This document shows positions 1 through 64,000 of a stretch of 64,000 nucleotides of DNA, one piece after another. The DNA comes from Candidatus Bathyarchaeota archaeon (GTDB lineage: Archaea; Thermoproteota; Bathyarchaeia; Bathyarchaeales; Bathycorpusculaceae): assembly GCA_963811105.1 (NCBI GenBank), contig CAWEPZ010000011.1, positions 128,001 to 192,000 of the forward strand. The letters are read 5' to 3'. A model generated the notes under the pieces. It was given only the letters and a program-made list of their open reading frames with translations. It was not told the DNA's origin and made no database searches. How positions within the stretch are numbered: position 1 is the stretch's first letter; each line of letters opens with the position of its first letter. The position numbers were made by a program, and so were the translations under genes.

Positions 1-1
1 A

Positions 2-1041
2 TCAGACAGTAGTTTTTTTTGACGTTAATAGTCCTTGGAAATAGCCATAACTAAATGAAAACATGAAGACAAAATCAGCAATTATTCCAATTGCGCCAAG
101 GTAAAATTGTAAGGGCAAACGTAAATTTTTTCCATGCAGGATGTAAATGGTGATCTCTGCAAATAAAACTAATAGAATCAATCCATCGATTGGCAAATAA
201 TAAGAATGCCCCACAATTATTCCTAAAATAAAGAGAAATAAACAAGTAGATACTACGGCTAATTGTCTGATTCTGTGATCCCGTTTACTTCGACTTGCTT
301 TATCATTAAGGTTTGCTGAAATAGCGCCAAAAGCTATAGCAAACCCCATGGTAGTCCCATAGTTTGATTCTTTCTTTAAAAAATTTGACAAGCTATCGCT
401 TCGCACATCTTCAACACTGTATTCCAGTGCACCATCTTTTAATATTAAAAAAGAGTTTTTACTTAACTGATTTGCAGTCACTTGGTCTTCAAGCCCTAGT
501 GACTTATTTTGTGTATACTGAAAACCGCCTATTTTTTTAAGAGCTGAGATACGAAACATATCAGCCTTCAGTAAGGAATATGAAATTTGGATTAACCCTT
601 CTTGTTTAAAATCTAAGTCCCAATATTAGCGAATGAAGCGCGTCTGTCATTTTTTTCCAATTTTAGAACAGGTTGTCCGCACACAACTACAACATTTTCA
701 TTTTCCAGATTCCTAATGCATTTATTCAGATAATTCTCGTTAATCAGTGCTACATCATCTTGGATAACAAAAAGGAATTCTTCATTTGGCTTAGCAAATA
801 ACAGCGCTTTGTTCAAGTTCCCCGAAAATCCTAAATTCTGATCGTTCCGAATCACTGAGATTTTTCCATTGTAGTCTGATAACAGTTTTTTTGCGGGGTT
901 TGGAGAGTAATCATCCATCACGAGAATTCGAAAAGGATAGCAGTCTTGCTTGAGAAGAGATTCAATACAAGCTTTCAAGTCGTCTGCTGTACCGTTATAG
1001 AATGGAATTATTGCAAGAACATCTATTTTTATGTCTCCCAA
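2..1041 (-). CDS. GT2 family glycosyltransferase with C-terminal TM helices (split by frameshift near 560-620)
   Basis: ORF 613..1041 has GT-A motifs (IIPFYN, LVMDDYS, NLGFSGNLN, IQDDV). ORF 2..559 continues with GGF/EDQ motifs and hydrophobic helices. Confidence 0.8.
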
Positions 1042-1106
1042 AGTAGTATTACTCAGTTATTTTAATAATTGCACTCAGTAGACTGGCTGAGTTTTTTTGA
1101 AAAGCG

Positions 1107-2320
1107 TTATATATTATCACCGATTTTACAGTATGCTTCATAATAATTCTTAGCAATAATCGCCCAATTGTATTTTTCTTCTACTATGGCTCTTGCTCTC
1201 TGACCCATTTTTTCTGTTAAAGCCTCATCTGCCATAATAGTTGAAATCTTATCTGCAAGTTCTTCAATGTCATTAACATCAACAAGGAAGCCTGTCTTTC
1301 CATCCTCAATCATTTCGCTTCCATTAGTTCTTGTTGAAACCACTGGTCTGCCACATGCCATAGCTTCCAGGACAGGTGTCGAGTAGCTTTCTGCTAACGA
1401 AGGCTGGCAGAATAATCGACACTCTTTATAGCTTTCTAAAAGTTCAACTCTTGTAAGATGACTCTTAATCAGCAAAGGGACCTGCATTTGTGCCGCCAAG
1501 TTTTTAAGGGCAACCTTTTGTGGTCCATCCCCAATTATCTCCAACTTTGTGTCAGGATATTGCTTGCGAACCTTTGAAATAGCAAGAATAAGGGCGTTGA
1601 AGTTTTTTCTTTTAATAAAGTTACCGACAGATAATACGGTTTTAGAGCCGATTAACGGTGATAGAAACGGAAACTCAACTAGTTTTACACCGCCAGGAAT
1701 TACTTTAATTTTTTTAGCGCTGACATATTGAGAGTAAAGTTTTTGCGTTCGCTCATTGTAAACAACTATTAAATCAGCTTTGTTAATAGTCTTTTCAAAA
1801 GCAGTTTTGAAGTTTACATCAAGAGATTTTCGAACCCATTTCAATATTGAATACTGAATTTTTGGAAACACAGTCGTTTTCGAGTATGCCGTGAAATCGT
1901 CCTCAAAATACGGGTGAGTAGCTTCGGCTGGACCTATAATAAAGGGATGACCGTCTGTTTTTCCTGTTACCGCAAGAAGATCAAAGGACTCAGTCCCTGA
2001 TTTACCATAAAAAAATGGTGGATTAAAGAATCCTTGTTTTTATTAAGAAAATAATTTGACCGTTTCAACATTTTAGCATAGAACAAAGGGATATTGCTAA
2101 AATTTACTTTCCCTTCAGAGAGTTTACAGACCGCAACCTTTTTTGATGGAACTCCTTGCCACTTAAAGTCATTTAATAAACCGTAGAAATCCAGGTTATA
2201 ATCATCAGCCATTGTGGTTAAAAGGTTTTGAAACACTTTGCTACCGCTAACGCTTAAACTCAAAGCTTGTCTTTGTGAAACAACAAGAATTGGAGAAGAG
2301 AGCCAAGACGCATTATTCAA
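1107..2320 (-). CDS. GT4 family glycosyltransferase (frameshifted near 1880-1970)
   Basis: C-terminal GT-B motifs (VGNFIKRKN, PSLAESYSTPVLEAMACGRPVV, DGKTGFLV). ORF 1967..2320 supplies the N-terminal domain. Confidence 0.8.
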
Positions 2321-2486
2321 TTATAAATGCCCACCTAATTTTGCTTATTTTGAACTTGAGGGGATTCAGAGATGTTAAGGCTTTTTATAGATAGGTCTGA
2401 AGAAAATGGAAATTTACTACTACAAATGAACCGAATGGAATGGCTTGTATGAATATTACAGCATTAAATTTGGAAGCGTCGAAAGA

Positions 2487-3375
2487 TTACTCCTTGAGAG
2501 ATGCTAATAATTTGAAGGTTTCGAGGGCATGACTTTCGTTGGATATACCTACTGCGACACCGTTCATGTTTGGCAGGGTTTTAAGATAATAAGCGGCCTC
2601 TGAAGGATTAAAGTAGCCTGATGCAAGGATATTTATTGCTATTACATTAGCTGTTGGCAGTGTTGCCAGAACTCGTTCGCATTCATCTTTTGAAGGCGAC
2701 ATTTGAAAGCCCGCCTCATTAAATGGCGCTACAACAATGAGATTCCTTAAATCTATATTCCATTCTTTAAATTTCTTAACAAGAAGCGCAAAATTACGAG
2801 TTTCGAATCCAGGTTTTGATTTTGCTGAGAGGACTGCAGATATAAATAGCTCAAAAAGCCACCTTAAGTCAGAGAGTTAAACCCATATCTGTTAATAATT
2901 CATGCAATAAGACGGAGTCTAATTTTGCATGTTTTCCAGCGGTTGACCTAATTTCAGCAATTTCATATGATAAAAGGCCACTTTAACAGAGACCTAACAT
3001 CACTATTGGCCAACCCCTTGATACATGTAAGTACTGCTTTGACATTTCCTGAAAATATCATTTGCTTTGTAAATCCTTTAGCAAGACCTTCCATTCCTTT
3101 CTGACCACTTAACCGGATGAAATCAACTGCACTGGGTACTATAGATTGGAATTCAACGAACCCTCAATTTCCTTGTCTTTAATTGCTTTAAGAATAGACA
3201 ATGTGTTATCGTTAACCGTGAACATAAAACCGTCGGCACCGCTTTTCAGTGAAGTAAAGACTAGGTTAGCACAAAATTGGGGATCGGTAATTTTGTCAAC
3301 TCTTTTTAACCGAACCTTATCTTGTGATAGATGATTGACCCCTTGAAAGGCATTATCTCCTACGAGCAATAGCAT
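2487..3375 (-). CDS. Conserved hypothetical protein, possibly TIM-barrel/aldo-keto-like, of glycan clusters (several frameshifts)
   Basis: N-terminus LLLVGDNAFQGVNHLSQ and C-terminus AINILASGY...VAVGIS; intervening fragments read across frames (KPGFETRNF, APFNEAGFQMSPS). Confidence 0.55.
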
Positions 3376-3382
3376 GTTCTAC

Positions 3383-4363
3383 TCACATCATTCCGTTAAC
3401 TTGATCAATAATCTGCTCAGTTTTTAGGGCAGTATTAAAATTTGGTTCCGCAACGGTATCGTTAATTATGGAACCAATAAAATTCTTACTCTCTCGATAA
3501 TATTCAGGTGCTCCAACTAAAAAGTCAACATTATCTCTTAGATTAAGTCTATAAAAAGTAGAAGCTCCTAAATTGCTTTTTAAGATTAGCTGATCGTCGT
3601 TGACCCTTAACGAACCCTTTTTACCAACAATTTCTAGTCCTATTTCAGGCAATCGATAACCAGCCTTACACCAAGAAGCATCTATAATACCGTTGACCCC
3701 GTCTTGTCCTATTACATTAAATCCTATCGACTCCTGAAATATCGGGTTATCGTTACTTCTTCTTTGTTCCTTTGAAATGACACGGAGGTCTCCGAAGAAC
3801 CATATAGATAAGTCGATTGCATGGGAGCACAAATCTCTTAGTAACCCACCTCTGGCGGTTGATGCCTTAGTTCCTTTTTCTACATCAACATTAAGAAAAT
3901 CTGATGAGTATGAATACGCTTTGAAAGAAGTTACATTGCCAATGTCACCATGCTGTATAAGGTCATATGCTTTATTGAATGTAACAGCATATCTCCGCTC
4001 ATAACCAACCATATTTTTGCCATTGGAACCATCGGCAAGTGAACAAATTTTCTTTGCTTGATCAAGGGAAAAAGCAAGAGTTTTTTCCACAAATAAATTA
4101 GGGGCAATTCGGTTTGAATAGACGTTTTCTATTACCTTAAAGTGTGAAGGAATGGAGGTTGTTATATAGACCACATCCAAACTCATATCCTTCAATTTCT
4201 CAATAGAGTCAACAATAACAAACTCTTTAGAGACTTTCTTGGCGAATTTCGAAATAATCTTGCTTTTATCGCATACTCCAACTACTTTTACACCAGTTAT
4301 TGTGCTAAGTATGCTCATATGAAGCAAACCCATTTTGCCGATACCGACTATACCTGCGAGCAT
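3383..4363 (-). CDS. Gfo/Idh/MocA family oxidoreductase
   Basis: GIVGIGKMG Rossmann motif, VEK motif, GGLLRDLCSHAID. Confidence 0.9.
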   Translation of the reverse strand: MLAGIVGIGKMGLLHMSILSTITGVKVVGVCDKSKIISKFAKKVSKEFVIVDSIEKLKDMSLDVVYITTSIPSHFKVIENVYSNRIAPNLFVEKTLAFSLDQAKKICSLADGSNGKNMVGYERRYAVTFNKAYDLIQHGDIGNVTSFKAYSYSSDFLNVDVEKGTKASTARGGLLRDLCSHAIDLSIWFFGDLRVISKEQRRSNDNPIFQESIGFNVIGQDGVNGIIDASWCKAGYRLPEIGLEIVGKKGSLRVNDDQLILKSNLGASTFYRLNLRDNVDFLVGAPEYYRESKNFIGSIINDTVAEPNFNTALKTEQIIDQVNGMM

Positions 4364-4398
4364 AGCTCAATATCCTCTAATACATGAAAATGTAAATA

Positions 4399-5158
4399 TT
4401 AACGAATAAGACGTTGGTGTAGTATTTCAATTGCAGCTTTTAATCCCTGAGTTGGCATCGGCAATTTGCTATTACCACTAATTCTTCCTTTATCTCTGCA
4501 TGGATCTTCGCCTACTCTTAAACCAGCCTTCTTGATTTTCGCACAAAGCACAGGCTCATAGTCAAATTTATTATCTGGAAGATTTACTTTTTTGAGACAT
4601 TTTGTCCAAAATGCGTTATACCCACAACAGACATCTGTGTACTTGGTTCCGTATAAAATATTGTAAAAGAACCAGCATTTTGTTGCCAACCTTTCGATGC
4701 ACTGGCATAATTGGATTATACTTAAGAAAACGGGAGCTTTTCGAAAAGTCATAACCTTTCAGAAGTAGGGATACGAATTCTGGAATCTGCGTTGGGTCGG
4801 TTGACCCGTCTGCATCAAGAGTCACTATAATCTCACCAGTAGCGTTCCTAAACCCATCTTTCATCGCGTCATCTTTTCCCCGTCCTGGCTGATAGAGTAT
4901 TCGAATCGAGGGCAACATACCTTTTGCAATAGAAACAGTGTTATCTTTTGAATAACCATCGACTAAGATTACTTCGTCAACCCAATCAGGAATCTTGTTA
5001 AGAACCTTTGGCAAATTTGCCTCTTCATCAAGTGTACAAATTACAATTGAAACCTTCGGGCAAGAAAGCAAGTCAATTTTTTCAAGCGAATTCATGTAAC
5101 TTACCTGCTTATTGTAATTGCCGATCATGAAAAGAAACTCAAACGTTATAACCAGCAA
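4399..5158 (-). CDS. GT2 DPM1-like glycosyltransferase (frameshifted near 4670; true start probably ~5095)
   Basis: SIVICTLDEEANL, LVDGYSKDNT, TLDADGS, then YTDVCCGYNAF and FDYE in the overlapping frame. Confidence 0.85.
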
Positions 5159-5181
5159 TGAAGCAATCCATAAAAAAAACC

Positions 5182-6186
5182 TTATAAGGAAACAACACAG
5201 CGTCCACCCGCAGCTTTATAGACCGCACTGACAATTCGCATTGCTACTAATCCGTCGTATCCATTTGCCAAAGGCTCACGATCCTCTTTAATACAGGCAA
5301 CAAATTCCTTCCACTCTTCACACCACGACCGGTCGTCTCCACGGAATTCAACAACCTCTTCAGCAAAAGGCTTTGCGAAATCTTTTCTACCAAAAGTTAG
5401 GCACTCATTACCATAGCTACCACCTAGACCCTCAGCTACAACATATCCTTCGGATCCAAAGACTTCAAATGAAAACAAGTTCTTCCATTGCGTTAAACTG
5501 GCATGAATAGATGCTACCTGACCTGCTTTCGTTCTAAGCAAAACGAATCCGTTATCTTCTACTAAATTCAAATTTGGTAAATAGTTTGCCATGAAGGCAG
5601 AGACCTCAATAAATTCCCCTAAAAACCACCGTGAGAGATCAATCGCATGCGTTCCTTGATCCATCATCTCACCGCCTCCAGCAATCTCGGGATTCGCTCT
5701 CCATTCCTTTTCAAAACCGGGTCTGCCTCCAATGCCATACCTGCAACGAACAAAATTCGGCTCGCCAATCTCACTTAATAAGAGTTGCTTAGCTTTCTGG
5801 ATAGCAGGGTGAAAGCGGTGATTTAAGCCGCATTTTAACTTTACGTTATTTACGTTTGCCGCCTTGACCAAGGCTTCTGCCTCTTCAACGGTTCTGCTGA
5901 GTGGTTTTTCGCACAAAACATGTTTGCCACTTTCCATTGCTGCTAAGCCAATTTTAGCGTGAAGGTGAGGCGGAGTGCAAATTACAACTGCATCTAAGTC
6001 GTTTCTCTTGACTACATTTTCCCAGCCATCAGTAGATTCGCATCCGAAACTTTTAGCCAGAGCAGCAGATTGAGCAGATTCCGCGTAATCGGCACTTATT
6101 ACAACCAGTTCTGATCCGAGAGAGCTTCGGATTGCCGGAGCTCTTCGCCTGGCTTGAAGACCAGCACCTATTAACCCGACTCTCAC
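5182..6186 (-). CDS. Gfo/Idh/MocA family oxidoreductase
   Basis: GLIGAG, CTPPHLH, GKHVLCEKP, GGGEMMDQGTHAID. Confidence 0.92.
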   Translation of the reverse strand: MRVGLIGAGLQARRRAPAIRSSLGSELVVISADYAESAQSAALAKSFGCESTDGWENVVKRNDLDAVVICTPPHLHAKIGLAAMESGKHVLCEKPLSRTVEEAEALVKAANVNNVKLKCGLNHRFHPAIQKAKQLLLSEIGEPNFVRCRYGIGGRPGFEKEWRANPEIAGGGEMMDQGTHAIDLSRWFLGEFIEVSAFMANYLPNLNLVEDNGFVLLRTKAGQVASIHASLTQWKNLFSFEVFGSEGYVVAEGLGGSYGNECLTFGRKDFAKPFAEEVVEFRGDDRSWCEEWKEFVACIKEDREPLANGYDGLVAMRIVSAVYKAAGGRCVVSL

Positions 6187-7512
6187 GTCTTGACCCCCAA
6201 CATCAACTGAAAGTCGCGTCCTCTACCACACCAAGGTAAACAAACCCCATATTAATCAAACTCTCCGCATCTAACATGTTTTGGGCGTCAATGATGACTG
6301 GCTTTTTCATCAAAGATTTAAGGCGCGGGAAATTTAACTCTCTAATTCTGGCCAATCGGTTACGAAAATTAATGCATCACTTTCTTTAGCCGCGATCATG
6401 GGATCCGAACAAAATTCAAATTCAAGTTTTCCTTGAATTTCACTAAGGTCAGCTTTGGGATCGTAAGCCTTAATTCTCGCACCACCAGCCACTAAATCAT
6501 TAATTATCTCGATTGAAGAAGAACAACGAAGCGTGCTGGTTCCAGCTTTATAAGTCAGTCCGAAAACGCAGACTGTTAAGTTCTGAATGGAACCATATAG
6601 TTTCTGCAACTTTCCAGCAATGATCTTGTTTTGTCGCCGATTTACTTCAAAGACACCGTTAATTAGCCGAGTTTCATAACCAACCTCGGCACCAAGTCTG
6701 AAGCACTTTGACATCCCGTCCTAATGCTCCACCTGCAAAACCTAAACCCGGCTTCAGCATTGCCTTAGGTCCTATTCTGCTATCTAAACGTAATGCTTCT
6801 GCAACCTTTAATGAGTCGGCACCAACTTCGTCGCAAATATTGGCGATTTCGTTAGCAAAGCTAATTGAAGTGGCTAAGAAGGCATTAAGGGCATGCTTAG
6901 TCATTTCCGCAGACCTTAAATTCATTTTTATCTTTGGGTCTTTTATGACGCTGAAAAAAGCCTCCACTTTATTCAAGGTACTCCTGTTGTCGGCGCCAAT
7001 AACTATTCTTTAGGATTCATAAATCTGTTAATGGCTTGACCAAGCCTAAGGTTTTCAGGAACACATGCCACATCAAATTCTAAGGCGGGTCTTTTCTTCT
7101 TGATTAGAGACTTTAGCTTTTCACAAGTACCAACTGGAACTTGACTACTGATAATAACTATAGACCCACTTTCAAGAGATCCAGCTAATGCGAGGTGGCG
7201 TCATAAACTCGGACAAATCTATCTCGTCGTTATCATCCACGCGAGTGTCAAAAGTAACAACAACAAAATGTGCCCCTTTGACTGCACTTCTAATATCTAT
7301 AGTGTAACTTAATTCGTTTAGATAAATATTCTGAGGATAAGACCTCCAAGCTCAGGCTCAAACAAAGGAGGAATACCTTTGTTTAGGTTCTCAACTCTTT
7401 TGCTGTCTTTATCAAAACCAACCACTAGATACCCTAAGTCAGCAAGACACGCTGAATATACGGAGCCTAAATGCCAAGTTCCTATAATGCAAACCTTAGA
7501 AGGATTTTCCAT
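6183..7512 (-). CDS. UDP-glucose/GDP-mannose dehydrogenase family protein (several frameshifts)
   Basis: Fragments: CIIGTWHLG...PLFEP; PENLRLGQA; SAEMTKHALNAFLATSISFANE; DSRIG; GFAGGALGRD; GLTYKAGT; YDP. Confidence 0.85.
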
Positions 7513-7564
7513 ACCAGACCTGCTTGAATTCGTTTGCCCAAGATGACAATATTACAGAGTGATT

Positions 7565-8410
7565 TTAGTTCTTAATAGTTGGCACAAACCTAACAAGATT
7601 TGCCAACGTTTTGTAGTGTGCTTTTGGCTGCAAGCATAGAAAATCAACAAAATTTGGAAAACTGACGAGCTTAGTTATATCAGCGGGGGTTTGGCAAGAT
7701 AATAGACCGACCCTCGAAATCAATAACATTTGATATCCCGCATTATGAAGCAGCTCAAAAATGTCATTCGGACTGAAACCAAAATCTTGCACCCAAGGCG
7801 GGAAAATCTCTAGCATCAATATTGGTGGCGATGAACCTGCCAAAATAGCCCTCATCCCTTTCAGGACTAAAATCTCCGCACCTTCAACATCGATTTTTAC
7901 GAAGTTGATTAAATAAATACCCTTGTTTCTAGCATAGCTATCAAGTGTGTCCATTGCGCAGTCGTAAGATGTGATTGATTTCGAACACCACGAAGCCACG
8001 GAATGAGTAACCAGTGAAGCCTCTGTGGAAACACCTGCTGGCATCCGAATAGTTGATCTACCTGTATTATCGCTGACCGCACATCTGTTCAGAACGATTT
8101 GGTTGCCTAACCGCGTCATTTCAACCTTTCGACAGAGTCTTTCAAAAGTTGGTGGAACTGGCTCAAACGCATGTATTTTCCCCTGAAAGCCGACAGAGTG
8201 CGCCAATAAGATCGTAAACTCTCCAACATTTGCACCGACATCGAAAACGACATCACCCTTCTCGACGGATCTCATCAGAATCGAGATCTGACTACTAGAC
8301 CTACCCAGTATTTTTAATCCAAGCTCGAAAATTCGTGGTTTAACAAACGAAGAGGGCATCGATGTTCTACCTAAAGCGCTTATTTCTTTCCAAAGTTTCT
8401 GCGGTAACAT
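7565..8410 (-). CDS. FkbM family methyltransferase
   Basis: VVFDVGANVG, HAFEP, VKIDVEGAE. Start placed at ATG 8410 because the upstream epimerase ends at 8479. Confidence 0.88.
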   Translation of the reverse strand: MLPQKLWKEISALGRTSMPSSFVKPRIFELGLKILGRSSSQISILMRSVEKGDVVFDVGANVGEFTILLAHSVGFQGKIHAFEPVPPTFERLCRKVEMTRLGNQIVLNRCAVSDNTGRSTIRMPAGVSTEASLVTHSVASWCSKSITSYDCAMDTLDSYARNKGIYLINFVKIDVEGAEILVLKGMRAILAGSSPPILMLEIFPPWVQDFGFSPNDIFELLHNAGYQMLLISRVGLLSCQTPADITKLVSFPNFVDFLCLQPKAHYKTLANLVRFVPTIKN

Positions 8411-8478
8411 TGACAAAAAAAATTGTCGCCTTTGCGAGTTGCAATGGTTTAGGAATAAGCTTGGGCTATTGTTTGCCC

Positions 8479-9423
8479 TTACTGGTTTTCTTGGGCTATT
8501 GTCCATCGCGCAGTTCGCATAATTGCTTCTTTAGATGAAATTGTTTGCTTCCAACCAAGATTCTTTATCTTATCAATGGAAAGCACAACAGAGGATTGTC
8601 ACCAATCCAACCTCGAGATCCACCAGTGTGCTTCGCTTCACTTTGGTTTTGTCTAAGTGCATCTCTTCCATCACAAGGTCTGCAACCTCTTCTACGATTG
8701 TTTGCTCTTCTAAGACCAAGGTTAAATATGTAACTTTGCCAGAAGCCTTTCGATATCCAATTAGTATTCCTTCGACACAGTCCTTTACGTGGAGGTATTC
8801 TTTGCTTTGCTTGCCGTCCCCAAGGATTTCAATTTCAGAAGGATTTTTCAATAATTTGTGCTGAAATCCAGAATGACTCCTCTTCTACAGCGCTCTCCAA
8901 TGACATTTGCGAACCGGAACGCCCAGAACTTCAGAGACGCAAACTCAGTATGAGCTTCGACGTATGCCTCACAAGCAAGTTTGGAGGCTCCGTACAAAGA
9001 TGTTTGAGATGGGAAATAATCCTCTGGGGTTGGTTTTACAATAGCTTCACCGTAAACTGCTGACGTTGAGGCGAAAACAAAATCACGAATATTATTCTTG
9101 ATCATAGCTTCCAATATGTTAAGGGTCCCGACCAGATTGTTATCTAAATCAGATTTGTGATCGACTAAACTTTTGCGAATGTTAGCCTGAGCGGCGAAGT
9201 GAAATACAACGTCATGTCCAGCAAAGATTCGGTTGAGCGCTTCCTCTTCTCTTATGTCAACTTGTTGAACTGAAAGGCGAGGATTGTCAGAATTTTGTTC
9301 CAGGTTGTCCATTCGACCACATGACATATTATCCACAACAGTTACGGAGTGACCTTCTTTGAGAAGTCGGTCTACCAAGTGGCTTCCTATGAAGCCTGCA
9401 CCGCCTGTTACTATTGCCTTCAT
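8479..9423 (-). CDS. NAD-dependent epimerase/dehydratase (GalE-like; frameshifted near 8860 and ~8580-8640)
   Basis: VTGGAGFIGSHLV, STSAVYG, YGASK, GDGKQSKEYLHVKD; the C-terminus IDKIKNLGW...TIAQENQ* ends at 8479. Confidence 0.88.
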
Positions 9424-9491
9424 TATAGCTCAATCTCCTCGGGTGTTTTGGATGTTTCTCTAATCTTATTTTGACAATTCATAGTTCTCAC

Positions 9492-10340
9492 TTATTTAAA
9501 ATTATTATCATTCAGTTTCGTGACCCGTCTTAGCGTATAAATATCAGAGGATACAAGTTCCGAGACATTTTCTCCCATATTTTGCCAGTCATCCCAAACA
9601 GCGCTTATTAGTTTCCCAGTCAAGCCTTTCGACTCATCAGAAGCCAAAAAAACTGATAATGCAACTGGCTTATCAAGAGTCGTTACACCTTCCGCCTTAA
9701 TTCTTTTTGCTTTAGCAAGCGCTTCCACACCAGCAAGCTCACCAGCGGCTATAACTTCATCCTGCAAACGTGTTGCTATACCGCCAGGGGCAATGGCATT
9801 GACCTGAACATTGGACGCTTTGACCTCTTCGCTTATTGTCTCAGTGAAACGAACTACTGCAGCTTTTGACGTTGCGTAAGCTGAGAAGCAAGGCTGTGAA
9901 TTGGCTGCGCCTCCACCTGAAAGGTTAATGATTTTTCCAGAACCCTGCTTAATCATAAAGGGCAAAACTGCTTTGCAGCAAAGAAATGTACCTATAAGGT
10001 TGACATTTATTGTTTCTATCCACCTAGTCGTGTCGTTCTTAACTAAAGGTCCAATAGGTCCAAATATGCCAGCGCAATTCACCAAAATGTCGACCCGACC
10101 AAATTTTTGAACCATGGATTCAACCATTTTTTCAACGTCTTGCGCCTGAGACACATCAACCTTTAGAGCTAATGCAGGTGTTCCAATTGCCTTTATCTGA
10201 GATACCGTCTCATTTACATCGGGTAGAGTACGAGAAGCGACCACCATTGTGGCACCTTCACGAGCAAATGCTAAAGCAATGGCTTGACCGATGCCCCTGC
10301 CACCGCCCGTAATTAATGCAACTTTGCTCTTGAGCTTCAT
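9492..10340 (-). CDS. Short-chain dehydrogenase/reductase
   Basis: TGGGRGIG, NCAG, YATSK. Confidence 0.92.
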   Translation of the reverse strand: MKLKSKVALITGGGRGIGQAIALAFAREGATMVVASRTLPDVNETVSQIKAIGTPALALKVDVSQAQDVEKMVESMVQKFGRVDILVNCAGIFGPIGPLVKNDTTRWIETINVNLIGTFLCCKAVLPFMIKQGSGKIINLSGGGAANSQPCFSAYATSKAAVVRFTETISEEVKASNVQVNAIAPGGIATRLQDEVIAAGELAGVEALAKAKRIKAEGVTTLDKPVALSVFLASDESKGLTGKLISAVWDDWQNMGENVSELVSSDIYTLRRVTKLNDNNFK

Positions 10341-10350
10341 GTTACCAGAC

Positions 10351-11089
10351 TCAATTTGCTTTGGAAAAACATTCGTCGCATGCTTTGTAGGCTTCTTGGG
10401 TTCCTATGTCCCATAGGTAGTCTTTTAGCATGTAACCGTAAACTGGCTCTTGCCGATAGAGCCACTCAACGAATTTGCCCGGCTGATCCGTTGGCAATCC
10501 AAGCGCCAAATACTCTGCTAGTCGTTTGCCTACTGTTTTGGGGAAGACATACACTGCACCGCAAGTCATCGTTGATTTTGGATCTAAGGGCTTTTCGATG
10601 AAGTCTAAGATTTTCCCTTTCTTATCAGCCTTAACGATTGCACATCTCTTAGCTTCTTCGACGTTTCTAACTTCATAGAGAGCGACCAGAACAGTTTTTT
10701 TCTGGTAAAAAGCCTCCAACATTTCTGAAAGGTCATCACTAAATACGCCGTCGCCCGCAATGACAAAAACATCATCTTCGTCTGCAAAGGCAGTAATGTT
10801 AGCCATAGCTTTTATGGCACCTGGCTTTTGCATTTCGTTTTCAGAATCGTCAGGAAGCACTACGACATTCCTATAATTTCTTGAAGCCAAGTATTCTTTG
10901 AATTGCGGCTGAAAACGCTGATTAGTTGACAACACTATCTTTTTCAACGGCGGATTGAACGCTCCTAGTTTTTCCATTACATAATCAAGTATTGGTTTGC
11001 CATGCGATGGGTAACAATGCTTTTGGTGTGTTCAATGTGAGGGGCCAGAGCCGTTTTGCGTATCCTCCGGCCAGAACAATTGCGTACAG
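10351..11089 (-). CDS. Sugar-phosphate nucleotidyltransferase (probable heptose-1-P guanylyltransferase, HddC-like; frameshift near 11000)
   Basis: Upstream frame reads YAIVLAGGYAKRLWPLTLNTPKALLP; ORF 10351..10977 has IAGD, FIEKP and WDIGT. Confidence 0.8.
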
Positions 11090-11152
11090 AAAATCACTCT
11101 ATTTTATATCATAAAACAGGGCATTTTTTAATATAGGATACCGTAAGTTGCT

Positions 11153-11542
11153 TTAGATCCATGTGGTTTCGATTTCTTCTATTTGTTTGAAATGAGGATC
11201 GTCTGAGATAAGGACAGCTTTGAGAATTGAGGCTGTTGCAGCAATCATGCTATCGCCCATTGAAAGCTGGTACTTATGCCTAAGTTCAGCGGAAACTTGC
11301 GCTATTTGATCATCAACAGGTATAAGCTGAAATTCTTCTTTCATTGAAATGGCTCTTAGTTTGGCAACGTCCCGCCCTTCTTGAGAAAGAGACAGGTTGT
11401 ACACTTCATGAATCACTATGGTAGAGACATACCTGTCTTTGAGTCTTTTTTTCTCTGCCATTTTTTGTCTTAAAACTCGATCTTTAGAATAATAGAATTC
11501 TACGAAAAATCTACTATCGTAAGCTACCTTATTCATTTTCAT
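11153..11542 (-). CDS. vapC: PIN-domain toxin VapC
   Basis: AYDSRF...VIHEV...LSMGDSMIAATA...LISDDPHF acidic PIN motif. Confidence 0.88.
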   Translation of the reverse strand: MKMNKVAYDSRFFVEFYYSKDRVLRQKMAEKKRLKDRYVSTIVIHEVYNLSLSQEGRDVAKLRAISMKEEFQLIPVDDQIAQVSAELRHKYQLSMGDSMIAATASILKAVLISDDPHFKQIEEIETTWI

Positions 11543-11759
11543 GCCTGAGCTTGTCGAGCAACTTGTTTATTTCTTCAACAGTTGCAAACTCCGACCCTGA
11601 ACCTATCATGTCCCAAAACGACTTTTTAGGTTTCAATAGGATTCCTTCATCTGTTTCAACTACCGCAAGGCGTGTGCCCTCTTCGATTTTGAACTTCTTT
11701 CGAATTCTAACTGGAATGGTAGTCTGACCCTTCTTTTTTACGACTATTTCTGTTTCCAA
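11529..11759 (-). CDS. vapB: AbrB/MazE/SpoVT antitoxin
   Basis: KKGQTTIPVRIRKKFKIEEG motif; overlaps the PIN gene. Confidence 0.88.
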   Translation of the reverse strand: METEIVVKKKGQTTIPVRIRKKFKIEEGTRLAVVETDEGILLKPKKSFWDMIGSGSEFATVEEINKLLDKLRHENE

Positions 11760-11827
11760 CTTTCAGGCCTGTCTTACTTCAAAGGAAAAATCAAACATAA
11801 ATGTTTTCGTTTTTTTCAGACAACACA

Positions 11828-12502
11828 CTATGCTTTGCATGAGGCTTTAAATTCGAGCCAGGCTTGGTCGAACTCTTTTATAGTGTCCTCGGTCTTCTGG
11901 TGGAATGGCATCTGCTGAAGAACTTTAGGCGTGATAGTTATAATGTGCGCTCCTGCCGCGGCTGCTTCAGCCACATCCTCGGGTTTACGTATGCTACCAA
12001 CGATAATTTTGGTTTGCAAACCGCTCTCTTCGATTATGCGTTTAGAATCTTGAATAACTTTAACTGGGTCGCCGCCTGCATCTCGCACTCGACAGTAGAA
12101 TATGCTTGCGTAAGTTGCACCTGACAAGGCTGCTAAAACAACTTGGTTAGCGGTCATGAGACAAGTGACGTTTGTCTTGATTCTTTCTTTATGAAGCTTG
12201 CTAGCCAGCACAAGCCCGCGCCCGCTCGCCCACATTGGGATCTTTATGACAATATTTTTGGGGTTCCAACTAGAGTATTCTTTAGCTTCAGCAATCAGTG
12301 CCTCGTCGCTTTCATTGGTTTTAGTAACTTCTATGCTAAGCGGTACATCAATCGCTGAGAGGATTTCTTTCACTCGGTCTTTGAAGTTTATTCCTTTTTC
12401 ACAAGAGAATATTTTTTGGTTAGTGGTAACGCCACTTATGACGCCCCACGGCAGATAATCTTTTATTTCTTTTACACTTGCTGTGTCAATGAATATTTCC
12501 AT
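11828..12502 (-). CDS. tal: Transaldolase (TalC/MipB-size)
   Basis: IFIDTA, GVTTN, SIEV, VIKIP (Schiff-base Lys), NVT, GSIR. Confidence 0.88.
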   Translation of the reverse strand: MEIFIDTASVKEIKDYLPWGVISGVTTNQKIFSCEKGINFKDRVKEILSAIDVPLSIEVTKTNESDEALIAEAKEYSSWNPKNIVIKIPMWASGRGLVLASKLHKERIKTNVTCLMTANQVVLAALSGATYASIFYCRVRDAGGDPVKVIQDSKRIIEESGLQTKIIVGSIRKPEDVAEAAAAGAHIITITPKVLQQMPFHQKTEDTIKEFDQAWLEFKASCKA

Positions 12503-13096
12503 TTTTCACTCACATCTTTTTCAATAATTTTAGACGCGTCAAACAGGCTAGGCGTAATGATATCAGGCTTAACCGCCATGGTTTCCATGAGCCTGCATAA
12601 GTCACACTTTACTGCCCCAATCAAAATTGATATGCACCCAACAGCCTTCCCAGCCTTAATATCCATAAGCCCGTCGCCAACCATATAGCATTTTGAGGTA
12701 TCCAACCCAAAATCCGCCTTCGCCTTCAAAAGCATACCAGGCTTAGGCTTGCGACAGTCACATACAACTTTGAATTGTATGCCTTTTTGCATGCGGATGG
12801 TGGAAACAGTAATACTCAGCGTCCACATGAGCCTTTTTCTTCCCAAGCAACAACTTCATTTCTAAGCGAACTTTCTCAAACAACTCCTCAGACATCTTAC
12901 CCTTGGCAATAGCGGGTTGATTAGAAACCACAATGACCTTCAAACCTAAACGATTAAACGTCTTAATCGCCTCGGATGCACCCGCTATCAACTTGAACTG
13001 TGCAGGATTTAGAGGGGAATCTATAGTCCCAAACTCGGGGAAATAGACCATCTTGTTAATTACGCCGTCACGATCCAAAAATACTGCGTCTGTTAT
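12472..13096 (-). CDS. gmhB: D-glycero-D-manno-heptose-1,7-bisphosphate phosphatase (HAD; frameshift near 12770-12790)
   Basis: AVFLDRDGVIN, VVSNQ, YYCFHHP; CDCRKPKPGML, MVGD in the second frame. Confidence 0.88.
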
Positions 13097-13248
13097 TTGC
13101 TATTACATCCAATATCCGAATCTATTACTTCAAGAACCTCAAAGATAGTGTACTTTAATCCAGCCTTATCTAAATACTTCTTAAGCTGGACACGAACTTG
13201 AGCTGAATCCTTATCAGCATCATCTATCCAAACAATAGTACGTTTCAT
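13093..13248 (-). CDS. Small hypothetical protein, 51 aa (not in the ORF track)
   Basis: Read by hand: MKRTIVWIDDADKDSAQVRVQLKKYLDKAGLKYTIFEVLEVIDSDIGCNSK*. It fills the gap between gmhA and gmhB exactly, with the ATG 1 nt after the gmhA stop. Confidence 0.55.
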   Translation of the reverse strand: MKRTIVWIDDADKDSAQVRVQLKKYLDKAGLKYTIFEVLEVIDSDIGCNSK

Positions 13249-13249
13249 T

Positions 13250-13852
13250 TTAAACCGTCTCCATTATTGCTTGACGAAGGCCATCGCAAAGCATATGGGT
13301 TAAACACGCATGGAACCCCTCAACCTGAGGAGTAGAATTAACTGGAGCCACAATACAGGCGTCCGCAACTTGCTTTAAAGCGCCCCCGTCAAAACCGGCT
13401 AAACCAATGAGTTTGCCGCCGTTCTCTTGAACAAACTTTCCTGCCTTCAACAGATTCTGCGACCAGACCCCAGCCTTATCAGCGCCCGAACCGCCATGAA
13501 CACTAATAACTACAAGCACATCGCCCTTATTCATCAGGTTCCGAAGCTGCTCATAATAAACACTATCCCAACCCAAATCATTAGTAAGCGCTGAAACCAA
13601 CGGAATATTATCATTCAGACAAACAGCTCTAAACCGCCGCTTACCCTCAACCGCCGTATACTTCGCCAAATCACACGTAAAATGCGTCGCTGTCGAAGCT
13701 GAACCGCCATTGCCAGCAATAAACACCTGCTTATCATTCTTCCAAGCTTCAAAAAGCAAATCCATAACTTTCACAATATCGTCTTGCGAAACCCGTTTAG
13801 CAACGGCTTCCAATTCCACAAGATAATCCATAACAAATTTTTCCTTATTCAT
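13250..13852 (-). CDS. gmhA: Phosphoheptose isomerase (SIS domain)
   Basis: GNGGSASTATHF, ALTND, GDVLVVIS, QVEGFH. Confidence 0.88.
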   Translation of the reverse strand: MNKEKFVMDYLVELEAVAKRVSQDDIVKVMDLLFEAWKNDKQVFIAGNGGSASTATHFTCDLAKYTAVEGKRRFRAVCLNDNIPLVSALTNDLGWDSVYYEQLRNLMNKGDVLVVISVHGGSGADKAGVWSQNLLKAGKFVQENGGKLIGLAGFDGGALKQVADACIVAPVNSTPQVEGFHACLTHMLCDGLRQAIMETV

Positions 13853-13860
13853 ACAATCAC

Positions 13861-14844
13861 CTAAACATTAAGCGAAATCGTCGAACCATGAGGTTCAAAA
13901 TTAAAAGAAATTTCCCGCAAACCTTCCTTAGCCATGGCCTTGCGAATCTTGTCCTTACAGCTCTCACAATAAAACATTAAAAATCCTCCACCCCCGGCCC
14001 CCATTAATTTGCCCCCTAAAGCACCGTTCTGCAAACCTAACTCATACCAACGGTCAATCAAGCCATTAGAAATGGCACCTGAAGTCGCTTTCTTAACCTG
14101 CCAATGCTCATCCTGCAACCTGCCAAACTCCGAAATATCCCCTCCCTCCAACGCCTTCTTAACCCTAAAACCAATTTCCTTAATCGTATGCATTGCATCC
14201 AAAGCCTTAGACCTATCTATCTTGACATTAGTGCTTTGATCCTGCAAAACACCTGTTGAACTACGCTCGATACCCGTGTAGAAATAAAGTAAACTATTCT
14301 CCAAGTCACGCACCGTATCCTCAGGAATATTCAAATGCGTAACCTCCACCCGACCGTTTCTTTGGATATTTAGGCAGACAAAGCCGCCGAAAGCCGCGAT
14401 AAATGTGTCTTGATAACCGCATGGCTCCTTCAGAATATTCATCTGAACAGCACATGCCTCCTCGGCAAGGGTCTGCCTAGACAAAAACTCATCCTTATAC
14501 GTGTGAAGCGCATGCAAAAGCCCAACAGTGAAACAACTCGAAGACCCCAACCCAGTCTTCGAAGGAACCTCAGCAATAGAAATAATCTCCAAGTTACTTT
14601 TCAAACCAAGCAGCTTCAACGATTCCCTGATAACAGGATGCTTGATACTATCAACTGGAGAAGTAATCTCAGTTATCGAATAGCTTGCCCTAACAGGCTC
14701 CTCAAACCGGCTATTAACCACCAAATATATGTATTTATTAATAGCAGAAGTGACAACAAACCCGCCATACTGATCACTATAAGAAGGCAAATCTGTTCCT
14801 CCGCCGCCCAAAGTCAAACGAAGAGGAGTCTTACTAACAATCAA
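13861..14844 (-). CDS. hddA: D-glycero-alpha-D-manno-heptose-7-phosphate kinase (GHMP family)
   Basis: TPLRLTLGGGGTD, GLGSS, GYQD, GGKLMGAGGGGF. Confidence 0.85.
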   Translation of the reverse strand: MIVSKTPLRLTLGGGGTDLPSYSDQYGGFVVTSAINKYIYLVVNSRFEEPVRASYSITEITSPVDSIKHPVIRESLKLLGLKSNLEIISIAEVPSKTGLGSSSCFTVGLLHALHTYKDEFLSRQTLAEEACAVQMNILKEPCGYQDTFIAAFGGFVCLNIQRNGRVEVTHLNIPEDTVRDLENSLLYFYTGIERSSTGVLQDQSTNVKIDRSKALDAMHTIKEIGFRVKKALEGGDISEFGRLQDEHWQVKKATSGAISNGLIDRWYELGLQNGALGGKLMGAGGGGFLMFYCESCKDKIRKAMAKEGLREISFNFEPHGSTISLNV

Positions 14845-14846
14845 GC

Positions 14847-15302
14847 TTAATGTAACCGACCATTATTCAACTGAGTAACCGCCAAGTATCTAGCAAACCC
14901 GGCGTCATCAGCCCAACGAGTCGCCAAATGGTTACCCAAGCCAACTGCCATAGCGCTAACTTTTCGAGCTAAAGAGAAACCAACCGTCCTCACCAACCGA
15001 TCCACCAGACCTTCCCTCGCAAGCTTAAGCTTTTCGATTATGGCCGTCACCACATTGGCCAGCGTAGCACTCCTAATGCAATCAACGTATCTTACGGTGA
15101 GATCCAATATGCCTCTCTCAACTCTGCTTAAGGCTCTATACCAAATTCTACCTCTAAGGGCAGCCTTTTTGATAATTAAGATTCGAGCTACAGGGCACAC
15201 ATTGCTTTGCTGACTTTCAACTGCGCCTTTGGGAACCGCTCGCTTTAAAAACGAAGGCGCCACCCTTAACCTTGCCATGCCCCGTCCTTCACCGAACGCC
15301 AT
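14847..15302 (-). CDS. Basic hypothetical protein heading the glycan operon
   Basis: Intact ORF ending 2 nt before hddA; Arg-rich (RGRIWYRALSRVERGILDL); TATA-like sequence upstream. Confidence 0.65.
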   Translation of the reverse strand: MAFGEGRGMARLRVAPSFLKRAVPKGAVESQQSNVCPVARILIIKKAALRGRIWYRALSRVERGILDLTVRYVDCIRSATLANVVTAIIEKLKLAREGLVDRLVRTVGFSLARKVSAMAVGLGNHLATRWADDAGFARYLAVTQLNNGRLH

Positions 15303-15678
15303 ATTAGAGATAAAAGCTTATATGTATAATGAATTAACGAATGGAAGATAATAAATAATATTATGATTTGATAAAAGCTAATAACTATGAACATTTCAAA
15401 TGAAAAACTTAACTATTGTGAAATCAGTGAGTAAAGTGCCAAGTCTGCAGGTTAGAAGTAGTGGAATCATTCCCGCAAAACCTTAGACAAGACCTTATTC
15501 TATGTTCTAAAGAAATGCTATATCATACATAGACCAATAGAAGTTTTCCTCAATCCACGGTAAGATATAATCGTTTTCAAAATATAATGAATTACAAAAG
15601 CCTGCAAAAAGTTGCCAATAAATCAATTGCTCAAATCAACTTCACTAACCATTTTTTCTGTGCACATCGGCGATTTTC

Positions 15679-15770
15679 GGATCCGACCCCCAATTTACCA
15701 ACGAAAATAGTGAAGTAATAAATCAAAGATATTGAATAAACGTTGTAGGTTATAATCCCAGCGACCCCAC
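15679..15770. repeat. tRNA-3'-end-derived intergenic element, copy 1
   Basis: ggatccgacccccaatttaccaacgaaaat (inverted T-arm plus arm) ... taaatcaaa ... ggttataatcccagcgaccccac (T-loop plus acceptor 3' strand). Confidence 0.65.
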
Positions 15771-15858
15771 TTTACCCACTTCTTACTCGTTCTTGAATTG
15801 ATATAAAGACTCTCGAGCAATAGTAGCTTGAATAAAAAGGGGAAAATATTTCTTCTAT

Positions 15859-16414
15859 CTAAATTCTCGTGATGAGGTCTTTTGCCCAGTTTCGAATTGC
15901 ATTCCAGTCTCTTGTATCGTAGTTTCCGTTTGTCTCCTTGAACCCTGCCGCTTCCAGTTGCTGCTTGGCCATTGGCTTAGCTTTTCCTGCCCACCAAGGC
16001 CATTTATCGAAGTCATAGACGCCGCCAAACAAGCCTAAGGCAACGGGTTGTAGGTTGTACTTTACGGCTTTTTCCTGAAGATACTTCTTTTTGGCCTGTT
16101 TCGACTTCTTCAGGTTTTCCCTCACGCTCAGCTATTGCTTGTGCACCAGCCGAAACAAAGATGGCTATCTTCCTTGCCTTCAACTCCTTCTGGAATTTCT
16201 TCAGAAAGTCTTCCGGTTCGCCTGTCCACCTGAAAATTTGGATTCCACTACCGACAATTACAAGATCGTATTCTGAGATGTCTTTGACTTTTTCCTCTTT
16301 AGCATTGACCACTCGGACTTCAAGGCCTTCTTTTCTCAATATTGAAGCGATTTCCAGGGATGTGCTGGCTGTAGCTCCGTATCTTGTGCCGTAAACAATC
16401 AAAGCTTTGTCCAA
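15859..16414 (-). CDS. Flavodoxin-domain protein (HemG-like; frameshift near 16100)
   Basis: IVYGTRYGAT, YDLVIVGSGI; second frame LFGGVYD...YDTRDWNAIRNWA. Confidence 0.85.
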
Positions 16415-16812
16415 TAGTCAACGCCTCCACTTTTTGCTCCCTTGAAATTGAGCACTATCGCGATTACTCCTGCTGCAATCCCGAACAATGGCGGAACTAT
16501 GCCTCCACCGACAAGAAGCATTCCGACTGTAAGCAAAATAAGAACTAAACCACCGCGTTTTCTTGAAATGAATTTGGCAGCCCAAACTGCTAGCAAAACA
16601 CCGATGATTATTGTTAATATGCCAGTTACCAGAAGGTTTGGAATAATAGTCATCGCAGGTTCACCACCTAACGCTGTCAAGCTGGGCCAAGCTTTAAACA
16701 CAATATTGCTCGGAGCCACATTACCCTGAAGCATTGCGCCAGGTCCATGAGATGCACCACTGAGTCCCGTGAAAATACCAAGAGCTGAGGCTGCAACCTT
16801 AAGTTTATTCAT
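16399..16812 (-). CDS. Small integral membrane protein (~4 TM)
   Basis: Hydrophobic helices; overlaps its neighbours in an operon. Confidence 0.75.
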   Translation of the reverse strand: MNKLKVAASALGIFTGLSGASHGPGAMLQGNVAPSNIVFKAWPSLTALGGEPAMTIIPNLLVTGILTIIIGVLLAVWAAKFISRKRGGLVLILLTVGMLLVGGGIVPPLFGIAAGVIAIVLNFKGAKSGGVDYWTKL

Positions 16813-17099
16813 GCTTTCACCGCCATTTGCTTTTGTTCAGATGTTTTCTTGATATCGTCTACTCCAAGGTCAAGCCGAAGAACACCGTTTTTTCCCACAA
16901 CCTCCAAAACAACACCTTCCGCAAACGATGCTTGCAATAGTTCACCTATTGTACCCTCGATAAGGACGCTGTCGCTAGAGCCGTTGGTCAAGGTTACGTT
17001 CTTAAGACTATTTTTAGACTTGAGCTCCACAGAGAATACACGTTCTTTGTCACTTTTGCTATACATTTTGATTTTCCTCAGCAATCTTGAAGTCGCCAA
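16809..17099 (-). CDS. Hypothetical protein
   Basis: FSVELKSK...VLIEGTIGEL...GVLRLDL; first gene of the operon divergent from the regulator. Confidence 0.7.
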   Translation of the reverse strand: MATSRLLRKIKMYSKSDKERVFSVELKSKNSLKNVTLTNGSSDSVLIEGTIGELLQASFAEGVVLEVVGKNGVLRLDLGVDDIKKTSEQKQMAVKA

Positions 17100-17174
17100 A
17101 TGTGATTAGTTTTATTTGACGAAGACGCTAAGAAGTAAGTATCAGTGTGAAAACCTTAGCACCGGTGTTAAGAA

Positions 17175-17921
17175 ATGGAGAATGATTCAGGAGTAGAAAA
17201 GTTGTTTTTTGAACTCGCAAGTGAAACCAGGCTTGACATATTGCGGGAACTAAAGAACGAAAATCTGAAAATGCAGGAAATCGCGCGCCGATTAGATGTG
17301 ACTGCAACAGAAGCTTTCAGGCAACTGGAACGTTTGAGCAATGCGCTGCTCGTTCAGAGACAGCCTAATGGTACATTTGCCCTCGCTGAGTATGGCAAAC
17401 TGGTGCTTCAACTTTCATCTTCCATAGAGTTTGCCTCCAAGCACAAAGAATACTTCTCAACGCATGACATAACTCGGCTTCCCACCCAATTTGTGAACAG
17501 GTTAGGCGAGTTGGGGCAAGCGAACTTGATCATGGATACTGTTGAGACCTTGAACAAGGCTCAGCGGGCGTTTATAGAAGCTGAGGAATATGGCTGGGGA
17601 ATAGCAGAGGGCACCATCCCCGAACAGATGGGACCAATAATGGATGAAGTTATCCGGAATGGTGTAAAACTCCGCTTTCTCATTCCCGAAACTCGGCTTC
17701 CAACCAGTTCAAGCCTGCCTCCATCAGTGAAGAACGTGGAAATGAGAGGTCTCTTAGATCTTCCCGCAATAGTTGTTCTCACTAAAAAAGAAGGAGCTGT
17801 TTGTTTTCGTCAAGTTGGAGGAAGAGTGGATTATGCGGGCTTTTTCGGAAAAGATCCAGCGTTCCTCAATTGGGTTAAAGATCTGTTCCTTTACTATTGG
17901 GATGAAGGAAAACGAGCTTAA
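17175..17921 (+). CDS. ArsR-type winged-helix transcriptional regulator with C-terminal effector domain
   Basis: LASETRLDIL...MQEIARRL HTH; C-terminus WVKDLFLYYW typical of archaeal DUF1724-like regulators. Confidence 0.82.
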   Translation: MENDSGVEKLFFELASETRLDILRELKNENLKMQEIARRLDVTATEAFRQLERLSNALLVQRQPNGTFALAEYGKLVLQLSSSIEFASKHKEYFSTHDITRLPTQFVNRLGELGQANLIMDTVETLNKAQRAFIEAEEYGWGIAEGTIPEQMGPIMDEVIRNGVKLRFLIPETRLPTSSSLPPSVKNVEMRGLLDLPAIVVLTKKEGAVCFRQVGGRVDYAGFFGKDPAFLNWVKDLFLYYWDEGKRA

Positions 17922-18152
17922 CTCACTGAAAGTGTTTCCGGTACTTGAACTAATTCGGTCTACGACCCGCAGCCCAACTCTTTGCTCCCAACCAAAGTAA
18001 ACCTGCGGTAAACCATTTCATTTGAATTATGTGTCGTTTTTGTGCGTAAACGTCCGCCATAAAACTAGAATTTCAAACATTTAATGTTTATATCTTAAGA
18101 TACAATATACATGTGTTATAGACAAGATAATACATAAGGAATGAGTTAGCAC

Positions 18153-18416
18153 ATGGAGTTTACAAGCAGCAAACAAAAAGTGTGGGTCAGTAGAATTTCT
18201 AATGTTTTCCATAATTCTAAAACGAATCAGTCCCTTGAAGAGAAGTATGCAGTTGTAATTGATTATAATGTTGACAAACAAGCATCACCTAACAACCAGA
18301 AAACACATACTTCAAATGAGTGGAACAATCTCCAAGAAGGTTTGAAGTATCAAAACGAAGTTGAGCGAAAAAGAGGAATAGCCGAAGCCTACCGATTCTT
18401 AACACCACCAAAATAA
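18153..18416 (+). CDS. Hypothetical protein
   Basis: ATG-started 87-aa ORF after gagt SD-like sequence; no recognisable domain. Confidence 0.5.
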   Translation: MEFTSSKQKVWVSRISNVFHNSKTNQSLEEKYAVVIDYNVDKQASPNNQKTHTSNEWNNLQEGLKYQNEVERKRGIAEAYRFLTPPK

Positions 18417-18663
18417 AGGCTCAAAGCGTTCATTCCACTGAACAATAAAATTGTCTCTCCATTGAATGGGGCGTTGATGATCCTTTGTCTTTTCAGAATT
18501 TGGACGGCTCGGCTGGAAAAGAAGCAATCATAGCGTCATAAGGCACAATGTGTTTGATAAGCAACAATATTTAGGCAGAATAAACACAATTGAGCCCGTT
18601 ACTTATTATTGCGATGTTAAAATCGTGAAAACCTTAAATCTTACATTATGTCTTACATAACGT

Positions 18664-18888
18664 ATGACAATGAAGACAGTAAGCGTAAGAATATCTGAAG
18701 AAGAAAAGCGCCAACTAAAGAAGTATGGTAAACTATCAGATACACTTAGGGAAGGCATGAAACTCTACCTAAACAAAAAGAAATCCGATGAGTTGCTATG
18801 CAAACTGGAAAAACTACAATCCGAAAGCAAAATAAAAACCTCAATTGAGGAAGAAGTGAAACTGATTCGAGAGGATAGAGAACGCTGA
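18664..18888 (+). CDS. vapB: RHH-type antitoxin
   Basis: MKTVSVRISEE RHH motif; ends LIREDRER as in archaeal VapB; TATA-like cttaaat upstream. Confidence 0.82.
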   Translation: MTMKTVSVRISEEEKRQLKKYGKLSDTLREGMKLYLNKKKSDELLCKLEKLQSESKIKTSIEEEVKLIREDRER

Positions 18889-19268
18889 TAGTTGCCGACA
18901 GCAGCTACATAGTTGAAGGCCTCCTTAAGAATAGGGAACTACTTGCGGTTGAACAGATTGTGGCTCCTGAGTTAGTTGTCTATGAAGTTGCAAACGCTAT
19001 TTGGAAGCATGAACATCTTTTGAAAGACGTAGAAAACGGTAAACAATACTTATCAATTTTCTATGGTCTAATAGAAGCTGGAAAAATAAAGATCCTAACC
19101 CCAAACGAAGAGTTGATGCAGGAATCATATTCAATCGCAAAAAGGCAAGAAATTGCGGTATACGACGCAGTTTTCGTTTCTTTGGCAAATAAATTAGGAT
19201 TAACCTTAAAAAGTTATGACAGAGTTCAAATTCGAGCTCTAAAATCTGAGAATAACCGCCGTCGATAA
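18885..19268 (+). CDS. vapC: PIN-domain toxin VapC (probable CTG start overlapping the antitoxin stop)
   Basis: In-frame extension upstream of 18960 reads (L)IVADSSYIVEG, supplying the first PIN Asp; then YEVANAIWK, AVYDAVFV, SYD. Confidence 0.85.
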   Translation: MIVADSSYIVEGLLKNRELLAVEQIVAPELVVYEVANAIWKHEHLLKDVENGKQYLSIFYGLIEAGKIKILTPNEELMQESYSIAKRQEIAVYDAVFVSLANKLGLTLKSYDRVQIRALKSENNRRR

Positions 19269-19535
19269 CTTAGCACCGTAGAGCGCTAACAGTCCAAGGC
19301 GTATTAAAAGTCTCAGAATCAGGAAACGGACTAGTCAGCGGCACTCAGAAAACGAACTAATAGTAAACAAAGAAAGACAACTGCAACCATAGCGAAAGTA
19401 AAATCAACTGAAGTAGAGCCGCTCTATCTCCGTTGAGGGAGCAAAATAAGAACAAGTCCCCAAGGGATATATGAATAAACCAGAATTATTCTAATTTAGT
19501 CATAATAACATCAAAGATAGCTCTAATTTGTAAAT

Positions 19536-19638
19536 TGGCGCCGGGAGGAGGGGCCCAGCACCTTTTTACCAGTAAAATTGTCTAAATCAAATTTTTTGTA
19601 TCCCAAAACATTATGAGTTCAAATCTCAACTGCCCCAC
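19536..19638. repeat. tRNA-3'-end-derived intergenic element, copy 2
   Basis: tggcgccgggagg (reverse complement ...CTCCCGGCGCCA) + ccagcacctttttaccagtaaaattgtctaaatcaaattttttgtat + tgagttcaaatctcaactgccccac. Confidence 0.75.
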
Positions 19639-19693
19639 TTTTCACACATTTTTAATAAGAAAACCCAATATTACCTTAAACTATCAAAAATTC

Positions 19694-19783
19694 ATGAGAA
19701 GCGAACGCTCTAGAATCACCATTCAACGATACAAAAATTCTTTATTACTGATAAATTGGAGTTCGAATCGCACTCCGGCATCA
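19694..19783. repeat. tRNA-3'-end-derived intergenic element, copy 3 (inverted relative to copy 2)
   Basis: gatacaaaaatt...ttactgataaattggagttcgaatcgcactccggcatca resembles the reverse complement of copy 2. Confidence 0.6.
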
Positions 19784-19791
19784 CAGTAATC

Positions 19792-20874
19792 TTATTTTGT
19801 GATTGATACCGACATTTCCATAAATCTGCTGTAATGTTTTGCTGCTGAAGCAATTGAACTTCTTTGTGTTGGGGTTAATGTCTTAAACAGGCTGAGCATA
19901 ATGACTATGTTGCTTTTCTTGAACGTACGCTTCCATGTTCCCACTACTTTGCCATCAATGATAATTGTGGGGTAGAAGATGCCGTTGTTGGATACTGCCT
20001 TCTTAAAATGAGGCTGTTCAATTGCAGCGGTTCGGTCGCTGTAGCCGAGGATATACTCATCGAAAGCTGGCAAAAGAAACGCCGTTGCTAACTCTTTTCC
20101 ATTTTCGGGCGTACTTTGGGGCATCCAATATCTTTTGCCTTCGATTGTTTCTGACATGAGCCGAGAAGACGCTGCTTCCAAAGCTATCTTCGCATCGGAC
20201 AGCTTCAACCCTGACCACCAAGCGAAATCCTCAAGCAACGCTGGACCCCGGCTTGAAAAGTAACAACGCGCAAGTTCACTCAACGCTTCTCCCTGTTGCA
20301 TACTCTTGCCTTTTGGTACATATTGATTTAGCAAAGCGAAAGTCTGCTCCTTGCCCTTTTGTGAACCAAAACAAATCAGCCCTTTCAGAGCTGCTCGCCA
20401 AAGAATATGGTAGCCCCGTTGGCCCTTGGGAGAAATACCTCCTTTTTCCAATACCTTAAACATTTCATCTCGAGTCAATTGCCCATTTTGCAGGGCTTCA
20501 ACAAATAGTTCCTCGGCCCGCATAAAAGTTGCCTCATCCAATTTCAGCTGACGGTGGCGTCCAGCCCTACTTGCAATAATTTGTGGCCCTAACAGCTCTA
20601 GCATCCAACGAACATCAGGGGCTGCTACGAAATGCAATGTGCCCCGTAACAGCCAAATTCGGACGATTGCCCTGTTAGTTATCGCTGATTCCACCTCTGG
20701 TAAAGTTACTTCTTTGGCGCGGAGACCAATAGCCCAGAGTGCCGCTTGATAATCTTGAGCCTGCATGGCGCCAAGCGAAGCGACAACTTCGCCGGGTTCT
20801 TCGGTAGCTGAATAAGCAATCTGGTGATTAATCAACCGAAGCTTGGCGACATCTTCGAGGTTCATGCCTATCAA
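19792..20874 (-). CDS. AlkZ-like (HTH_42) DNA glycosylase
   Basis: LGAMQAQD (QxQ motif), WLLRGTLH, GPA..EDFAWWSG, LLPAFDEYILGY, DGKVVGTW. Confidence 0.85.
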   Translation of the reverse strand: MIGMNLEDVAKLRLINHQIAYSATEEPGEVVASLGAMQAQDYQAALWAIGLRAKEVTLPEVESAITNRAIVRIWLLRGTLHFVAAPDVRWMLELLGPQIIASRAGRHRQLKLDEATFMRAEELFVEALQNGQLTRDEMFKVLEKGGISPKGQRGYHILWRAALKGLICFGSQKGKEQTFALLNQYVPKGKSMQQGEALSELARCYFSSRGPALLEDFAWWSGLKLSDAKIALEAASSRLMSETIEGKRYWMPQSTPENGKELATAFLLPAFDEYILGYSDRTAAIEQPHFKKAVSNNGIFYPTIIIDGKVVGTWKRTFKKSNIVIMLSLFKTLTPTQRSSIASAAKHYSRFMEMSVSITK

Positions 20875-21188
20875 TAAACTATTTGTCTGCTCTTTTTAAT
20901 AAAATAGCAGCTCGTCGAATTGGGAATTGAAAAAACAAGTTACTCCAAGAAATTTTTGGCTGTAATCATCAATTGAAATGATGCACTTAATTATTTAAGC
21001 GAATCCTGAATATTTCCTTCGCGATAAGTGAGCCGGACAGATCGTACCCCAACTTGTAGGTTTGGCCGTTAAATTCATGCTGCATGATTTTTTCCTCTGT
21101 TCTTTTTCTGCCGAAAGGTAAAAACACCGAAATTTGATAGCTTCATCCAAAGATTTGTCTATTTTTCTCAACATCCACTAATTTCTCA

Positions 21189-21857
21189 TTATTTAACTTG
21201 TGTTCCTGAGCTAGAAGGTTGCCACTTTTTCAGAAAAATTTGTGCTTCCTCTCTCAGGGAAGTTCTTGAACTGTTAATGTATTTTTGGGCAAACGCGACG
21301 ATTTGCTTTTTAGCTTCGATGTGGTCGAAAATGGTGTCAAAAGTTTTGATGGTGTGTTCTGCTATGACGAGTTTGCATTCCTCGGTTAAATGCGGTGTCA
21401 CTTTGAGGTTTTGCACTTTCAGCAGTTGTGCAGTTATCCTTTGAGTAAGATGGGGTTTGGCTAACGCAATTTTTGCTGAATTGATCACGACATTAGCCAC
21501 GGTAACCATGTACTCGTTGCTTAGGAGACTGTAGTATGTATCAAATATTGCGTCAAACTTGTGTTCCTTGTCAACTCTGGTCAGGTTTGCAATTATTGCC
21601 ATAGCATTCCAAGTTAGAATTCGGTGCTTACTGCCAAGGAGCTCAATAAAGGTGTCCATGTAAGGATAGAGTTTCTCTGGGTATTTCTCGCTTAAATCCA
21701 TCAATACTTTTCCGCAGCCATATCTAACCGTTGCATTAGACGAAGAAGTACCTTCCAACAATTTAGGAAGCAAATCAAAATCCGATTCAACCTTCTGAAA
21801 CAGTTGGGTTTTTGTGATTTCTTTGCTTTCAAGTTTCTTCAATAGATCATTTTCCAC
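21189..21857 (-). CDS. HEAT/ARM-repeat helical protein
   Basis: Repeated amphipathic helices (SNATVRYGCGKVL, HRILTWNAMAII). Confidence 0.7.
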   Translation of the reverse strand: MENDLLKKLESKEITKTQLFQKVESDFDLLPKLLEGTSSSNATVRYGCGKVLMDLSEKYPEKLYPYMDTFIELLGSKHRILTWNAMAIIANLTRVDKEHKFDAIFDTYYSLLSNEYMVTVANVVINSAKIALAKPHLTQRITAQLLKVQNLKVTPHLTEECKLVIAEHTIKTFDTIFDHIEAKKQIVAFAQKYINSSRTSLREEAQIFLKKWQPSSSGTQVK

Positions 21858-21933
21858 ACTTATCCCTCAAACCATAAATAACCTCAGTGATCTAAGAAGA
21901 GTTCTGTTTTTTCGACAAGATTAATAGACTTTT

Positions 21934-22411
21934 TTAGCCATTCACTATTTGCTGCAACACTGTTTTCGTCGAGCAGAAGCCATATCGATTATAGAAAGGC
22001 AAAGCCTGTTCGTTTCCAACTCCAACCTCAACTATTTTGGCTACTGCACCCTTTTTGTCCATCCAAGTCAGAGCCTTTTTCATAAGGCTATCCCCAATGC
22101 CCAACCCTCTATAATTGGATGCAACGATATGGATTCAATTTCACCTGTTCTTTCCTCATCAACGCTGCTTACACAGTATCCAACGTTTTGCCCTGTCACA
22201 ATATCCATGGCAACATCAACTCTCAACACGCCATTTGCGGTTTTTTTAGCGAAGCAGCCTTTCTTTTTCCAAAACTCATTTCAGCGTAATACTGTCTAAA
22301 ATGCAGGGATAAATCAAAATGATGCTGATTCAAGCCTTCCCAAAGCAACCTAATACTATTTAGAAGATTTTCATTTTCAGAAAAGTACTGTATTTGCGGC
22401 TTATTCTGCAT
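21934..22411 (-). CDS. GNAT acetyltransferase (frameshift near 22250)
   Basis: N-terminal IRLLWEGLNQHH; second frame GYCVSSV..GEIESI...YRGLGIGD.LMKKAL.W...GNEQALPFYNRYGF. Confidence 0.8.
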
Positions 22412-22706
22412 GTTTTCACTTACACGCCATCCATCATTTCAACGATCTTTGCATAAAAACATATAGAACTTTGTTTGGTAATTCAAAAAGCCCAAATGGC
22501 AAGATTTCACCACCACCTCCTTTTTTTACCAAAAATTCTGCAACGCGGGATTTGCAAATCTTTCATTACAGTATTTGACAGATCAGAGAAGCCACAAGTA
22601 GAACTTCTGGGAAACGGTATTTCAAGCACGCCCTCAGTCATACGTTTCAGTAGCTATCCCCAAAATCTTAAATATGTAGATAAACTAAACTTATTTTAGT
22701 GATTTT

Positions 22707-22991
22707 ATGTCAAAACCAACTGAACCTATCAAAAAGAAAGAACTCGTCGGTATTCCAGAATACTTAGTCAAATTAGGTAGTTACATTGAGATCGGTCCTC
22801 ATGGCCGGATTCCCCTTAACTACGTCATACAGATAGACTTGGCTAAAGATAGGGCTGTCATTGACCGAATCAAAGGCGACCCCCAGTTTGCAGAGAGATT
22901 TACGGTGTCAGCTATAACTCCGCTGAAGCTCGGCGACATAGAGAAGATGAAGACTGGAACCGTCGCCATAACACTGAAGACAAAGGGATAG
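22707..22991 (+). CDS. Small hypothetical protein upstream of radical SAM enzyme (candidate substrate/partner)
   Basis: 94 aa, ATG start after gtgat SD and TATA-like cttaaata; co-oriented with the rSAM gene. Confidence 0.7.
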   Translation: MSKPTEPIKKKELVGIPEYLVKLGSYIEIGPHGRIPLNYVIQIDLAKDRAVIDRIKGDPQFAERFTVSAITPLKLGDIEKMKTGTVAITLKTKG

Positions 22992-23062
22992 ACTATAGTG
23001 CGGCAACGTGCCGCTTTTTCTATTTTTTGTTCCTCCATCAATTAACTTTACAGGAGAGCCAG

Positions 23063-24169
23063 TTGTCCTCCCAACCAGGATTCCCGTTTCTTAAGAACAT
23101 CGGTTTCATGCTTACATACAAGTGCACGATTTCATGTCCGCACTGCATAGTGGAAGCTGGTCCGAAGCGGAGGAAGGAGATGGGACTTGAGGAAGCATTG
23201 AACTGGATCCGCCAGGTGAGTTCCTACCGAAACAAGTACATCTTGAGCCTCGGCCTAACAGGGGGCGAGCCCTTTTACAACCTCGACAGACTCGAGGTGA
23301 TTTCGACCCATGCAAAGCGGCTTGGCCTTTTCGTCACCACGGTGACAAACGCCTTCTGGGCACCGACAAGAGAGCGAGCCCTGGAAGTAATGCAGAGGAT
23401 AGAGGGAATTCAGCTGATCTCCCTGAGCACAGACGCCCACCACTTGAAGCTGATCCCTATGGAAAACATAAAAAATGCAGCATGGGCGGCGCGCGAGACA
23501 GGGCATCTTTACGACCTAGCCATCTGTACCGACAGCAAGGATGACCCTTCCTTCCTACGGCTAGTGGAAAACCTGCGCGCCAGTGGTGAGGGGGAACACG
23601 TGAAGGTCACAGTCACCGCACCGGTCGGGAGGGCTCGGAACCAGATGGGGCAACTTAATTTCGCGACAGAAAGCGTGCCAGCTCGGGGTGGGTGCGTCTT
23701 GGCGAGTTCGCCGCTGGTATTCCCCAACGGGAAGGTCATAGGCTGCACCGGGGCCTTCGTCGCCCTCCCTCCGAACCATCCAATGCTCCTCGGAGACCTA
23801 CGGCAAGAGAGCCTGGAGACAATCTTGGACCGCTCCGAAAGTAACCCTTACGTGCACGCCATGAGACTCTGGGGGCCTTACGGACTCTCCGTCATCCTCA
23901 GGGAACATGGCTTCGGCAATCTATTGCCTAGGGAATACATTAAGGACTGTCCTTGTGATGCCTGCTACAAGCTCTTCACAGACCAGCGGCTTGTCAAGGC
24001 GCTGGATACCATCATGTGGGACGATGAGATGTTAAAGCTAGTCGCCTGTGGAAGGGCAGCGTACCTTAATGAGCCTGCCATGGCGCAGCGCCTGGGCCTT
24101 CCGATAGAGGCTCTAACACGCCCTTCCTTCAAAGAAGACACGGCGAAGGGTAGCAACAATTTGCAGTGA
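23063..24169 (+). CDS. Radical SAM enzyme, YydG/EpeE-like, with Cys-rich C-terminal (twitch/SPASM-like) domain
   Basis: CTISCPHC, TGGEPF, TNAFWA, SLSTDAHH, PVGRA, GC...PNGKVIGC, CPCDAC. Start moved to TTG 23063 after a GGAG SD. Confidence 0.85.
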   Translation: MSSQPGFPFLKNIGFMLTYKCTISCPHCIVEAGPKRRKEMGLEEALNWIRQVSSYRNKYILSLGLTGGEPFYNLDRLEVISTHAKRLGLFVTTVTNAFWAPTRERALEVMQRIEGIQLISLSTDAHHLKLIPMENIKNAAWAARETGHLYDLAICTDSKDDPSFLRLVENLRASGEGEHVKVTVTAPVGRARNQMGQLNFATESVPARGGCVLASSPLVFPNGKVIGCTGAFVALPPNHPMLLGDLRQESLETILDRSESNPYVHAMRLWGPYGLSVILREHGFGNLLPREYIKDCPCDACYKLFTDQRLVKALDTIMWDDEMLKLVACGRAAYLNEPAMAQRLGLPIEALTRPSFKEDTAKGSNNLQ

Positions 24170-24208
24170 TCGCTCCGAGTTGCCTCGAAGCGCGCACTGT
24201 CAAAATCA

Positions 24209-24244
24209 AGGGAGAATCCTATCCCAACTCACCAGTAAAAAAAT
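24209..24244. repeat. Degenerate partial copy of the tRNA-derived element
   Basis: gggagaatcctatcccaactcaccagtaaaa resembles the consensus GGGATTCGAACCCCAATTTACCAGTAAAA. Confidence 0.45.
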
Positions 24245-24423
24245 GCTGAAATTGAGAACTAAAAATCTCGCTGTTTTCGTCTGGGATTCTACAAGGAAAG
24301 AGCAAATCGAGAACTAACAACTGAGCCTTTGTGTGCTTTTAGGAAAAGCTAATATGACATTATTGCAAATGGTTTTCTAATTTACGTGCGTACATTCGGA
24401 GCTGAAAAAGCATTAACAAGTAT

Positions 24424-25185
24424 GTGGGTCTTATTCCCATTGCCGGCATAGCACTGGCATTAGTTTTCGAACTTGCATTAGGCCTGAGAGGTCAATACGT
24501 TTTTAATCCGCCCTATCTGCTCTTGGCAATCTCCCTTACACTAATAAGCACAGTAGGGTTTATCGTCGCTTATCTCTCAGCGAAAAGTTACTTAGCAACG
24601 GGCTCCCTTGCTCTTCTGCTTCTAAGCATGGCGTTTGTAGTCCAAAGCGTCGTACCAATTGGAAACGGGTGGGCATCAACATTTTCGCCAAGTGCGACCG
24701 TTGCAATGGCCGCGTTAGGACTACTTGTGGGCTCTGTAATACAGTTACTCGCCGCAGCTCAAGCTTCTTTTCGTTCAGTGCCCATTGGGTCTGAACATAG
24801 AGAAGCCAGACTAACTATCGCCGGTTTAATGGCGGTGTTGCTAAGTTTGATTGTTGTGTTTTTGCCTTTTTCACCCGGTTTTCCATCACTTTTCGTGGAT
24901 TCCACTGGTGTCACTATGATAAATCAAATGATTTACGCAGCCGCCATCGGAGTTTTTCTTGTTGGTAGTTTTCTTTTTATGAGGCTTTATTCAAGGTCTA
25001 AAGCAAGTACCCTTTACTGGTATTCATTAGCGCTGTTACTCTGGGGAATAGGTACATTTGGCGTAGCTTGGCAGCTTCGATTCAGCGATATAGTGGCGTG
25101 GACGGGGCGGTTGGGGTGGTATTTTGGAAGTCTATATTATTTGATTGCCCTTCGAAGTACCCGAGAAGAAACCAATTCTCAATGA
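24424..25185 (+). CDS. Multi-pass membrane protein, MASE3/7TM-sensor-like, with no output domain
   Basis: ~7-8 hydrophobic helices; lies upstream of a hybrid kinase. Confidence 0.65.
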   Translation: MGLIPIAGIALALVFELALGLRGQYVFNPPYLLLAISLTLISTVGFIVAYLSAKSYLATGSLALLLLSMAFVVQSVVPIGNGWASTFSPSATVAMAALGLLVGSVIQLLAAAQASFRSVPIGSEHREARLTIAGLMAVLLSLIVVFLPFSPGFPSLFVDSTGVTMINQMIYAAAIGVFLVGSFLFMRLYSRSKASTLYWYSLALLLWGIGTFGVAWQLRFSDIVAWTGRLGWYFGSLYYLIALRSTREETNSQ

Positions 25186-25751
25186 GTAACATATTTTGTT
25201 TCTTCAGGCGAATTAAAGAAGACTACTTATACAGCTCGGGATTAGTGATTCTAAAAATTGGTGTGTCTCCTAATCGGCTAGCTTTCCTACGTTACCGCAA
25301 TCTGGATTTGTATAATGTTTGGGCTTAAGTATCTTCCTTTCAGTTCTTTGTAGAAGCATCAGTTGCAGTACCTTGCCAGAAGGATACTCAGCAGATCCTC
25401 CAATCCCTTCGTGCTCCAATCCACCGTAACTTTTGAGAACCAAGAAGGAAAAAGAACAACATTCACTATACGTTTACCCTCCCAAGAGAGCCAAACGGTA
25501 AATAGACTTACAAATCGGCTTACTTTTCTAATTCTTGCACAGCAAAAAATAGATTCTTGAAACTTAGTTCCACATGTTCGCTTCTTGAACTTTTCTGTTT
25601 TAAGGCTACTTTGTCTTTTTTCTTTAATATACGATTTGAAAATACTGTGCTTACAGGGTGTTTGCGTGTTTAGAGTCTGAGTCATTTACAGACTCATCCC
25701 AAGCGAGTTTGAATCCCTCTACATTGTAGACTTACTTCTTCTCGGAGTTGT

Positions 25752-25850
25752 TTGGGGATTCTAGCCCCAATTTAATAGTAAAATTGTTTTTCAGCCACCA
25801 CAATAATGCCTCTACAAAACAGTCCAGAGTTCAAATCCCAAAGGCCCACA
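25752..25850. repeat. tRNA-3'-end-derived intergenic element, copy 4
   Basis: ttggggattctagccccaatttaatagtaaaatt ... agagttcaaatcccaaaggcccac. Confidence 0.65.
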
Positions 25851-25987
25851 ACTTGTCTGGGCTCCATTTTTGCTCTCTTCTTGGAATCTAGAAGTATCGC
25901 CGACTTCTTGATGAGTCTGAGTATTGATTATGACATAAGTTTGAGAATTCACAATACTTATAGTCATTTCACTTGCCATTCTAACTC

Positions 25988-28900
25988 ATGAGCAAAAGCA
26001 ATGCTCGCCGAGAAGCAAAATCTCAAGCAATTGAGACAACTTCTCCTATAATGATCGATTCAGCAGCTGTTGACAAAGAGAATTCGTTGCATATTTTACA
26101 CGTTGATGATGACCTTTGCCTTCTGGAAGTTTCAAAACAGATACTCACAATCGAGAACAATTTTGAGATCGATAATGCTACATCCGTTGATGAAGCCTTC
26201 AAAAAAATGGAACAGCAGACTTATGATGCGGTAGTTTCCGACTATGAAATGCCTCAGAAAAATGGATTAGAATTTTTAAAAGAGCTTAGAGAGCAAAAGA
26301 GGGGCATTCCTTTTATTTTGTTTACGGGGAAAGGCAGAGAAGACGTTGCAGTAAAAGCTTTGAATTTGGGCGCTGACAGTTACATCAACAAGAACGGTTC
26401 TCCAGAAACAGTTTACTGCGAATTGGCAGATGCCATAAACAAGACTGTGGAACGCAAGAAATCAATAGAACTGCTTGCTGCGTCAGAGTCAAAGTATCGT
26501 GCACTAGTTGAGAATTCACTTCAAGGAATATCAATTCTGCAAGCAACTCCGCTTAGGCTGGTTTTTGCTAACGAAGCTATGGGAAAATTGTTGGGCTATT
26601 CTTCTCAAGAGTTAATGTCGCTTTCGCCTGAAGGAATTATGGGTTTGGTTTATCATGAGGACAGGGCAGCTTTCTTTGGGCGTATGGAAAACCGTTTGCG
26701 GGGTGAACCAGCGGGAGCGTGCTACGAGTTTCGTGGAGTGCGAAAGGACGGCTCGATAATTTGGATGAGTGCACTCGCTAATCGAGTTGATTATGAAGGG
26801 CAACCTGCAGTCCAAGGCATGTTCTTAGATATTAATGAGAGCAAGAAGACCGAAGAGATTCTGCGTGAAAGCGAGGCGAGGTACAGAGAACTGGCAAATT
26901 CTTTGCCGGATATCGTTTTTGAGACTGACAAAAATGGGGAATTGATATTTGCTAATGAGAGGGCTGCCAAACTTTCGGGTTATTCTCAGGGGGAGCTTGA
27001 AAATGGGTTGAATATCATGCAGTTCCTTCTCCCTGAAGACAGAGAAAAAGCAATGAAAAACATTCAGCGCTTACTATCCGGAGGCAACTATGCCCCTGCT
27101 GAGTACACCTTCGTGCGGAAAAACGGAACCACTTTCCCAGCACTGATCACAGTAATCTCTTGTATATCCAAAAACAAGGTGACAGGCCTCAGAGGCTTAG
27201 TCTTAGATATTACTGAACGCAAGAAAACGGAGCAGAGGCTGGAAAAAGAGCAGCAGGAACTTAACCGCATTATCGATTCTTCTCCAATCATAATTTTCTA
27301 TAAAGATGCAGAAGGAAAATTCATACGTGTCAATGAAGCATTTGCTGAAGCGCAGAAAATCCCTAAAGAAAAGTTTTTTGGGAAAACAGTTTTTGACTTT
27401 TACTCCGCTGAGATTGCGCGGGGAATGGCAAACGACGACTTAGAAGTTTTAAGATCAGGGCGTCCCAGATTTGGCATAATAGAGCAATATGAATCCGCAA
27501 GCGGCATGAGGTGGGTGCAGACAGATAAGGTTCCTACTTTTGACAACAATGGCGTTGCAACTGGTCTTGTGGGCTTTGCTCAGGACATCACTGAGCGCAA
27601 GAAAGCTGAGGAGGTTTTGCGAGTGAGTGAAGAGAACTTCCGTTCATTAATTGATTCAATGGATGATTTAGTTTTTGTTTTGGGCTTTGATGGGATCTTC
27701 AAGAACTATCACCAGCCTTCACATAAAAAAGACCTTTACATCCCGCCAGAGAAATTTGTTGGGAAGCATTTCATGAACGTGCTTCCACCACAAGTGGCTG
27801 AATTATGTCATGCTGCTATGGAAAGAATTGAAGACTCTGGAGAGATTCAAGAATTTGATTACCCTCTGGAAATGAACGGTGAGCAGTCATGGCATAATGC
27901 TAGACTTTCGCCAACAAAAGACCAGTCGGGACGGAATACTTCAGTTACGGTTGTGGTTCGCAACATAACTGAACGCAAGAAAGCTGACCTGGCTCTGCTT
28001 GAGAGCGAAGGGCGACTTAGGACGATATTTGAAGGGGCATCTGATGGCATTCTTGTTGTTGATCCTAAGACAAAGAGGTTCGTTTTTGCTAATCCCAGAA
28101 TTTGTGAAATAACGGGTTATTCATTAAAAGAATTACTGAATCTGAATGTGAATGCCCTTCACCCTAAGAAAGATTTGTCTTATGCAACTGACCAATTGAC
28201 AAAGCAAGCACAGGGAAAAATAACTCTTGCACTAGATATTCCAGTTCTAAGAAAAGATAGAAAAGTTGTTTATTGCGACATTAATTCCAGGCTTGCAAAA
28301 ATTGGGGAACAAGAATATTTGGTAGGCTTCTTTAGAGATATCACCGAACGCAAGCGAATCGAGAAGTCGTTAAAAGAGTCAGAAGAGAGATTAAAGAGTA
28401 TTATTGAAAACTCAAGCGACCAGATATTCATGTTAGATAGGGACTGCAGATTCTTATTAGCTAATAAGAGCGCGGCAGATCTTTTCGGGAAATCTCCTCA
28501 AGAGATGGTCGGCAGGTCAATACCTGAGGTATTCCCGGAAATAATTGCAGCCCAATTCTCGAAAAATATCAAGAATGTATTTGGTACCGGCAAGAGCATG
28601 TTTATAGATGAAAAAATGGTTGCCAAAGGTCGTGAATTGTACACCAGTACCAGCCTAAATCCTGTCAGAAATGATAGCGGAAGAGTGATAGCAGTCACAG
28701 GGAGTCTAAGAGACATTACTGAGCGCAAGAACGCCGAAGAAAAACTGGCAAGTTTGAAAGAATTCGATGAAAGAATAATAGATTCACTCGAGGATGCCCT
28801 ATTAGTAATTGACCCCGACGACTATAAAATAATTAGTACCAATGAAGTGGCGTTTAAACAATTAAAGCTCAGAAAAGAAGAACTAATTGGAAAAACCTGC

Positions 28901-30577
28901 TATCAAATAACTCATCACTTATCTGCACCATGCCAATCTCCAGAACATGACTGCCCAATTCGGAGGGTGCTAGAAACCAAAGAAATCATAACGGTTGAAC
29001 ATAAGCACTTTGATGAAAACAATAATGAACGAATTGTGGAAGTTTCAGCTCGCCTTGTCAAAAACCCCGAAGGAAAAACAGTGGTAATTCACGTTGCCAG
29101 AGACATTACAGAAAGAAAACAGATGGAAACCAGGATTCGCGAAGCTGAAAGAAGATACCGGGCATTGTTTGATCAGGCACCAGTTGGTATTCTAGTTTTT
29201 GACGCTGAAACTGAAGTACTTGTAGATTTCAATGAGGTAGCTCATCAAGAATTAGGCTATTCCAGAGAAGAATTCGCGAAACTACACGTCTTTGATTACA
29301 AAGCAGTTGAAACGCCAGATGAAACGAGAGCTAGAATAGAAAAGGTCCTTCAAGAAGGCAGAGATGAATTTGAAACCAAACACCGAACCAAAAACGGTGA
29401 GGTTAGAGATGTCATAGTTACTTCTCAGGCGATTGAATGGTCTGGAAAAAAACTCGTCCTCAGCATCTACCGAGACGTAACGGAAGCCAAGAAAATTGAG
29501 ATTGCATTGATGGAAAGCGAAGCGAAGTATCGACAGTTAATTGAACTCGCCCAAGAAGGTGTTTGGGCATTAAATACCGATAGTCGCACTATTTTTGTTA
29601 ATCCACGCATGGCAAACATGCTAGGATACAGTGAAAGTGAAATGATTGGAAAAAATTTGGCTTCTTTCACGGATAATCCCGACTCTAATTTTGCTGTGCA
29701 CAATTTGGAAGAATGCAAACTAGGCAACCAGGGGCAATGCGAATTTGAGTTCACTCAAAAAGACGGCGCCCACATATATGCCAATATTGCAGCTTCATCC
29801 ATCAAAGATGACACGGGAAACAGCATTGGAACACTTGCAATGGTTGCAGACACCACTGAACGCAAGAAGATAGAAATAAATTTGAAAGAAAGCCACGACC
29901 GACTCGAAATGATGAACGAGAAGCTGCGTGTGGTGGGAAGCCTCACTAGGCACGATGTACGCAATAAGCTTTCCGCTGTGACTGGTTACGCGTATATTCT
30001 CAAGAAGAAGCATGCGGACCAAGCGGACATTTTTGATGGGTTGGTCAAGATGGAGCAGGCTGTTAAGGAAATTGTGAAGATTTTTGACTTCGCTAAAATG
30101 TATGAACAACTGGGCGTTGAAACGTTAAGCTATGTTGAAGTGGAGCGGGCTGTAGCTGAGGCAGTGGTTCTTTTCTCAGGGTTGACTTTCAGAGTCATTA
30201 ATGAATGTCAGGGCCTTACTGTGTTGGCTGATTCATTTCTAAGTCAGCTATTCTTCAATTTTATCGATAACACACAAAAATACGGCAAGAAAACTACCGC
30301 AATAAGAGTATACTTTGAGAAAGCCGAGCAGAATAAGCTTAGGCTGATTTATGAAGATGATGGGGTAGGAATTTCCGCAGAGGATAAGCTGAACCTTTTC
30401 AAAGAAGGCTTCAGCACTGGGGGCAGTACTGGATTTGGCTTGTTTTTGTCAAAGAAGATGATGAATGTTTACGGCTGGGAAATCCAAGAAATTGGCGAAC
30501 CGAGCAAAGGCGCAAAATTTGCAATAACCATTCCTAGAATTAATCAAAGCGGAAAAGAGAACTTTCGAATTGCATAA
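25988..30577 (+). CDS. Hybrid sensor histidine kinase: REC + 9 PAS/PAC + HisKA + HATPase_c
   Basis: ILHVDDD...SDYEMP..GL (REC); nine units ending D/N-I/V/T-T/N-E-x-K; TRHDVRN H-box; NFIDN, DDGVG, GFGL. Confidence 0.93.
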   Translation: MSKSNARREAKSQAIETTSPIMIDSAAVDKENSLHILHVDDDLCLLEVSKQILTIENNFEIDNATSVDEAFKKMEQQTYDAVVSDYEMPQKNGLEFLKELREQKRGIPFILFTGKGREDVAVKALNLGADSYINKNGSPETVYCELADAINKTVERKKSIELLAASESKYRALVENSLQGISILQATPLRLVFANEAMGKLLGYSSQELMSLSPEGIMGLVYHEDRAAFFGRMENRLRGEPAGACYEFRGVRKDGSIIWMSALANRVDYEGQPAVQGMFLDINESKKTEEILRESEARYRELANSLPDIVFETDKNGELIFANERAAKLSGYSQGELENGLNIMQFLLPEDREKAMKNIQRLLSGGNYAPAEYTFVRKNGTTFPALITVISCISKNKVTGLRGLVLDITERKKTEQRLEKEQQELNRIIDSSPIIIFYKDAEGKFIRVNEAFAEAQKIPKEKFFGKTVFDFYSAEIARGMANDDLEVLRSGRPRFGIIEQYESASGMRWVQTDKVPTFDNNGVATGLVGFAQDITERKKAEEVLRVSEENFRSLIDSMDDLVFVLGFDGIFKNYHQPSHKKDLYIPPEKFVGKHFMNVLPPQVAELCHAAMERIEDSGEIQEFDYPLEMNGEQSWHNARLSPTKDQSGRNTSVTVVVRNITERKKADLALLESEGRLRTIFEGASDGILVVDPKTKRFVFANPRICEITGYSLKELLNLNVNALHPKKDLSYATDQLTKQAQGKITLALDIPVLRKDRKVVYCDINSRLAKIGEQEYLVGFFRDITERKRIEKSLKESEERLKSIIENSSDQIFMLDRDCRFLLANKSAADLFGKSPQEMVGRSIPEVFPEIIAAQFSKNIKNVFGTGKSMFIDEKMVAKGRELYTSTSLNPVRNDSGRVIAVTGSLRDITERKNAEEKLASLKEFDERIIDSLEDALLVIDPDDYKIISTNEVAFKQLKLRKEELIGKTCYQITHHLSAPCQSPEHDCPIRRVLETKEIITVEHKHFDENNNERIVEVSARLVKNPEGKTVVIHVARDITERKQMETRIREAERRYRALFDQAPVGILVFDAETEVLVDFNEVAHQELGYSREEFAKLHVFDYKAVETPDETRARIEKVLQEGRDEFETKHRTKNGEVRDVIVTSQAIEWSGKKLVLSIYRDVTEAKKIEIALMESEAKYRQLIELAQEGVWALNTDSRTIFVNPRMANMLGYSESEMIGKNLASFTDNPDSNFAVHNLEECKLGNQGQCEFEFTQKDGAHIYANIAASSIKDDTGNSIGTLAMVADTTERKKIEINLKESHDRLEMMNEKLRVVGSLTRHDVRNKLSAVTGYAYILKKKHADQADIFDGLVKMEQAVKEIVKIFDFAKMYEQLGVETLSYVEVERAVAEAVVLFSGLTFRVINECQGLTVLADSFLSQLFFNFIDNTQKYGKKTTAIRVYFEKAEQNKLRLIYEDDGVGISAEDKLNLFKEGFSTGGSTGFGLFLSKKMMNVYGWEIQEIGEPSKGAKFAITIPRINQSGKENFRIA

Positions 30578-30580
30578 ATA

Positions 30581-30606
30581 AACCTCATGGCCATGCCATT
30601 GAGGTT
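30581..30606 (+). terminator. Stem-loop just after the kinase stop
   Basis: aacctcatgg-ccatg-ccattgaggtt imperfect inverted repeat. Confidence 0.35.
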
Positions 30607-30856
30607 CGTCCCAAACACCAACAAAACTGGTAAGTGTCCAATGCCAACCTGTCTTTTCCGCAGCATATTTACTGACTCTTTTTGAAGAGTCAAACATCGT
30701 GGTTTCAAAAAGTGAGCAACAACCTAAGTAGCCCACCAAGCGTGTTTTTTTACTAGTAAAATTTTCCATTACTTTCCGTGGGATTCAGAGGCACAGGCAA
30801 ATAAACTATAATCACGACTATTTTGCCAAAATAGCATTAATTACAGCTTTAAAAAA

Positions 30857-30920
30857 TTCCGCCGAGAAAGGGATCCAGCACCTTTTTACCAATAAAATTA
30901 TGTAAATCAAATTTTTGTAT
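30857..30920. repeat. tRNA-derived element, copy 5 (near-identical core to copy 2)
   Basis: ccagcacctttttaccaataaaattatgtaaatcaaatttttgtat differs from 19555-19601 by 3 substitutions and 1 indel; preceded by cgccgagaaagggat (reverse complement ATCCCTTTCTCGGCG). Confidence 0.8.
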
Positions 30921-31069
30921 ACTTATTGATTGCATAAAAAATCACCACAAAAACAAACGTTAACCAACTACTAAAGTTGTTTTCGTTAATGCCTCATAGA
31001 AGCTTGGTGCCTTCTGCTTGCTAATTGAGATGTTTCTCTCAAAAAGCATGCCTGTACAGTCTTTATAAA

Positions 31070-31450
31070 TTAAGAATATTTGGAACTATTTTTTCCGGTT
31101 TGGTTTTCCTTAACTCTAAACTTTACAATTTCATTTATCAAATCTAGTGGCATTGGCTTGTCCAATGGGAATTTGACGGTGCCCTGGACTTTGCTTACTT
31201 CATAGCCTGACAGTTTTTCTTTGAATTCCTCGATGGCCGACTCCCGCGGATAGAAACCGATGTGATTCTTGAATGCTCCAAACCATACCAAGTTGCCATT
31301 CAGTTTGAACGCTGGCATGTTGTAGCTAATTGCTTCTTCTGCTTTGGGTGCAGCGTCCTTAATTGCTTGCCTTATTTGTTCTAAAACAGTTTGAACATTC
31401 TTGGGAAAAGAACCGATGTAATCATCAATCGACTCAAAATTCTTTTTCAT
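31070..31450 (-). CDS. DUF1801/YdhG-like protein
   Basis: IDDYI..FP...EAISYNMPAF...FGAFKNHIGFYP...GTVKFPLDKPMP. Confidence 0.88.
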   Translation of the reverse strand: MKKNFESIDDYIGSFPKNVQTVLEQIRQAIKDAAPKAEEAISYNMPAFKLNGNLVWFGAFKNHIGFYPRESAIEEFKEKLSGYEVSKVQGTVKFPLDKPMPLDLINEIVKFRVKENQTGKNSSKYS

Positions 31451-31667
31451 AGACTAAAAACACCAAGAGACTATTTGCAGAGCTTTTCCTAATAACTTTT
31501 CGCCTAGCATCTATTTCCAAATATGACTAGTTCGATTTATGCCTCACAGAAATCTATTTATCAGCAGCCATTTGCAATTGTACAATAGCGATTACCGTCG
31601 GACCCGTATTGTTCACGCTTTACAGAAGCATTTTTTCTCTTCTAATTAGCCTAGCAATCGATGACCT

Positions 31668-32399
31668 TTATTTCCACTTGGTCAGGATCTCTTCTCGTTT
31701 GAAAGTAGATTTGCTCAAGAAGAATAGAACTACGTCAGCGATCAAAACAACGCCAGAAATGATCAGAAGGTTACTGATACTGAAGGTAAAAATTCCTTCT
31801 GCTCCTGCAAAAAAGACAGCAACGAACGGAATAAACATGAGGCCAGCGATCTGGTTTGCACCCCGAACGTCGCTTACTCGCGATGATGCAATCACCGCTA
31901 CCTCAATACTAAGAACTGCTGCAAGAGGAGCGAGGATTAACAGCATAACGCCAGCGTTCCAGTTGGGAAAATAATAGTAGCCTAACCCCCCGTTGTATAA
32001 TATATAGTCCGTTGCTAGCATGAAGATTGATGCTCCTATCCATGTGGATAGAATAGGCGGTATGAACGATGCGATGCTTTTTCCGAGGAGAATCTCGCCA
32101 TCCGTTGTCGGGGTTGCAAGCAACGGTTCCAATGTCTTTTCAACTTTTTCACCCACTATGCTGTACGCTGCAATCGTACTGGGGAGAACAGTTGCTAAAA
32201 CAACGAAGATGTAAATGATTGATTCGGCACCTATCGATATTGTAGTGGGGATCCCAGAGGCTATTTGGTCCTTGACGACGATTGAGAAAACAATTGCGAT
32301 GAGAAGGGGAAGCCCAACAGTATAGAAGATTATGCTTCTCTTTCTGCTGATTACCTTCAGCTCTTTACGCGCTATCTTCCATGGCATCCAGGTAGTCAT
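31668..32399 (-). CDS. ABC-2 type transporter permease
   Basis: IARKELK, SIVGEKVEKTLEPLLATP, EILLGK; 6 TM helices. Confidence 0.9.
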   Translation of the reverse strand: MTTWMPWKIARKELKVISRKRSIIFYTVGLPLLIAIVFSIVVKDQIASGIPTTISIGAESIIYIFVVLATVLPSTIAAYSIVGEKVEKTLEPLLATPTTDGEILLGKSIASFIPPILSTWIGASIFMLATDYILYNGGLGYYYFPNWNAGVMLLILAPLAAVLSIEVAVIASSRVSDVRGANQIAGLMFIPFVAVFFAGAEGIFTFSISNLLIISGVVLIADVVLFFLSKSTFKREEILTKWK

Positions 32400-33322
32400 T
32401 GTATGTTCTCCTTAACTAGTTTCAGGTAAGCTTCTTCTAGCGAGCTGCTAGTCACTGTCACTGTCTCGATGCGTCCTCCCACTGCTACGATTGCGTTTAT
32501 CATGTCAGGATTCTCCTCTTCCGGATTCTCGCTGTCAATCGTCAGCTGGTTGCCCTCTCTGACCACGTTCTTGACCTGTAGCTTCTTTAGCGAATCAAGA
32601 ATCGCTTCATTCACCTGTCTCAACTGGATCACCGTTTTCCTTCCGTGGATCGACCGTTCGAGTTCTTCAGGGGTGCCTACTGCCGTCAGCCGGGTATTCA
32701 AGATGCCAATTCTATCGCAGATTCTCTGTGCTTCGTCGAGATTGTGTGTATTTAGGAAAATTGTTTTTTTCTGCTTTTTCAGGGCAAGAATAAACTCCCT
32801 AACCGTCTTCGCTGATTCAGGATCTAAATTAGCTGTAGGCTCATCCATAAACAGGATTTCAGGATCATGTACCAAAGCACGTGCGATCGCGAGTTTCTGC
32901 TTCATACCTTTAGAAAAAGTTCCAGCTAAAGCGTCCTTCTTCTCCCAGAGTCCAAGCAACTTTAGGAAGTACTCGTTGCTCTCTTTCCGCTGAGAGTCAG
33001 TCCTTCTATATAGAGTTCCGTAGTAATCCAAGTTCTCATATGCAGTTAAAGACTCGTAGAGTCCCACGTTATCTGGGACGAGACCGATGATCTTTCTAAT
33101 CTTCAGAGCATTTTCTTCGTTGCCAATCTCATAACCACCAATCCTAGCGCTGCCGCTAGTCTTGGATATAAGGCAGCAAAGCATTCTCACCGTCGTAGTC
33201 TTTCCTGCGCCGTTAGGTCCGAGTAGGCCAAAGACTTCACCTTCATCTACGCGAAGGGTTAGATTATCAACCGCAGCTAAGCTACCGAACTTTCTCGTAA
33301 GTCTCTCGGTCTCAATCATCAT
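32396..33322 (-). CDS. ABC transporter ATP-binding protein
   Basis: GPNGAGKTT, FSKGMKQK, MDEPT, H-loop. Confidence 0.95.
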   Translation of the reverse strand: MMIETERLTRKFGSLAAVDNLTLRVDEGEVFGLLGPNGAGKTTTVRMLCCLISKTSGSARIGGYEIGNEENALKIRKIIGLVPDNVGLYESLTAYENLDYYGTLYRRTDSQRKESNEYFLKLLGLWEKKDALAGTFSKGMKQKLAIARALVHDPEILFMDEPTANLDPESAKTVREFILALKKQKKTIFLNTHNLDEAQRICDRIGILNTRLTAVGTPEELERSIHGRKTVIQLRQVNEAILDSLKKLQVKNVVREGNQLTIDSENPEEENPDMINAIVAVGGRIETVTVTSSSLEEAYLKLVKENIQ

Positions 33323-33751
33323 TTCAATCCGTCACGATTAAGCTTCAATTCTTCTATTAAGAAGCACTCAATCACGTTGGACTAATCTAAACCAATGATT
33401 AAGGCTAATAGCTTTTCCTCAAAGAAAAAAAATATAATATTGATGTTATTAAAAATTTGAGAAAAAGAGGGGTTTGGGACAAAAGTCCTTTGAGCTGTTT
33501 TCTTCATTCACCCTTTGATTGACTGTTAGGTGAAGGAAGATATTTTTTTGCAATCTAGAATCACCCGAAAAAAGACTATGATAACCTTATAACTAGCTTT
33601 GTGCAGTGGAAATAATCTCGGGCACAGAAACGAGTCATGGTTTGTGCCGATATACCCATTGCGCACTCCTCCGACAGATTAGCCCTTAACATCTGCATTA
33701 ACGATTCTTTAAAATAGCAGTTTCAATAACAATAAATTAGGTGTCGTTTTC

Positions 33752-34702
33752 ATGAGCCTTTATTCCTTTGAGGGTACATTGAAACCTCTTGCCCCTTTTG
33801 ACTTTTCCAAATCTCTCGAATTCCTATCTGATTTCAGTCCAACGAAAAATGAACAAGATGTAAAAATCGGATCTTTCACAAAAGCCGTCCAAGCAAAAGG
33901 CAAAACAATCGCATTTGAAGTAACCGACAAGGGAACCATTGAAAACCCAAAGCTACAATTCACAGCATACTCAGAAGCAAAGTTCACTGACGAAGTCAAA
34001 GATATGGTTACTGACCGGATAAGCTTCTTTCTAAGTCTCCAAGATAACCTAAAAGAATTCTATGAATTAGCAAGAAAAGACGAGTGCTTACATCCTGCAA
34101 TCAAGCAGTTTTATGGTCACAAACAAGTAAAGTTCTTGACGCCTTTTGAAATTGCATGCTGGGCAGTTCTAAACCAAAGAATACCTATGAATGTGGCTCG
34201 CAAAATGAAAGAAAATATTGTCAAGAATGTGGGCGGTAAAATTAAAGTCAAAGGAGTTGAATATTATTCTTTTCCTGAGCCGTCTCATCTGGTGGCTGCA
34301 TCTTCCGAGTTGCCTGAGATGGTGCCAAATAAGAGAAAAGTAGAGTACATATCATCTGTGGCGGAAGCGTTCTGCACAGTTGATGAAAAATGGCTTAGAG
34401 AGGCGTCATATGATGAGGTTCATGATTGGTTAACGGATATCAAGGGTATTGGAGATTGGTCAGCTAACTTTGTGATGATACGGGGATTGGGAAGAATGGA
34501 GGAACTGTCAAGCGTAGAACCGCGGCTTGTTTTAGATGTCGCCAAGATTTATGCCGGTAAAGATAAACAAATGAACAAAGAAGAGGTGTGCCAGATAGCC
34601 GAGAAATACGGTAAATGGAAAGGGTATTGGGCCTATTACGTCAGAATATATGCAGAATTCGCATATGTTTTTGATAGGGGAAAAATGCTTTTAATGAAGT
34701 GA
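33752..34702 (+). CDS. alkA: DNA-3-methyladenine glycosylase II (HhH-GPD family)
   Basis: TPFE...AVLNQRI, FPEP, LTDIKGIGDWSA HhH motif, WKGYWAYY. Confidence 0.85.
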   Translation: MSLYSFEGTLKPLAPFDFSKSLEFLSDFSPTKNEQDVKIGSFTKAVQAKGKTIAFEVTDKGTIENPKLQFTAYSEAKFTDEVKDMVTDRISFFLSLQDNLKEFYELARKDECLHPAIKQFYGHKQVKFLTPFEIACWAVLNQRIPMNVARKMKENIVKNVGGKIKVKGVEYYSFPEPSHLVAASSELPEMVPNKRKVEYISSVAEAFCTVDEKWLREASYDEVHDWLTDIKGIGDWSANFVMIRGLGRMEELSSVEPRLVLDVAKIYAGKDKQMNKEEVCQIAEKYGKWKGYWAYYVRIYAEFAYVFDRGKMLLMK

Positions 34703-34798
34703 ATCGAAAAAGGTGCCAGACGAAGTTCGCAAACTCACCCATGCTATATTGACTACCAGTTCTGTTGTTTCGCAAATAAATCAGGAACATTTCAAGTG

Positions 34799-34840
34799 TT
34801 TATGCCCGTAAATGGGAGTTTGAATCCCTTCCCAACACCA
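34799..34840 (+). repeat. tRNA-derived element, partial copy ending in CCA
   Basis: tttatgcccgtaaatgggagtttgaatcccttcccaacacca: degenerate arm, T-arm and acceptor strand. Confidence 0.6.
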
Positions 34841-34905
34841 ATAAATTTCTAGTCGAAGAAAACTGTCTTCAAAAAAGAGCAAAAAACAAGCCGTCATCTA
34901 ATACT

Positions 34906-35358
34906 TTGAATTACTTATTGAACAATCTTTATTATAAAGAGTTAAATTCGCTTCCAGATAATCGTAACTTGGTTAGTGAATTGGAGAAATCGTTTTTGAT
35001 ATTGGAGCAGAAAGTCATTTCCTACTTGTGCACCTATGGAAACACTAAGGAAACCGATCTAATCACCTACGGTGTGCAAAAACTGGGCATATCTAAAGAA
35101 GGCATGGTAAAGCTTATTGATGAAATGGTATTCACTGGCAGAATCGAGCGAATCTTACATAAAGAAATTGAGCCTGCGGTAACCTACGTAAAACAAGGAA
35201 GCCCGTTTCCGCTTGAACTTAAACTGCACGCTATATCTGATTCGTTGGAATTAAGTGAAGCAACTAATCAACAAATTGAAAAGCTAAAGGAAATCCTTGA
35301 TAAAGCAGAAGCTATTGCGAAAAAGAGAATGAAAAGAAAAACAAACTCCATAGATTAA
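34906..35358 (+). CDS. Hypothetical protein, possible winged helix (true start probably ~34969)
   Basis: Intact ORF with a helix-helix-helix-wing-like pattern. Confidence 0.55.
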   Translation: MNYLLNNLYYKELNSLPDNRNLVSELEKSFLILEQKVISYLCTYGNTKETDLITYGVQKLGISKEGMVKLIDEMVFTGRIERILHKEIEPAVTYVKQGSPFPLELKLHAISDSLELSEATNQQIEKLKEILDKAEAIAKKRMKRKTNSID

Positions 35359-36090
35359 TCATCGCACGCTCAAGAAACCGAGTTCTAATACGATGTGTTA
35401 TGAAGTAAATAGTTTATTGCTGAAGAAAAACAGACAAAACCTAGGAAACAAAAGAAAAGAACTTGATTCCAAAGTCTAATAATGAGAGGCATAAGCTCAA
35501 ACTCCCAAATCATGTAGTTTTTAATCAAAATAGGGAATCAAGACAATAGAGCTATTGAGCATCATGAAGAGCGTGTTACCGTTAGACTTTTGACTCTCTA
35601 TGGGTCTGACGGGTTTACCCCAAATGGATATGAACCGCTCGTTGAAAAAACGTGCTCCGGTCAGAAAAGGACTCTACTACAAATCTGAGGATTGGAGCCT
35701 GATTTAATGTGGGATTCCCTTCCGTGTTAGGTTTTAGTGAAGTTGTTTGCATATGAACTACCTCGAACCTTCTGGTTGCTAAATTGGCTTAGAAAGAAAG
35801 GCTCAAGCGCTATTTTAAACAAAGCATACGCTTGCCGATGAGGTGGGGTTATTTGAACCTATGAAGAAATGGAGATATCTACCGCAAATCCCCTTTTTCT
35901 TTTTCTTGGGATAATCTTTAATTTTGGATTGTTCAAACGTTCGTAGAAGTTTGAATTTCTTGTTGGTAAGACATATGGAAGCGAATGCGCCAATGAGATG
36001 TACGTGTTCACTTTTTCATTAATTTAGAAACATCCAAGGCGAACTTGTCCATTGATGCAAGTAGAGAATTGATTCTGTTTCTAATCTTAG

Positions 36091-37257
36091 CTAGCTTGAG
36101 TCAGTCAGATTAGGAGGAAATTCAGGTTTAAAAATTGAAGACCACTGTGCATCTCTAAAGTCATCAAGCCATCCTGCATCTTCATCTAACTGACACTTGA
36201 ACATGACGCCCAAGTTCTCCCTGTCCTTGGCTTCATGATACTTAAAGTAAATCTCCCTGTCCATTATACCAAGTATCTCTAACTTGCCGGTTACATGCGA
36301 CATTATATACTTGAAGCGTTTGCTAAGCCCATTACAACTTGCTTTTGCTTTTTCAACTATCCTGGATCCTTCGCACAGTGGAACTTGGAATTGATGCTTA
36401 ACCCTCTTGACAGGACGGCACTGAAAAAGGTAGTAGGGCACCACGCCAACACCGACGAGTTTATTCATTAAGGTTGCAATCGTGCTGGGATTATCGTTAA
36501 CTCCGCGTAGCAGAACAGTCTGATTGCTAACCAGAACGCCAGCCTCAAGCAAATTGTTCACAGCACCAATGGACTGTGGAGTTATTTCCCGAGGGTGATT
36601 AAAATGTGTCACAACATGCAACCTCTTATCACTCTTTGAATACTTCCTTAAGATAGCCAGAAGCTTAGAATCAGAAAGCCTCGCAGGAAGAGTAACAGGA
36701 ACCCTGCTTCCGATTCTAATGAATCGAACATGTTTTATTCTATCCAAAACTTCAAGGAACCTCTTGATAATTTCACTATCAAGCACAAGCGGGTCTCCGC
36801 CGCTGATTAGAACATTGTTTATTTCTTGATGTTCTGCAACATAAGCTGCAGCATCCTCAAAACGCCGCAGCGTTTCTTCATTTGGCAACCCAACTAGGCG
36901 TTTCCTAAAACAGTGTCTGCAATACATAGCGCACTGGTTGGTAGCTAAAATCAAAGCTGTCTCTGAATACTTGTGCTGCAGCCCGGGAACCACCGTGTTT
37001 TCTGTTTCTCCACTTGTGTCATAGATCCCTTCAAGGCTTAGCTCTTCAACAGAAGGCACAGCCATTTTTCTTATCGGATCATCAGGGTCATTCCAGTCAA
37101 TAAGCGACATATAATAAGGGCTGATCCGCATAGGATGCACTTTAATTATTTTTTCCAGCATCCTCGCTTCATCAGAAGCAAGGCCTACATATTTCTTGAG
37201 ATGCTTCACACTGGAGATGCTTTTTTCTAATTCTTTAAACTCTGGCATGCAGACCAA
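36091..37257 (-). CDS. KamA family radical SAM protein (lysine 2,3-aminomutase-like)
   Basis: GLQHKY, CAMYCRHCFRK, ISGGDPL, THFNHPREIT, NQTVLLRGVND, PYYLFQC. Confidence 0.92.
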   Translation of the reverse strand: MVCMPEFKELEKSISSVKHLKKYVGLASDEARMLEKIIKVHPMRISPYYMSLIDWNDPDDPIRKMAVPSVEELSLEGIYDTSGETENTVVPGLQHKYSETALILATNQCAMYCRHCFRKRLVGLPNEETLRRFEDAAAYVAEHQEINNVLISGGDPLVLDSEIIKRFLEVLDRIKHVRFIRIGSRVPVTLPARLSDSKLLAILRKYSKSDKRLHVVTHFNHPREITPQSIGAVNNLLEAGVLVSNQTVLLRGVNDNPSTIATLMNKLVGVGVVPYYLFQCRPVKRVKHQFQVPLCEGSRIVEKAKASCNGLSKRFKYIMSHVTGKLEILGIMDREIYFKYHEAKDRENLGVMFKCQLDEDAGWLDDFRDAQWSSIFKPEFPPNLTDSS

Positions 37258-37972
37258 ACTTCCCTTTTGTTAACCAACGAGGTTTACTTCTTAACGGAAC
37301 TGAACGGATATACATTAGAATTCGAGAATATTGATTTCGTTTTGTTGTGCATAGTTCAATTGCTTCTAGCTTAGTTTCATTTTCCTTCAACCTGCACATG
37401 TGCCTTATCTTCGACCTTGTGAGTGAGTAGGTACCAAGCGATCCCACCATAGTAGCGATTATTCTTCAGATTCTGATTATTCATTATAGACGCTCTCCAA
37501 CAGTGAGATTCTTAACGCTTCGAAATTCCAATTCTGACTTCACCCAAAAGTCTCCCCCTAATGCACTCCGTTTTGTTGATTTTAGTTATCTGCTGATAAC
37601 ACTTTAGTTGTATCCTTACTTTTGAAATAAGCTTTTTTGAGAAGTAGAATTTACTAGATTTCCAAAAACGCCATCAATTAGCAAAGGCCAGTTCGCTAAA
37701 TTAGCAAAATCTTGTGCGCTCAACTTTCAGCGAGTGCTTTTTTTTAAGCGCACGCATTGGTATGTAGGACGAAGCACCAATCAGATGTAAATGTCACCCA
37801 CACGCCCCTTTTTTCTGAATTGAATCTCTACCATATAGTGAGGGTAATGTGAATAATGTTTTGACTAATATTTCTAGGTCTCACCTGCTTCAGCGTACTC
37901 ATCAAAACGGTTGGATTTTTCTGAGAATCTTTATATTGACTCAAAGATTTCGGCTATGCTAAGAAGACCATA

Positions 37973-39808
37973 ATGAGCATAGCAAAACCCCTGCTGGATT
38001 ATGCCAAGTCGCTTAAACCACAAAAGGGTTTTAGGCAGTCAATTTCGGCTTTCCAGAGGCTGATGAAATATCACAAGCGGTATTATTGGTTCATAGTGGC
38101 TATAGTCATCCTCGCCTTGGGGAGAGCGATCCTATTCGCGATAGAACCGTTGTATACTACATACATCATAAACTATGTCATCGGGCCTCCGACTAACATC
38201 AGCCTTTTGCAGGGTTACCTTCTAGTCATCATCACAGCTGGAGTAGGCTTTGCAATAACAAACTTTGTCTTGACATTCTTGCACGGCGTAATGTCTCAGT
38301 ACATCGTGCGAGATTTAAGAACAGACTATTATCGTTCGCTACAGGGCAAATCCTTTAGTTTCTACGATTCAGTAAGCGTTGGCGATCTAACGTCAAGAGC
38401 AACGGTAGACCTGCAGTTAGTGGACGCATTCCTGAGAACATGGCTAGGCACTTTTCTAAACGCTGTTTTCTTAACGATAGTAATCATCGCGATAATCCTT
38501 CCCATAAGCCCAATCTTGACCCTGATTTCGTTAGCTACGATGCCGCTGATCTTCTATTTCACGACACGCCTCTGGGTGGAAACAATGCCCCTCTTTAGAA
38601 ACATGCAGCTAATTATAGGAAGACTGGGATCTTACATATACCAAAACATTGTAGGGATGAAAACTGTCAGGATATTTCATCGAGAAAAGCAGATTGTCGA
38701 CGGATTTAAAGACGTTGAGAACATCTACGTGAAAACTGCTATCAAAGCAGGCAAGATACAATCAATTTTCATGCCTCTTGGTCCAGCGATACTCACACTC
38801 GGAATAGCCCTAGTCTACGTCTATTCTGGATATTCGATAAGCATTCCAGGCTCTGCTTTGACAGTTGGAGACATAATTCTGTTTGCCAGATACATGATGA
38901 GACTGACTTTTCCGATAAGAGATCTGAGTCAGACATTAGGAACATGGGTGACTGCCTACGCCGGTCTTGAAAGAGTCCTGCAAATAACCGACGCACCAAG
39001 AAACGTCGAAGACCTGCCTGACGCCAAAGACCTCAGAATAGAAAAAGGAAAACTTGAACTCGAAAATGTGACTTTTGGATACGTGAAAGACAGACCTGTG
39101 CTAAGAAACATAACCTTCACGGTGGAGCCAGGCGAAAGAGTAGCCATACTCGGGGCAACAGGATCTGGGAAGAGTTCTCTGATCTATCTAATCCCGAGAT
39201 TCTATGATATCCAAGAGGGTAGCATAAAAATCGATGATATAGATATACGCCAAATCAAACTCAGTTCTCTTAGGCGGCAGATAGGCGTAGTGTTGCAGGA
39301 CGTTTTCTTGTTTTCAGGAACGATTAAGGAGAATATTGCTTTCGGTAAGCCTAACGCAACGATGGACGAAGTAGTGAAGGCTGCCAAGGCTGCTCGAATG
39401 CATGATTTCATTGAATCACTCCCATGTGGATATGAAACGCCCGTAGGTGAGAGAGGAATCACACTTTCTGGAGGTCAAAAACAGAGAATAACTATAGCGC
39501 GGGCGCTTGTAACAGATCCAAGAATTCTGATAATGGATGATTCCTTGTCTTTTGTAGACGCTAGGACTGAGCAAGAAATACAATCTGCGATTGAAGAAGC
39601 AACGAAGACGAGGACGACACTCGTAATTGCGCAACGATTTTCAACGATAAAAACAGCTGAAAAGATAATAGTTCTTGAGAACGGTTCGATAGCTGAATTC
39701 GGGTCTCATGAGGAACTAATAGCAAAGAATGGCCTCTACAAGAAGGTCTACGAAACACAGTTCATTCAAAAAGATTCATCGATTCCGGAGGAAAGAGGTG
39801 GTTCATAG
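37973..39808 (+). CDS. ABC exporter subunit (TMD+NBD, degenerate Walker B)
   Basis: 6 TM helices, GATGSGKS, LSGGQKQR, IMDDSLS. Confidence 0.93.
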   Translation: MSIAKPLLDYAKSLKPQKGFRQSISAFQRLMKYHKRYYWFIVAIVILALGRAILFAIEPLYTTYIINYVIGPPTNISLLQGYLLVIITAGVGFAITNFVLTFLHGVMSQYIVRDLRTDYYRSLQGKSFSFYDSVSVGDLTSRATVDLQLVDAFLRTWLGTFLNAVFLTIVIIAIILPISPILTLISLATMPLIFYFTTRLWVETMPLFRNMQLIIGRLGSYIYQNIVGMKTVRIFHREKQIVDGFKDVENIYVKTAIKAGKIQSIFMPLGPAILTLGIALVYVYSGYSISIPGSALTVGDIILFARYMMRLTFPIRDLSQTLGTWVTAYAGLERVLQITDAPRNVEDLPDAKDLRIEKGKLELENVTFGYVKDRPVLRNITFTVEPGERVAILGATGSGKSSLIYLIPRFYDIQEGSIKIDDIDIRQIKLSSLRRQIGVVLQDVFLFSGTIKENIAFGKPNATMDEVVKAAKAARMHDFIESLPCGYETPVGERGITLSGGQKQRITIARALVTDPRILIMDDSLSFVDARTEQEIQSAIEEATKTRTTLVIAQRFSTIKTAEKIIVLENGSIAEFGSHEELIAKNGLYKKVYETQFIQKDSSIPEERGGS

Positions 39809-41633
39809 TGTCAGGTTCATACGGAACATTCTCCACAAAACAGGAAGAAGAAGGAAAAAGAACTGTTTCTGACCGAGTTCTGATAAGAAGAGTCTACGAC
39901 TATGCTAAGGCTAACAAACGGAACTTGACGATCGGTATTACGGCAACCGTAGCTGGCGCCTTCACAGGTCTTGCGGCACCCTATATGCATGCGATAGCCA
40001 TCGACCAAATAATTACACCAGCTATTACAAACGCTAAGAACCTCATGGGCTTCCTTTGGTGGATTCCTCTATTCGCTGCAATCATCCTGGGCAACTACGT
40101 GTTCCAATACGTCCAGACCTACCAAATGCGAGTGGTTGGAGAAAATGTAGTTGCAAGAATGAGAGATGACATAATGGAAAAACTACAGGTTGTCTCGCTA
40201 AGGTATTTTTCAGAGGGCGAGGCCGGAAGAATCGTCTCTCGTCCGACGAACGACGCCAACACCGTAAGGATATTTCTAAGATTGGGTCTCACAAGCATTC
40301 TTATTGACATTTCCTCAATTCTCGGTGCTTTCGCCATAATGTTTTACCTTGACCTTCGACTATCACTTCTCGCATTGTCTGTTCTGCCAGTGGCCTTATT
40401 GCTAATATGGTTTCTCGGAAAATACTCAAGAGCTGCATACAGAAGAGTATTAATCACTACTTCGGGACTGACCGCAAGAATGCAGGAAGACTTATCAGGC
40501 ATAAAAGTGATCCAAGCAAATGCCCAAGAGGAGGACGCAGAACAGAAATTCCTGAAGAGCCAGAACGAAAACGTCAAAGCCACTAACAAAGCAATCCTCA
40601 TAGGTTCTTCATATACGCCTTTTGTAATAGGATTGAGGTTAATCGGAACCATGATAATTCTGTTCTACGGAGTCAATGCCTTGCTGAATGGTGTGATCAC
40701 GCTAGGAATTCTTGTGGCCTTCACGGAGTACCAGTTCTCGTATTTTATGCCGCTTGTCGACCTAGTATCTATGTATGATCAGTATCAGTCATGCATGTCT
40801 GCTATTGAGAGAATGTTTGACGTGATAGACACAAAAGTTGAAGTCTTGGATGCATTGCCTGAAAGGAGTGTAGCATTGCCATGATCGAAGAAGTCAGATT
40901 TGAGAAAGTCAATTTCGAGTACGAGAAAGGAGTTCCTATTTTGAAAGATATCAATTTTACTCTTAAGCGTAATTTGAAACTTGCAATTGTCGGCCAGACA
41001 GGCGCAGGGAAAAGCACGTTAATCAACCTTCTCGCCAGATTCTATGATCCGACTGAAGGTAGAATACTCATCAATGGACATGACATAAGGGACATCCCGC
41101 TGGAATCATTGAGAGGTCACATGAGCATAGTGCTACAAGATTCGTTTCTCTTTTCAGTTTCCGTAAAAGAAAACATTAGGTTCGGGAAACTTGATGCGTC
41201 AGATCAAGAAATTGTAAATGCTGCAAAATCCATTGGTGCCCACGATTTCATAATGAAGCTTCCTAATGATTACGACTACGTAATACAGGAAGGGTCTTCA
41301 AACATATCTATAGGCCAAAGACAACTTATTAGCTTCGCCAGAACTCTTGTTGCGAATCCGGAAATCTTGGTGCTGGACGAGGCAACTTCCTCAGTCGATG
41401 CCTACACCGAACTAGTGATACAGAGAGCCTTGAAGACATTGATGCGCAACAGAATGACTATAATAATTGCCCACAGGCTTTCAACAATTAGGCTTTGTGA
41501 TGAAATTTTAACCATCGACCATGGGTCAATAGTGGAAAGAGGAACGCATGAACAGCTGATGCGCAGTAATGGATTGTACAGTTCATTTTACAGATTGCAA
41601 TTCAGAGAAGAAGCAGGAACAGGCACATCGTAA
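39808..41633 (+). CDS. ABC exporter partner subunit, split at 40881-40884 into TMD and NBD ORFs
   Basis: 39808..40884 is the TMD; 40881..41633 is the NBD (GQTGAGKS, ISIGQRQ, LDEATS). Heterodimeric TmrAB/TM287-288-type arrangement. Confidence 0.88.
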
Positions 41634-41816
41634 TAGTCCAAGGGCGCATATATGGGAACGAAATAAGCTAAGAGATTTCATCAAAAGATTGAAGAGAATT
41701 CTAGCCGTACTATGAGCTAATACTGCAGAAGAAACATACATTGGAAACTCTGATCAAATGACAACTAGAGGAATCTAAAAATCTCGAGTCATTAGAAAAA
41801 TGCGCGATTTAAATAG

Positions 41817-42119
41817 TTACGTATCGGGATAGAGGTTAGGTCCCATCTTTTCTTCTTCAGGCGCGCTGGGCATCATACTGTCAGTTCTAACTGGCTGTGG
41901 AATAGTCAGTAAGGTTTGAGTTCGAAGTACTCCATTCACATGGTGTATTCCCTTAATTATGTTCCCCATATCATCCAAGTTCGAAAACTGTATCAAAACT
42001 ATCGCATCGAACTGTCCAGTCACCCCATACGCCGCCTTCACGCCTTCAACCTTGAGCACACCTTCCAGAACTTGCCACAAGATACCAGCTTCCAAGTTTA
42101 CTAGAATGAAAGCTTCCAA
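41817..42119 (-). CDS. Lrp/AsnC ligand-binding (RAM) domain protein
   Basis: AFILVN...GVKAAYGVTGQFDAIV...GVLRTQTL. Confidence 0.88.
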   Translation of the reverse strand: MEAFILVNLEAGILWQVLEGVLKVEGVKAAYGVTGQFDAIVLIQFSNLDDMGNIIKGIHHVNGVLRTQTLLTIPQPVRTDSMMPSAPEEEKMGPNLYPDT

Positions 42120-42492
42120 ATTGCCTTCCTCAAGATCAAATAACGTGGACTAATGATAAATCTGTTACTCAGAGACACGCGCTTAGAGTGGCTGGGAGGG
42201 TGACTTGAGTGATTGTATTGGAGTTCTCTACCATATAGACTATGTAAAACCTATTCTTTTCGCTAAAAAAAATGTTAATCTTTTTTTTGATGACCCAAAG
42301 AAAGCAAATTCAAAATTTCCAAACCGATAAGCGAAAAAATCTAACATTTTTTGTGGTTTTGAACAAGGATTGTTGTGTGGTAGCCGAGTTACAGACTAGA
42401 TTACATTGAGAAACGTTTTTCAGTTTAACTAAAAAGTAGCGACTCAGCTTATATCTGAAGGCAAGTTAACAATAGTAATCAAAACAAAAGAA

Positions 42493-43704
42493 GTGCACTG
42501 CATGGAAAAGTTTCAGTTAGCCATTTTCAATACTCAGCCACCTAACCGCTATTTCGGGGGAGTCGAAAGACGCATAATTGAAACAACAAAGCGATTAAAA
42601 AATGAAGCTGACATCACCGTTTACAGCGGAACCAAGGCTGGTTTCAAAGAACCAACCACAATCAACGGTGTGAGGTTAGTTCCGTGTTATTCAACGGACA
42701 GAATTTTTCCTTTAGACAATTGGTTTTTCAACCGAAGCCTAACAAAAAAAGCCGCCGACATCAACGCGGACGTTTATGAAGCCCACGCAGTAAGCGGTTA
42801 CGGATTAGCAAAAGCACTTCAAAAGCAAGGCACTAAAAGGCCATTTATCCATACTATTCACGGGGTCCTCGCAGATGAATATGAACAAACGAGAAAGAAT
42901 GGGTATGATTCTTTCAGGGATGGGGTTGCCAACTATTTTATGCATCGGCTGGCGAAACTGGAAGCTGAAACTGCACAAAACGCTTCTATGATTGTTACAA
43001 TTAGCCAGTACTCACTTGGTAAAATCGAGCAGTTTTACGGAATCGATAAAGAGAAAGTGAGGATTGTTCCAAATGGCGTTGACCCGGAAAAATTCAAGCC
43101 CGTTGCAAATCGAAAAGCGAATAGAGCTCAGTTTGGATTAGGCGAAGAGCCATGTGTGCTTTTTGTAGGCAGTTTAATTCCACGGAAAGGGTTACCATTT
43201 CTGCTTGAAGCCGCTAAGAAAGTCGTTAAGGAACAAGTTAAAACGAAGTTTCTAATCGTGGGGGAAGGACCACTAAAAGACCAGCTACTTAGCACTCTTG
43301 AGGCCGCGAATCTGGCGTGCAACTTCAAGTTTTTGGGCAAAGTCAAAGATGAGGTTCTTCCGGCCCTATATAACTGCGCTGACGTGTTTGCGTTGCCGTC
43401 GATTCAGGAGGGTCAGGGTATTGTTCTGCTTGAAGCAGAATCGACAGGTAAGCCGGTTGTGGCTTTTGATGTGGGCGGAGTTAACGAGGCTTTCCGCAAC
43501 GGCGAGACCGGTTTGCTTGTTAGGCGTGGCAGCACCGATGAGTTTGCAGATGCATTGTTGAAGCTTCTTTCTGATGCGGCACTCCGAGAAAAGATGGGCG
43601 TTAATGGCAGAGACTTTGTTGTGAAAAACTTTACTTGGGACATTTGTGCCCAAAGAATGCTACAGGTTTATCGTGAAGCGTTAGCTAATGTTAACGTTCA
43701 CTGA
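42493..43704 (+). CDS. GT4 family glycosyltransferase
   Basis: GGVER, HTIHG, VPNGVD, FVGSLIPRKG, PSIQEGQGIVLLEA. Confidence 0.93.
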   Translation: MHCMEKFQLAIFNTQPPNRYFGGVERRIIETTKRLKNEADITVYSGTKAGFKEPTTINGVRLVPCYSTDRIFPLDNWFFNRSLTKKAADINADVYEAHAVSGYGLAKALQKQGTKRPFIHTIHGVLADEYEQTRKNGYDSFRDGVANYFMHRLAKLEAETAQNASMIVTISQYSLGKIEQFYGIDKEKVRIVPNGVDPEKFKPVANRKANRAQFGLGEEPCVLFVGSLIPRKGLPFLLEAAKKVVKEQVKTKFLIVGEGPLKDQLLSTLEAANLACNFKFLGKVKDEVLPALYNCADVFALPSIQEGQGIVLLEAESTGKPVVAFDVGGVNEAFRNGETGLLVRRGSTDEFADALLKLLSDAALREKMGVNGRDFVVKNFTWDICAQRMLQVYREALANVNVH

Positions 43705-44217
43705 TTTTGCTAACCGCCTTAAATCGTTCTCGCTCATCCATTCAGTTTTCAGATAGCAGCTGATTCTTTCCTCGCTTAACCCAATTCGTCTTGCTTCTTG
43801 AACGGCGTAGCAATATGCTTCAATTTCTGTTGGTCGATCCACGTAGTCATAGCGGGGGTCAAAGAGTTCTTTTCCTTCCATATACTGCTTGACGTGGCAA
43901 AGCTCATGGATTAAGTCAAGGTAAATGTCAGTTTTGTCGCCGTTGTTTAGGTAGTTTTTGCTTATTACAAGGTGGCCGTCTGAACCGTCCACGTACATGT
44001 AGCCGAAAATCCAGCTAAGCTCCACCGTAAGGTGGCTTAGAACTTCATCGGTTTTTTCCCCAAAAATGCCTTTTACAGCTTCAACTTTTTCGAAGTCTTT
44101 GAAGTACTCGGCGAAAATTACCTTTTGATTTCCAACCCCAAGTATGTTAAATGGGAGTTTTCTAAACAAACGCAGTATCTTAAATGCCACGTATTCTATT
44201 GCTGTCAAAGCATGCAT
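43681..44217 (-). CDS. Putative zinc metallopeptidase-like protein
   Basis: LIHELCHVKQY (HExxH) and downstream PTEIEAY. Confidence 0.7.
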   Translation of the reverse strand: MHALTAIEYVAFKILRLFRKLPFNILGVGNQKVIFAEYFKDFEKVEAVKGIFGEKTDEVLSHLTVELSWIFGYMYVDGSDGHLVISKNYLNNGDKTDIYLDLIHELCHVKQYMEGKELFDPRYDYVDRPTEIEAYCYAVQEARRIGLSEERISCYLKTEWMSENDLRRLAKSVNVNIS

Positions 44218-44223
44218 CTGCTC

Positions 44224-45588
44224 CTATTTAAAAGCTGAAAGGTGCTCAAGCTTCATTCCTCGATGTGCCAAGTCTGGAAGGTCTTCTACGCTTCCTATGC
44301 TGGCGTCAATGTTACGGTGGATCGGGTGGCTCCAAATGCCTTCAGGTGAAAGATTAAACTGCAAGGGAACATCTACTTTAAGACCATATTTTTCAATTAA
44401 ATTCTTAATTAATCTTCCTTCTCGACAGGCTATACGACCAGAACGATAGCTCTGCAGCAGCTGTGGAGCTGCAAATGCGCCAACACCATGCCAAACAGTC
44501 GCATCCTCAGGAGAGCCAATCGAGTAAAGGAAGAACTGGGGAGAAGAAGGCGTTTCAGCGTAACTGTAGTCAGCAAGTTTTTCGCCGGGTACAGTGAAGC
44601 TGTCATCGCACACTGCTACGGCTATGTCTTCAGGGTCCATGGCGTTAGGGTAGAGTTTGGTTGTTTTGTATTTAATGGTTGCATCAAGTAATTTGCCGTT
44701 TTCAAAGTGTAGTTTACCGCGGGCAGCACGTTTAGAACCAAACCCCTTTTTGGAATGCGGGATTGTTAAGAGAGTTGTGCGGTTTTTCAAGCTGCGACCC
44801 ATGCATGTGTATGCTTCTTCAATGGACGCGTAATCATGGTTACTTTCTTGAATTATGTGATGTAGCAAACCGTCTTTGGTTTCTGTTTTCAAGGTTGAAA
44901 GCGGCATACGCAACGTGTAAAGTGAAAGATCCATTCCGAAGAACTCTGACAAATCTTTTAGTTGGTGGTACTTGATGGAATCTACCAGATCAAGATATGA
45001 ACCGTTGCTATCTCTCAGGCTTTCCGTAATGAGCGTGCCTTCTTTTTGGGATATTAGACTGCCATCATATTTTTTGACGTATGCGTCGTCAATCTTGAGT
45101 TGGTCAGTTTTGACATTGGCCGCTGGAAACGCACTTTGTCCACTATCGACGATTGACTGTTTGAGTGGATTCATGGAATATCGGTCGGGCTCCACATCGT
45201 CAGTGTTTAAAAGGAAAGGCACAATGTAGCCTTGCGTAGGTTTCTTTAGCAATTCTGCAAGCGCAACTACGTCTCCGTCGTCTGGCCTGCGCAAACCGCG
45301 CTCATAAAAGTAGTTGGCGCAGGTTTCAAGCAGTCGTGTGCCGACTAATCCTTGGACCTCCTCGACCGTCAACTGTGGATTAGTGTATTCAACCGAGCCG
45401 CGCAAATAGAACCGTTCATCTGAGAATGGAAAAGAAACTTTCTTGTCGTTAACATATCGGAACAACGTTACTTTGCGATTGCTGTTCTTGCCTTTTGCAG
45501 CAGCGGCTCCTTCAACTAGAACCTTAACAGTTGAAAAGGAAGATTTCAAAAAATCCTCAAGCAAAAATCTGCAGTAGTCTTCACTCAT
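44224..45588 (-). CDS. Hypothetical protein, 454 aa
   Basis: Long intact ORF tightly packed between the GNAT and HExxH genes; no domain recognised. Confidence 0.8.
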   Translation of the reverse strand: MSEDYCRFLLEDFLKSSFSTVKVLVEGAAAAKGKNSNRKVTLFRYVNDKKVSFPFSDERFYLRGSVEYTNPQLTVEEVQGLVGTRLLETCANYFYERGLRRPDDGDVVALAELLKKPTQGYIVPFLLNTDDVEPDRYSMNPLKQSIVDSGQSAFPAANVKTDQLKIDDAYVKKYDGSLISQKEGTLITESLRDSNGSYLDLVDSIKYHQLKDLSEFFGMDLSLYTLRMPLSTLKTETKDGLLHHIIQESNHDYASIEEAYTCMGRSLKNRTTLLTIPHSKKGFGSKRAARGKLHFENGKLLDATIKYKTTKLYPNAMDPEDIAVAVCDDSFTVPGEKLADYSYAETPSSPQFFLYSIGSPEDATVWHGVGAFAAPQLLQSYRSGRIACREGRLIKNLIEKYGLKVDVPLQFNLSPEGIWSHPIHRNIDASIGSVEDLPDLAHRGMKLEHLSAFK

Positions 45589-45592
45589 AATT

Positions 45593-46432
45593 TTAACCTC
45601 TCTCTAAAGATTCAGCCAAGTATATACAATTTCTTGCCATAGATCGACCTAAAAACATCCGTAAAACCGAAAATTCTTCCTTAAACCCAAATTTAATAAG
45701 CACGTCAGAGATTTCAATCTCCTTTTTTGGCAGCGCCACATAAACACTTTTGCCACTCAATTTTGCGAGAACTGATTTCAAAAGCAAACATGCACCATCA
45801 GTTCTACCTTCTTGGCACACCAATGGTCCAACCCAAGCCATTTTCTCGTAAACCGTAGAAGCAACATACCCAACAATTTTTTGGCCCTCAGCCAAATAGT
45901 AGCATAAATTTCCTTCTTCATAAATAATGGATCTTAAGAGCTTTTTTCTGTCGCCGCCAAAACATGCGTTGTCAAACTTAATTATCGACTGAACTGCTGT
46001 TGTGGTTGGCTGCAACAGAGTCTCGGCATGCGATGATTGAAGCGTTTCTACACTTAGAACAGAAAAGTCTTCGTCCCTTTTGAAGCCTTGGCGTCCGTAA
46101 AAGTTAAGGAGGTTTGGGTAAGCGTAGAGCCCAATGGTTTTGACTCCTCTGCTTTGCAAATAATCAACAGCGCGCTTGACAAGTAGACTTCCAGCTCCTT
46201 TGTTTCGAAATTCTTCTTTAATAATTAGGTTACCGAACCAGCCGACCTTTCCGAAGCTGATACATGTTGCTATTCCTATTTGTTCAGAACCATCAAAGAG
46301 AACAAAACATCCTTGAGGCTCAAGATTAAGCATATACGCAAAGTCTTCAGGAACCATATTCCAATTCATAGTATTGGCTAATTTGGCTGCAAACAGAAAA
46401 TCAGCGGCGCTCATCGGTTTGACTTGAAGCAT
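45593..46432 (-). CDS. Tandem-GNAT acetyltransferase (YitH-like)
   Basis: GWFGNLII.EEFRNKGAG...FYGRQGF; second domain WVGPL...LERG. Confidence 0.88.
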   Translation of the reverse strand: MLQVKPMSAADFLFAAKLANTMNWNMVPEDFAYMLNLEPQGCFVLFDGSEQIGIATCISFGKVGWFGNLIIKEEFRNKGAGSLLVKRAVDYLQSRGVKTIGLYAYPNLLNFYGRQGFKRDEDFSVLSVETLQSSHAETLLQPTTTAVQSIIKFDNACFGGDRKKLLRSIIYEEGNLCYYLAEGQKIVGYVASTVYEKMAWVGPLVCQEGRTDGACLLLKSVLAKLSGKSVYVALPKKEIEISDVLIKFGFKEEFSVLRMFLGRSMARNCIYLAESLERG

Positions 46433-46520
46433 AAAAATTAAACGGTAAATCTAGGAATTAAGCGTTTGAAAAAAGGCGAAGCCTTCTATCCTGTTGACAA
46501 TGATAAACAAAGCTTCACAA

Positions 46521-46920
46521 CTAATTATCTCCAACAGTTTCTTGAGAAACAAGTAATCCGTAATAGTTGAAGCATTTATCCTTTTTTTTGGAGGTCAACA
46601 TAACATAATAACCGTTGAATCTAGCAATCGTAAAATCTAAGCGCAATTCTTTTTTGGTTGCAAGTATTTCTTCTATTAGAACTTGTTTAACTGGAAAACT
46701 CTTCATTTCTGCTCCCGTAAGTCGCGTTAAGGCACTTTGCGCCTCAGGTAACGAATTGGCAGGTATTATCCCGCCAGTTTTCCCTCTTCCGATGACGGGA
46801 ACCTGAGCCTTAACCATGTAGGGAAGGTTTAGAATTACTCAATATAGGAACTGTCTGCTTGGAGTCAGAGATTAAAATTCCTTGGAATCGGGATTCGTTG
46901 CCTTAGCAGCACTTGCTTTG
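46521..46920 (-). pseudogene. sucC: Truncated succinyl-CoA synthetase beta-like (ATP-grasp) remnant
   Basis: VKAQVPVIGRGKTGGI...VKQVLIEE...KEL matches SucC VKAQV..GGRGKAGG; the upstream IPIP.G segment is frameshifted and the C-terminal ~60% is missing. Confidence 0.7.
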
Positions 46921-47103
46921 TCTCAATCTCAATTAAGTTCAAAATTATTAATAATTTTGCAATTGAGAGATAAGAATTTTTTTGGTTTAGCGTGCATGCT
47001 TCCAATGGGCAGCACTTCAGCCCGTTTAGAACTCTACGCTTATCAGAGTGAAATTCATACTACCCATAAGGTGATATAGTAAACAACTGGTTGATAAGGA
47101 AAA

Positions 47104-47878
47104 ATGCATGTTTCCCAAATAAGGAATGTCTCAGATATCGATTTTGTCTTCCCAGTTGGCTTCTCGTTCTTTGAACCTTATCTTCAATATCATATCAAAG
47201 AGATTCTTGAAATAGGCGGCGAGGTCTATGTATCAAAAACCTCTGAGGGCATTATTTCAGGTATTTTCATTTATGACGACTTTGAGAAAGGAGGAACAAT
47301 TTACACAAGATCGAGGGAATTGTTTGACTACTTTTATGGTTTAAAACAGTTCAATTTTCTCTTCTCAGAGATGAAAACTGAGCTTGAAAATGAAATCTAT
47401 GATATTTATACCATAGACATCAAACACCTTGCCCTTGCTCATAGATTCAGGTATGAAATTTCTACAATGGACAATGGAAACGTAGGTGAGATAGAACAAT
47501 TCATGTCTTCAACCCATCAAGGCATAAACAAGAAGTGGGTAAAAGTTGCACTCAAAAACAGAGACAGGTGCTACATTGTCAGACTAAGCAACGAAATTGC
47601 TGGGTTGGGTTGGGTTTCACTTGTCAACGGTATTGGAAGACTACACTCTCTTTACGTGAAACCTCAATACAGAAGAATAGGCATAGGAGAAGATATCCTC
47701 AATGCACGACTTCTCTGGCTCAAAGTCAAACCATGCCCATTCAGCATTCACTGAAATTTCACACTATAACATCCCATCTTCAAATAATGTCATGAAAGCC
47801 CAAATGAAAGTATCTGGACAGGTTTTTCAGTATTTTAAGAAGGACTTGGACAAAAAGAAGGAACTGAAAAATCAGTAA
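47104..47878 (+). CDS. GNAT acetyltransferase (frameshift near 47730)
   Basis: GRLHSLYVKPQYRRIGIG; the other frame continues SAFTEISHYNIPS...KNQ* to 47878. Confidence 0.8.
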
Positions 47879-47883
47879 GATAT

Positions 47884-48951
47884 CTAGGTTCTAGGAGCAC
47901 CACATATAGGACAAGTTTCAGCTGTAGAGTCTATAAGTGCTCCACAGTAGCGGCACTTAACCTTCACAACCTCCTTAATCACAATCTGCTGTACTTGCGG
48001 TTGCTTTGGAGTTAGATCGATTCTCTCTGGAGGGGGACTTGGCGGAGGAGGCTGTTGTTGGTACGGATGTTGGGGAAGAGTTTTTCTGCTTATTCTTGAA
48101 AATGCATAAATCAGAATTACAATGATAACAATAACTAAGATAACTAGGGCTAGTCCTGCTATGAAACCAATATATAGGATTGGTTGTGGAGTTGTTCCGC
48201 CGGGGTTGCTGACTGCCGGGCTTGGAGTTTCGCCACCTGTATTGTTTGGGAATGCAGCTGTTAGTGGATAGCTAGTTGAATTCACATACAGGTTTTCGGT
48301 GTAGGTGAACCCTGTTCCTGAAATGTTGGTATCTTGTTCATCATAGCTATATCCTACAATATATCCCGTGGACGGGTCAAAATAGGCTTTCCATATATAG
48401 GTGGCACTGAATTGCCCGTATACGTCGTTCCGCTCGTATACCGACTGTCCTTGAGCAAAGATCACGTTCACATTTCTGCCTTGGGACGTAAGATAGTAGC
48501 TGTAATTTTCGGATATGACTGTCATCTCTGTGTTCAGAAGAGAAAAGGTACCGCCCACAGGAATTGAGTTATCCATAACGAACCAGACAGTCGGATTAGT
48601 ATATCCTGTCTGGTCGTCAGTTCCATTAACATAAAGAAAAGTAACTGGTGAGAATGTGAAATCTCCAGAAGGATTCCCCGTTTCTGTTGTGCCTGTGCTG
48701 TTACTCCAGGTGTAGGAGTAACTATAGTGGGCGGATACAGTTCCTTCAGTATTTACGCCATTCATTGTTTCTATTCCGTTATATGTTGCATGTTCGCTAT
48801 ATCCAGTGTAATCGCCTGTGCCACTTCCAAGATCTGTTACCTCGTAGTAGCTGAAGTGGTCTCCGACATGGGGAACGTAGGCTGCAGCGACAGGAGCAAC
48901 AAATAGAGCCAAGAAAAGTGAAAGTATTATTACAAAGGACTTTGAGTTCAT
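47884..48951 (-). CDS. Signal-peptide, single-TM surface protein with cytoplasmic Pro-rich linker and zinc ribbon
   Basis: N-terminal signal (AAA-Y), Thr/Tyr/Gly-rich ectodomain, TM helix, QQQPPPPSPPP, CRYCG...CPICGA. Confidence 0.85.
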   Translation of the reverse strand: MNSKSFVIILSLFLALFVAPVAAAYVPHVGDHFSYYEVTDLGSGTGDYTGYSEHATYNGIETMNGVNTEGTVSAHYSYSYTWSNSTGTTETGNPSGDFTFSPVTFLYVNGTDDQTGYTNPTVWFVMDNSIPVGGTFSLLNTEMTVISENYSYYLTSQGRNVNVIFAQGQSVYERNDVYGQFSATYIWKAYFDPSTGYIVGYSYDEQDTNISGTGFTYTENLYVNSTSYPLTAAFPNNTGGETPSPAVSNPGGTTPQPILYIGFIAGLALVILVIVIIVILIYAFSRISRKTLPQHPYQQQPPPPSPPPERIDLTPKQPQVQQIVIKEVVKVKCRYCGALIDSTAETCPICGAPRT

Positions 48952-50504
48952 CCCATGAAACCTCCTACACCATGCACATGTGCAGGATGATAGCCGCCAA
49001 TGCCGCTGTATGTCGAATGGTAAGATGAGTGTGCAATAATAAGAGGCACATGGTAGATGAAGAAAACGTTTGTTGGAATATAAATAAACTGCACTGGAGT
49101 CTTCACAATAGTTGCGGTTGGATCAAGTTCCTTTACAAGTTCATTTTTGATTCCATGAATCATCCTAACTGCAAGACTTACCACTTCAGAGCGTTCAAGA
49201 TCTTTAACATAAGACCCAAGCAAAAAAGATGCCTTTTCCATCAGGTCAAGAGTCTCATTAGCTTCAAGAGTTGATATTGAAGCAAGTATTGCAGAAGCCA
49301 CAAGTGGATACTCAAGATAATTCCTAAGCCCATTTTCAATTATTGTTAACTTCGACTTCACGTCTTCCGGCCCTAAATCGGAAATCGCTAAATAGGCCGA
49401 AGCAAGCTCGGTATCCTCTGATAGCTCAAATCCCCAAGAATTAAAAAGAAATCTGAAGGATTGGAACTTGCTAGCCAATTGGTCTGACGGCACATTAAAT
49501 ATCGAGAGTATTGCAGCTGACTCGTAAGAAGAAGTCATTTTGGAAAATTCCATAAATCGGTCAGTGGGAAAAGTACCGTCATATCTCTGCCCAAACAGAA
49601 TAGTGGCAGCAACGCCGACTGAAATCGGATCAGGAACGTGCGCGTCATGCCTTAGTTGGTGGTCTATTTTAGATAAGCGGTCCGATAAGTTCTGAAGATC
49701 AGAATTTGTTGTCGTTTGAGAGGGATCTGCCCTAGAGGCAGCCATAATTTCCCCTGTCATCATCTTATTTTCAAGAGTGCAATCGAAATGGCGGAGGAGG
49801 TCAAGTGCAAAAAGAAACCTTTGACCAATTTGGTTTGGGTCGCCTTGAAGCTTGGCCAAACCTATCGATATGCTCCAGAGCTGAGAGAGGTCCATTTCTG
49901 GGAAACTGATTTTAAGATTAGAGACGTGATAGCTAGCTCTCTCCGCTATGTATCGCAATTCGCCGAAGGTAGTTTGGATTTCTTCAATAAAATCGAGAAA
50001 TTCCTCATCAGAAACTCTGTAATTTCTTACGATGAGATCGTTTAGCATCATTATTCCAACACCCGTAAGCGACAAATATTTTCCATCATATTGTACCATC
50101 CTGTCCATTTTGGATTTCTTGTGAATTAGTTCGTTAATCTTGGCTTCTCTTTCAGTTATGTCAACGTCCATTTTTGAGACTATGGATTTTTCGTTTTCTA
50201 CTTTTTCCCGTTCAGCTTCTTTATTCTCTTTGTCTTCAAAAAGAAATGTGATTGAATGAGTTTTCTTCTCCTCTTCTTGCAGAGCGATCTTTGCGCTCCT
50301 GTCGGCATTCGTTGCATTGACCAAGTCTATATTCATCTGTGTCAAGTTTGAAACTTCGGCTACTGCCTTATCATAATCTTCTTTTTGCATTGTTGAGAGG
50401 TAGCCTTTGTTGCTGAGAAAATCCATGTCGGACGGTTGAACCTGCATCGAAACGGATTTTTCAGCTATTTGGGTGAAGAACGTTCTTACGTCGTTGCATT
50501 TCAT
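48948..50504 (-). CDS. Hypothetical protein: coiled coil, helical repeats (DUF4003-like) and His/Gly-rich tail
   Basis: E/K-rich coiled coil at aa ~40-135; Ala/Leu-rich helices; ends AHSSYHSTYSGIGGYHPAHVHGVGGFMG. Confidence 0.75.
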   Translation of the reverse strand: MKCNDVRTFFTQIAEKSVSMQVQPSDMDFLSNKGYLSTMQKEDYDKAVAEVSNLTQMNIDLVNATNADRSAKIALQEEEKKTHSITFLFEDKENKEAEREKVENEKSIVSKMDVDITEREAKINELIHKKSKMDRMVQYDGKYLSLTGVGIMMLNDLIVRNYRVSDEEFLDFIEEIQTTFGELRYIAERASYHVSNLKISFPEMDLSQLWSISIGLAKLQGDPNQIGQRFLFALDLLRHFDCTLENKMMTGEIMAASRADPSQTTTNSDLQNLSDRLSKIDHQLRHDAHVPDPISVGVAATILFGQRYDGTFPTDRFMEFSKMTSSYESAAILSIFNVPSDQLASKFQSFRFLFNSWGFELSEDTELASAYLAISDLGPEDVKSKLTIIENGLRNYLEYPLVASAILASISTLEANETLDLMEKASFLLGSYVKDLERSEVVSLAVRMIHGIKNELVKELDPTATIVKTPVQFIYIPTNVFFIYHVPLIIAHSSYHSTYSGIGGYHPAHVHGVGGFMG

Positions 50505-50509
50505 TCCAA

Positions 50510-51712
50510 TTACCGATCCAAGATTGGAAATTCCTTTGTTAAACGTTGTTCTCCTAATATATTACCTACTACCAGTTTAAGGGTTTGCCCCTCACTTGCA
50601 AGGCCAACAACCTCATCATCCTTAAGAGCTTCTTTGAGAAAATATTCGAACTGCACTTGCCTGTCCATCCAGTCTCCGAATCTTGCTGATCGTTCTCGTT
50701 CTATTTGCTCATATGCGTACATGAATTCGTATAGAGATCTGTATATCTGGTCGTCAATCTTTTCTGAGATTTTCTTTTCCTCAACAGTTATCCATTCTAG
50801 ACCTTCAAGGTCAACAAAGTAAATGGTACCATCAGGAGCGAGAACAGCATCCTTGTCTAGCCAGACGTCGTAGAAATCCAATCCACTGAAAGTTCCATCG
50901 ACATTGCTTTTTAACGTCCTGACAAAAAGTGTAAGATACGCAATTCCACTCTTAACAAAATTTAGCAGAAACTTTAATGCTTTATCGTTCTTGTCTAATT
51001 CAAATAGGTTAAAGACTGATCTTATATTACTGCCGACTGTACTTCCTGAATGAAAATAAATCCTAACATTAGATGGAACCAATCTTGTTTCCTGAACCAT
51101 CCGCCCCCTGAATTTGCGATACCAGTATATTTTTTTGATTTCATTCTCTAAATCATCAGGAAGGAAAGCGATTTTCACAAGAGGTGCAATTCGAAATCCA
51201 TTAATGGAGGTAAGGTCGGCCATTTCCGACACTCTCATCGAAGTGGTTGCGTGCTCAAGTCCCTGTCCCCCATATGGTGAACCTCTTAGCCATAATTCCC
51301 CTGTTAAGTATCGAGGAGCCGTTTCCGCCGAACTAGCTATCATTTCTTTTAGTTTGGAATCTTTCAGCAGGTTGCATATTTCATCTTTCCCCAGTAGCCG
51401 ATGGGAAAAAGGATTGGTTGTTGAACCGATTCCTTTTACAGAAAGGTAAAAGTCAGTGCCGTCCATCTTCAAAGATGGCAAAGTGGAAACTGCTCCTCTA
51501 TTATCATCCGCAACAAACTCTCTGGTAACCAAGGGGTTGAGATAGGTGAAAGGCTTCATACTCTCAGGAAGGTGAATTTTTTCAAAATCATCCATTTTGA
51601 ATCCCTGAAAATGCCTGTTTGTCAGCATTTCAGAAGCTTCATATATATTCAGATTGACGGGTGAGCCTTTCAGCCTCATAGTCGTTCGGCATTTGTATGG
51701 ATGGTTTAACAC
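50510..51712 (-). CDS. Protein kinase-like fold protein resembling SelO/YdiU
   Basis: DDNRGA, LSVKGIG, SEMA, RLVPSNVRI and DKDAVLAPDGTIYFVDLEG occur in the order of SelO GDGRA, QLKG.G, SEAM, RVAPSHIRF and TDN...IDYG. Confidence 0.6.
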   Translation of the reverse strand: MLNHPYKCRTTMRLKGSPVNLNIYEASEMLTNRHFQGFKMDDFEKIHLPESMKPFTYLNPLVTREFVADDNRGAVSTLPSLKMDGTDFYLSVKGIGSTTNPFSHRLLGKDEICNLLKDSKLKEMIASSAETAPRYLTGELWLRGSPYGGQGLEHATTSMRVSEMADLTSINGFRIAPLVKIAFLPDDLENEIKKIYWYRKFRGRMVQETRLVPSNVRIYFHSGSTVGSNIRSVFNLFELDKNDKALKFLLNFVKSGIAYLTLFVRTLKSNVDGTFSGLDFYDVWLDKDAVLAPDGTIYFVDLEGLEWITVEEKKISEKIDDQIYRSLYEFMYAYEQIERERSARFGDWMDRQVQFEYFLKEALKDDEVVGLASEGQTLKLVVGNILGEQRLTKEFPILDR

Positions 51713-52204
51713 TTAAGCTTTCTTGCCTAACCACTTGGAAGCACAAAAAATCGTTTATGGGTTGTTAACTTACGGTAAGGGGTTTACCCATTTAAGGGAG
51801 CAACTCCGCGGGCTTACTGAATCCTTCGATTTAGTTAAGAAAACAGAATATTTGAGCTTAAGCAAAAAGAATTCATACCCGTTTCAGACTATGTGAAAAC
51901 TAATTTCAATTTCAGAAAATAGACATATTTATACCCACATGTTAGGGCTTAGGCACATCTTTTCACGCACAAGAGCCAAATTCTAAAATTAAATTTGAGT
52001 TTTCACGCCTCTGTTTGAGGGTAAGTCTGGTCCGATTCAACCTTCTATCAAAGAACATTTAAGGTCTTGACTCATAGAGTCAAGTGGCAATTGACCCATG
52101 TATAAATGTATTATCTTAATCAGTGGAACGGGTTATCTATCTTGAACAGTCTCCACAGAGAGGATTAACCTGCAACATCTGTTTAGAGGCCTATTGATGT
52201 TACG

Positions 52205-52450
52205 CGTATTTTTCTGAAGTACGTAAACATCTTGTATCGTTACAAGTCCGTCATCGCCAACTATTCCTTTGAGTTCCGGAAGCAGAGGCTCAAATTAAGA
52301 TTGCTAATCCACTACTTCAACAAAATTTTATGCCACGAAAAAATTTCATCCAGCACCTTAGCTGAGACTACCAGAATACAAATAGTTATATGGAGCTCAG
52401 CAGAGGGTCTAACGCCATGGAAATGCACCTTCTTATTAGAAACCTTCATT
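52205..52450 (-). pseudogene. DUF190 (PII-like) protein remnant
   Basis: Minus-strand reading VEVVD*QS*FEPLLPELKGIVGDDGLVTIQDVYV resembles the DUF190 C-terminus, with two nonsense codons. Confidence 0.5.
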
Positions 52451-52709
52451 TTAACTATTTAGTTCACACAGACAATTGGTTTCTTTTGTCATCATGCAAC
52501 TTTTTTTCTCTAAAGAATTACCTTGAAGCTCTTTCCTTAAAGGAATACTGATGAATGCACGTTTGTGTAAGCTGGTGTTAAGCTTTGGCGTCAAAGTTTG
52601 GAGAGCTTGAAGACCTCATTGAATGAGCAGAAAAATTACCCTTTTTGCGGAATCGCGGAGTTTATTAATGCCAATTCATTAGACTTGAAAAGAGGTAGCA
52701 GCTACCAAA

Positions 52710-53252
52710 ATGGTTACGTTAATTGCGGCTGTTGGAATAAGTGGGTCAGGTAAAACAACCACACTTGAGTATTTAATTTCAAGCCTCACTAAGGAAGGCT
52801 ACAAAGTGGGAGTCATAAAACACATTCATCGAGAAGGCTTCACTATAGACAGAGAAGGCACGAACACGTGGAGATTTACCCAGGCTGGTTCAAAAATAAC
52901 CGTTGCTTTCTCACCTGAAGAAATAGCCGTAATAAAGAAAACTAAAACTTCAATGGATGAATTAGACAAAGTCATTAAACAGTTGGAGAACGAGCAACTT
53001 GACATCATCTTTATTGAAGGATTTCACGGCGCCATTTCAAAACGAACAGAAATCATCAAAATCATTACTGCAAAAAATCCTGAAGACCTAGAAAAGACTC
53101 TCAATGAGTCTGTTCCGCCTATAATTGCAGTCACAGGTTTAATCGCTAAAAACAAACCGCCCACAAGCAAAATTCCCTTCATCAATTTGCCTGACGAAGG
53201 ACCTCAACTACTAGAACTTGTCAAAAAATATTTAGCAGCAAACAAAAATTAA
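52710..53252 (+). CDS. mobB: Molybdopterin-guanine dinucleotide biosynthesis protein B
   Basis: GISGSGKTT, VGVIKH, IDREGTNT.RF..AG, IFIEGF. Confidence 0.92.
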   Translation: MVTLIAAVGISGSGKTTTLEYLISSLTKEGYKVGVIKHIHREGFTIDREGTNTWRFTQAGSKITVAFSPEEIAVIKKTKTSMDELDKVIKQLENEQLDIIFIEGFHGAISKRTEIIKIITAKNPEDLEKTLNESVPPIIAVTGLIAKNKPPTSKIPFINLPDEGPQLLELVKKYLAANKN

Positions 53253-53308
53253 GGTTCTTCAGGAAAATTAGATAAACAGCCACCATTTTTATTAGACGAG
53301 GTTGTTAA

Positions 53309-54352
53309 ATGGCTAAGCGAGCAGCAATCATCCTTGCTGGAGGAAAAGCTCAAAGGTTCCAGACCAATCAAGAAATCTGGCAAGATAAGGCTCTCGTGAA
53401 ACTAGATTGCAAACCTCTTCTGATTCACGTCGTTGAAAACGTCAAGCAAGTCGTTGATGAAGTAGTAATTGTAGTAAACGAGGAATACAGAAAATTACAG
53501 TACGAAGACGTTTTGTCAAGCCACAACATTAACAATGTAAAGATAATTATTGATGTTAAAATCCACCAACTCAGCGGACCTATTATAGCAATCTTAACGG
53601 GGCTAAAATATACCAACGCAGATTATTGTTTAACCATTCCAGCCGATATGCCTTTGCTCTGCAGCAAAGTTGCAGAATACATGTTTAACGAAATTAAGGA
53701 TTCTAATATTGTAGTCCCAATGTGGCCCAACGGGAGACTTGAAACACTCATAATGGTTCTAAAGCGAACCAGCACTCTACCAATTACAAATGTAATTACA
53801 CAATTGGGGCGAACCCGTCCCGATGACATAACAAGAGGCGCTTTAAGGACCCTATTTGTTTCTCCCTTAGGTCAAATCAAGAGTTTGGACCCAGAATTGA
53901 AAAGTTTTGTAAACATTAACTTCCCACAAGACCTAACAAATTTACAACCCCGGCCCACACCAGGCCCAGTTATCGAAGATCTTCGCTTAAACCTTGGAAA
54001 TCTCACTAGTGAGCAATTAGAACTTCTTCTAGAAGCAGCATTAAAGGCTGACATTGATTTTTCAGATTCAACCAAGTTATTTTCAGACTGCGCAGCTATT
54101 CTTGAGAATGAAGGCTTGGATTTTTGGGCTGCTTTGAGCCGAGAATTTGAAGCAAAGACTTTACTGAACTTGACTAAAGGTAATCGCACACCAGAATCAA
54201 CTGAAAAGGTGAGGGATGCTTTCTTAAAAGCTTCCCTAAACTACGCATTAGAAGCTGAAACATATGAGCAAAAGAGTTGTTTCTTTTTAGCTGAAAGGGC
54301 AGAAACTGACAAGTTATGGTGCGAATCACGGCAACGTGAAGCAATTAAATGA
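53309..54352 (+). CDS. mobA: Molybdenum cofactor guanylyltransferase with ~130-aa helical C-terminal extension
   Basis: ILAGGKAQRF, DKAL, GPIIAI, PADMP, SFVNINFPQDL. Confidence 0.85.
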   Translation: MAKRAAIILAGGKAQRFQTNQEIWQDKALVKLDCKPLLIHVVENVKQVVDEVVIVVNEEYRKLQYEDVLSSHNINNVKIIIDVKIHQLSGPIIAILTGLKYTNADYCLTIPADMPLLCSKVAEYMFNEIKDSNIVVPMWPNGRLETLIMVLKRTSTLPITNVITQLGRTRPDDITRGALRTLFVSPLGQIKSLDPELKSFVNINFPQDLTNLQPRPTPGPVIEDLRLNLGNLTSEQLELLLEAALKADIDFSDSTKLFSDCAAILENEGLDFWAALSREFEAKTLLNLTKGNRTPESTEKVRDAFLKASLNYALEAETYEQKSCFFLAERAETDKLWCESRQREAIK

Positions 54353-55142
54353 TTATTCTTTGTGGTACTGTGTAAACGTTGAGACGTTTTCCACGGACAA
54401 ACCCAGCCAAAGTTAAGTTTGAACCTTCAGCAGTCGTAATGCCAGATGAAAGGGCAGCCGAAAGAGAAGCAACAATAGGTAAACCTACATTAGCCGCCTT
54501 GAAAGCCACGTCGCCAGAAATGCGCCCGCTTAGAGCCAGAAAACACTCTGCAAAATCAACTTTTTCCAAAGCAGACATACCAATCACCTTGTCAACGGCG
54601 TTGTGCCTGCCTACATCTTCAGCCAACGCAATCAATGAGCCGTCGCTTTTGTAGATTGCCGCAACGTGAAGCCCTCCTGTCTTCCTAAAGCCCTCTGCTT
54701 TGAAGTTTAGTTGGTTAACGCTATCAAAGATAATTTTGGCGTTTACCGCTAGGTTTGAGTGAACATTAGGTATTTTGCCAATGTATTGGTATGGAGAGCC
54801 AGCACCGCACGCCGAGACGATCACGCGTGCATGCAGTCTAGATAGGCTGATTCGGTCTTGGACATTTACGTTTGGTTTAAGCTTAACATAACAAGTATTT
54901 TCCGCTTCTTTTAGCGTGACTTCCTCAATCTCATCTATTGATTTCAGTATCCCTTCAGAAAGCAAGTGCCCTATCGCCAACTCCTTAATGTTTGTTGGTG
55001 TGCATAGGATAGTTACCCATAAAGTCGTATTTACAAAAAGGTGCAGAGGAGTTTCTTCGGCGACAAAATCAGGTTTTTTTTCAGCTTTTCCTGTTGAAAG
55101 GTCAATTCTTGTGATATCAACTTGGCGCACCATATTGGTCAC
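54345..55142 (-). CDS. fdhD: Sulfur carrier protein FdhD
   Basis: EETPL, GHLLSEG, SACG, TGGLH, EDVGRHNAVDK, GFVRG. Confidence 0.93.
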   Translation of the reverse strand: MTNMVRQVDITRIDLSTGKAEKKPDFVAEETPLHLFVNTTLWVTILCTPTNIKELAIGHLLSEGILKSIDEIEEVTLKEAENTCYVKLKPNVNVQDRISLSRLHARVIVSACGAGSPYQYIGKIPNVHSNLAVNAKIIFDSVNQLNFKAEGFRKTGGLHVAAIYKSDGSLIALAEDVGRHNAVDKVIGMSALEKVDFAECFLALSGRISGDVAFKAANVGLPIVASLSAALSSGITTAEGSNLTLAGFVRGKRLNVYTVPQRIII

Positions 55143-55279
55143 TTGCTACCTTTCGTGTTTTGAACTCAGCGAACTTGATAAGTCATTCGGCTATTCAAAC
55201 CAATCAAGGAGATTTAGAGCTATTTGAAATTGAATAGCCTCTGTTTCTTCAGAGGCGAAAAGAAATTAATTTCAAAAAA

Positions 55280-56095
55280 TTATAGGTATTTTTCGTATGT
55301 CTTAAGTTGCGGATTGTTTGGTTTTGATACGAAGAGTTTTCCTGTGCCTTTCTCCGCGATATCACCGAGAAACACGTAGAATGGACCTGCTGCTGATTCA
55401 GTGTCGTCGATTTTGACTTTAGGCTTGACGGCATCAACGGTAAAGGTGGGCATCATTTCTTCTATTTTTCCTGAAACAACTATTTTTCCGCCAGTCATGT
55501 TCGTGCCGACTCTTGTGGTAGCATCTTTTTCAACATGGATGGTTCCGTCGCTCATGTGGAAACCTAAGAATTGGCCGACGCTGCTACCTTTTATCTTAAT
55601 TAAGCCGCCGCGTAAGTACGCACCTGAGTCACTTCCGACATTGCCATCTACTACTATTTTGCCGCCCTTCATGCCTTCGCTGTTTCCTCGGTAGGGAGAA
55701 GCTAAATAATCATTTGCGTTTCCGTGAATTTCAATTAAGCCTTTCTTCATGGCACTGCCTGCCCATTGACCAGCGTCGCCGTTTACTGTAATTTTGCCGC
55801 CTAACATTTTCTCGCCAAGGTGCATTCCCGCATTGCCGTTTATGACGATTTCACCGGTTTTCATACCCTGACCGATTCGTCTTACTTCGCCTACGTCACC
55901 ATTAATTGTTATGCTTGGAGAATCAGCGGCGTCTTCTTCTATTTTAAAGATGTCACCTAGCGTTTTCGGTCTGTTCCCTTCATATACAGGCAGCTGTGCG
56001 ATTTCAGCCGTGTCTTTTCCTTGAAATACATCGGGACTTATGCATTCAGCTTGAACTGGAAAAGTGAATTTCTTCAGCGGAGTTAAAGTTATCAT
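55280..56095 (-). CDS. fwdC: Formylmethanofuran dehydrogenase subunit C
   Basis: Gly-rich GXGXXMXXG beta-helix repeats; YRG..EGMKGG; GDIAE.G.G. Confidence 0.95.
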   Translation of the reverse strand: MITLTPLKKFTFPVQAECISPDVFQGKDTAEIAQLPVYEGNRPKTLGDIFKIEEDAADSPSITINGDVGEVRRIGQGMKTGEIVINGNAGMHLGEKMLGGKITVNGDAGQWAGSAMKKGLIEIHGNANDYLASPYRGNSEGMKGGKIVVDGNVGSDSGAYLRGGLIKIKGSSVGQFLGFHMSDGTIHVEKDATTRVGTNMTGGKIVVSGKIEEMMPTFTVDAVKPKVKIDDTESAAGPFYVFLGDIAEKGTGKLFVSKPNNPQLKTYEKYL

Positions 56096-56096
56096 T

Positions 56097-57791
56097 CTAA
56101 ACGCTCGCCTTCACAACTATTGGGTCTTTAACCTTAACATAGCGATCATACACTGGATAATTATCGTAATCAACTGTCCAGTACTGCTTGAATTTCAGCC
56201 TCATGTCATCATCAATTTTGCATGGCTCTTTTGTTTGCACATTAAGCCACATAGTTCTGCCGCTTGCCTTGCTTACCACTTCGCCGTCTTTAACAACAAC
56301 TAAGCCATCCTTAATAGTGTAAGCTGCGTGTTTGAACGCTCTTCGGGTGCTCTTGTATTTGCGAGCTATGTCAGTGGTTTCCGGATTAATTTTGTATATT
56401 GCTACGTCTGCGTCTGCGCCTACGCCGAGGTGTCCTTTGTTTTTGAGTCCTAAAGCTTTAGCTTGCCCTGCACGGGTCATTATTGCTAATTCATAAAGGC
56501 TTAATTCTCTCGTAATCGAGGGTAGCAGGCTCTTTTTCTGTGCTTTCTTGTGACAAAGATTCAATGTAGCCATGCGTGCGTTCTTGCTGCTGAGCCAAGC
56601 AAGGATTCTTGGATAAGCAAAGAATGGACCCCCATTGGGGTGATCTGTGGTCATGAACATTTTCCAAGGGTCATTAATCATCAATGCAAGTTCTAAGCCA
56701 ATTGACCACTGGGTTGCGTTTACTGCGTTGTTTTTCTTGTAATGGAATGGTATGATTCCTCCACTTGTCTCGGTTTCCACATCGCTGTTAACCCACTTAT
56801 GCCCACTTAACTGGTAGAGCGTGTACTCGAAAGGTCCATCAGCCGTCATGGTTGTTGTGTCGGTAAAGATTACTTGTCCCATGTCAAAAGTCATGTGATT
56901 ATGAGCGTTAATATAACTTGAGATTTCTTCAGCCGCAGATTTCATGTTTCCCCAGCCATCTCCCCCAAAACTGCTGAACTGCAGATGAGTAATATGACCA
57001 ACAGGTCTGCCCTCATAAGGCACGCTTTCCAAAGCCTTCATTGTTTCCAGTGTGGTCGAATAGTTGCCTGGCAACCCAAGATTATTTGTGTGGAGGTGAA
57101 TAGAATGAGGCAGGTTTAGCATTTTGTTAACTCTGGCTAAGCCACAAATGATTTCTCGGGGAGTAATGCAGAAGTTTGGCACTTGATCATCAATACTCTT
57201 AACGTTATGTCCGAACCCCCAAGATTCCAATCCGCCTGGGTTCACGATTTTTATAGCATAACCTTTAGTTGTATCCATCATCCAGGCGACGTGTCGTGCG
57301 CACCCTTCCAAATCACCTTTCTGCAAATATTCAAGGACAAACCACCAGTCGCCGATTAACGGGTAACTAGCTTTGTCCAGAAGTGGTACGTCGTTTAATT
57401 CTTCATGAGTATGTTTAGCTTCCAAAGGAGCCATAGACGGGTTCATGACTGTTGTATAACCCATTTTTGAGTAGCGGTAGCCAGTGATAAAAGTCGATGG
57501 AATCGAGTAGCCAGAGCCTGATCTAGTCCAAGATGTTTTGCTTACTGCATCTTTAACATGATCTTCAGGCCTAACCATTCGACCCATGTTAACTTCCCCC
57601 CCTGCAATGTGAGTGTGAATGTCCACGCCGCCTGGCATAATTGTCAAACCAGTAGCATCAATTGTTTTAGCCTTATGCCCACTCAATTTCGAAACTATTT
57701 TGCCATCTTTGACGGCAATATCCATTTTTTCGCCATTAATCCCGTTAATCGGATCAAAGACGAAGCCATTCTTAATCAGTAATTCAGTCAT
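56097..57791 (-). CDS. fwdA: Formylmethanofuran dehydrogenase subunit A
   Basis: GGVDIHTHIAG, RPEDH, KIVNPGG, HLHTNNLG, TTDHPNGGPF. Confidence 0.96.
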   Translation of the reverse strand: MTELLIKNGFVFDPINGINGEKMDIAVKDGKIVSKLSGHKAKTIDATGLTIMPGGVDIHTHIAGGEVNMGRMVRPEDHVKDAVSKTSWTRSGSGYSIPSTFITGYRYSKMGYTTVMNPSMAPLEAKHTHEELNDVPLLDKASYPLIGDWWFVLEYLQKGDLEGCARHVAWMMDTTKGYAIKIVNPGGLESWGFGHNVKSIDDQVPNFCITPREIICGLARVNKMLNLPHSIHLHTNNLGLPGNYSTTLETMKALESVPYEGRPVGHITHLQFSSFGGDGWGNMKSAAEEISSYINAHNHMTFDMGQVIFTDTTTMTADGPFEYTLYQLSGHKWVNSDVETETSGGIIPFHYKKNNAVNATQWSIGLELALMINDPWKMFMTTDHPNGGPFFAYPRILAWLSSKNARMATLNLCHKKAQKKSLLPSITRELSLYELAIMTRAGQAKALGLKNKGHLGVGADADVAIYKINPETTDIARKYKSTRRAFKHAAYTIKDGLVVVKDGEVVSKASGRTMWLNVQTKEPCKIDDDMRLKFKQYWTVDYDNYPVYDRYVKVKDPIVVKASV

Positions 57792-59281
57792 GCTTTAACC
57801 TCTTCTTCTTTCTTAGCAGCTTTACCTTTGATTACTTTGACTTCATGAAGAATTTTCTCCAGAATCTCTTCGTCTGAAAATATTCCCTTTGGTGGCTCAA
57901 CGACTTTTTTAAGTGGAAGTGGAACGGAATCCATTCGGTATGCTGTGCCTTCAGTTTCTATTCCGACAAAAGTAGTTGGAAACACTACGTCGCCGAGCAT
58001 GGCAGTGGCATTCATGTGCGGATCAATAACTATCAATGGATGCTTAACCATGTTTTCAACCGCGCGTTTTGGAAAGTTTGCGCCTGGATCAGCCGCAATA
58101 ACCAATGAGGCATCGTTTTCTCCTCGCAAAAGAACATCCATGCAAGTTGTCTCTCCAGGATTATATCTTGGGTAACCCGTTGAAAAGTCAACACCGTATG
58201 GGTAACCACTTTGCCACGCAGAAACTACGTTGGCGCCTGTAACGTTGAAGTGTCCTCTCATAGGCATGATTAAGAATTTGGTCCGGCTGTTCAAGTCGCG
58301 AACCAGCGATATGGCGACTTCTATGTTTCTGAATTTGCCAGCAGTCTGCGTTAAGCCCATGCCAAAGAAGATTACACCGAACTCGCAATTTATCAATGCG
58401 TCAGCTACTTCTTTGAGGTATTCAACTGGAACACCTGCAACCGTGTCGACATCAAGCTCTTCGTCACGAACCAATGCTCTTAGCGCCTGCATTAATTCAT
58501 AATCTTTGTTTGGCTCAACTTGAATAAAGTAATCAGCCATTTCAGCGGACATTGTTTTTCGGACATCAATCACTATTAGTTTACGTCCGCCCTTCTCCAA
58601 TGCTGGGGGAGCGCCGCCAACATGGCAGGCTTGAGGCTTTGGTTTTGAACCTCTTACAATACCTTCCCTGAGGACACTATTAATTTTCTTTTGGCCAGCT
58701 CCAGCTTTAAGTTTTTGCATGTATGATTTCCATTCACTCTTCTCAAATCGGCCTTCTGTAAAACTAGTATACCTTTCAAGGTGTCTCGGATGTGCACTCC
58801 AAGGGTCACAGCCCCAGTAAACTATAAGGTCTGCACGGTGCCTAATTTGCCCTAAAGTACATGTTGGAATCCCCACTTCTTGAACACCCAAAATAGAAGG
58901 ACCATGGCATACAACGGCTGTGTTGTCAATGATGCCCCCAACTTCTTCAGTTAATTCCATACCTACACGTTGAGCTTCCGAACTTGTCGAACTCCAACCA
59001 TAAAGAATCGGATAATTTGAATTAGCAAGAATATCCGCCGCTTTGTGTACAGCTTCATCCATTGATACTGGCACTAGTTTACCGTCTTTTCGGATAAGTG
59101 GCGTTTTTATTCGGTGTGAGCAGTTATAATTGAGAAACTTGGCTTCACAGATTGCACAACCATTTTTGACTTTGGTAACCTGGTTGTTTTCAACTGTTAA
59201 TTCAATATCGTCACATAAGCAACCACAAATTGGACAAGTTACAGATTGAACTATTGACAATTTCTTACCTCCCAAATTCAC
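57788..59281 (-). CDS. fwdB: Formylmethanofuran dehydrogenase subunit B (Cys form)
   Basis: CPICGCLCDD, VCHGPS, HPRH, MRGHFNV, GTAYRMD. Confidence 0.96.
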   Translation of the reverse strand: MNLGGKKLSIVQSVTCPICGCLCDDIELTVENNQVTKVKNGCAICEAKFLNYNCSHRIKTPLIRKDGKLVPVSMDEAVHKAADILANSNYPILYGWSSTSSEAQRVGMELTEEVGGIIDNTAVVCHGPSILGVQEVGIPTCTLGQIRHRADLIVYWGCDPWSAHPRHLERYTSFTEGRFEKSEWKSYMQKLKAGAGQKKINSVLREGIVRGSKPKPQACHVGGAPPALEKGGRKLIVIDVRKTMSAEMADYFIQVEPNKDYELMQALRALVRDEELDVDTVAGVPVEYLKEVADALINCEFGVIFFGMGLTQTAGKFRNIEVAISLVRDLNSRTKFLIMPMRGHFNVTGANVVSAWQSGYPYGVDFSTGYPRYNPGETTCMDVLLRGENDASLVIAADPGANFPKRAVENMVKHPLIVIDPHMNATAMLGDVVFPTTFVGIETEGTAYRMDSVPLPLKKVVEPPKGIFSDEEILEKILHEVKVIKGKAAKKEEEVKA

Positions 59282-59666
59282 TCATTAGAAGCTCTTCAAT
59301 GCTCAGGACCTGTTTAGTAGACGCTAATTCAACGGCAGCTGGAGTTCCCTTAAACGAAGGCATACCTATACTTGTGGTTTTGTCGCTGCATACAGCGTTG
59401 GCCCATGGTCCATAAGGAATGTAAATTAAGCCAGGTGTTGCAGCACGGGGATACCTTACGGCTTTGAGGACTACAGAGCCGTTAACGGTTGTTACCAAAA
59501 TGTTAGCGTTATTTTTGACACCTAATTTTTTCATGTCCCCTTCGTCCATGTAACACATGGAGCAAGCGTCAAAATACTCTTTTGAAGCTTTACCTTTCTC
59601 TTTGCCGACACCTTGCTCGATCGTACGACCTGAAAGCAAAGTTACCTTTAACTTTTGCTCTACCAT
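59265..59666 (-). CDS. fwdD: Formylmethanofuran dehydrogenase subunit D
   Basis: LSGRTIEQG, IPYGPWAN, GMPSFKG. Confidence 0.95.
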   Translation of the reverse strand: MVEQKLKVTLLSGRTIEQGVGKEKGKASKEYFDACSMCYMDEGDMKKLGVKNNANILVTTVNGSVVLKAVRYPRAATPGLIYIPYGPWANAVCSDKTTSIGMPSFKGTPAAVELASTKQVLSIEELLMSEFGR

Positions 59667-60258
59667 GATTCCGACCTTACAAATAGAGTTTAATCAGTTA
59701 TATTTAAGAGTGATTTTACGAAAGAGCCAAATTTTACCATCAAAACCCAATTGAAAAGAAAGAAAAAGGCACTCTCCGCATATAACCAAAGCCTGTTTCA
59801 AAATTCAACAAACCCAAGATTAAACAAAAACAAAGGGGAAATTACCCCATCTTTACAATTGTCTGAACGTAACGTGGAAACGCCTTCCACTACTTTTCGT
59901 GATGATTTACGATAAAATGCGATAATCTGCGATAATTCTGGACGCAGTCTCCAAACAAAAACAAACCATAAACCAAAAAAGCAATCCAAAACGCAAGGAA
60001 CAAAAACAGCATGACAAAAGAGCATACTGAAGGCTCGCTTCAAACATTCTTATACTTTTAGTCATTTTCAAACATTTCTAAACTCAAACCCGCAAACAAT
60101 TCAAGCTTAATTTAGAAAAAGCAAGCCAAAACACCAAGTTCGAACCCCCGCTGAAAACCCGTCAACAATGACTTTCACAAAATCATAATCAACCCAAAAA
60201 ACACAAAAACAACGAATCATCGAAAATTTAAAAAGCAAACGTTTACTCCTTTGTTGCT

Positions 60259-61329
60259 ATGAAGTTGTCTTTTAAAATTGGCTCTTTATGGGGTATCCCA
60301 ATTGAGCTTCACCTTACCTTTATTCTGTTAATTGTAGCGGTGTTTTTTCTCTTTTACCCAGAACTCTACTCTTTCATCCTAATTCTTTTCCTGTTTGTTT
60401 TCGTAGTCTTCCACGAGCTTGCACATTCGATAGTTGCTAGACGTTACGGCATAAAAGTGCGCAAAATCATTTTGTATCCAATCGGTGGAGTCTCAGAAAT
60501 AGAGGAAGTCCCAGAGAACCCTTCAATAGAGTGGCGAATGGCAGCCTCTGGTCCGCTTACAAGCATAATTTTAGGAGCAATTCTCTTCGCTGCCTACTAT
60601 TTTTTACCGGTAAAAATTCCGTCATTTCCAGTAGCAGCTTCTCTGCTTTATTCGGGAAACATCCTGCTCGACTTGGGATATCTAAACTTGGTGCTTGGCG
60701 CATTCAACCTGATCCCAGCGTTCCCAATGGACGGAGGCAGAGTCTTCAGAGCCCTACTGGCAGAACGCATGAAATTCACAGACGCCACTAAATACGCGAG
60801 CTACATTGGCAGAATTCTAGGAATCGCAATGGCAATATTCGGTATTATATTCCCATCATACTTCCTGCTGATTCTAGTGGGCGTTTTTGTTTACATAGGT
60901 GCCAGCGAAGAAGCAGAACAAACAATCATCTCAACAACCTTAGCCAGCGTCCGCGTAAAAGACGTAATGCAATCAGAAGTCGGCGCAGTCCGCCCTGACC
61001 AAACTATCGCTGAAGCGGTAGAAGTCATGTTCAAAGCACGCTATCACGACGCACTGGTAGAAAAAGACGGCGTCTTCCAAGGCATTGTAACATGGAGCGA
61101 AATAATCAAAGTTGCACCGGAACAGCGCACGTCATTGAGAGTTGAGCAGATGCCATTCAAGAACATTTCAACGTATCCTGATGAAGCGGTTCTTGAAGCA
61201 TATAAGCTTATGACAAAAGAAAAAATCGACCTGCTAGCAGTTTTAGATAAAGAAACGCCAACGAAAGTCGTGGGTGTCTTGACAAGTGAAGCCATAGCTA
61301 AAGCTTACGAACAAGCAAGAAACCAATAA
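60259..61329 (+). CDS. Site-2 protease (M50) with CBS domains
   Basis: FHELAH, FNLIPAFPMDGGR, two CBS domains. Confidence 0.95.
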   Translation: MKLSFKIGSLWGIPIELHLTFILLIVAVFFLFYPELYSFILILFLFVFVVFHELAHSIVARRYGIKVRKIILYPIGGVSEIEEVPENPSIEWRMAASGPLTSIILGAILFAAYYFLPVKIPSFPVAASLLYSGNILLDLGYLNLVLGAFNLIPAFPMDGGRVFRALLAERMKFTDATKYASYIGRILGIAMAIFGIIFPSYFLLILVGVFVYIGASEEAEQTIISTTLASVRVKDVMQSEVGAVRPDQTIAEAVEVMFKARYHDALVEKDGVFQGIVTWSEIIKVAPEQRTSLRVEQMPFKNISTYPDEAVLEAYKLMTKEKIDLLAVLDKETPTKVVGVLTSEAIAKAYEQARNQ

Positions 61330-61513
61330 AAAAAGTTTGCAAATTTCTCTAGACGCCAAGAGAACAGTGAGTATTACATTAAGAACTTGCCTTATGCATA
61401 GTTATTACATTTAGCCCTCTCAAACCGAAGCTGCCTTAATGGACTCAAAAATCTGTTCCAAAGCTTCAAATCCAAATGAACCACAAAAAAGAAAAGACAA
61501 GCTGCTTAAGCCA

Positions 61514-61723
61514 TCAGACCACAGCGGCGGTTAGAAAAACAACATTTTTCCTTGTCTTGGTCGAGGGAACTACTCTGCCACCGAATTTGGATTCCACTCT
61601 GCTTGCTTCCCGATGGCTATGGGGACACTGTACACCAATTGTCTTCTTGTCCTGCGAGATCCAGACCACACTTCCTAAACCTTCGCATTCAGGACACTTC
61701 CTAGACTCACCCAAATTAACCAT
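61514..61723 (-). CDS. Small zinc-finger-like protein
   Basis: CPEC...CPHSH; ggaga SD upstream. Confidence 0.65.
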   Translation of the reverse strand: MVNLGESRKCPECEGLGSVVWISQDKKTIGVQCPHSHREASRVESKFGGRVVPSTKTRKNVVFLTAAVV

Positions 61724-62434
61724 AAATTAAATCTCCAGTTTCCGCTACTTGCCAACTGCAAGTGTGTTCGCGGATATTTTCTTTCTGAACGGATGCTCCG
61801 CTTTTTCCTACCAAAGTTTTCTCCCTCTTGATGTGATACGTGAAAAGAATCAGTGACCCAACAGGGTAAACCTAGAGAACAAAAGATAACTCTTCAGATA
61901 CAATAGCAAGCCCCACACTTATAAACCAAAACAAAAGCAACCTTACCCAAAACGCAAAGCAAAAAAGAAAAACTGTGAGCAGAAAATTATGCATTTCGAC
62001 CAGCATACGAAAAAATGAACAAAAAAGATAACGAAACTTATGGCAACAACCATGAACATTTTATCCTCGGTTTAGCAAACGATCAAAACCAAAACCTAAA
62101 ATTACGATGACAAGTTGGCTTCTCACTTCTAACTGCCCTTCATTTCTTGCCTTCTAAATTTCCTTAAACTTCGAAGTACAAAAAAACGATTAAAAACCCC
62201 TTTATCCATAAAACCAAGTACAAGTTAAAACGGGAAGTATGTTCCCCCAAAAAGAAAACGTTTGGCTGGGTCAACATTGGCAGGACACGGAGGCTTCTTA
62301 ACCCAACTAGGCATCTAGATCCTTGCGCGTCTAAGCCAAAACGTGCTTTGACCCGCCAAACATACTTAACCCATTTTTTTCTTCTCGATAAAAGCTGACC
62401 CTTATTTGAAGAACAAAAGAACTCGTAATTTTGC

Positions 62435-62512
62435 TGGTGGGGCTGGCCGGATTTGAACCGGCGTCTATAGCGCCCGAGGCTACAAGCCTGGACCAAGCTA
62501 GCCGACAGCCCC
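62435..62512 (-). tRNA. tRNA-Pro(CGG), intronless, CCA encoded
   Basis: GGGGCTG...GTAGC CT-CGG-GC GCTAT...GCCGGTTCAAATCCGGC CAGCCCC ACCA forms a cloverleaf; TTTAAA box ~55 nt upstream. Confidence 0.96.
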
Positions 62513-62617
62513 ATCAAATTTGTTTTTCTATTTTTTTGGCAGCTTCATAAAATAATGTTGGCTAGCCTTTAAACTTTAGCGGTCAAAAAATATGGCTTCA
62601 AAAATGAAGGCGGTTTG

Positions 62618-63220
62618 TTAGCTGGCTACCGTAACTTCTATTGGCATGGTAGCCGTCACAGTACCTATTGATGGTTGTGCAACTCGTCTATGGTATAATC
62701 GGGCAACTATGCATAGAGCGGCAGCAGCTATTGCAAGGTAGAAGGGCAATTGAAAACCAGCTGAAACCAAAGCGCTTACGCTCAAGCCGGTAGGCATAAA
62801 CTGTGATGGCAATGCAATATTTGATGCGCCCACAACTGGAACGCTAAAACCGATTGCACCTGCTATAGCTACCATAACCAACAAGCCAACAAAGAAAGAT
62901 ATTAGAATATACAGCGGTTTTTTGTAGGAGAAACCAAGAAGCTCTTTCGAATAAGACCTTGTTGGGAAGATCGAGTAAAACAGCATTACTATGCCTGCAG
63001 CTGCGAAGGTGAGCACGCTCACAAGGTTCCAAGCCCAAAGCAAAGGTATTGTAAAATGAAGATCAAGAAGACCGAAATTAGTGTTCAAAGGCGAAGCATT
63101 AACTTGCAACAACTTGTCACCGATCGTTAACTGCCACCAGGGAACAAATAAGGAAACTGCAAGAACTATAAGCGTGATTATTCCAGCGGCAAGCCCGAAC
63201 CAGTTAATACGCCTCTCCAT
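62618..63220 (-). CDS. Membrane protein (~4 TM)
   Basis: Hydrophobic helices, FVPWWQL motif; stop/start overlap with the upstream gene. Confidence 0.8.
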   Translation of the reverse strand: MERRINWFGLAAGIITLIVLAVSLFVPWWQLTIGDKLLQVNASPLNTNFGLLDLHFTIPLLWAWNLVSVLTFAAAGIVMLFYSIFPTRSYSKELLGFSYKKPLYILISFFVGLLVMVAIAGAIGFSVPVVGASNIALPSQFMPTGLSVSALVSAGFQLPFYLAIAAAALCIVARLYHRRVAQPSIGTVTATMPIEVTVAS

Positions 63221-63822
63221 TATGAGCCACCTAACCCGCCTAACATAGATTGAATAGAAGCAGGATCAACCTGATCAAGGTGCACTTTAACGCCGCCTAC
63301 TGTAACATCGAGATTTTTCAGCACAATATTGTTAATGTCTATGTTGCCTGTATTTTGAGCGTTAATTTGATTGTACAGCTCTTGAGGAATAAAGCCTTCA
63401 ACATTAATTATCGAACTTTCACCAGGTTGGATATTAATTTGTTGCGGGATTGAAATGTTGCCTACTAACCCACTACCGTCTTTTGACTGAATCTCTACTG
63501 ATAATTGTTCAACAGAAATTTCGTTGGGTAAGGGATTTGTCGCGTTTATTGCCAAACTAAAATCTCCTGTAACTGGATCATACTGTGGAGTACCTACCAA
63601 CTCTGGGACTTGAAAGTTGGATCCAGTTATATTAATTGGGTTAGATGAGGGAGACGAAGGATTCTGTTCAGAGTCTTGACCCATACTTTTGGCCAAATTG
63701 GAAAATTGAGGGGGCAATATTAAGCCAATCAAATTGTCTCTATAAGCGATTGCAACATATGCAAAAGGACCAACGACTATTGCTACTGTAAGCAGAGTCA
63801 AAGCTATTTTCAGTTTGTTCAT
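63220..63822 (-). CDS. Membrane-anchored protein with Ig/LEA-like domain
   Basis: N-terminal TM; NATNPL...IQPGES beta-sandwich pattern. Confidence 0.75.
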   Translation of the reverse strand: MNKLKIALTLLTVAIVVGPFAYVAIAYRDNLIGLILPPQFSNLAKSMGQDSEQNPSSPSSNPINITGSNFQVPELVGTPQYDPVTGDFSLAINATNPLPNEISVEQLSVEIQSKDGSGLVGNISIPQQINIQPGESSIINVEGFIPQELYNQINAQNTGNIDINNIVLKNLDVTVGGVKVHLDQVDPASIQSMLGGLGGS

Positions 63823-64000
63823 TTCAACCGTTTAGTAAATTGCATCAGTTTACATTTAACATTTACTTATTATAGCTCAAGATTCTTCGCATGGCTTTTG
63901 TTTATAAGGCGTTGCAATGACTTCTTTTACTTTATTAGTAATTACTGGACCAAGACCATGCACAGCCTTCGACCAATCATCCACATTAATCAACGCATTC

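Follow-up and report, generated by a model that had tools for sequence, protein, structure and literature searches.

The window, the whole 64-kb stretch of Bathyarchaeia DNA that was analysed, contains at 15.6–34.9 kb an island of accessory modules separated by copies of a recurrent, partly tRNA-like element. A repeat search run on window positions 14000–36000 returned four families: D3 (25 nt, four copies, at 19557, 25763, 30741, and 30877), D4 (48 nt, 90% identical, at 19549 and 30869), D5 (47 nt, 70% identical, at 15738 and 19606), and D19 (24 nt, 79% identical, at 15674 and 25751). A sequence-only model, R1, was trained on 18 genome copies and scanned over the whole window with filters off; at E < 0.1 it made nine matches, none of them outside 15666–34842. 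The training set already held five of these (15666; 19534; 19732, minus strand; 25746; and 30856); independent of training were the matches at 34808–34842 (E 0.0024), at a bare palindrome (30746–30766, both strands, E 0.027 and 0.046), and, weakly, at 24212–24251 (E 0.066). The window copies comprise five solid units (15.66, 19.53, 19.73 (inverted), 25.74, and 30.85 kb) and three weak ones (24.21, 30.75, and 34.81 kb), every one within 15.6–34.9 kb. With at most two mismatches, the palindrome TTTTACCAGTAAAA occurs five times in the window; 200 shuffles averaged 0.56 occurrences and never gave more than 3. The recurrent architecture given in the preliminary description is present where it had been placed. 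Its size of about 100 bp was an underestimate, as the conserved unit exceeds 100 nt and reaches ~190 nt once the flank beyond the Ser fragment is counted in; the spacing from palindrome centre to second T-loop is 49, 46, and 52 nt, and the 55, 52, and 58 nt given previously from the arm differ by definition only.

Unit A (15664–15772, minus strand; E 3.8e-7) carries a decayed, reverse-complemented tRNA-Ser T-arm (~15675–15693, p 0.075), a palindrome-like stretch AATTTACCAACGAAAAT (15692–15708) followed by a spacer with TAAATCAAA, and, in plus sense, a tRNA-Pro(GGG)-like 3' relic (15746–15771; 19/23 match, p < 0.005). Module 1 (15773–19534, unstranded), between units A and B, encodes a frameshifted flavodoxin (15859–16414), a 137-aa membrane protein, ORFs of 96 and 87 aa, an ArsR/MarR-type HTH regulator (17175–17921), and an RHH-like antitoxin and PIN toxin pair (18664–19268). 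Unit B (19535–19638, minus strand; E 1e-9; repeat families D3, D4, and D5) begins with a reverse-complemented tRNA-Ser(GGA)-type 3' end with CCA (19535–19562; 15/16 to tRNA-Ser(GGA), p 0.005), continues with the palindrome TTTTTACCAGTAAAA (19563–19577) and the spacer, and ends in a plus-sense Pro-like relic (19614–19638). The inverted unit Binv (19694–19783, plus strand; E 0.028, and R1 E 1.5e-8 as a training-set copy) has a palindrome-like TTATTACTGATAAATT (19742–19757) and a Ser-like 3' end (19758–19783, p 0.01), its far arm scoring p 0.34; its arm opposes that of unit B, with no cargo between them.

Module 2 (19784–24211, unstranded) encodes an AlkZ-like DNA glycosylase (19792–20874), a 222-aa ORF, three small ORFs, and a radical SAM protein (23027–24169). 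It is followed by a doubtful, degenerate partial unit (24212–24251, minus strand), a T-arm-like stretch with CACCAGTAAAA (E 0.066, tRNA p 0.95). An extra Ser(CGA)-like T-arm fragment (25703–25719, plus strand, p 0.025) is inverted and converges on unit C (25740–25849, minus strand; E 5.5e-10), which comprises a T-arm-like GGGGATTCTAGCCCC (25754–25768) with a decayed acceptor part, a palindrome-like AATTTAATAGTAAAATT (25769–25785), the spacer, and a plus-sense Pro(GGG)-like relic (25824–25849; 23/28 to tRNA-Pro(GGG)). Module 4 (25988–30577, plus strand) is a 1529-aa hybrid sensor kinase with a receiver domain, ~9 PAS domains, and a HATPase domain, whose gene has internal repeats of ~375 nt (families D1 and D2). 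Downstream are a bare palindrome TTTTACTAGTAAAA with no tRNA fragment (30748–30761, unstranded; E 0.027 and 0.046 on the two strands) and unit D (30857–30920, minus strand; E 5.7e-6, p 0.015; family D4). The latter has a decayed reverse-complemented Ser 3' end (30857–30882) and the palindrome TTTTTACCAATAAAA (30883–30897); its spacer shares 90% identity with the unit B spacer, and the Pro relic is absent. Module 5 (30921–34798, unstranded) encodes a DUF1801 protein (31070–31450), an ABC-2 permease with an ABC ATPase (31668–33322), and a 316-aa ORF of unknown family. Unit E (34799–34840, plus strand; R1 E 0.0024), inverted relative to units A–D, joins a palindrome-like TTTATGCCCGTAAAT to a tRNA-Ser(CGA)-like 3' end with CCA (17/19 to tRNA-Ser(CGA), p < 0.005). 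No tRNA gene was found in 14–36 kb by ARAGORN or Rfam, even at E values up to 10, and no tRNA-Ser gene in the window. Searches of the window for PF00589 and for traces of tyrosine integrases were likewise negative, in agreement with the earlier statement that it holds no integrase.

Read in reverse complement, the left arm of the unit gives TTTTACTGGTAAAA, the T-arm, and then TCCCGGCGCCA, which is a tRNA-Ser 3' end of GGA or CGA type fused to the palindrome; the right arm resembles the 3' end of tRNA-Pro(GGG) in decayed form. Twelve window fragments were aligned to the 3' ends of the 43 tRNAs predicted in the genome by ARAGORN, with 200 shuffles each. Eight scored better than at least 97.5% of the shuffles, two reached p 0.075, and two failed, namely the left-hand portion of the inverted copy (p 0.34) and the 24.2-kb piece (p 0.95). 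When the Pro-like relic of unit C was taken together with 22 nt of its flank, it could be aligned with a displaced piece of tRNA-Pro(GGG) at position 657158 of contig C11 (score 31, against a shuffle maximum of 24). Since the left arms are tRNA-Ser and the right arms tRNA-Pro(GGG)-like, two tRNAs are involved, and not the several from which the ends had been thought to be taken.

Elsewhere in this genome (G000), the Ser fragment with its palindrome lies behind a real tRNA gene. Downstream of the tRNA-Ser(CGA) gene at C11:1292051–1292174, the terminal 27 nt of that gene recur in three direct copies (at 1296377, 1298583, and 1301886; 96–100% identical), each preceded by the palindrome, and within ~40 nt after the last copy lies a broken tyrosine recombinase (C11:1301951–1302605). 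A second case of this layout is found at C1:113887–114236. The genome has two Ser-type integrases, both broken and each adjoining a unit, and 16 PF00589 matches overall; further classic cases in which a tRNA gene is paired with a displaced fragment involve Gly, Pro(GGG), and Thr(GGT). There are 20 non-tRNA copies of the unit, 12 of them in three arrays that cover ~1% of the genome, so the profile hits cluster in accessory islands, as had been anticipated. Displaced copies in direct orientation downstream of an intact tRNA-Ser were seen both here and in a relative, G038, and these arrays of Ser fragment plus palindrome uphold the proposal that the elements are recombination-site scars derived from tRNA 3' ends.

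Relatives offer a candidate for the enzyme that the preliminary description had suggested looking for beside the copies. The G039 genome has an intact PF00589 integrase of 424 aa, situated 36 nt behind tRNA-Ser(CGA) and pointing towards the tRNA; the broken C11 recombinase is 70–82% identical to it in three aligned pieces. The same layout of tRNA-Ser and integrase occurs in G008, G013, and G062. The genes beside the G039 integrase had no Pfam match. When the genus was scanned with R1, 27 of 40 relatives matched at E ≤ 0.01, and by our own count of the listed rows the match reaches across the palindrome in 21 of the 27. Arrays of the unit were present in about half of 40 congeneric genomes, co-oriented ones in G038 (anchored by a real tRNA-Ser), G032, G016, and G010. 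The whole unit of ~190 nt aligns across G000, G038, G032, and G016, with tRNA identity starting at the T-stem, such that conserved, attP-like arms flank a core identical to the tRNA end, and its interior differs between subfamilies. Among elements that carry an integrase, none with a palindrome arm was found whose two ends lie on one contig, and in the integrase-bearing island of G062 the distal Ser fragment has no palindrome; for this reason, the palindrome arm is tied to integrase-less modules and only indirectly to the enzyme.

In the two cases that could be tested, module boundaries fall at the unit, which is where the breakpoints had been predicted. At unit C, 90% paralogy to C13:174439–175538 begins at 25756, inside the T-arm. 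A Znu/NikR module is bounded by units in both G000 and G038 (83.8% identity); it is the module nearest the tRNA in G000 but the third one along in G038, where two additional integrase-less modules lie between the tRNA and the shared module. The AlkZ segment (19785–21008) is 92.6% identical to C9:141864–143088, with homology starting no more than 7 nt from where the Ser fragment ends; the paralogue on C9 has no unit, and homology stops at the gene boundary. Paralogues of module 5 adjoin units at C9:139.9–144.3 kb and C11:564–568.3 kb, and a pair paralogous to the 96-aa ORF and HTH regulator of module 1 adjoins a unit on C13 and in G016. Units of both orientations occur in the window (B with Binv, the 25.7-kb fragment with C, and D with E). 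Such mixed orientations are not produced by simple serial integration, and later rearrangement must therefore be assumed.

From these comparisons, the window element is probably the att junction of integrative elements that target tRNA-Ser, preserved in a fossil, rearranged array. A family of such elements would dock at the tRNA-Ser 3' end, from T-arm to CCA, by means of a tyrosine integrase and would leave behind an attP-type or attR-type junction. In tRNA sense, this junction would consist of a conserved element arm with a fossil, reverse-oriented tRNA-Pro(GGG)-like att fragment; a spacer of ~45 nt and the palindrome TTTACYAGTAAA; a tRNA-Ser core of roughly 27 nt; and a second conserved flank of ~55 nt. 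Repeated integration at one tRNA would stack modules with junctions between them, and the window array would since have lost its anchoring tRNA and any integrase, undergone partial inversion, and had some cores decay. Because it is without tRNA or integrase, partly inverted, and decayed in its cores, we take the 15.6–34.9-kb region as the likely fossil of a stack in which five or more accessory modules were captured. The tRNA-Ser-linked integrase presumably made the junctions, crossover would have taken place within the T-arm region, and the palindrome is a putative protein-binding arm site. Besides the mixed orientations and the indirect tie between palindrome arm and enzyme, two observations sit awkwardly with this reading: the window array is an orphan, with neither a tRNA-Ser gene nor an integrase trace, and in units A and C a well-conserved palindrome stands beside a core whose acceptor part is lost, which is unexpected for a purely neutral scar. 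The case for a stack of att junctions, which we consider a good one, is built on sequence comparison, with no recombination event directly observed.

An alternative is that the units are the complete attP of living, non-autonomous cargo cassettes, which a tRNA-Ser-specific tyrosine integrase elsewhere excises, re-inserts, and reorders in a CIME-, tycheposon-, or integron-like manner. A tblastn search of 13 island loci (209 kb, five genomes) showed no remnant of an integrase at the same locus for 33 of 35 non-tRNA units, and the integrase-less modules have in common a conserved ~55-nt flank on the far side of the core. This flank is unlike the integrase-coding one, as might be expected of a lineage spreading without an integrase of its own. 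The ~190-nt unit also aligns between species whose tRNA-adjacent intergenic DNA no longer does, and both the two extra modules of G038 and the paralogous modules beside units at several loci would suit mobile cassettes. Against this, both Ser-type integrases of the genome are broken and many window cores are degenerate. Similarity between G000 and G038 is little higher for the Znu module (83.8%) than for the core flank (79.9%), which fits vertical descent, and deletion between direct repeats could also give the differences between arrays. Archaeal elements are known to lose integrase genes after integration (PMC8371274). Of the cassette shuffling in trans proposed at the outset, the tRNA-3' scars hold up; current activity is no more than a possibility, given the broken integrases, the acceptor parts lost from several window copies, and no excision joints between units in short contigs of public runs. 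Mobilisation in trans as cassettes is possible, and as an account of these units we consider it unlikely.

We regard it as very improbable that the unit of ~100–190 nt is in itself a MITE- or SINE-like mobile element, small and derived from tRNA, with intergenic insertion sites. Its two outward-facing tRNA-like ends do resemble imperfect terminal inverted repeats, there are 20 non-tRNA copies, and B and Binv abut free of cargo; however, the two ends are alike only as any two tRNA T-arms are, the Ser end exactly matches the final 27 nt of real tRNA-Ser genes and forms co-oriented direct-repeat arrays directly behind them, the interior is not constant between subfamilies, copies are clustered, and the junction common to them is only ~45–190 nt. 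No pair of empty and filled sites and no target-site duplication was seen, including at the AlkZ paralogue site on C9, and the earlier suggestion of a MITE-like element is not supported. Slighter still is the chance that the fragments act as RNA genes, for instance as halves of split or permuted tRNAs or as some other small RNA with structure: although copies are intergenic, have T-arm-like hairpins, and carry A/T-rich, promoter-like spacer sequence, ARAGORN and Rfam were negative as above, no complementary 5' halves were evident, many copies have non-tRNA-like T-loops (CTAGGAT, CTGGGAT), and RNAalifold on eight units from four genomes gave only three pairs (-1.8 kcal/mol).

Integrons combine IntI, attI, and attC, with single-gene cassettes that carry a folded attC and are served by a cassette promoter. 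The stacking of accessory genes with a recurrent recombination site between them is shared, but an IntI-type integrase, attI, and a common promoter are all absent here, and the site is tRNA-derived rather than a folded attC hairpin. An integron is not supported, as the window has no PF00589 match, its modules of 1.5–5 kb hold several genes on both strands, and the unit has no conserved fold. CIMEs, the cis-mobilisable elements of Streptococcus, are flanked by att sites and lack recombination genes. They resemble the present modules, which lie between att sites of a resident integrase family and have no recombinase of their own, but belong to another domain of life and integrase family, and any mobilisation of the present modules is hypothetical.

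Tycheposons are characterised by a tyrosine or large serine recombinase together with replication genes. The tycheposon islands of Prochlorococcus (bioRxiv 10.1101/2020.12.28.424599) use few tRNAs, and newcomers displace older elements deeper; likenesses to the present case include both of these traits, partial tRNAs alone between adjacent elements, scattered degenerate remnants with fragmented integrases and extra partial tRNAs, and nutrient-uptake operons as cargo, zinc among them. The differences are an archaeal host, another integrase lineage, and no replication module seen; the comparison covers island architecture. In archaea, She et al. reportedly described 'gene capture' in 2001; the lineage here differs in coming from Bathyarchaeia. 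The integrase here is also distinct from the SSV type, in which integration splits the integrase gene; here the gene ends ~36–60 nt before the core. Archaeal integrated elements, according to PMC8371274, often lack an integrase after integration, occur in tandem at one locus, and exchange modules, all of which recalls the present arrays.

Closest in principle are the tandem islands of tyrosine integrases treated by Islander, in which an intact tDNA stands with displaced tDNA fragments; according to PMC4383910, island ends are marked by a 3' tDNA fragment, attP holds the tDNA end, arrays form at one tRNA with an integrase beside the regenerated tRNA, and one crossover class, at the T-loop and its junction, matches the identity block that begins here at the T-stem. 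Islander requires an integrase for each array member (same source), whereas almost all members here have none. The window array also has no anchoring tRNA, and its junctions add an opposite-oriented fossil tRNA-Pro fragment and a conserved palindrome. As an att-junction array, it belongs to a known kind, that of Islander-type tandem islands, tycheposon-like islands, and CIME-like modules. The ~100-base element is probably the scar where mobile modules docked serially in the tail of a serine tRNA of a soil archaeon, and this familiar route of island building is here met in a little-studied archaeal group.

For characterization of the repeated element in the accessory island at 15.6-34.9 kb of the window, a combination of sequence inspection, repeat-family detection and profile searching was used. 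The archaeal genome (G000; 3.49 Mb, 15 contigs, 41% G+C), in which the window is C11:128001-192000, carries the element where the preliminary description had placed it, as confirmed by inspection and by repeat families D3, D4, D5 and D19: in units A (15664-15772), B (19535-19638), Binv (19694-19783), C (25740-25849), D (30857-30920) and E (34799-34840), each composed of a palindrome, a tRNA-Ser 3' end (reverse-complemented in A, B, C and D), a spacer and a Pro-like relic, in whole or in part. The profile scan proposed in that description was run with R1, a sequence-only model built from 18 copies in G000, with filters off; nine window matches were obtained at E < 0.1, all within 15666-34842, and five of these are training copies. 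Matches outside the training set were found at 34808-34842 (E = 0.0024), at a bare palindrome at 30746-30766 on both strands (E = 0.027 and 0.046) and at 24212-24251 (E = 0.066). The sole tRNA gene in the window is tRNA-Pro(CGG) (62435-62512, minus strand), and Rfam placed no tRNA or other family on the units, either across the window at gathering thresholds or over 14-36 kb at E up to 10.

For assignment of the arms, 12 fragments from the window were compared by alignment with the 3' ends of every tRNA that ARAGORN called in G000 (43), with 200 shuffles per fragment. Left arms matched tRNA-Ser best (15/16 to Ser(GGA) in unit B, 17/19 to Ser(CGA) in unit E), and right arms tRNA-Pro(GGG) (19/23 in unit A, 23/28 in unit C); eight fragments reached p ≤ 0.025, two stood at p = 0.075 and two failed (p = 0.34 and 0.95). 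By genome-wide search, the left arm, reverse-complemented, runs from the palindrome TTTTACTGGTAAAA through the T-arm to TCCCGGCGCCA, which is the 3' end of a tRNA-Ser; the palindrome of the unit is TTTACYAGTAAA. Extended by 22 nt of flank, the Pro-like relic of unit C aligned to a displaced tRNA-Pro(GGG) fragment at C11:657158 with a score of 31 (shuffle maximum 24), and the displaced tRNA-Pro(GGG) fragments checked had no palindrome in their arm. The tRNA-like ends had been taken to derive from several tRNAs, an idea that these alignments do not uphold: Ser and Pro account for the fragments, and the differences between copies are decay. ARAGORN called only 43 tRNAs in G000, with tRNA-Tyr among those absent, and some intron-bearing tRNA genes were probably missed. 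Beside a weak copy of the unit at C11:1381.78-1381.83 kb, a reverse-strand tRNA-like 3' end with anticodon-arm-like sequence was likewise uncalled.

Read in the sense of tRNA-Ser, many copies in G000 and in the congeneric genomes G038, G032 and G016 have a common layout, whereby a reverse-complemented Pro-like 3' end is followed by about 45 nt of alignable spacer, the palindrome and the Ser core (the last ~27 nt of the tRNA). The far flank of the core is of two kinds. At five loci in five genomes it is the C-terminal coding end of an integrase; elsewhere it is a ~55-nt consensus common to integrase-less modules, which is also found behind the real tRNA-Ser genes (CGA, GGA and GCT) of G000. In full, the conserved junction thus measures about 190 nt, the size of an attP with arms, and the element is probably the att junction of integrative elements that target tRNA-Ser.

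Behind the tRNA-Ser(CGA) gene at C11:1292051-1292174, its last 27 nt recur three times in direct orientation (1296377, 1298583 and 1301886; 96-100% identical). In each copy, identity with the tRNA starts where the T-stem does, at its first G, and TTACTAGTAAATT stands upstream of this point in place of the tRNA body. Within about 40 nt of the third copy, on the opposite strand and pointing at the core, lies a broken tyrosine recombinase, and a second broken recombinase has the same layout beside a core at C1:113887-114236. An intact protein of 424 residues (PF00589, E = 6e-18, with a weak Zn-ribbon match at its N-terminus) is encoded 36 nt behind tRNA-Ser(CGA) in the relative G039, laid out as in G000; in G008, G013 and G062, too, tRNA-Ser is followed by an integrase of this type. 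The palindrome is at most a candidate integrase site: the distal Ser fragment of the integrase-bearing G062 island, 20 kb off, lacks it. No single contig was found to span an integrase-bearing element from end to end with the palindrome arm; in G039 the contig stops 4 kb past the integrase. Absence of an integrase from the window was borne out, as none of the 16 PF00589 matches in G000 falls there and the G039 integrase gave a best tblastn match of E = 0.041 over 24 residues. Further pairs of a tRNA and a displaced fragment occur in G000 at Gly, Pro(GGG) and Thr(GGT). The flanks downstream of tRNA-Gly(TCC) (C2:90495) and tRNA-Thr(GGT) (C11:1099845) have in common a different conserved stretch of about 60 nt, which points to another family of integrative elements, one that has an arm of its own.

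R1 gave 21 matches in G000, one being the real tRNA-Ser(CGA) gene. Of the other 20, 12 lie in three arrays that cover about 1% of the genome (five in the window, four at C13:172-185 kb and three in the tRNA-Ser(CGA) array), in keeping with the expected clustering in islands. At E ≤ 0.01, 27 of 40 relatives had a match, which, among the matches listed, ran over the palindrome in 21; in the remaining six only the tRNA part was matched, and these are real tRNA-Ser genes. Co-oriented arrays were seen in G038 (C155; a real tRNA-Ser and three units), G032 (C55; four units), G016 (C6; seven to eight units over 50 kb, as seven unit matches and one weak partial) and G010 (C4; four units). An island set of 13 loci from five genomes (209 kb) contained 38 nhmmer matches, including three real tRNA-Ser genes; with the intact integrase as tblastn query, only the two G000 remnants were recovered from these loci. 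No PF00589 domain lay less than 2 kb from an R1 match in five relatives scanned, the nearest being at 5 kb.

Module boundaries were then compared. The segment 25756-26856 is 90% identical to C13:174439-175538, and the paralogy begins within the T-arm of unit C, the other side being different. A second paralogy (92.6%), of the AlkZ gene, begins at most 7 nt from the end of the Binv core, a point that is also the gene end. In G000 as in G038, units bound a module with NikR, ZnuA and ABC transporter genes, whose identity between the two genomes is 83.8% over 3.1 kb, against 79.9% for the core flank upstream of the tRNA. In G000 it is the module nearest the tRNA; in G038 it comes third, and two extra integrase-less modules lie nearer the tRNA. 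This order fits either newer arrivals pushing older ones outward, as an account of tycheposon islands describes (10.1101/2020.12.28.424599), or deletion between direct repeats in G000.

No empty site was shown, the two island flanks being adjacent in no relative examined; island-level synteny was uninformative, given the divergence (65-83% DNA identity) and rearrangement within the genus. The left core block shared with G005 ends at 14844, where G005 continues with genes that map to C11:369-372 kb in G000, and conserved blocks resume on the right only at about 42.4 kb. Public data (20 runs, 11 studies) contained at most 0.32 of sampled words. Short contigs from four of these runs on 15001-35000 included one across unit A (15443-15814) and one across unit E (34577-34974), and none with a unit-to-unit joint, a result that is neutral as to mobility. 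One contig, at depth 2, omits 18445-19503 with its toxin-antitoxin pair, the gap ending 30 nt before unit B.

The islands carry ordinary accessory genes of metabolism and regulation. In the window these are a frameshifted flavodoxin, an HTH regulator, a PIN toxin with antitoxin, an AlkZ-like glycosylase, radical SAM proteins, a PAS-rich sensor kinase, DUF1801 and an ABC transporter; in G038, cupin, DinB, SDR, OYE, MBL-fold, TrmB and Rieske proteins; and in both genomes the NikR/ZnuA/ABC module. The flavodoxin-like gene (15859-16414, minus strand) consists of two overlapping frames (15859-16125 and 16013-16414), with a Pfam match on the second only, and one base is missing at 16098 in one public contig (run X9); the reading frame may truly be broken in this strain, or the assembly may be wrong there. 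The ribbon-helix-helix-like antitoxin and PIN toxin (18664-19268) are 92% identical in DNA to a locus in G011, far above the genus background. The sensor kinase (25988-30577) is a hybrid of 1529 residues; it has a receiver domain, and tandem-like repeats of about 375 nt encode its PAS domains, about nine in number. No cargo is shared more often among the islands than its paralogues (13 ORFs in one cluster). Just left of unit C lie two adjacent short multi-copy segments: 25247-25423 is 91% identical to C11:225643-225820, and 25423-25699 is 70-77% identical to C11:556052 and to C11:654238, the latter in the vicinity of tRNA-Pro(GGG). Many relatives have both segments, broken at a common point (25422/25423). 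A 108-residue ORF here (25359-25685) was rejected as a gene, having no Pfam match and an odd composition that looks non-coding. A DDE transposase of 487 residues (DUF772 and DDE_Tnp_1_6) adjoins a unit at C11:566.6-568.1 kb and at C9:144.6-146.0 kb, and since both loci also hold paralogues of the AlkZ, DUF1801 and ABC transporter modules of the window, IS-mediated or segmental duplication has also moved modules.

On this sequence record, the window island reads as an orphan array of five or more captured modules, which is partly inverted and decayed. We consider it rather unlikely that the ~190-nt unit is instead the attP of genus-wide integrase-less cassettes, which a tRNA-Ser-resident Zn-ribbon tyrosine integrase excises, reorders and re-docks in trans. 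The near-symmetric T-arm core would then permit insertion either way, which would account for the inverted units; a second core, used for docking at an earlier time, would survive as the Pro-like fragment; and the whole would form an archaeal cassette economy akin to integrons or tycheposons. Orientations are indeed mixed (B with Binv, a fragment at 25703-25719 with C, and D with E), the palindrome is better conserved than the acceptor part of the core, and the conserved flank is particular to integrase-less modules, points that tell against a plain fossil origin and leave room for a non-autonomous lineage mobilised in trans. However, both Ser-type integrase copies of G000 are broken, which speaks against such mobilisation in this genome; for the same reason the array is probably immobile there now. 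Speculatively, the near-palindromic T-loop (TTCGAA) might let recombination run in either orientation. Integron, MITE and split-tRNA identities were rejected for the unit by membership tests, and a structured-RNA reading was dropped, as the RNAalifold consensus of eight units from four genomes had only three pairs (-1.8 kcal/mol), leaving no evidence seen for an RNA product.

To our knowledge, the mobile elements of Bathyarchaeia are barely described. Capture at tRNA-Ser would account for the assembly of a 20-kb accessory island in an uncultured archaeon and of similar islands throughout the genus, and the signature of tRNA-Ser tail and palindrome offers a means of marking off flexible gene modules in genomes of Bathyarchaeia. 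If integrase-less modules are mobilised in trans, the G039-type integrase and the unit would be a simple, testable site-specific recombination pair from archaea.

Among the papers listed on integrases and tRNA genes in Bathyarchaeia, no title or abstract describes such arrays. Tandem tDNA islands have been reported as a tDNA with displaced fragments; a tDNA fragment lies within an attP of about 250 bp, and the T-loop/junction is one of the crossover classes (PMC4383910). Tycheposon-shaped islands are described as having only a partial tRNA between elements, and remnants in which integrases are fragmented and partial tRNAs scattered (10.1101/2020.12.28.424599); tandem integration with integrase loss is reported from archaea (PMC8371274). 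The architecture agrees with all three accounts. The pattern is the known one of tRNA-gene islands, and what is particular here is that the arm has a palindrome, that a second tRNA has left a fossil fragment and that the junction is spread across a genus of Bathyarchaeia.

Follow-up and report, generated by a model that had tools for sequence, protein, structure and literature searches.

What does a SelO-like, kinase-fold enzyme do in an archaeon when its gene is tightly coupled to those of a helical protein and a membrane protein? This question is raised by a locus within the 64,000-nucleotide stretch of archaeal DNA analyzed here (the window). A sequence-only reading had described three closely linked genes, and the ORF analysis agreed with it in coordinates and coupling. 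The first gene, g1, encodes the SelO-like kinase-fold enzyme (50510-51712, minus strand) and lies 5 nt from g2, which encodes a helical protein of 518 aa (48948-50504, minus strand); an ATGA overlap joins g2 to g3, the gene of a type-I-like membrane protein of 355 aa (47884-48951, minus strand). The annotated GTG start of g1 gives 400 aa. Since most of its homologues measure 389 aa, the ATG at 51679, which gives that length, appears to be the likelier start. These three genes are indeed kept together, but a fourth conserved gene had been overlooked. This gene, g4, runs convergent with g3 on the plus strand (47104-47878) and was recognized by Pfam, phmmer and DNA alignment as encoding an N-terminal domain followed by a predicted RimI-like GNAT acetyltransferase.

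Of the species-genome loci that leave 4 kb or more on each side of g1, 49 out of 50 carry all four genes, and g2, g3 and g4 also accompany g1 at all 17 metagenome loci with that much flanking sequence; the co-occurrence of g1 homologues with genes 2 and 3 was therefore confirmed. By phmmer, g4 was detected in 75 of 80 genome loci. Three gene orders occur among the module loci, in addition to a form seen in a distant clade, where the C-terminus of g3 carries g4 as a fusion. These loci yielded no fifth conserved gene, and no precursor-supplying enzyme, transporter, regulated target gene or siderophore pathway gene is conserved with the module. The genes stay together in all same-genus genomes having g1 (5/5) and across archaeal phyla. 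Their distribution is patchy: the module occurs in 6 of 41 related genomes, and in a same-genus genome its slot is occupied by other genes. The four genes are co-inherited. Sequence identities also co-vary (Spearman 0.94, 0.80 and 0.89), but the loci are kin and this co-variation is therefore no independent test. The PADLOC defence models returned no family for g1, g2, g3 or a full-length g4 homologue at E <= 0.1. Canonical SelO was absent from this genome in a six-frame family search, and none of 201 genomes from the phylum yielded it.

The AlphaFold (AF2) model of g1 has a pLDDT of 92.2 and a pTM of 0.91. When it was compared with 48,161 chains by VIA, the top match was SelO 6eac_A (Z 16.0, rmsd 4.0 Å, 268 residues aligned). 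In a second look, ranks 1 to 7 were all SelO/YdiU entries (7/7; Z 14.7-15.9), at a sequence identity of 10-14%; over both comparisons these entries lie at Z 14.7-16.0 with 260-269 residues aligned. The PDB entries concerned are 6eac, 6k20, 6lna, 6iii and 9jym (Pfam PF02696). The kinase-like fold expected of g1 was thus corroborated, with SelO/YdiU as the best structural match at Z 15.9-16.0 and an rmsd of about 4 Å. Foldseek gave seven matches with E <= about 1e-3, all of them YdiU, the SelO/YdiU entries ranging from E 1.6e-4 to 3.1e-3. NIS synthetases were the second structural family (Z 9.3-13.0, 275-296 residues aligned), and SbnC (Z 12.9) and AcsD (Z 11.8) were the best of them in VIA. Ordinary protein kinases appeared by the hundreds at Z 8-10, with values of about 9 in VIA and a maximum of 9.9 in the second look. 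Judged from the model, g1 belongs to the protein-kinase-like superfamily with catalytic residues that look intact, its nearest structural relatives being SelO/YdiU and then the NIS synthetases, and it represents an unnamed family related to the AMP-transferring SelO.

No Pfam or NCBIfam match was obtained for g1, and neither g1 nor any of 43 family members matched PF02696 at E <= 1. A profile-profile comparison with SelO (hhalign) reached 22% probability over 31 columns (E 9.5e-4), placing g1 residues 67-98 on E. coli SelO 82-112 with R72 on R87 and K93 on K107; against E. coli SelO alone the probability was 5.7% and the alignment fell in a different region. A second, weak collinear alignment (E 0.094) placed R210 on E. 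coli R170 and R217 on R177. The description of g1 as SelO-like therefore holds for the fold, but the sequence does not place it in the SelO family.

The SelO-like motifs described earlier do form the conserved core of the g1 family. Among 42 diverse homologues, G94, G148, P177, Q207, R210, P213, S214, R217 and D301 are invariant, and the residues conserved in at least 90% include R72, K93, G96, K287, D288 and E303; these nine invariant and a total of twelve near-invariant residues cluster in the predicted active site. The motifs appear collinear with those of SelO/YdiU: a D-x-R loop, K-G-x-G and R-x-x-P-S-x-x-R, followed by a D ... D pair at a similar downstream distance. The third motif block (DKD ... 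DLE) was not recovered by hhalign, and D288 and D301 were mapped on the SelO metal site by eye. The metal ligands of SelO are Asn253 and Asp262, and its helix C carries Glu136; the g1 family alignment showed no conserved Glu in the helix expected to carry E136 and no evident Asn partner at the metal site. SelO is established as an AMP transferase, and in the account given in PMC8097203 its Lys after strand 3 (K113 in P. syringae, K107 in E. coli) contacts the gamma-phosphate while the Arg pair R176/R183 grips the gamma-phosphate of a flipped ATP. R210 and R217 of g1 are seven residues apart, a spacing equal to that of the SelO Arg pair. Compared with SelO, g1 has about 50 extra residues from the Lys to the next helix, is shorter (400 against 478 aa) and always encoded with three partner genes, and lacks the C-terminal helical domain. 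As had been noted, it also lacks the Cys/Sec tail: there is no C-terminal Cys and the protein ends ...FPILDR. The C-terminal Cys/Sec redox motif is described in PMC3281104 as common, but not universal, in the SelO family.

As sequenced, the frame of g4 covers 47104-47754 (216 aa) and is frameshifted by one extra A at 47722-47724. This extra base was revealed by DNA alignment with two homologous loci (L007 and L011) and is absent from the contigs of the four runs compared (4/4); without it the frame reads to a TAA at 47876-47878, matching homologues of 250-270 aa. The C-terminal half of g4 scored 28.5 bits with Pfam Acetyltransf_1 (cut-off 20.7), the homologues and fusions scored 34-55 bits, and g4 and its homologues also match Acetyltransf_7, _10 and _3. 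The translation carries RRIGIG, which corresponds to the R-x-x-G-x-G CoA-binding motif. By profile, the best PDB match was RimI 9mto (E 3.5e-8), and the nearest solved relatives include the protein N-acetyltransferases RimI, Naa30 and ARD1 alongside small-molecule GNATs; the HlyC model (PF02794) found nothing at E <= 0.1 in g4 or its homologues. By these sequence matches, g4 is a predicted GNAT acyltransferase. It differs from RimI-type GNATs in an extra N-terminal domain of ~120 aa that belongs to no known family, in being dedicated to the module and in its fusion to a membrane protein in one clade.

The g3 protein had been described as receptor-like with a surface zinc ribbon. Its order of parts stood: a hydrophobic leader at the N-terminus is followed by an ectodomain of ~230 aa, a membrane-spanning segment, a linker rich in Pro and the zinc ribbon. 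Residues 1-30 and 254-292 stand out as hydropathy maxima, and on this basis g3 spans the membrane. The ectodomain is rich in conserved Tyr, Gly, Trp and Asp and in N-x-S/T sites in the homologue alignment, and no PDB or Pfam relative was found for it. The ribbon (residues 330-353; 47893-47964, minus strand) scored slightly below threshold with Pfam Zn_ribbon_3 (24.6 bits, cut-off 27) and Zn_Ribbon_1 (23.6 bits), and its four Cys (C333, C336, C347 and C350) are shared without exception by the 12 homologues aligned. However, because basic residues come after the membrane span, the usual topology rule places the ribbon in the cytoplasm and not at the surface, as a prediction.

For g2, 682 homologues were found, none carrying a family name, and conservation extends over the entire 518-aa length. 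In the AF2 model (pLDDT 80.8; residues 454-518 score below 50), a small domain at the N-terminus precedes a coiled-coil hairpin at ~54-134 and helical repeats at ~170-450, and the C-terminal tail is of low confidence. The only Foldseek matches to the repeats were designed alpha/alpha toroids (4yxx, prob 1.0, TMt 0.55), and the VIA matches were confined to the coiled-coil hairpin, residues 38-141. The tail (residues about 470-518; 48951-49097, minus strand) consists of a hydrophobic stretch followed by a His/Gly motif with Gly as the last residue. G504, H506, H509, H511, G514 and G515 are invariant, and at least 90% of the homologues keep H492, P507 and the terminal G518, so that the tail holds four conserved His, with no charged residues. 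Of the homologues that reach 450 aa, 60 of 65 archaeal ones and 15 of 17 from the distant clade terminate in Gly. The model, the Foldseek search and the homologue alignment thus upheld the coiled coil, the helical repeats and the unusual His/Gly terminus read earlier in g2. In three loci the tail is encoded as a separate ORF, and this split-form piece, with a zinc ribbon, an acidic linker, the hydrophobic stretch and the tail, resembles a tail-anchored protein.

A comparable pairing is found in microcin clusters. MchC/MceJ, which is remotely homologous to SelO, functions together with the acyltransferase MchD/MceI (PMC3281104), and the two are described as acting on the conserved C-terminus of a polypeptide encoded in the gene cluster (PMC3281104, PMC7680869). 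In the module, a SelO-like g1 is coupled to the acyltransferase g4 and to g2, whose C-terminus is conserved, and the g1/g4 pairing resembles the MceJ/MceI pair, whose target is the C-terminal carboxylate of microcin E492. An ESM Atlas cluster named 'MchC protein' is a neighbour of g1 at the feature level (score 0.93), and 35% of its members carry PF02696. However, MchD/MceI belong to the HlyC family whereas g4 fits the models of ordinary, CoA-type GNATs. The microcin target is a peptide of about 80 aa and g2 is a scaffold-like protein, conserved throughout and in this unlike a short precursor peptide. In contrast to the MchC/MceJ clusters, the module is archaeal, is membrane-anchored via g3 and lacks siderophore, glycosyltransferase and export genes.

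Because the fold of g1 and its co-occurrence with g2 and g3 were both borne out, the locus may fairly be called, much as was proposed, an undescribed archaeal module for protein modification that is linked to the membrane. The mechanism that we tentatively prefer, at somewhat less than an even chance, is that of a self-contained, membrane-anchored module of four proteins in which g1 transfers AMP, g4 transfers an acyl group and g2 is the scaffold or target; the module would move as a unit between soil and peat archaea. The g1 enzyme would bind ATP or another NTP in the manner of SelO, with K93 and R210/R217 holding the distal phosphates and D288/D301 holding the metal, and would put the nucleotide monophosphate, not the gamma-phosphate, onto a substrate oxygen. 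In favor of AMP transfer, it is the chemistry of both top structural families of g1. From acyl-CoA, g4 would move an acyl group at the cytoplasmic face of the membrane, with g3 as its tether, through a covalent link in the clade with the fusion and here probably through the zinc ribbon. The most likely target would be g2 itself, acting as a dimeric scaffold, with the invariant His-Pro-x-His-x-His ... Gly-COOH tail as the candidate modification site. If the hydrophobic stretch of g2 spans the membrane, however, the tail would lie outside the cell and therefore beyond the reach of a cytoplasmic g1.

Such a topology would suit a different reading, possible but doubtful, in which the module serves transmembrane sensing. 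The g3 ectodomain and the His-rich tail of g2 would bind a ligand outside the cell, for example a metal ion, and the signal would be relayed to the cytoplasmic zinc ribbon of g3 and the body of g2, with modification of a cytoplasmic target by g1 and g4 as the output. The leader, ectodomain and single membrane span of g3 are consistent with this, as are the conserved His and uncharged composition of the g2 tail and the tail-anchored appearance of its split form. By Kyte-Doolittle score, the stretch ahead of the tail qualifies clearly as membrane-spanning in the distant clade (2.38), but it is marginal in the g2 of this locus (1.67) and does not reach the threshold in a Thermoplasmata homologue. 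Moreover, none of the four proteins matched a known sensor, transducer or DNA-binding family, and the lack of a regulated target gene conserved beside the module also argues against sensing.

The structural likeness of g1 to NIS synthetases raises the alternative, which we consider unlikely, of small-molecule or surface-polymer biosynthesis. Here g1 would adenylate a carboxylate and condense it with an amine or hydroxyl, g4 would N-acylate the precursor, and g2 and g3 would anchor or export the product. NIS synthetases of the IucA/IucC type (AcsD, SbnC, DesD, AsbB, AlcC) align over nearly the whole g1 model; their chemistry is AMP-forming, according to the PDB titles of AMP/ATP complexes, and an acyltransferase frequently accompanies them or is fused to them, DfoC being an acetyltransferase-NIS synthetase fusion by its PDB title. 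The accessory, patchy distribution of the module would also fit a secondary-metabolite-like trait. However, SelO/YdiU stands about 3 Z units above the NIS synthetases, the sequence-level alignments of g1 are only to SelO motifs, and no sequence similarity or Pfam match to NIS synthetases was detected. These enzymes have three domains and about 580 aa, whereas g1, some 180 residues shorter, is without their N-terminal part: in the NIS synthetase chains the alignment starts at about residue 130-160. The protein N-acetyltransferases among the solved relatives of g4, and the absence of a conserved precursor-supplying enzyme or transporter, likewise count against biosynthesis. That g1 is a conventional gamma-phosphate phosphotransferase acting on a protein or small molecule, or a non-catalytic pseudokinase scaffold, is a still slimmer prospect: the protein-kinase-like fold, the many kinases matched and the conserved Lys after the third strand and D-x-E/G motif would fit it, but protein kinases fall 6 Z units under SelO, the kinase catalytic-base position appears by eye, unaligned, to be without a conserved Asp, and the clustering of conserved residues at the predicted active site speaks against an inactive scaffold.

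Finally, and least probably of all, the locus may encode a system for the activation and conjugation of a protein C-terminus, assembled from components that are not known to act in this way. In such a system g1 would adenylate the carboxylate of the invariant C-terminal Gly of g2, following a ubiquitin-like logic with a kinase fold in place of an E1, and g4, kept at the membrane by g3, would transfer this activated end to an acceptor amine or hydroxyl, as of a lipid head group, a glycan or g3 itself. Were this improbable scheme true, g2 would be covalently anchored at the cell envelope.

The four genes considered here are closely packed in the window. g1 (50510-51712, minus strand, 400 aa from a GTG) encodes a SelO-like kinase-fold enzyme, g2 (48948-50504, minus strand, 518 aa) a helical protein with a His/Gly tail, and g3 (47884-48951, minus strand, 355 aa) a membrane protein with a zinc ribbon. 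The gap between g1 and g2 is 5 bases and g2 overlaps g3 by ATGA. Since the majority of g1 homologues have 389 aa, the ATG at 51679 is the likelier g1 start. A fourth ORF, g4 (47104-47754, plus strand), is convergent with g3 and was recognized as a GNAT gene by phmmer and Pfam. The organism names that homologues carry put the source among the Bathyarchaeia. The neighbouring mobB and mobA-like ORFs are ordinary and were not conserved with the module in 80 genome loci. Downstream lie a second, unrelated GNAT of 279 aa (45593-46432, minus strand; Acetyltransf_18 plus Acetyltransf_1) and a 454-aa protein to which Pfam assigns no family (44224-45588, minus strand); both are placed outside the module because they are kept in same-genus genomes that lack it.

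The sequence-only reading had put the three minus-strand ORFs at exactly these positions and had taken them for one operon, and the association of g1 homologues with g2 and g3 proved general in a neighbourhood survey. When 185,579 species genomes were scanned by pattern, 235 loci were found to encode a g1 relative. The best 80 of the 235 were kept; their bins belong to Bathyarchaeia, Nitrososphaerales, Thermoplasmata and Conexivisphaerales, and many derive from bog, palsa, peat and soil. Profile searches detected g2, g3 and g4 together in 69 of the 80 loci, and in 49 of the 50 in which g1 is flanked by 4 kb or more on either side; the sole exception among the latter, L061, has no detectable g3. 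The other ten incomplete loci fall short of 4 kb on one or both sides of g1, and in most of them a contig ends close to this gene. A metagenome scan with the distant clade, a group of remote carriers, added 80 loci, and all four parts were present in the 17 of 17 with room for them. Three arrangements were observed: g1-g2-g3 with g4 convergent (46 genome loci, the type that includes the window), g2-g3-g1-g4 on one strand (23 genome loci) and a g3-g4 fusion followed by g1 and g2 (18 metagenome loci, distant clade). Clustering of all ORFs from the 80 genome loci revealed no fifth conserved gene. The four genes are strictly co-inherited. When the loci are compared with the window, the identities of g2, g3 and g4 follow that of g1 (Spearman 0.94, 0.80 and 0.89, respectively), values that describe co-inheritance and are no independent test of it because the loci are kin. 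One distant g1 cluster is labelled 'Deltaproteobacteria bacterium', which makes a bacterial presence of the family possible but unproven.

The g1 product has no Pfam or NCBIfam match, and a phmmer search of PDB sequences gave nothing usable (best E 4.2). Its family comprises 1,333 proteins at E <= 1e-3 in a 90%-clustered collection, all the named ones being 'hypothetical'. A search of 1.84 billion 50%-clusters gave 119 matching representatives, of which 46 reached E <= 1e-30. No Pfam family was found in nine of nine longer or most distant relatives. Conservation was read from an alignment (A2) of 42 members of full length, whose identity to g1 ranges from 18 to 90%. Invariant in all 42 are G94, G148, P177, Q207, R210, P213, S214, R217 and D301, and at least 90% conserved are R72, K93, G96, P146, L211, F248, K287, D288, G295, F299, L302 and E303; the SelO-like motifs that had been picked out from the sequence of g1 alone correspond to conserved positions of the family. 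A PQQ beta-propeller sequence (P0352) present in the first alignment, A1, is left out of A2; propeller matches of the A1 profile were false and due to this contaminant.

An AlphaFold2 model of g1, made from the first alignment, reached a pLDDT of 92.2 and a pTM of 0.91. In an exhaustive comparison with 48,161 PDB representatives, Pseudomonas syringae SelO (6eac_A) ranked first (Z 16.0, rmsd 4.0 A over 268 residues), followed by the NIS synthetases SbnC (12.9), AcsD (11.8), AsbB (10.5) and IucA (10.0) and by protein kinases at about 9. A second structural comparison placed all seven SelO/YdiU entries at ranks 1 to 7 (Z 14.7-15.9), with NIS synthetases at Z 9.3-13.0 and protein kinases at 9.9 or less. 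Each of the seven Foldseek matches at E <= 1e-3 was a YdiU entry (for one, the title reads just 'an uncharacterized protein'), and 6eac came next (E 3.1e-3). The kinase-like fold near SelO, which had been proposed from motifs, was thus borne out on the model both by Foldseek and by exhaustive comparison.

By its sequence, g1 is no SelO. The SelO family model PF02696 matched no g1 family member examined and found nothing in the window's own genome. SelO is among the most widespread kinase-fold enzymes; canonical SelO turned up in none of 201 genomes sampled across the window's phylum and in none of the sets of 3 and 61 genomes searched among archaeal relatives. For profile comparison, E. coli SelO was combined with eight SelO genes from plasmids, whose identity to it is 31-44%. 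A ninth, L093, was left out for its internal stop; this SelO-like stretch of the Riemerella anatipestifer plasmid NZ_CP081932.1 (301-1737) carries no annotated gene and is probably a pseudogene. With hhalign the g1 and SelO profiles gave a single block, g1 67-98 on E. coli 82-112 (E 9.5e-4), at a probability of only 22%, pairing R72 with R87 and K93 with K107. Looser settings added a weak collinear block, g1 197-218 on SelO 157-178 (E 0.094), that pairs R210 with R170 and R217 with R177. Against E. coli SelO alone, the g1 profile aligned an unrelated region at 5.7% probability.

According to the review PMC8097203, SelO binds ATP in a flipped orientation, its gamma-phosphate is held by K113 and the pair R176/R183, E136 steadies the Lys, and N253 and D262 hold the metal. 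The E. coli counterparts K107, R170, R177, N247 and D256 are invariant in the SelO alignment. From these alignments it is plausible that g1 has counterparts of the SelO Lys and Arg pair, the spacing between the two Arg being identical. The putative metal-site block of g1, D-K-D ... D-L-E, was aligned by no program and its mapping onto SelO was done by eye, and neither a conserved helix-C Glu nor a conserved Asn was seen in g1. We conclude that g1 forms a family of its own within the kinase-like superfamily, with SelO as the nearest known relative; g1 is to be called 'SelO-like', not 'a SelO'.

The second protein, g2, has 682 homologues, none with a known family. Its model (pLDDT 80.8) shows a small N-terminal domain, a long antiparallel coiled-coil hairpin (about residues 54-134) and a helical repeat body (about 170-450), and falls below a pLDDT of 50 in the tail (454-518). 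Foldseek matched the repeat body to designed alpha/alpha toroids only (4yxx, prob 1.0, TMt 0.55), and the exhaustive structural search returned only coiled-coil look-alikes over residues 38-141. The tail consists of a hydrophobic stretch, a Ser/Tyr-rich segment and a terminal G-x-H-P-x-H-x-H-x-x-G-G-x-x-G, in which G504, H506, H509, H511, G514 and G515 are invariant among 26 sequences with identities down to 37%. Of the homologues that reach 450 aa, 60 of the 65 archaeal ones and 15 of the 17 from the distant clade end in Gly. In three loci, L061 (from 5270), L068 (from 4642) and L073 (from 4628), g2 is split: the body is closed by a true stop, TAG or TAA, with a second in-frame stop a few codons later in L073, and the tail has an ORF to itself, of about 125 aa, which starts with its own C-x-x-C ... 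C-x-x-C zinc ribbon and continues with an acidic linker, the hydrophobic stretch and the His/Gly tail. As it can have an ORF of its own, the tail is a detachable module.

g3 begins with an N-terminal hydrophobic leader followed by an ectodomain of about 230 aa, in which numerous Tyr, Gly, Trp and Asp residues are invariant and several N-x-S/T sites occur. Neither Pfam nor the PDB offers a sequence relative of the ectodomain; profile searches of PDB sequences with g2 and g3 returned only a zinc-ribbon look-alike and noise. The protein is single-pass: residues 254-292 contain a strong membrane span (peak hydropathy 3.66), and after it come basic residues, a Pro-rich linker and a highly conserved C-terminal zinc ribbon with four invariant Cys, on which the Pfam zinc-ribbon models score slightly below their cut-offs. 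In the distant clade the g3 counterpart has, in place of the ribbon, a C-terminal GNAT domain (Acetyltransf_1, 43.6-55 bits) that is homologous to g4 of the window (phmmer E 1e-7 to 1e-15). Thirty-three such fused proteins were found at E <= 1e-10, and the sole organism name among them is a Thermoplasmata bin.

g4 itself, a CoA-type GNAT, scores 28.5 bits with Acetyltransf_1 against a cut-off of 20.7, and its homologues adjoin the other three genes in 75 of the 80 species-genome loci (best 80 of 235). Its nearest solved relative by profile is RimI (9mto, E 3.5e-8), followed by small GNATs including N-terminal acetyltransferases. The window copy is frameshifted by an AAA at 47722-47724 where the close relatives L007 and L011 have AA; without the extra A the frame extends to a TAA at 47876-47878 with the usual C-terminal end. 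This A is absent from the contigs of 4 of 4 public runs compared (two studies), the best run giving only 8.1 of 17 depth units. Because the run contigs come from close relatives (best share of the whole stretch 0.51), they do not separate an assembly error from a genuine lesion of the strain as the origin of the extra A. In L007 a long ORF (6001-7479) runs from g1 into g2, the frames apparently being broken or fused in the assembly, and in L020, also a close relative, the g1 or g2 matches are partial; these frame breaks may likewise be indel errors.

How the four products might work together can be proposed by analogy. Judged from the model of g1, the families nearest to it are AMP-transferring enzymes. 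g1 would transfer a nucleotide monophosphate, since in both structurally nearest families the alpha-phosphate is attacked and g1 apparently keeps the Lys and the two Arg by which SelO grips the distal phosphates of its flipped ATP. As g4 is fused to g3 in the distant clade, it would work at the cytoplasmic face of g3, for which the conserved g3 zinc ribbon is the obvious candidate dock in the unfused form. The invariant terminus of g2 would be the preferred target of modification, by analogy with MceJ/MceI. As a whole, this mechanism is a tentative proposal, which we hold to be somewhat short of probable. Its main rival is a transmembrane sensing complex, and the hydrophobic stretch before the g2 tail bears on the choice: it has a clear span score in the distant clade, a marginal one in the window and one below threshold in a Thermoplasmata homologue. 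If this stretch crossed the membrane, the g2 tail would lie outside the cell and the sensing complex would gain.

Among 41 related genomes g1 occurs in six. It is present in 5 of 24 other genomes of the genus but in none of 16 that represent the order's other families, and g2 and g3 adjoin it in all five of those same-genus genomes. In G013, which belongs to the genus but lacks the module, a ModABC-like ABC transporter and an AIR-synthase-like gene occupy the slot that is bounded by mobB/mobA and by the genes for the 279-aa GNAT and the 454-aa protein (L177, G013:C39, 2490-7040, against 46433-52709 in the window); the slot is variable within the genus. Beside g4, a 98-aa ORF (46521-46817, minus strand) encodes only part of a SucC-like ATP-grasp protein (Pfam ATP-grasp_2, 41.6 bits). 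Full-length sucC-like genes adjoin g4 in 10 of the 80 loci and sucD-like genes, likewise full-length, in 9, which suggests that the block arrived with a piece of a former neighbour. A defence island, raised by the patchy distribution, was set aside, as no module component matched the PADLOC defence-system models and no defence genes are neighbours. PHROGs gave nothing for g1 or g2 and only weak rows for g3 (E 0.03 or worse), and of 73 pattern matches in viral contigs scanned with the most distant g1 relatives none was confirmed.

The closest functional precedent is the pair MceJ/MceI (MchC/MchD). HlyC-type acyltransferases have been reported to have a GNAT-like fold. In the text of PMC3281104, MchC is a remote SelO homologue that works with an acyltransferase. 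A second precedent for the pairing is DfoC, by its PDB title an acetyltransferase-NIS synthetase fusion. No description of the g1 family or of the module was found in the literature searched, which did not extend to the supplementary homologue lists of PMC3281104, and the fixed four-part, membrane-anchored, archaeal form of a SelO-like enzyme with an acyltransferase partner is without a described counterpart. The module reveals a separate, unnamed branch of the kinase fold with its own fixed set of partners. Its carriers, at least 235 species genomes, span Bathyarchaeia, Nitrososphaerales and Thermoplasmata and stem from soil, peat and sediment. Being self-contained, the module is directly testable by co-expression of the four genes. 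If the proposal is true, AMP transfer to a partner protein, or the modification of a protein terminus together with a GNAT as MceJ/MceI do on a microcin, would be new chemistry for the kinase fold in archaea, and either would assign a function to about 1,300 'hypothetical' proteins.
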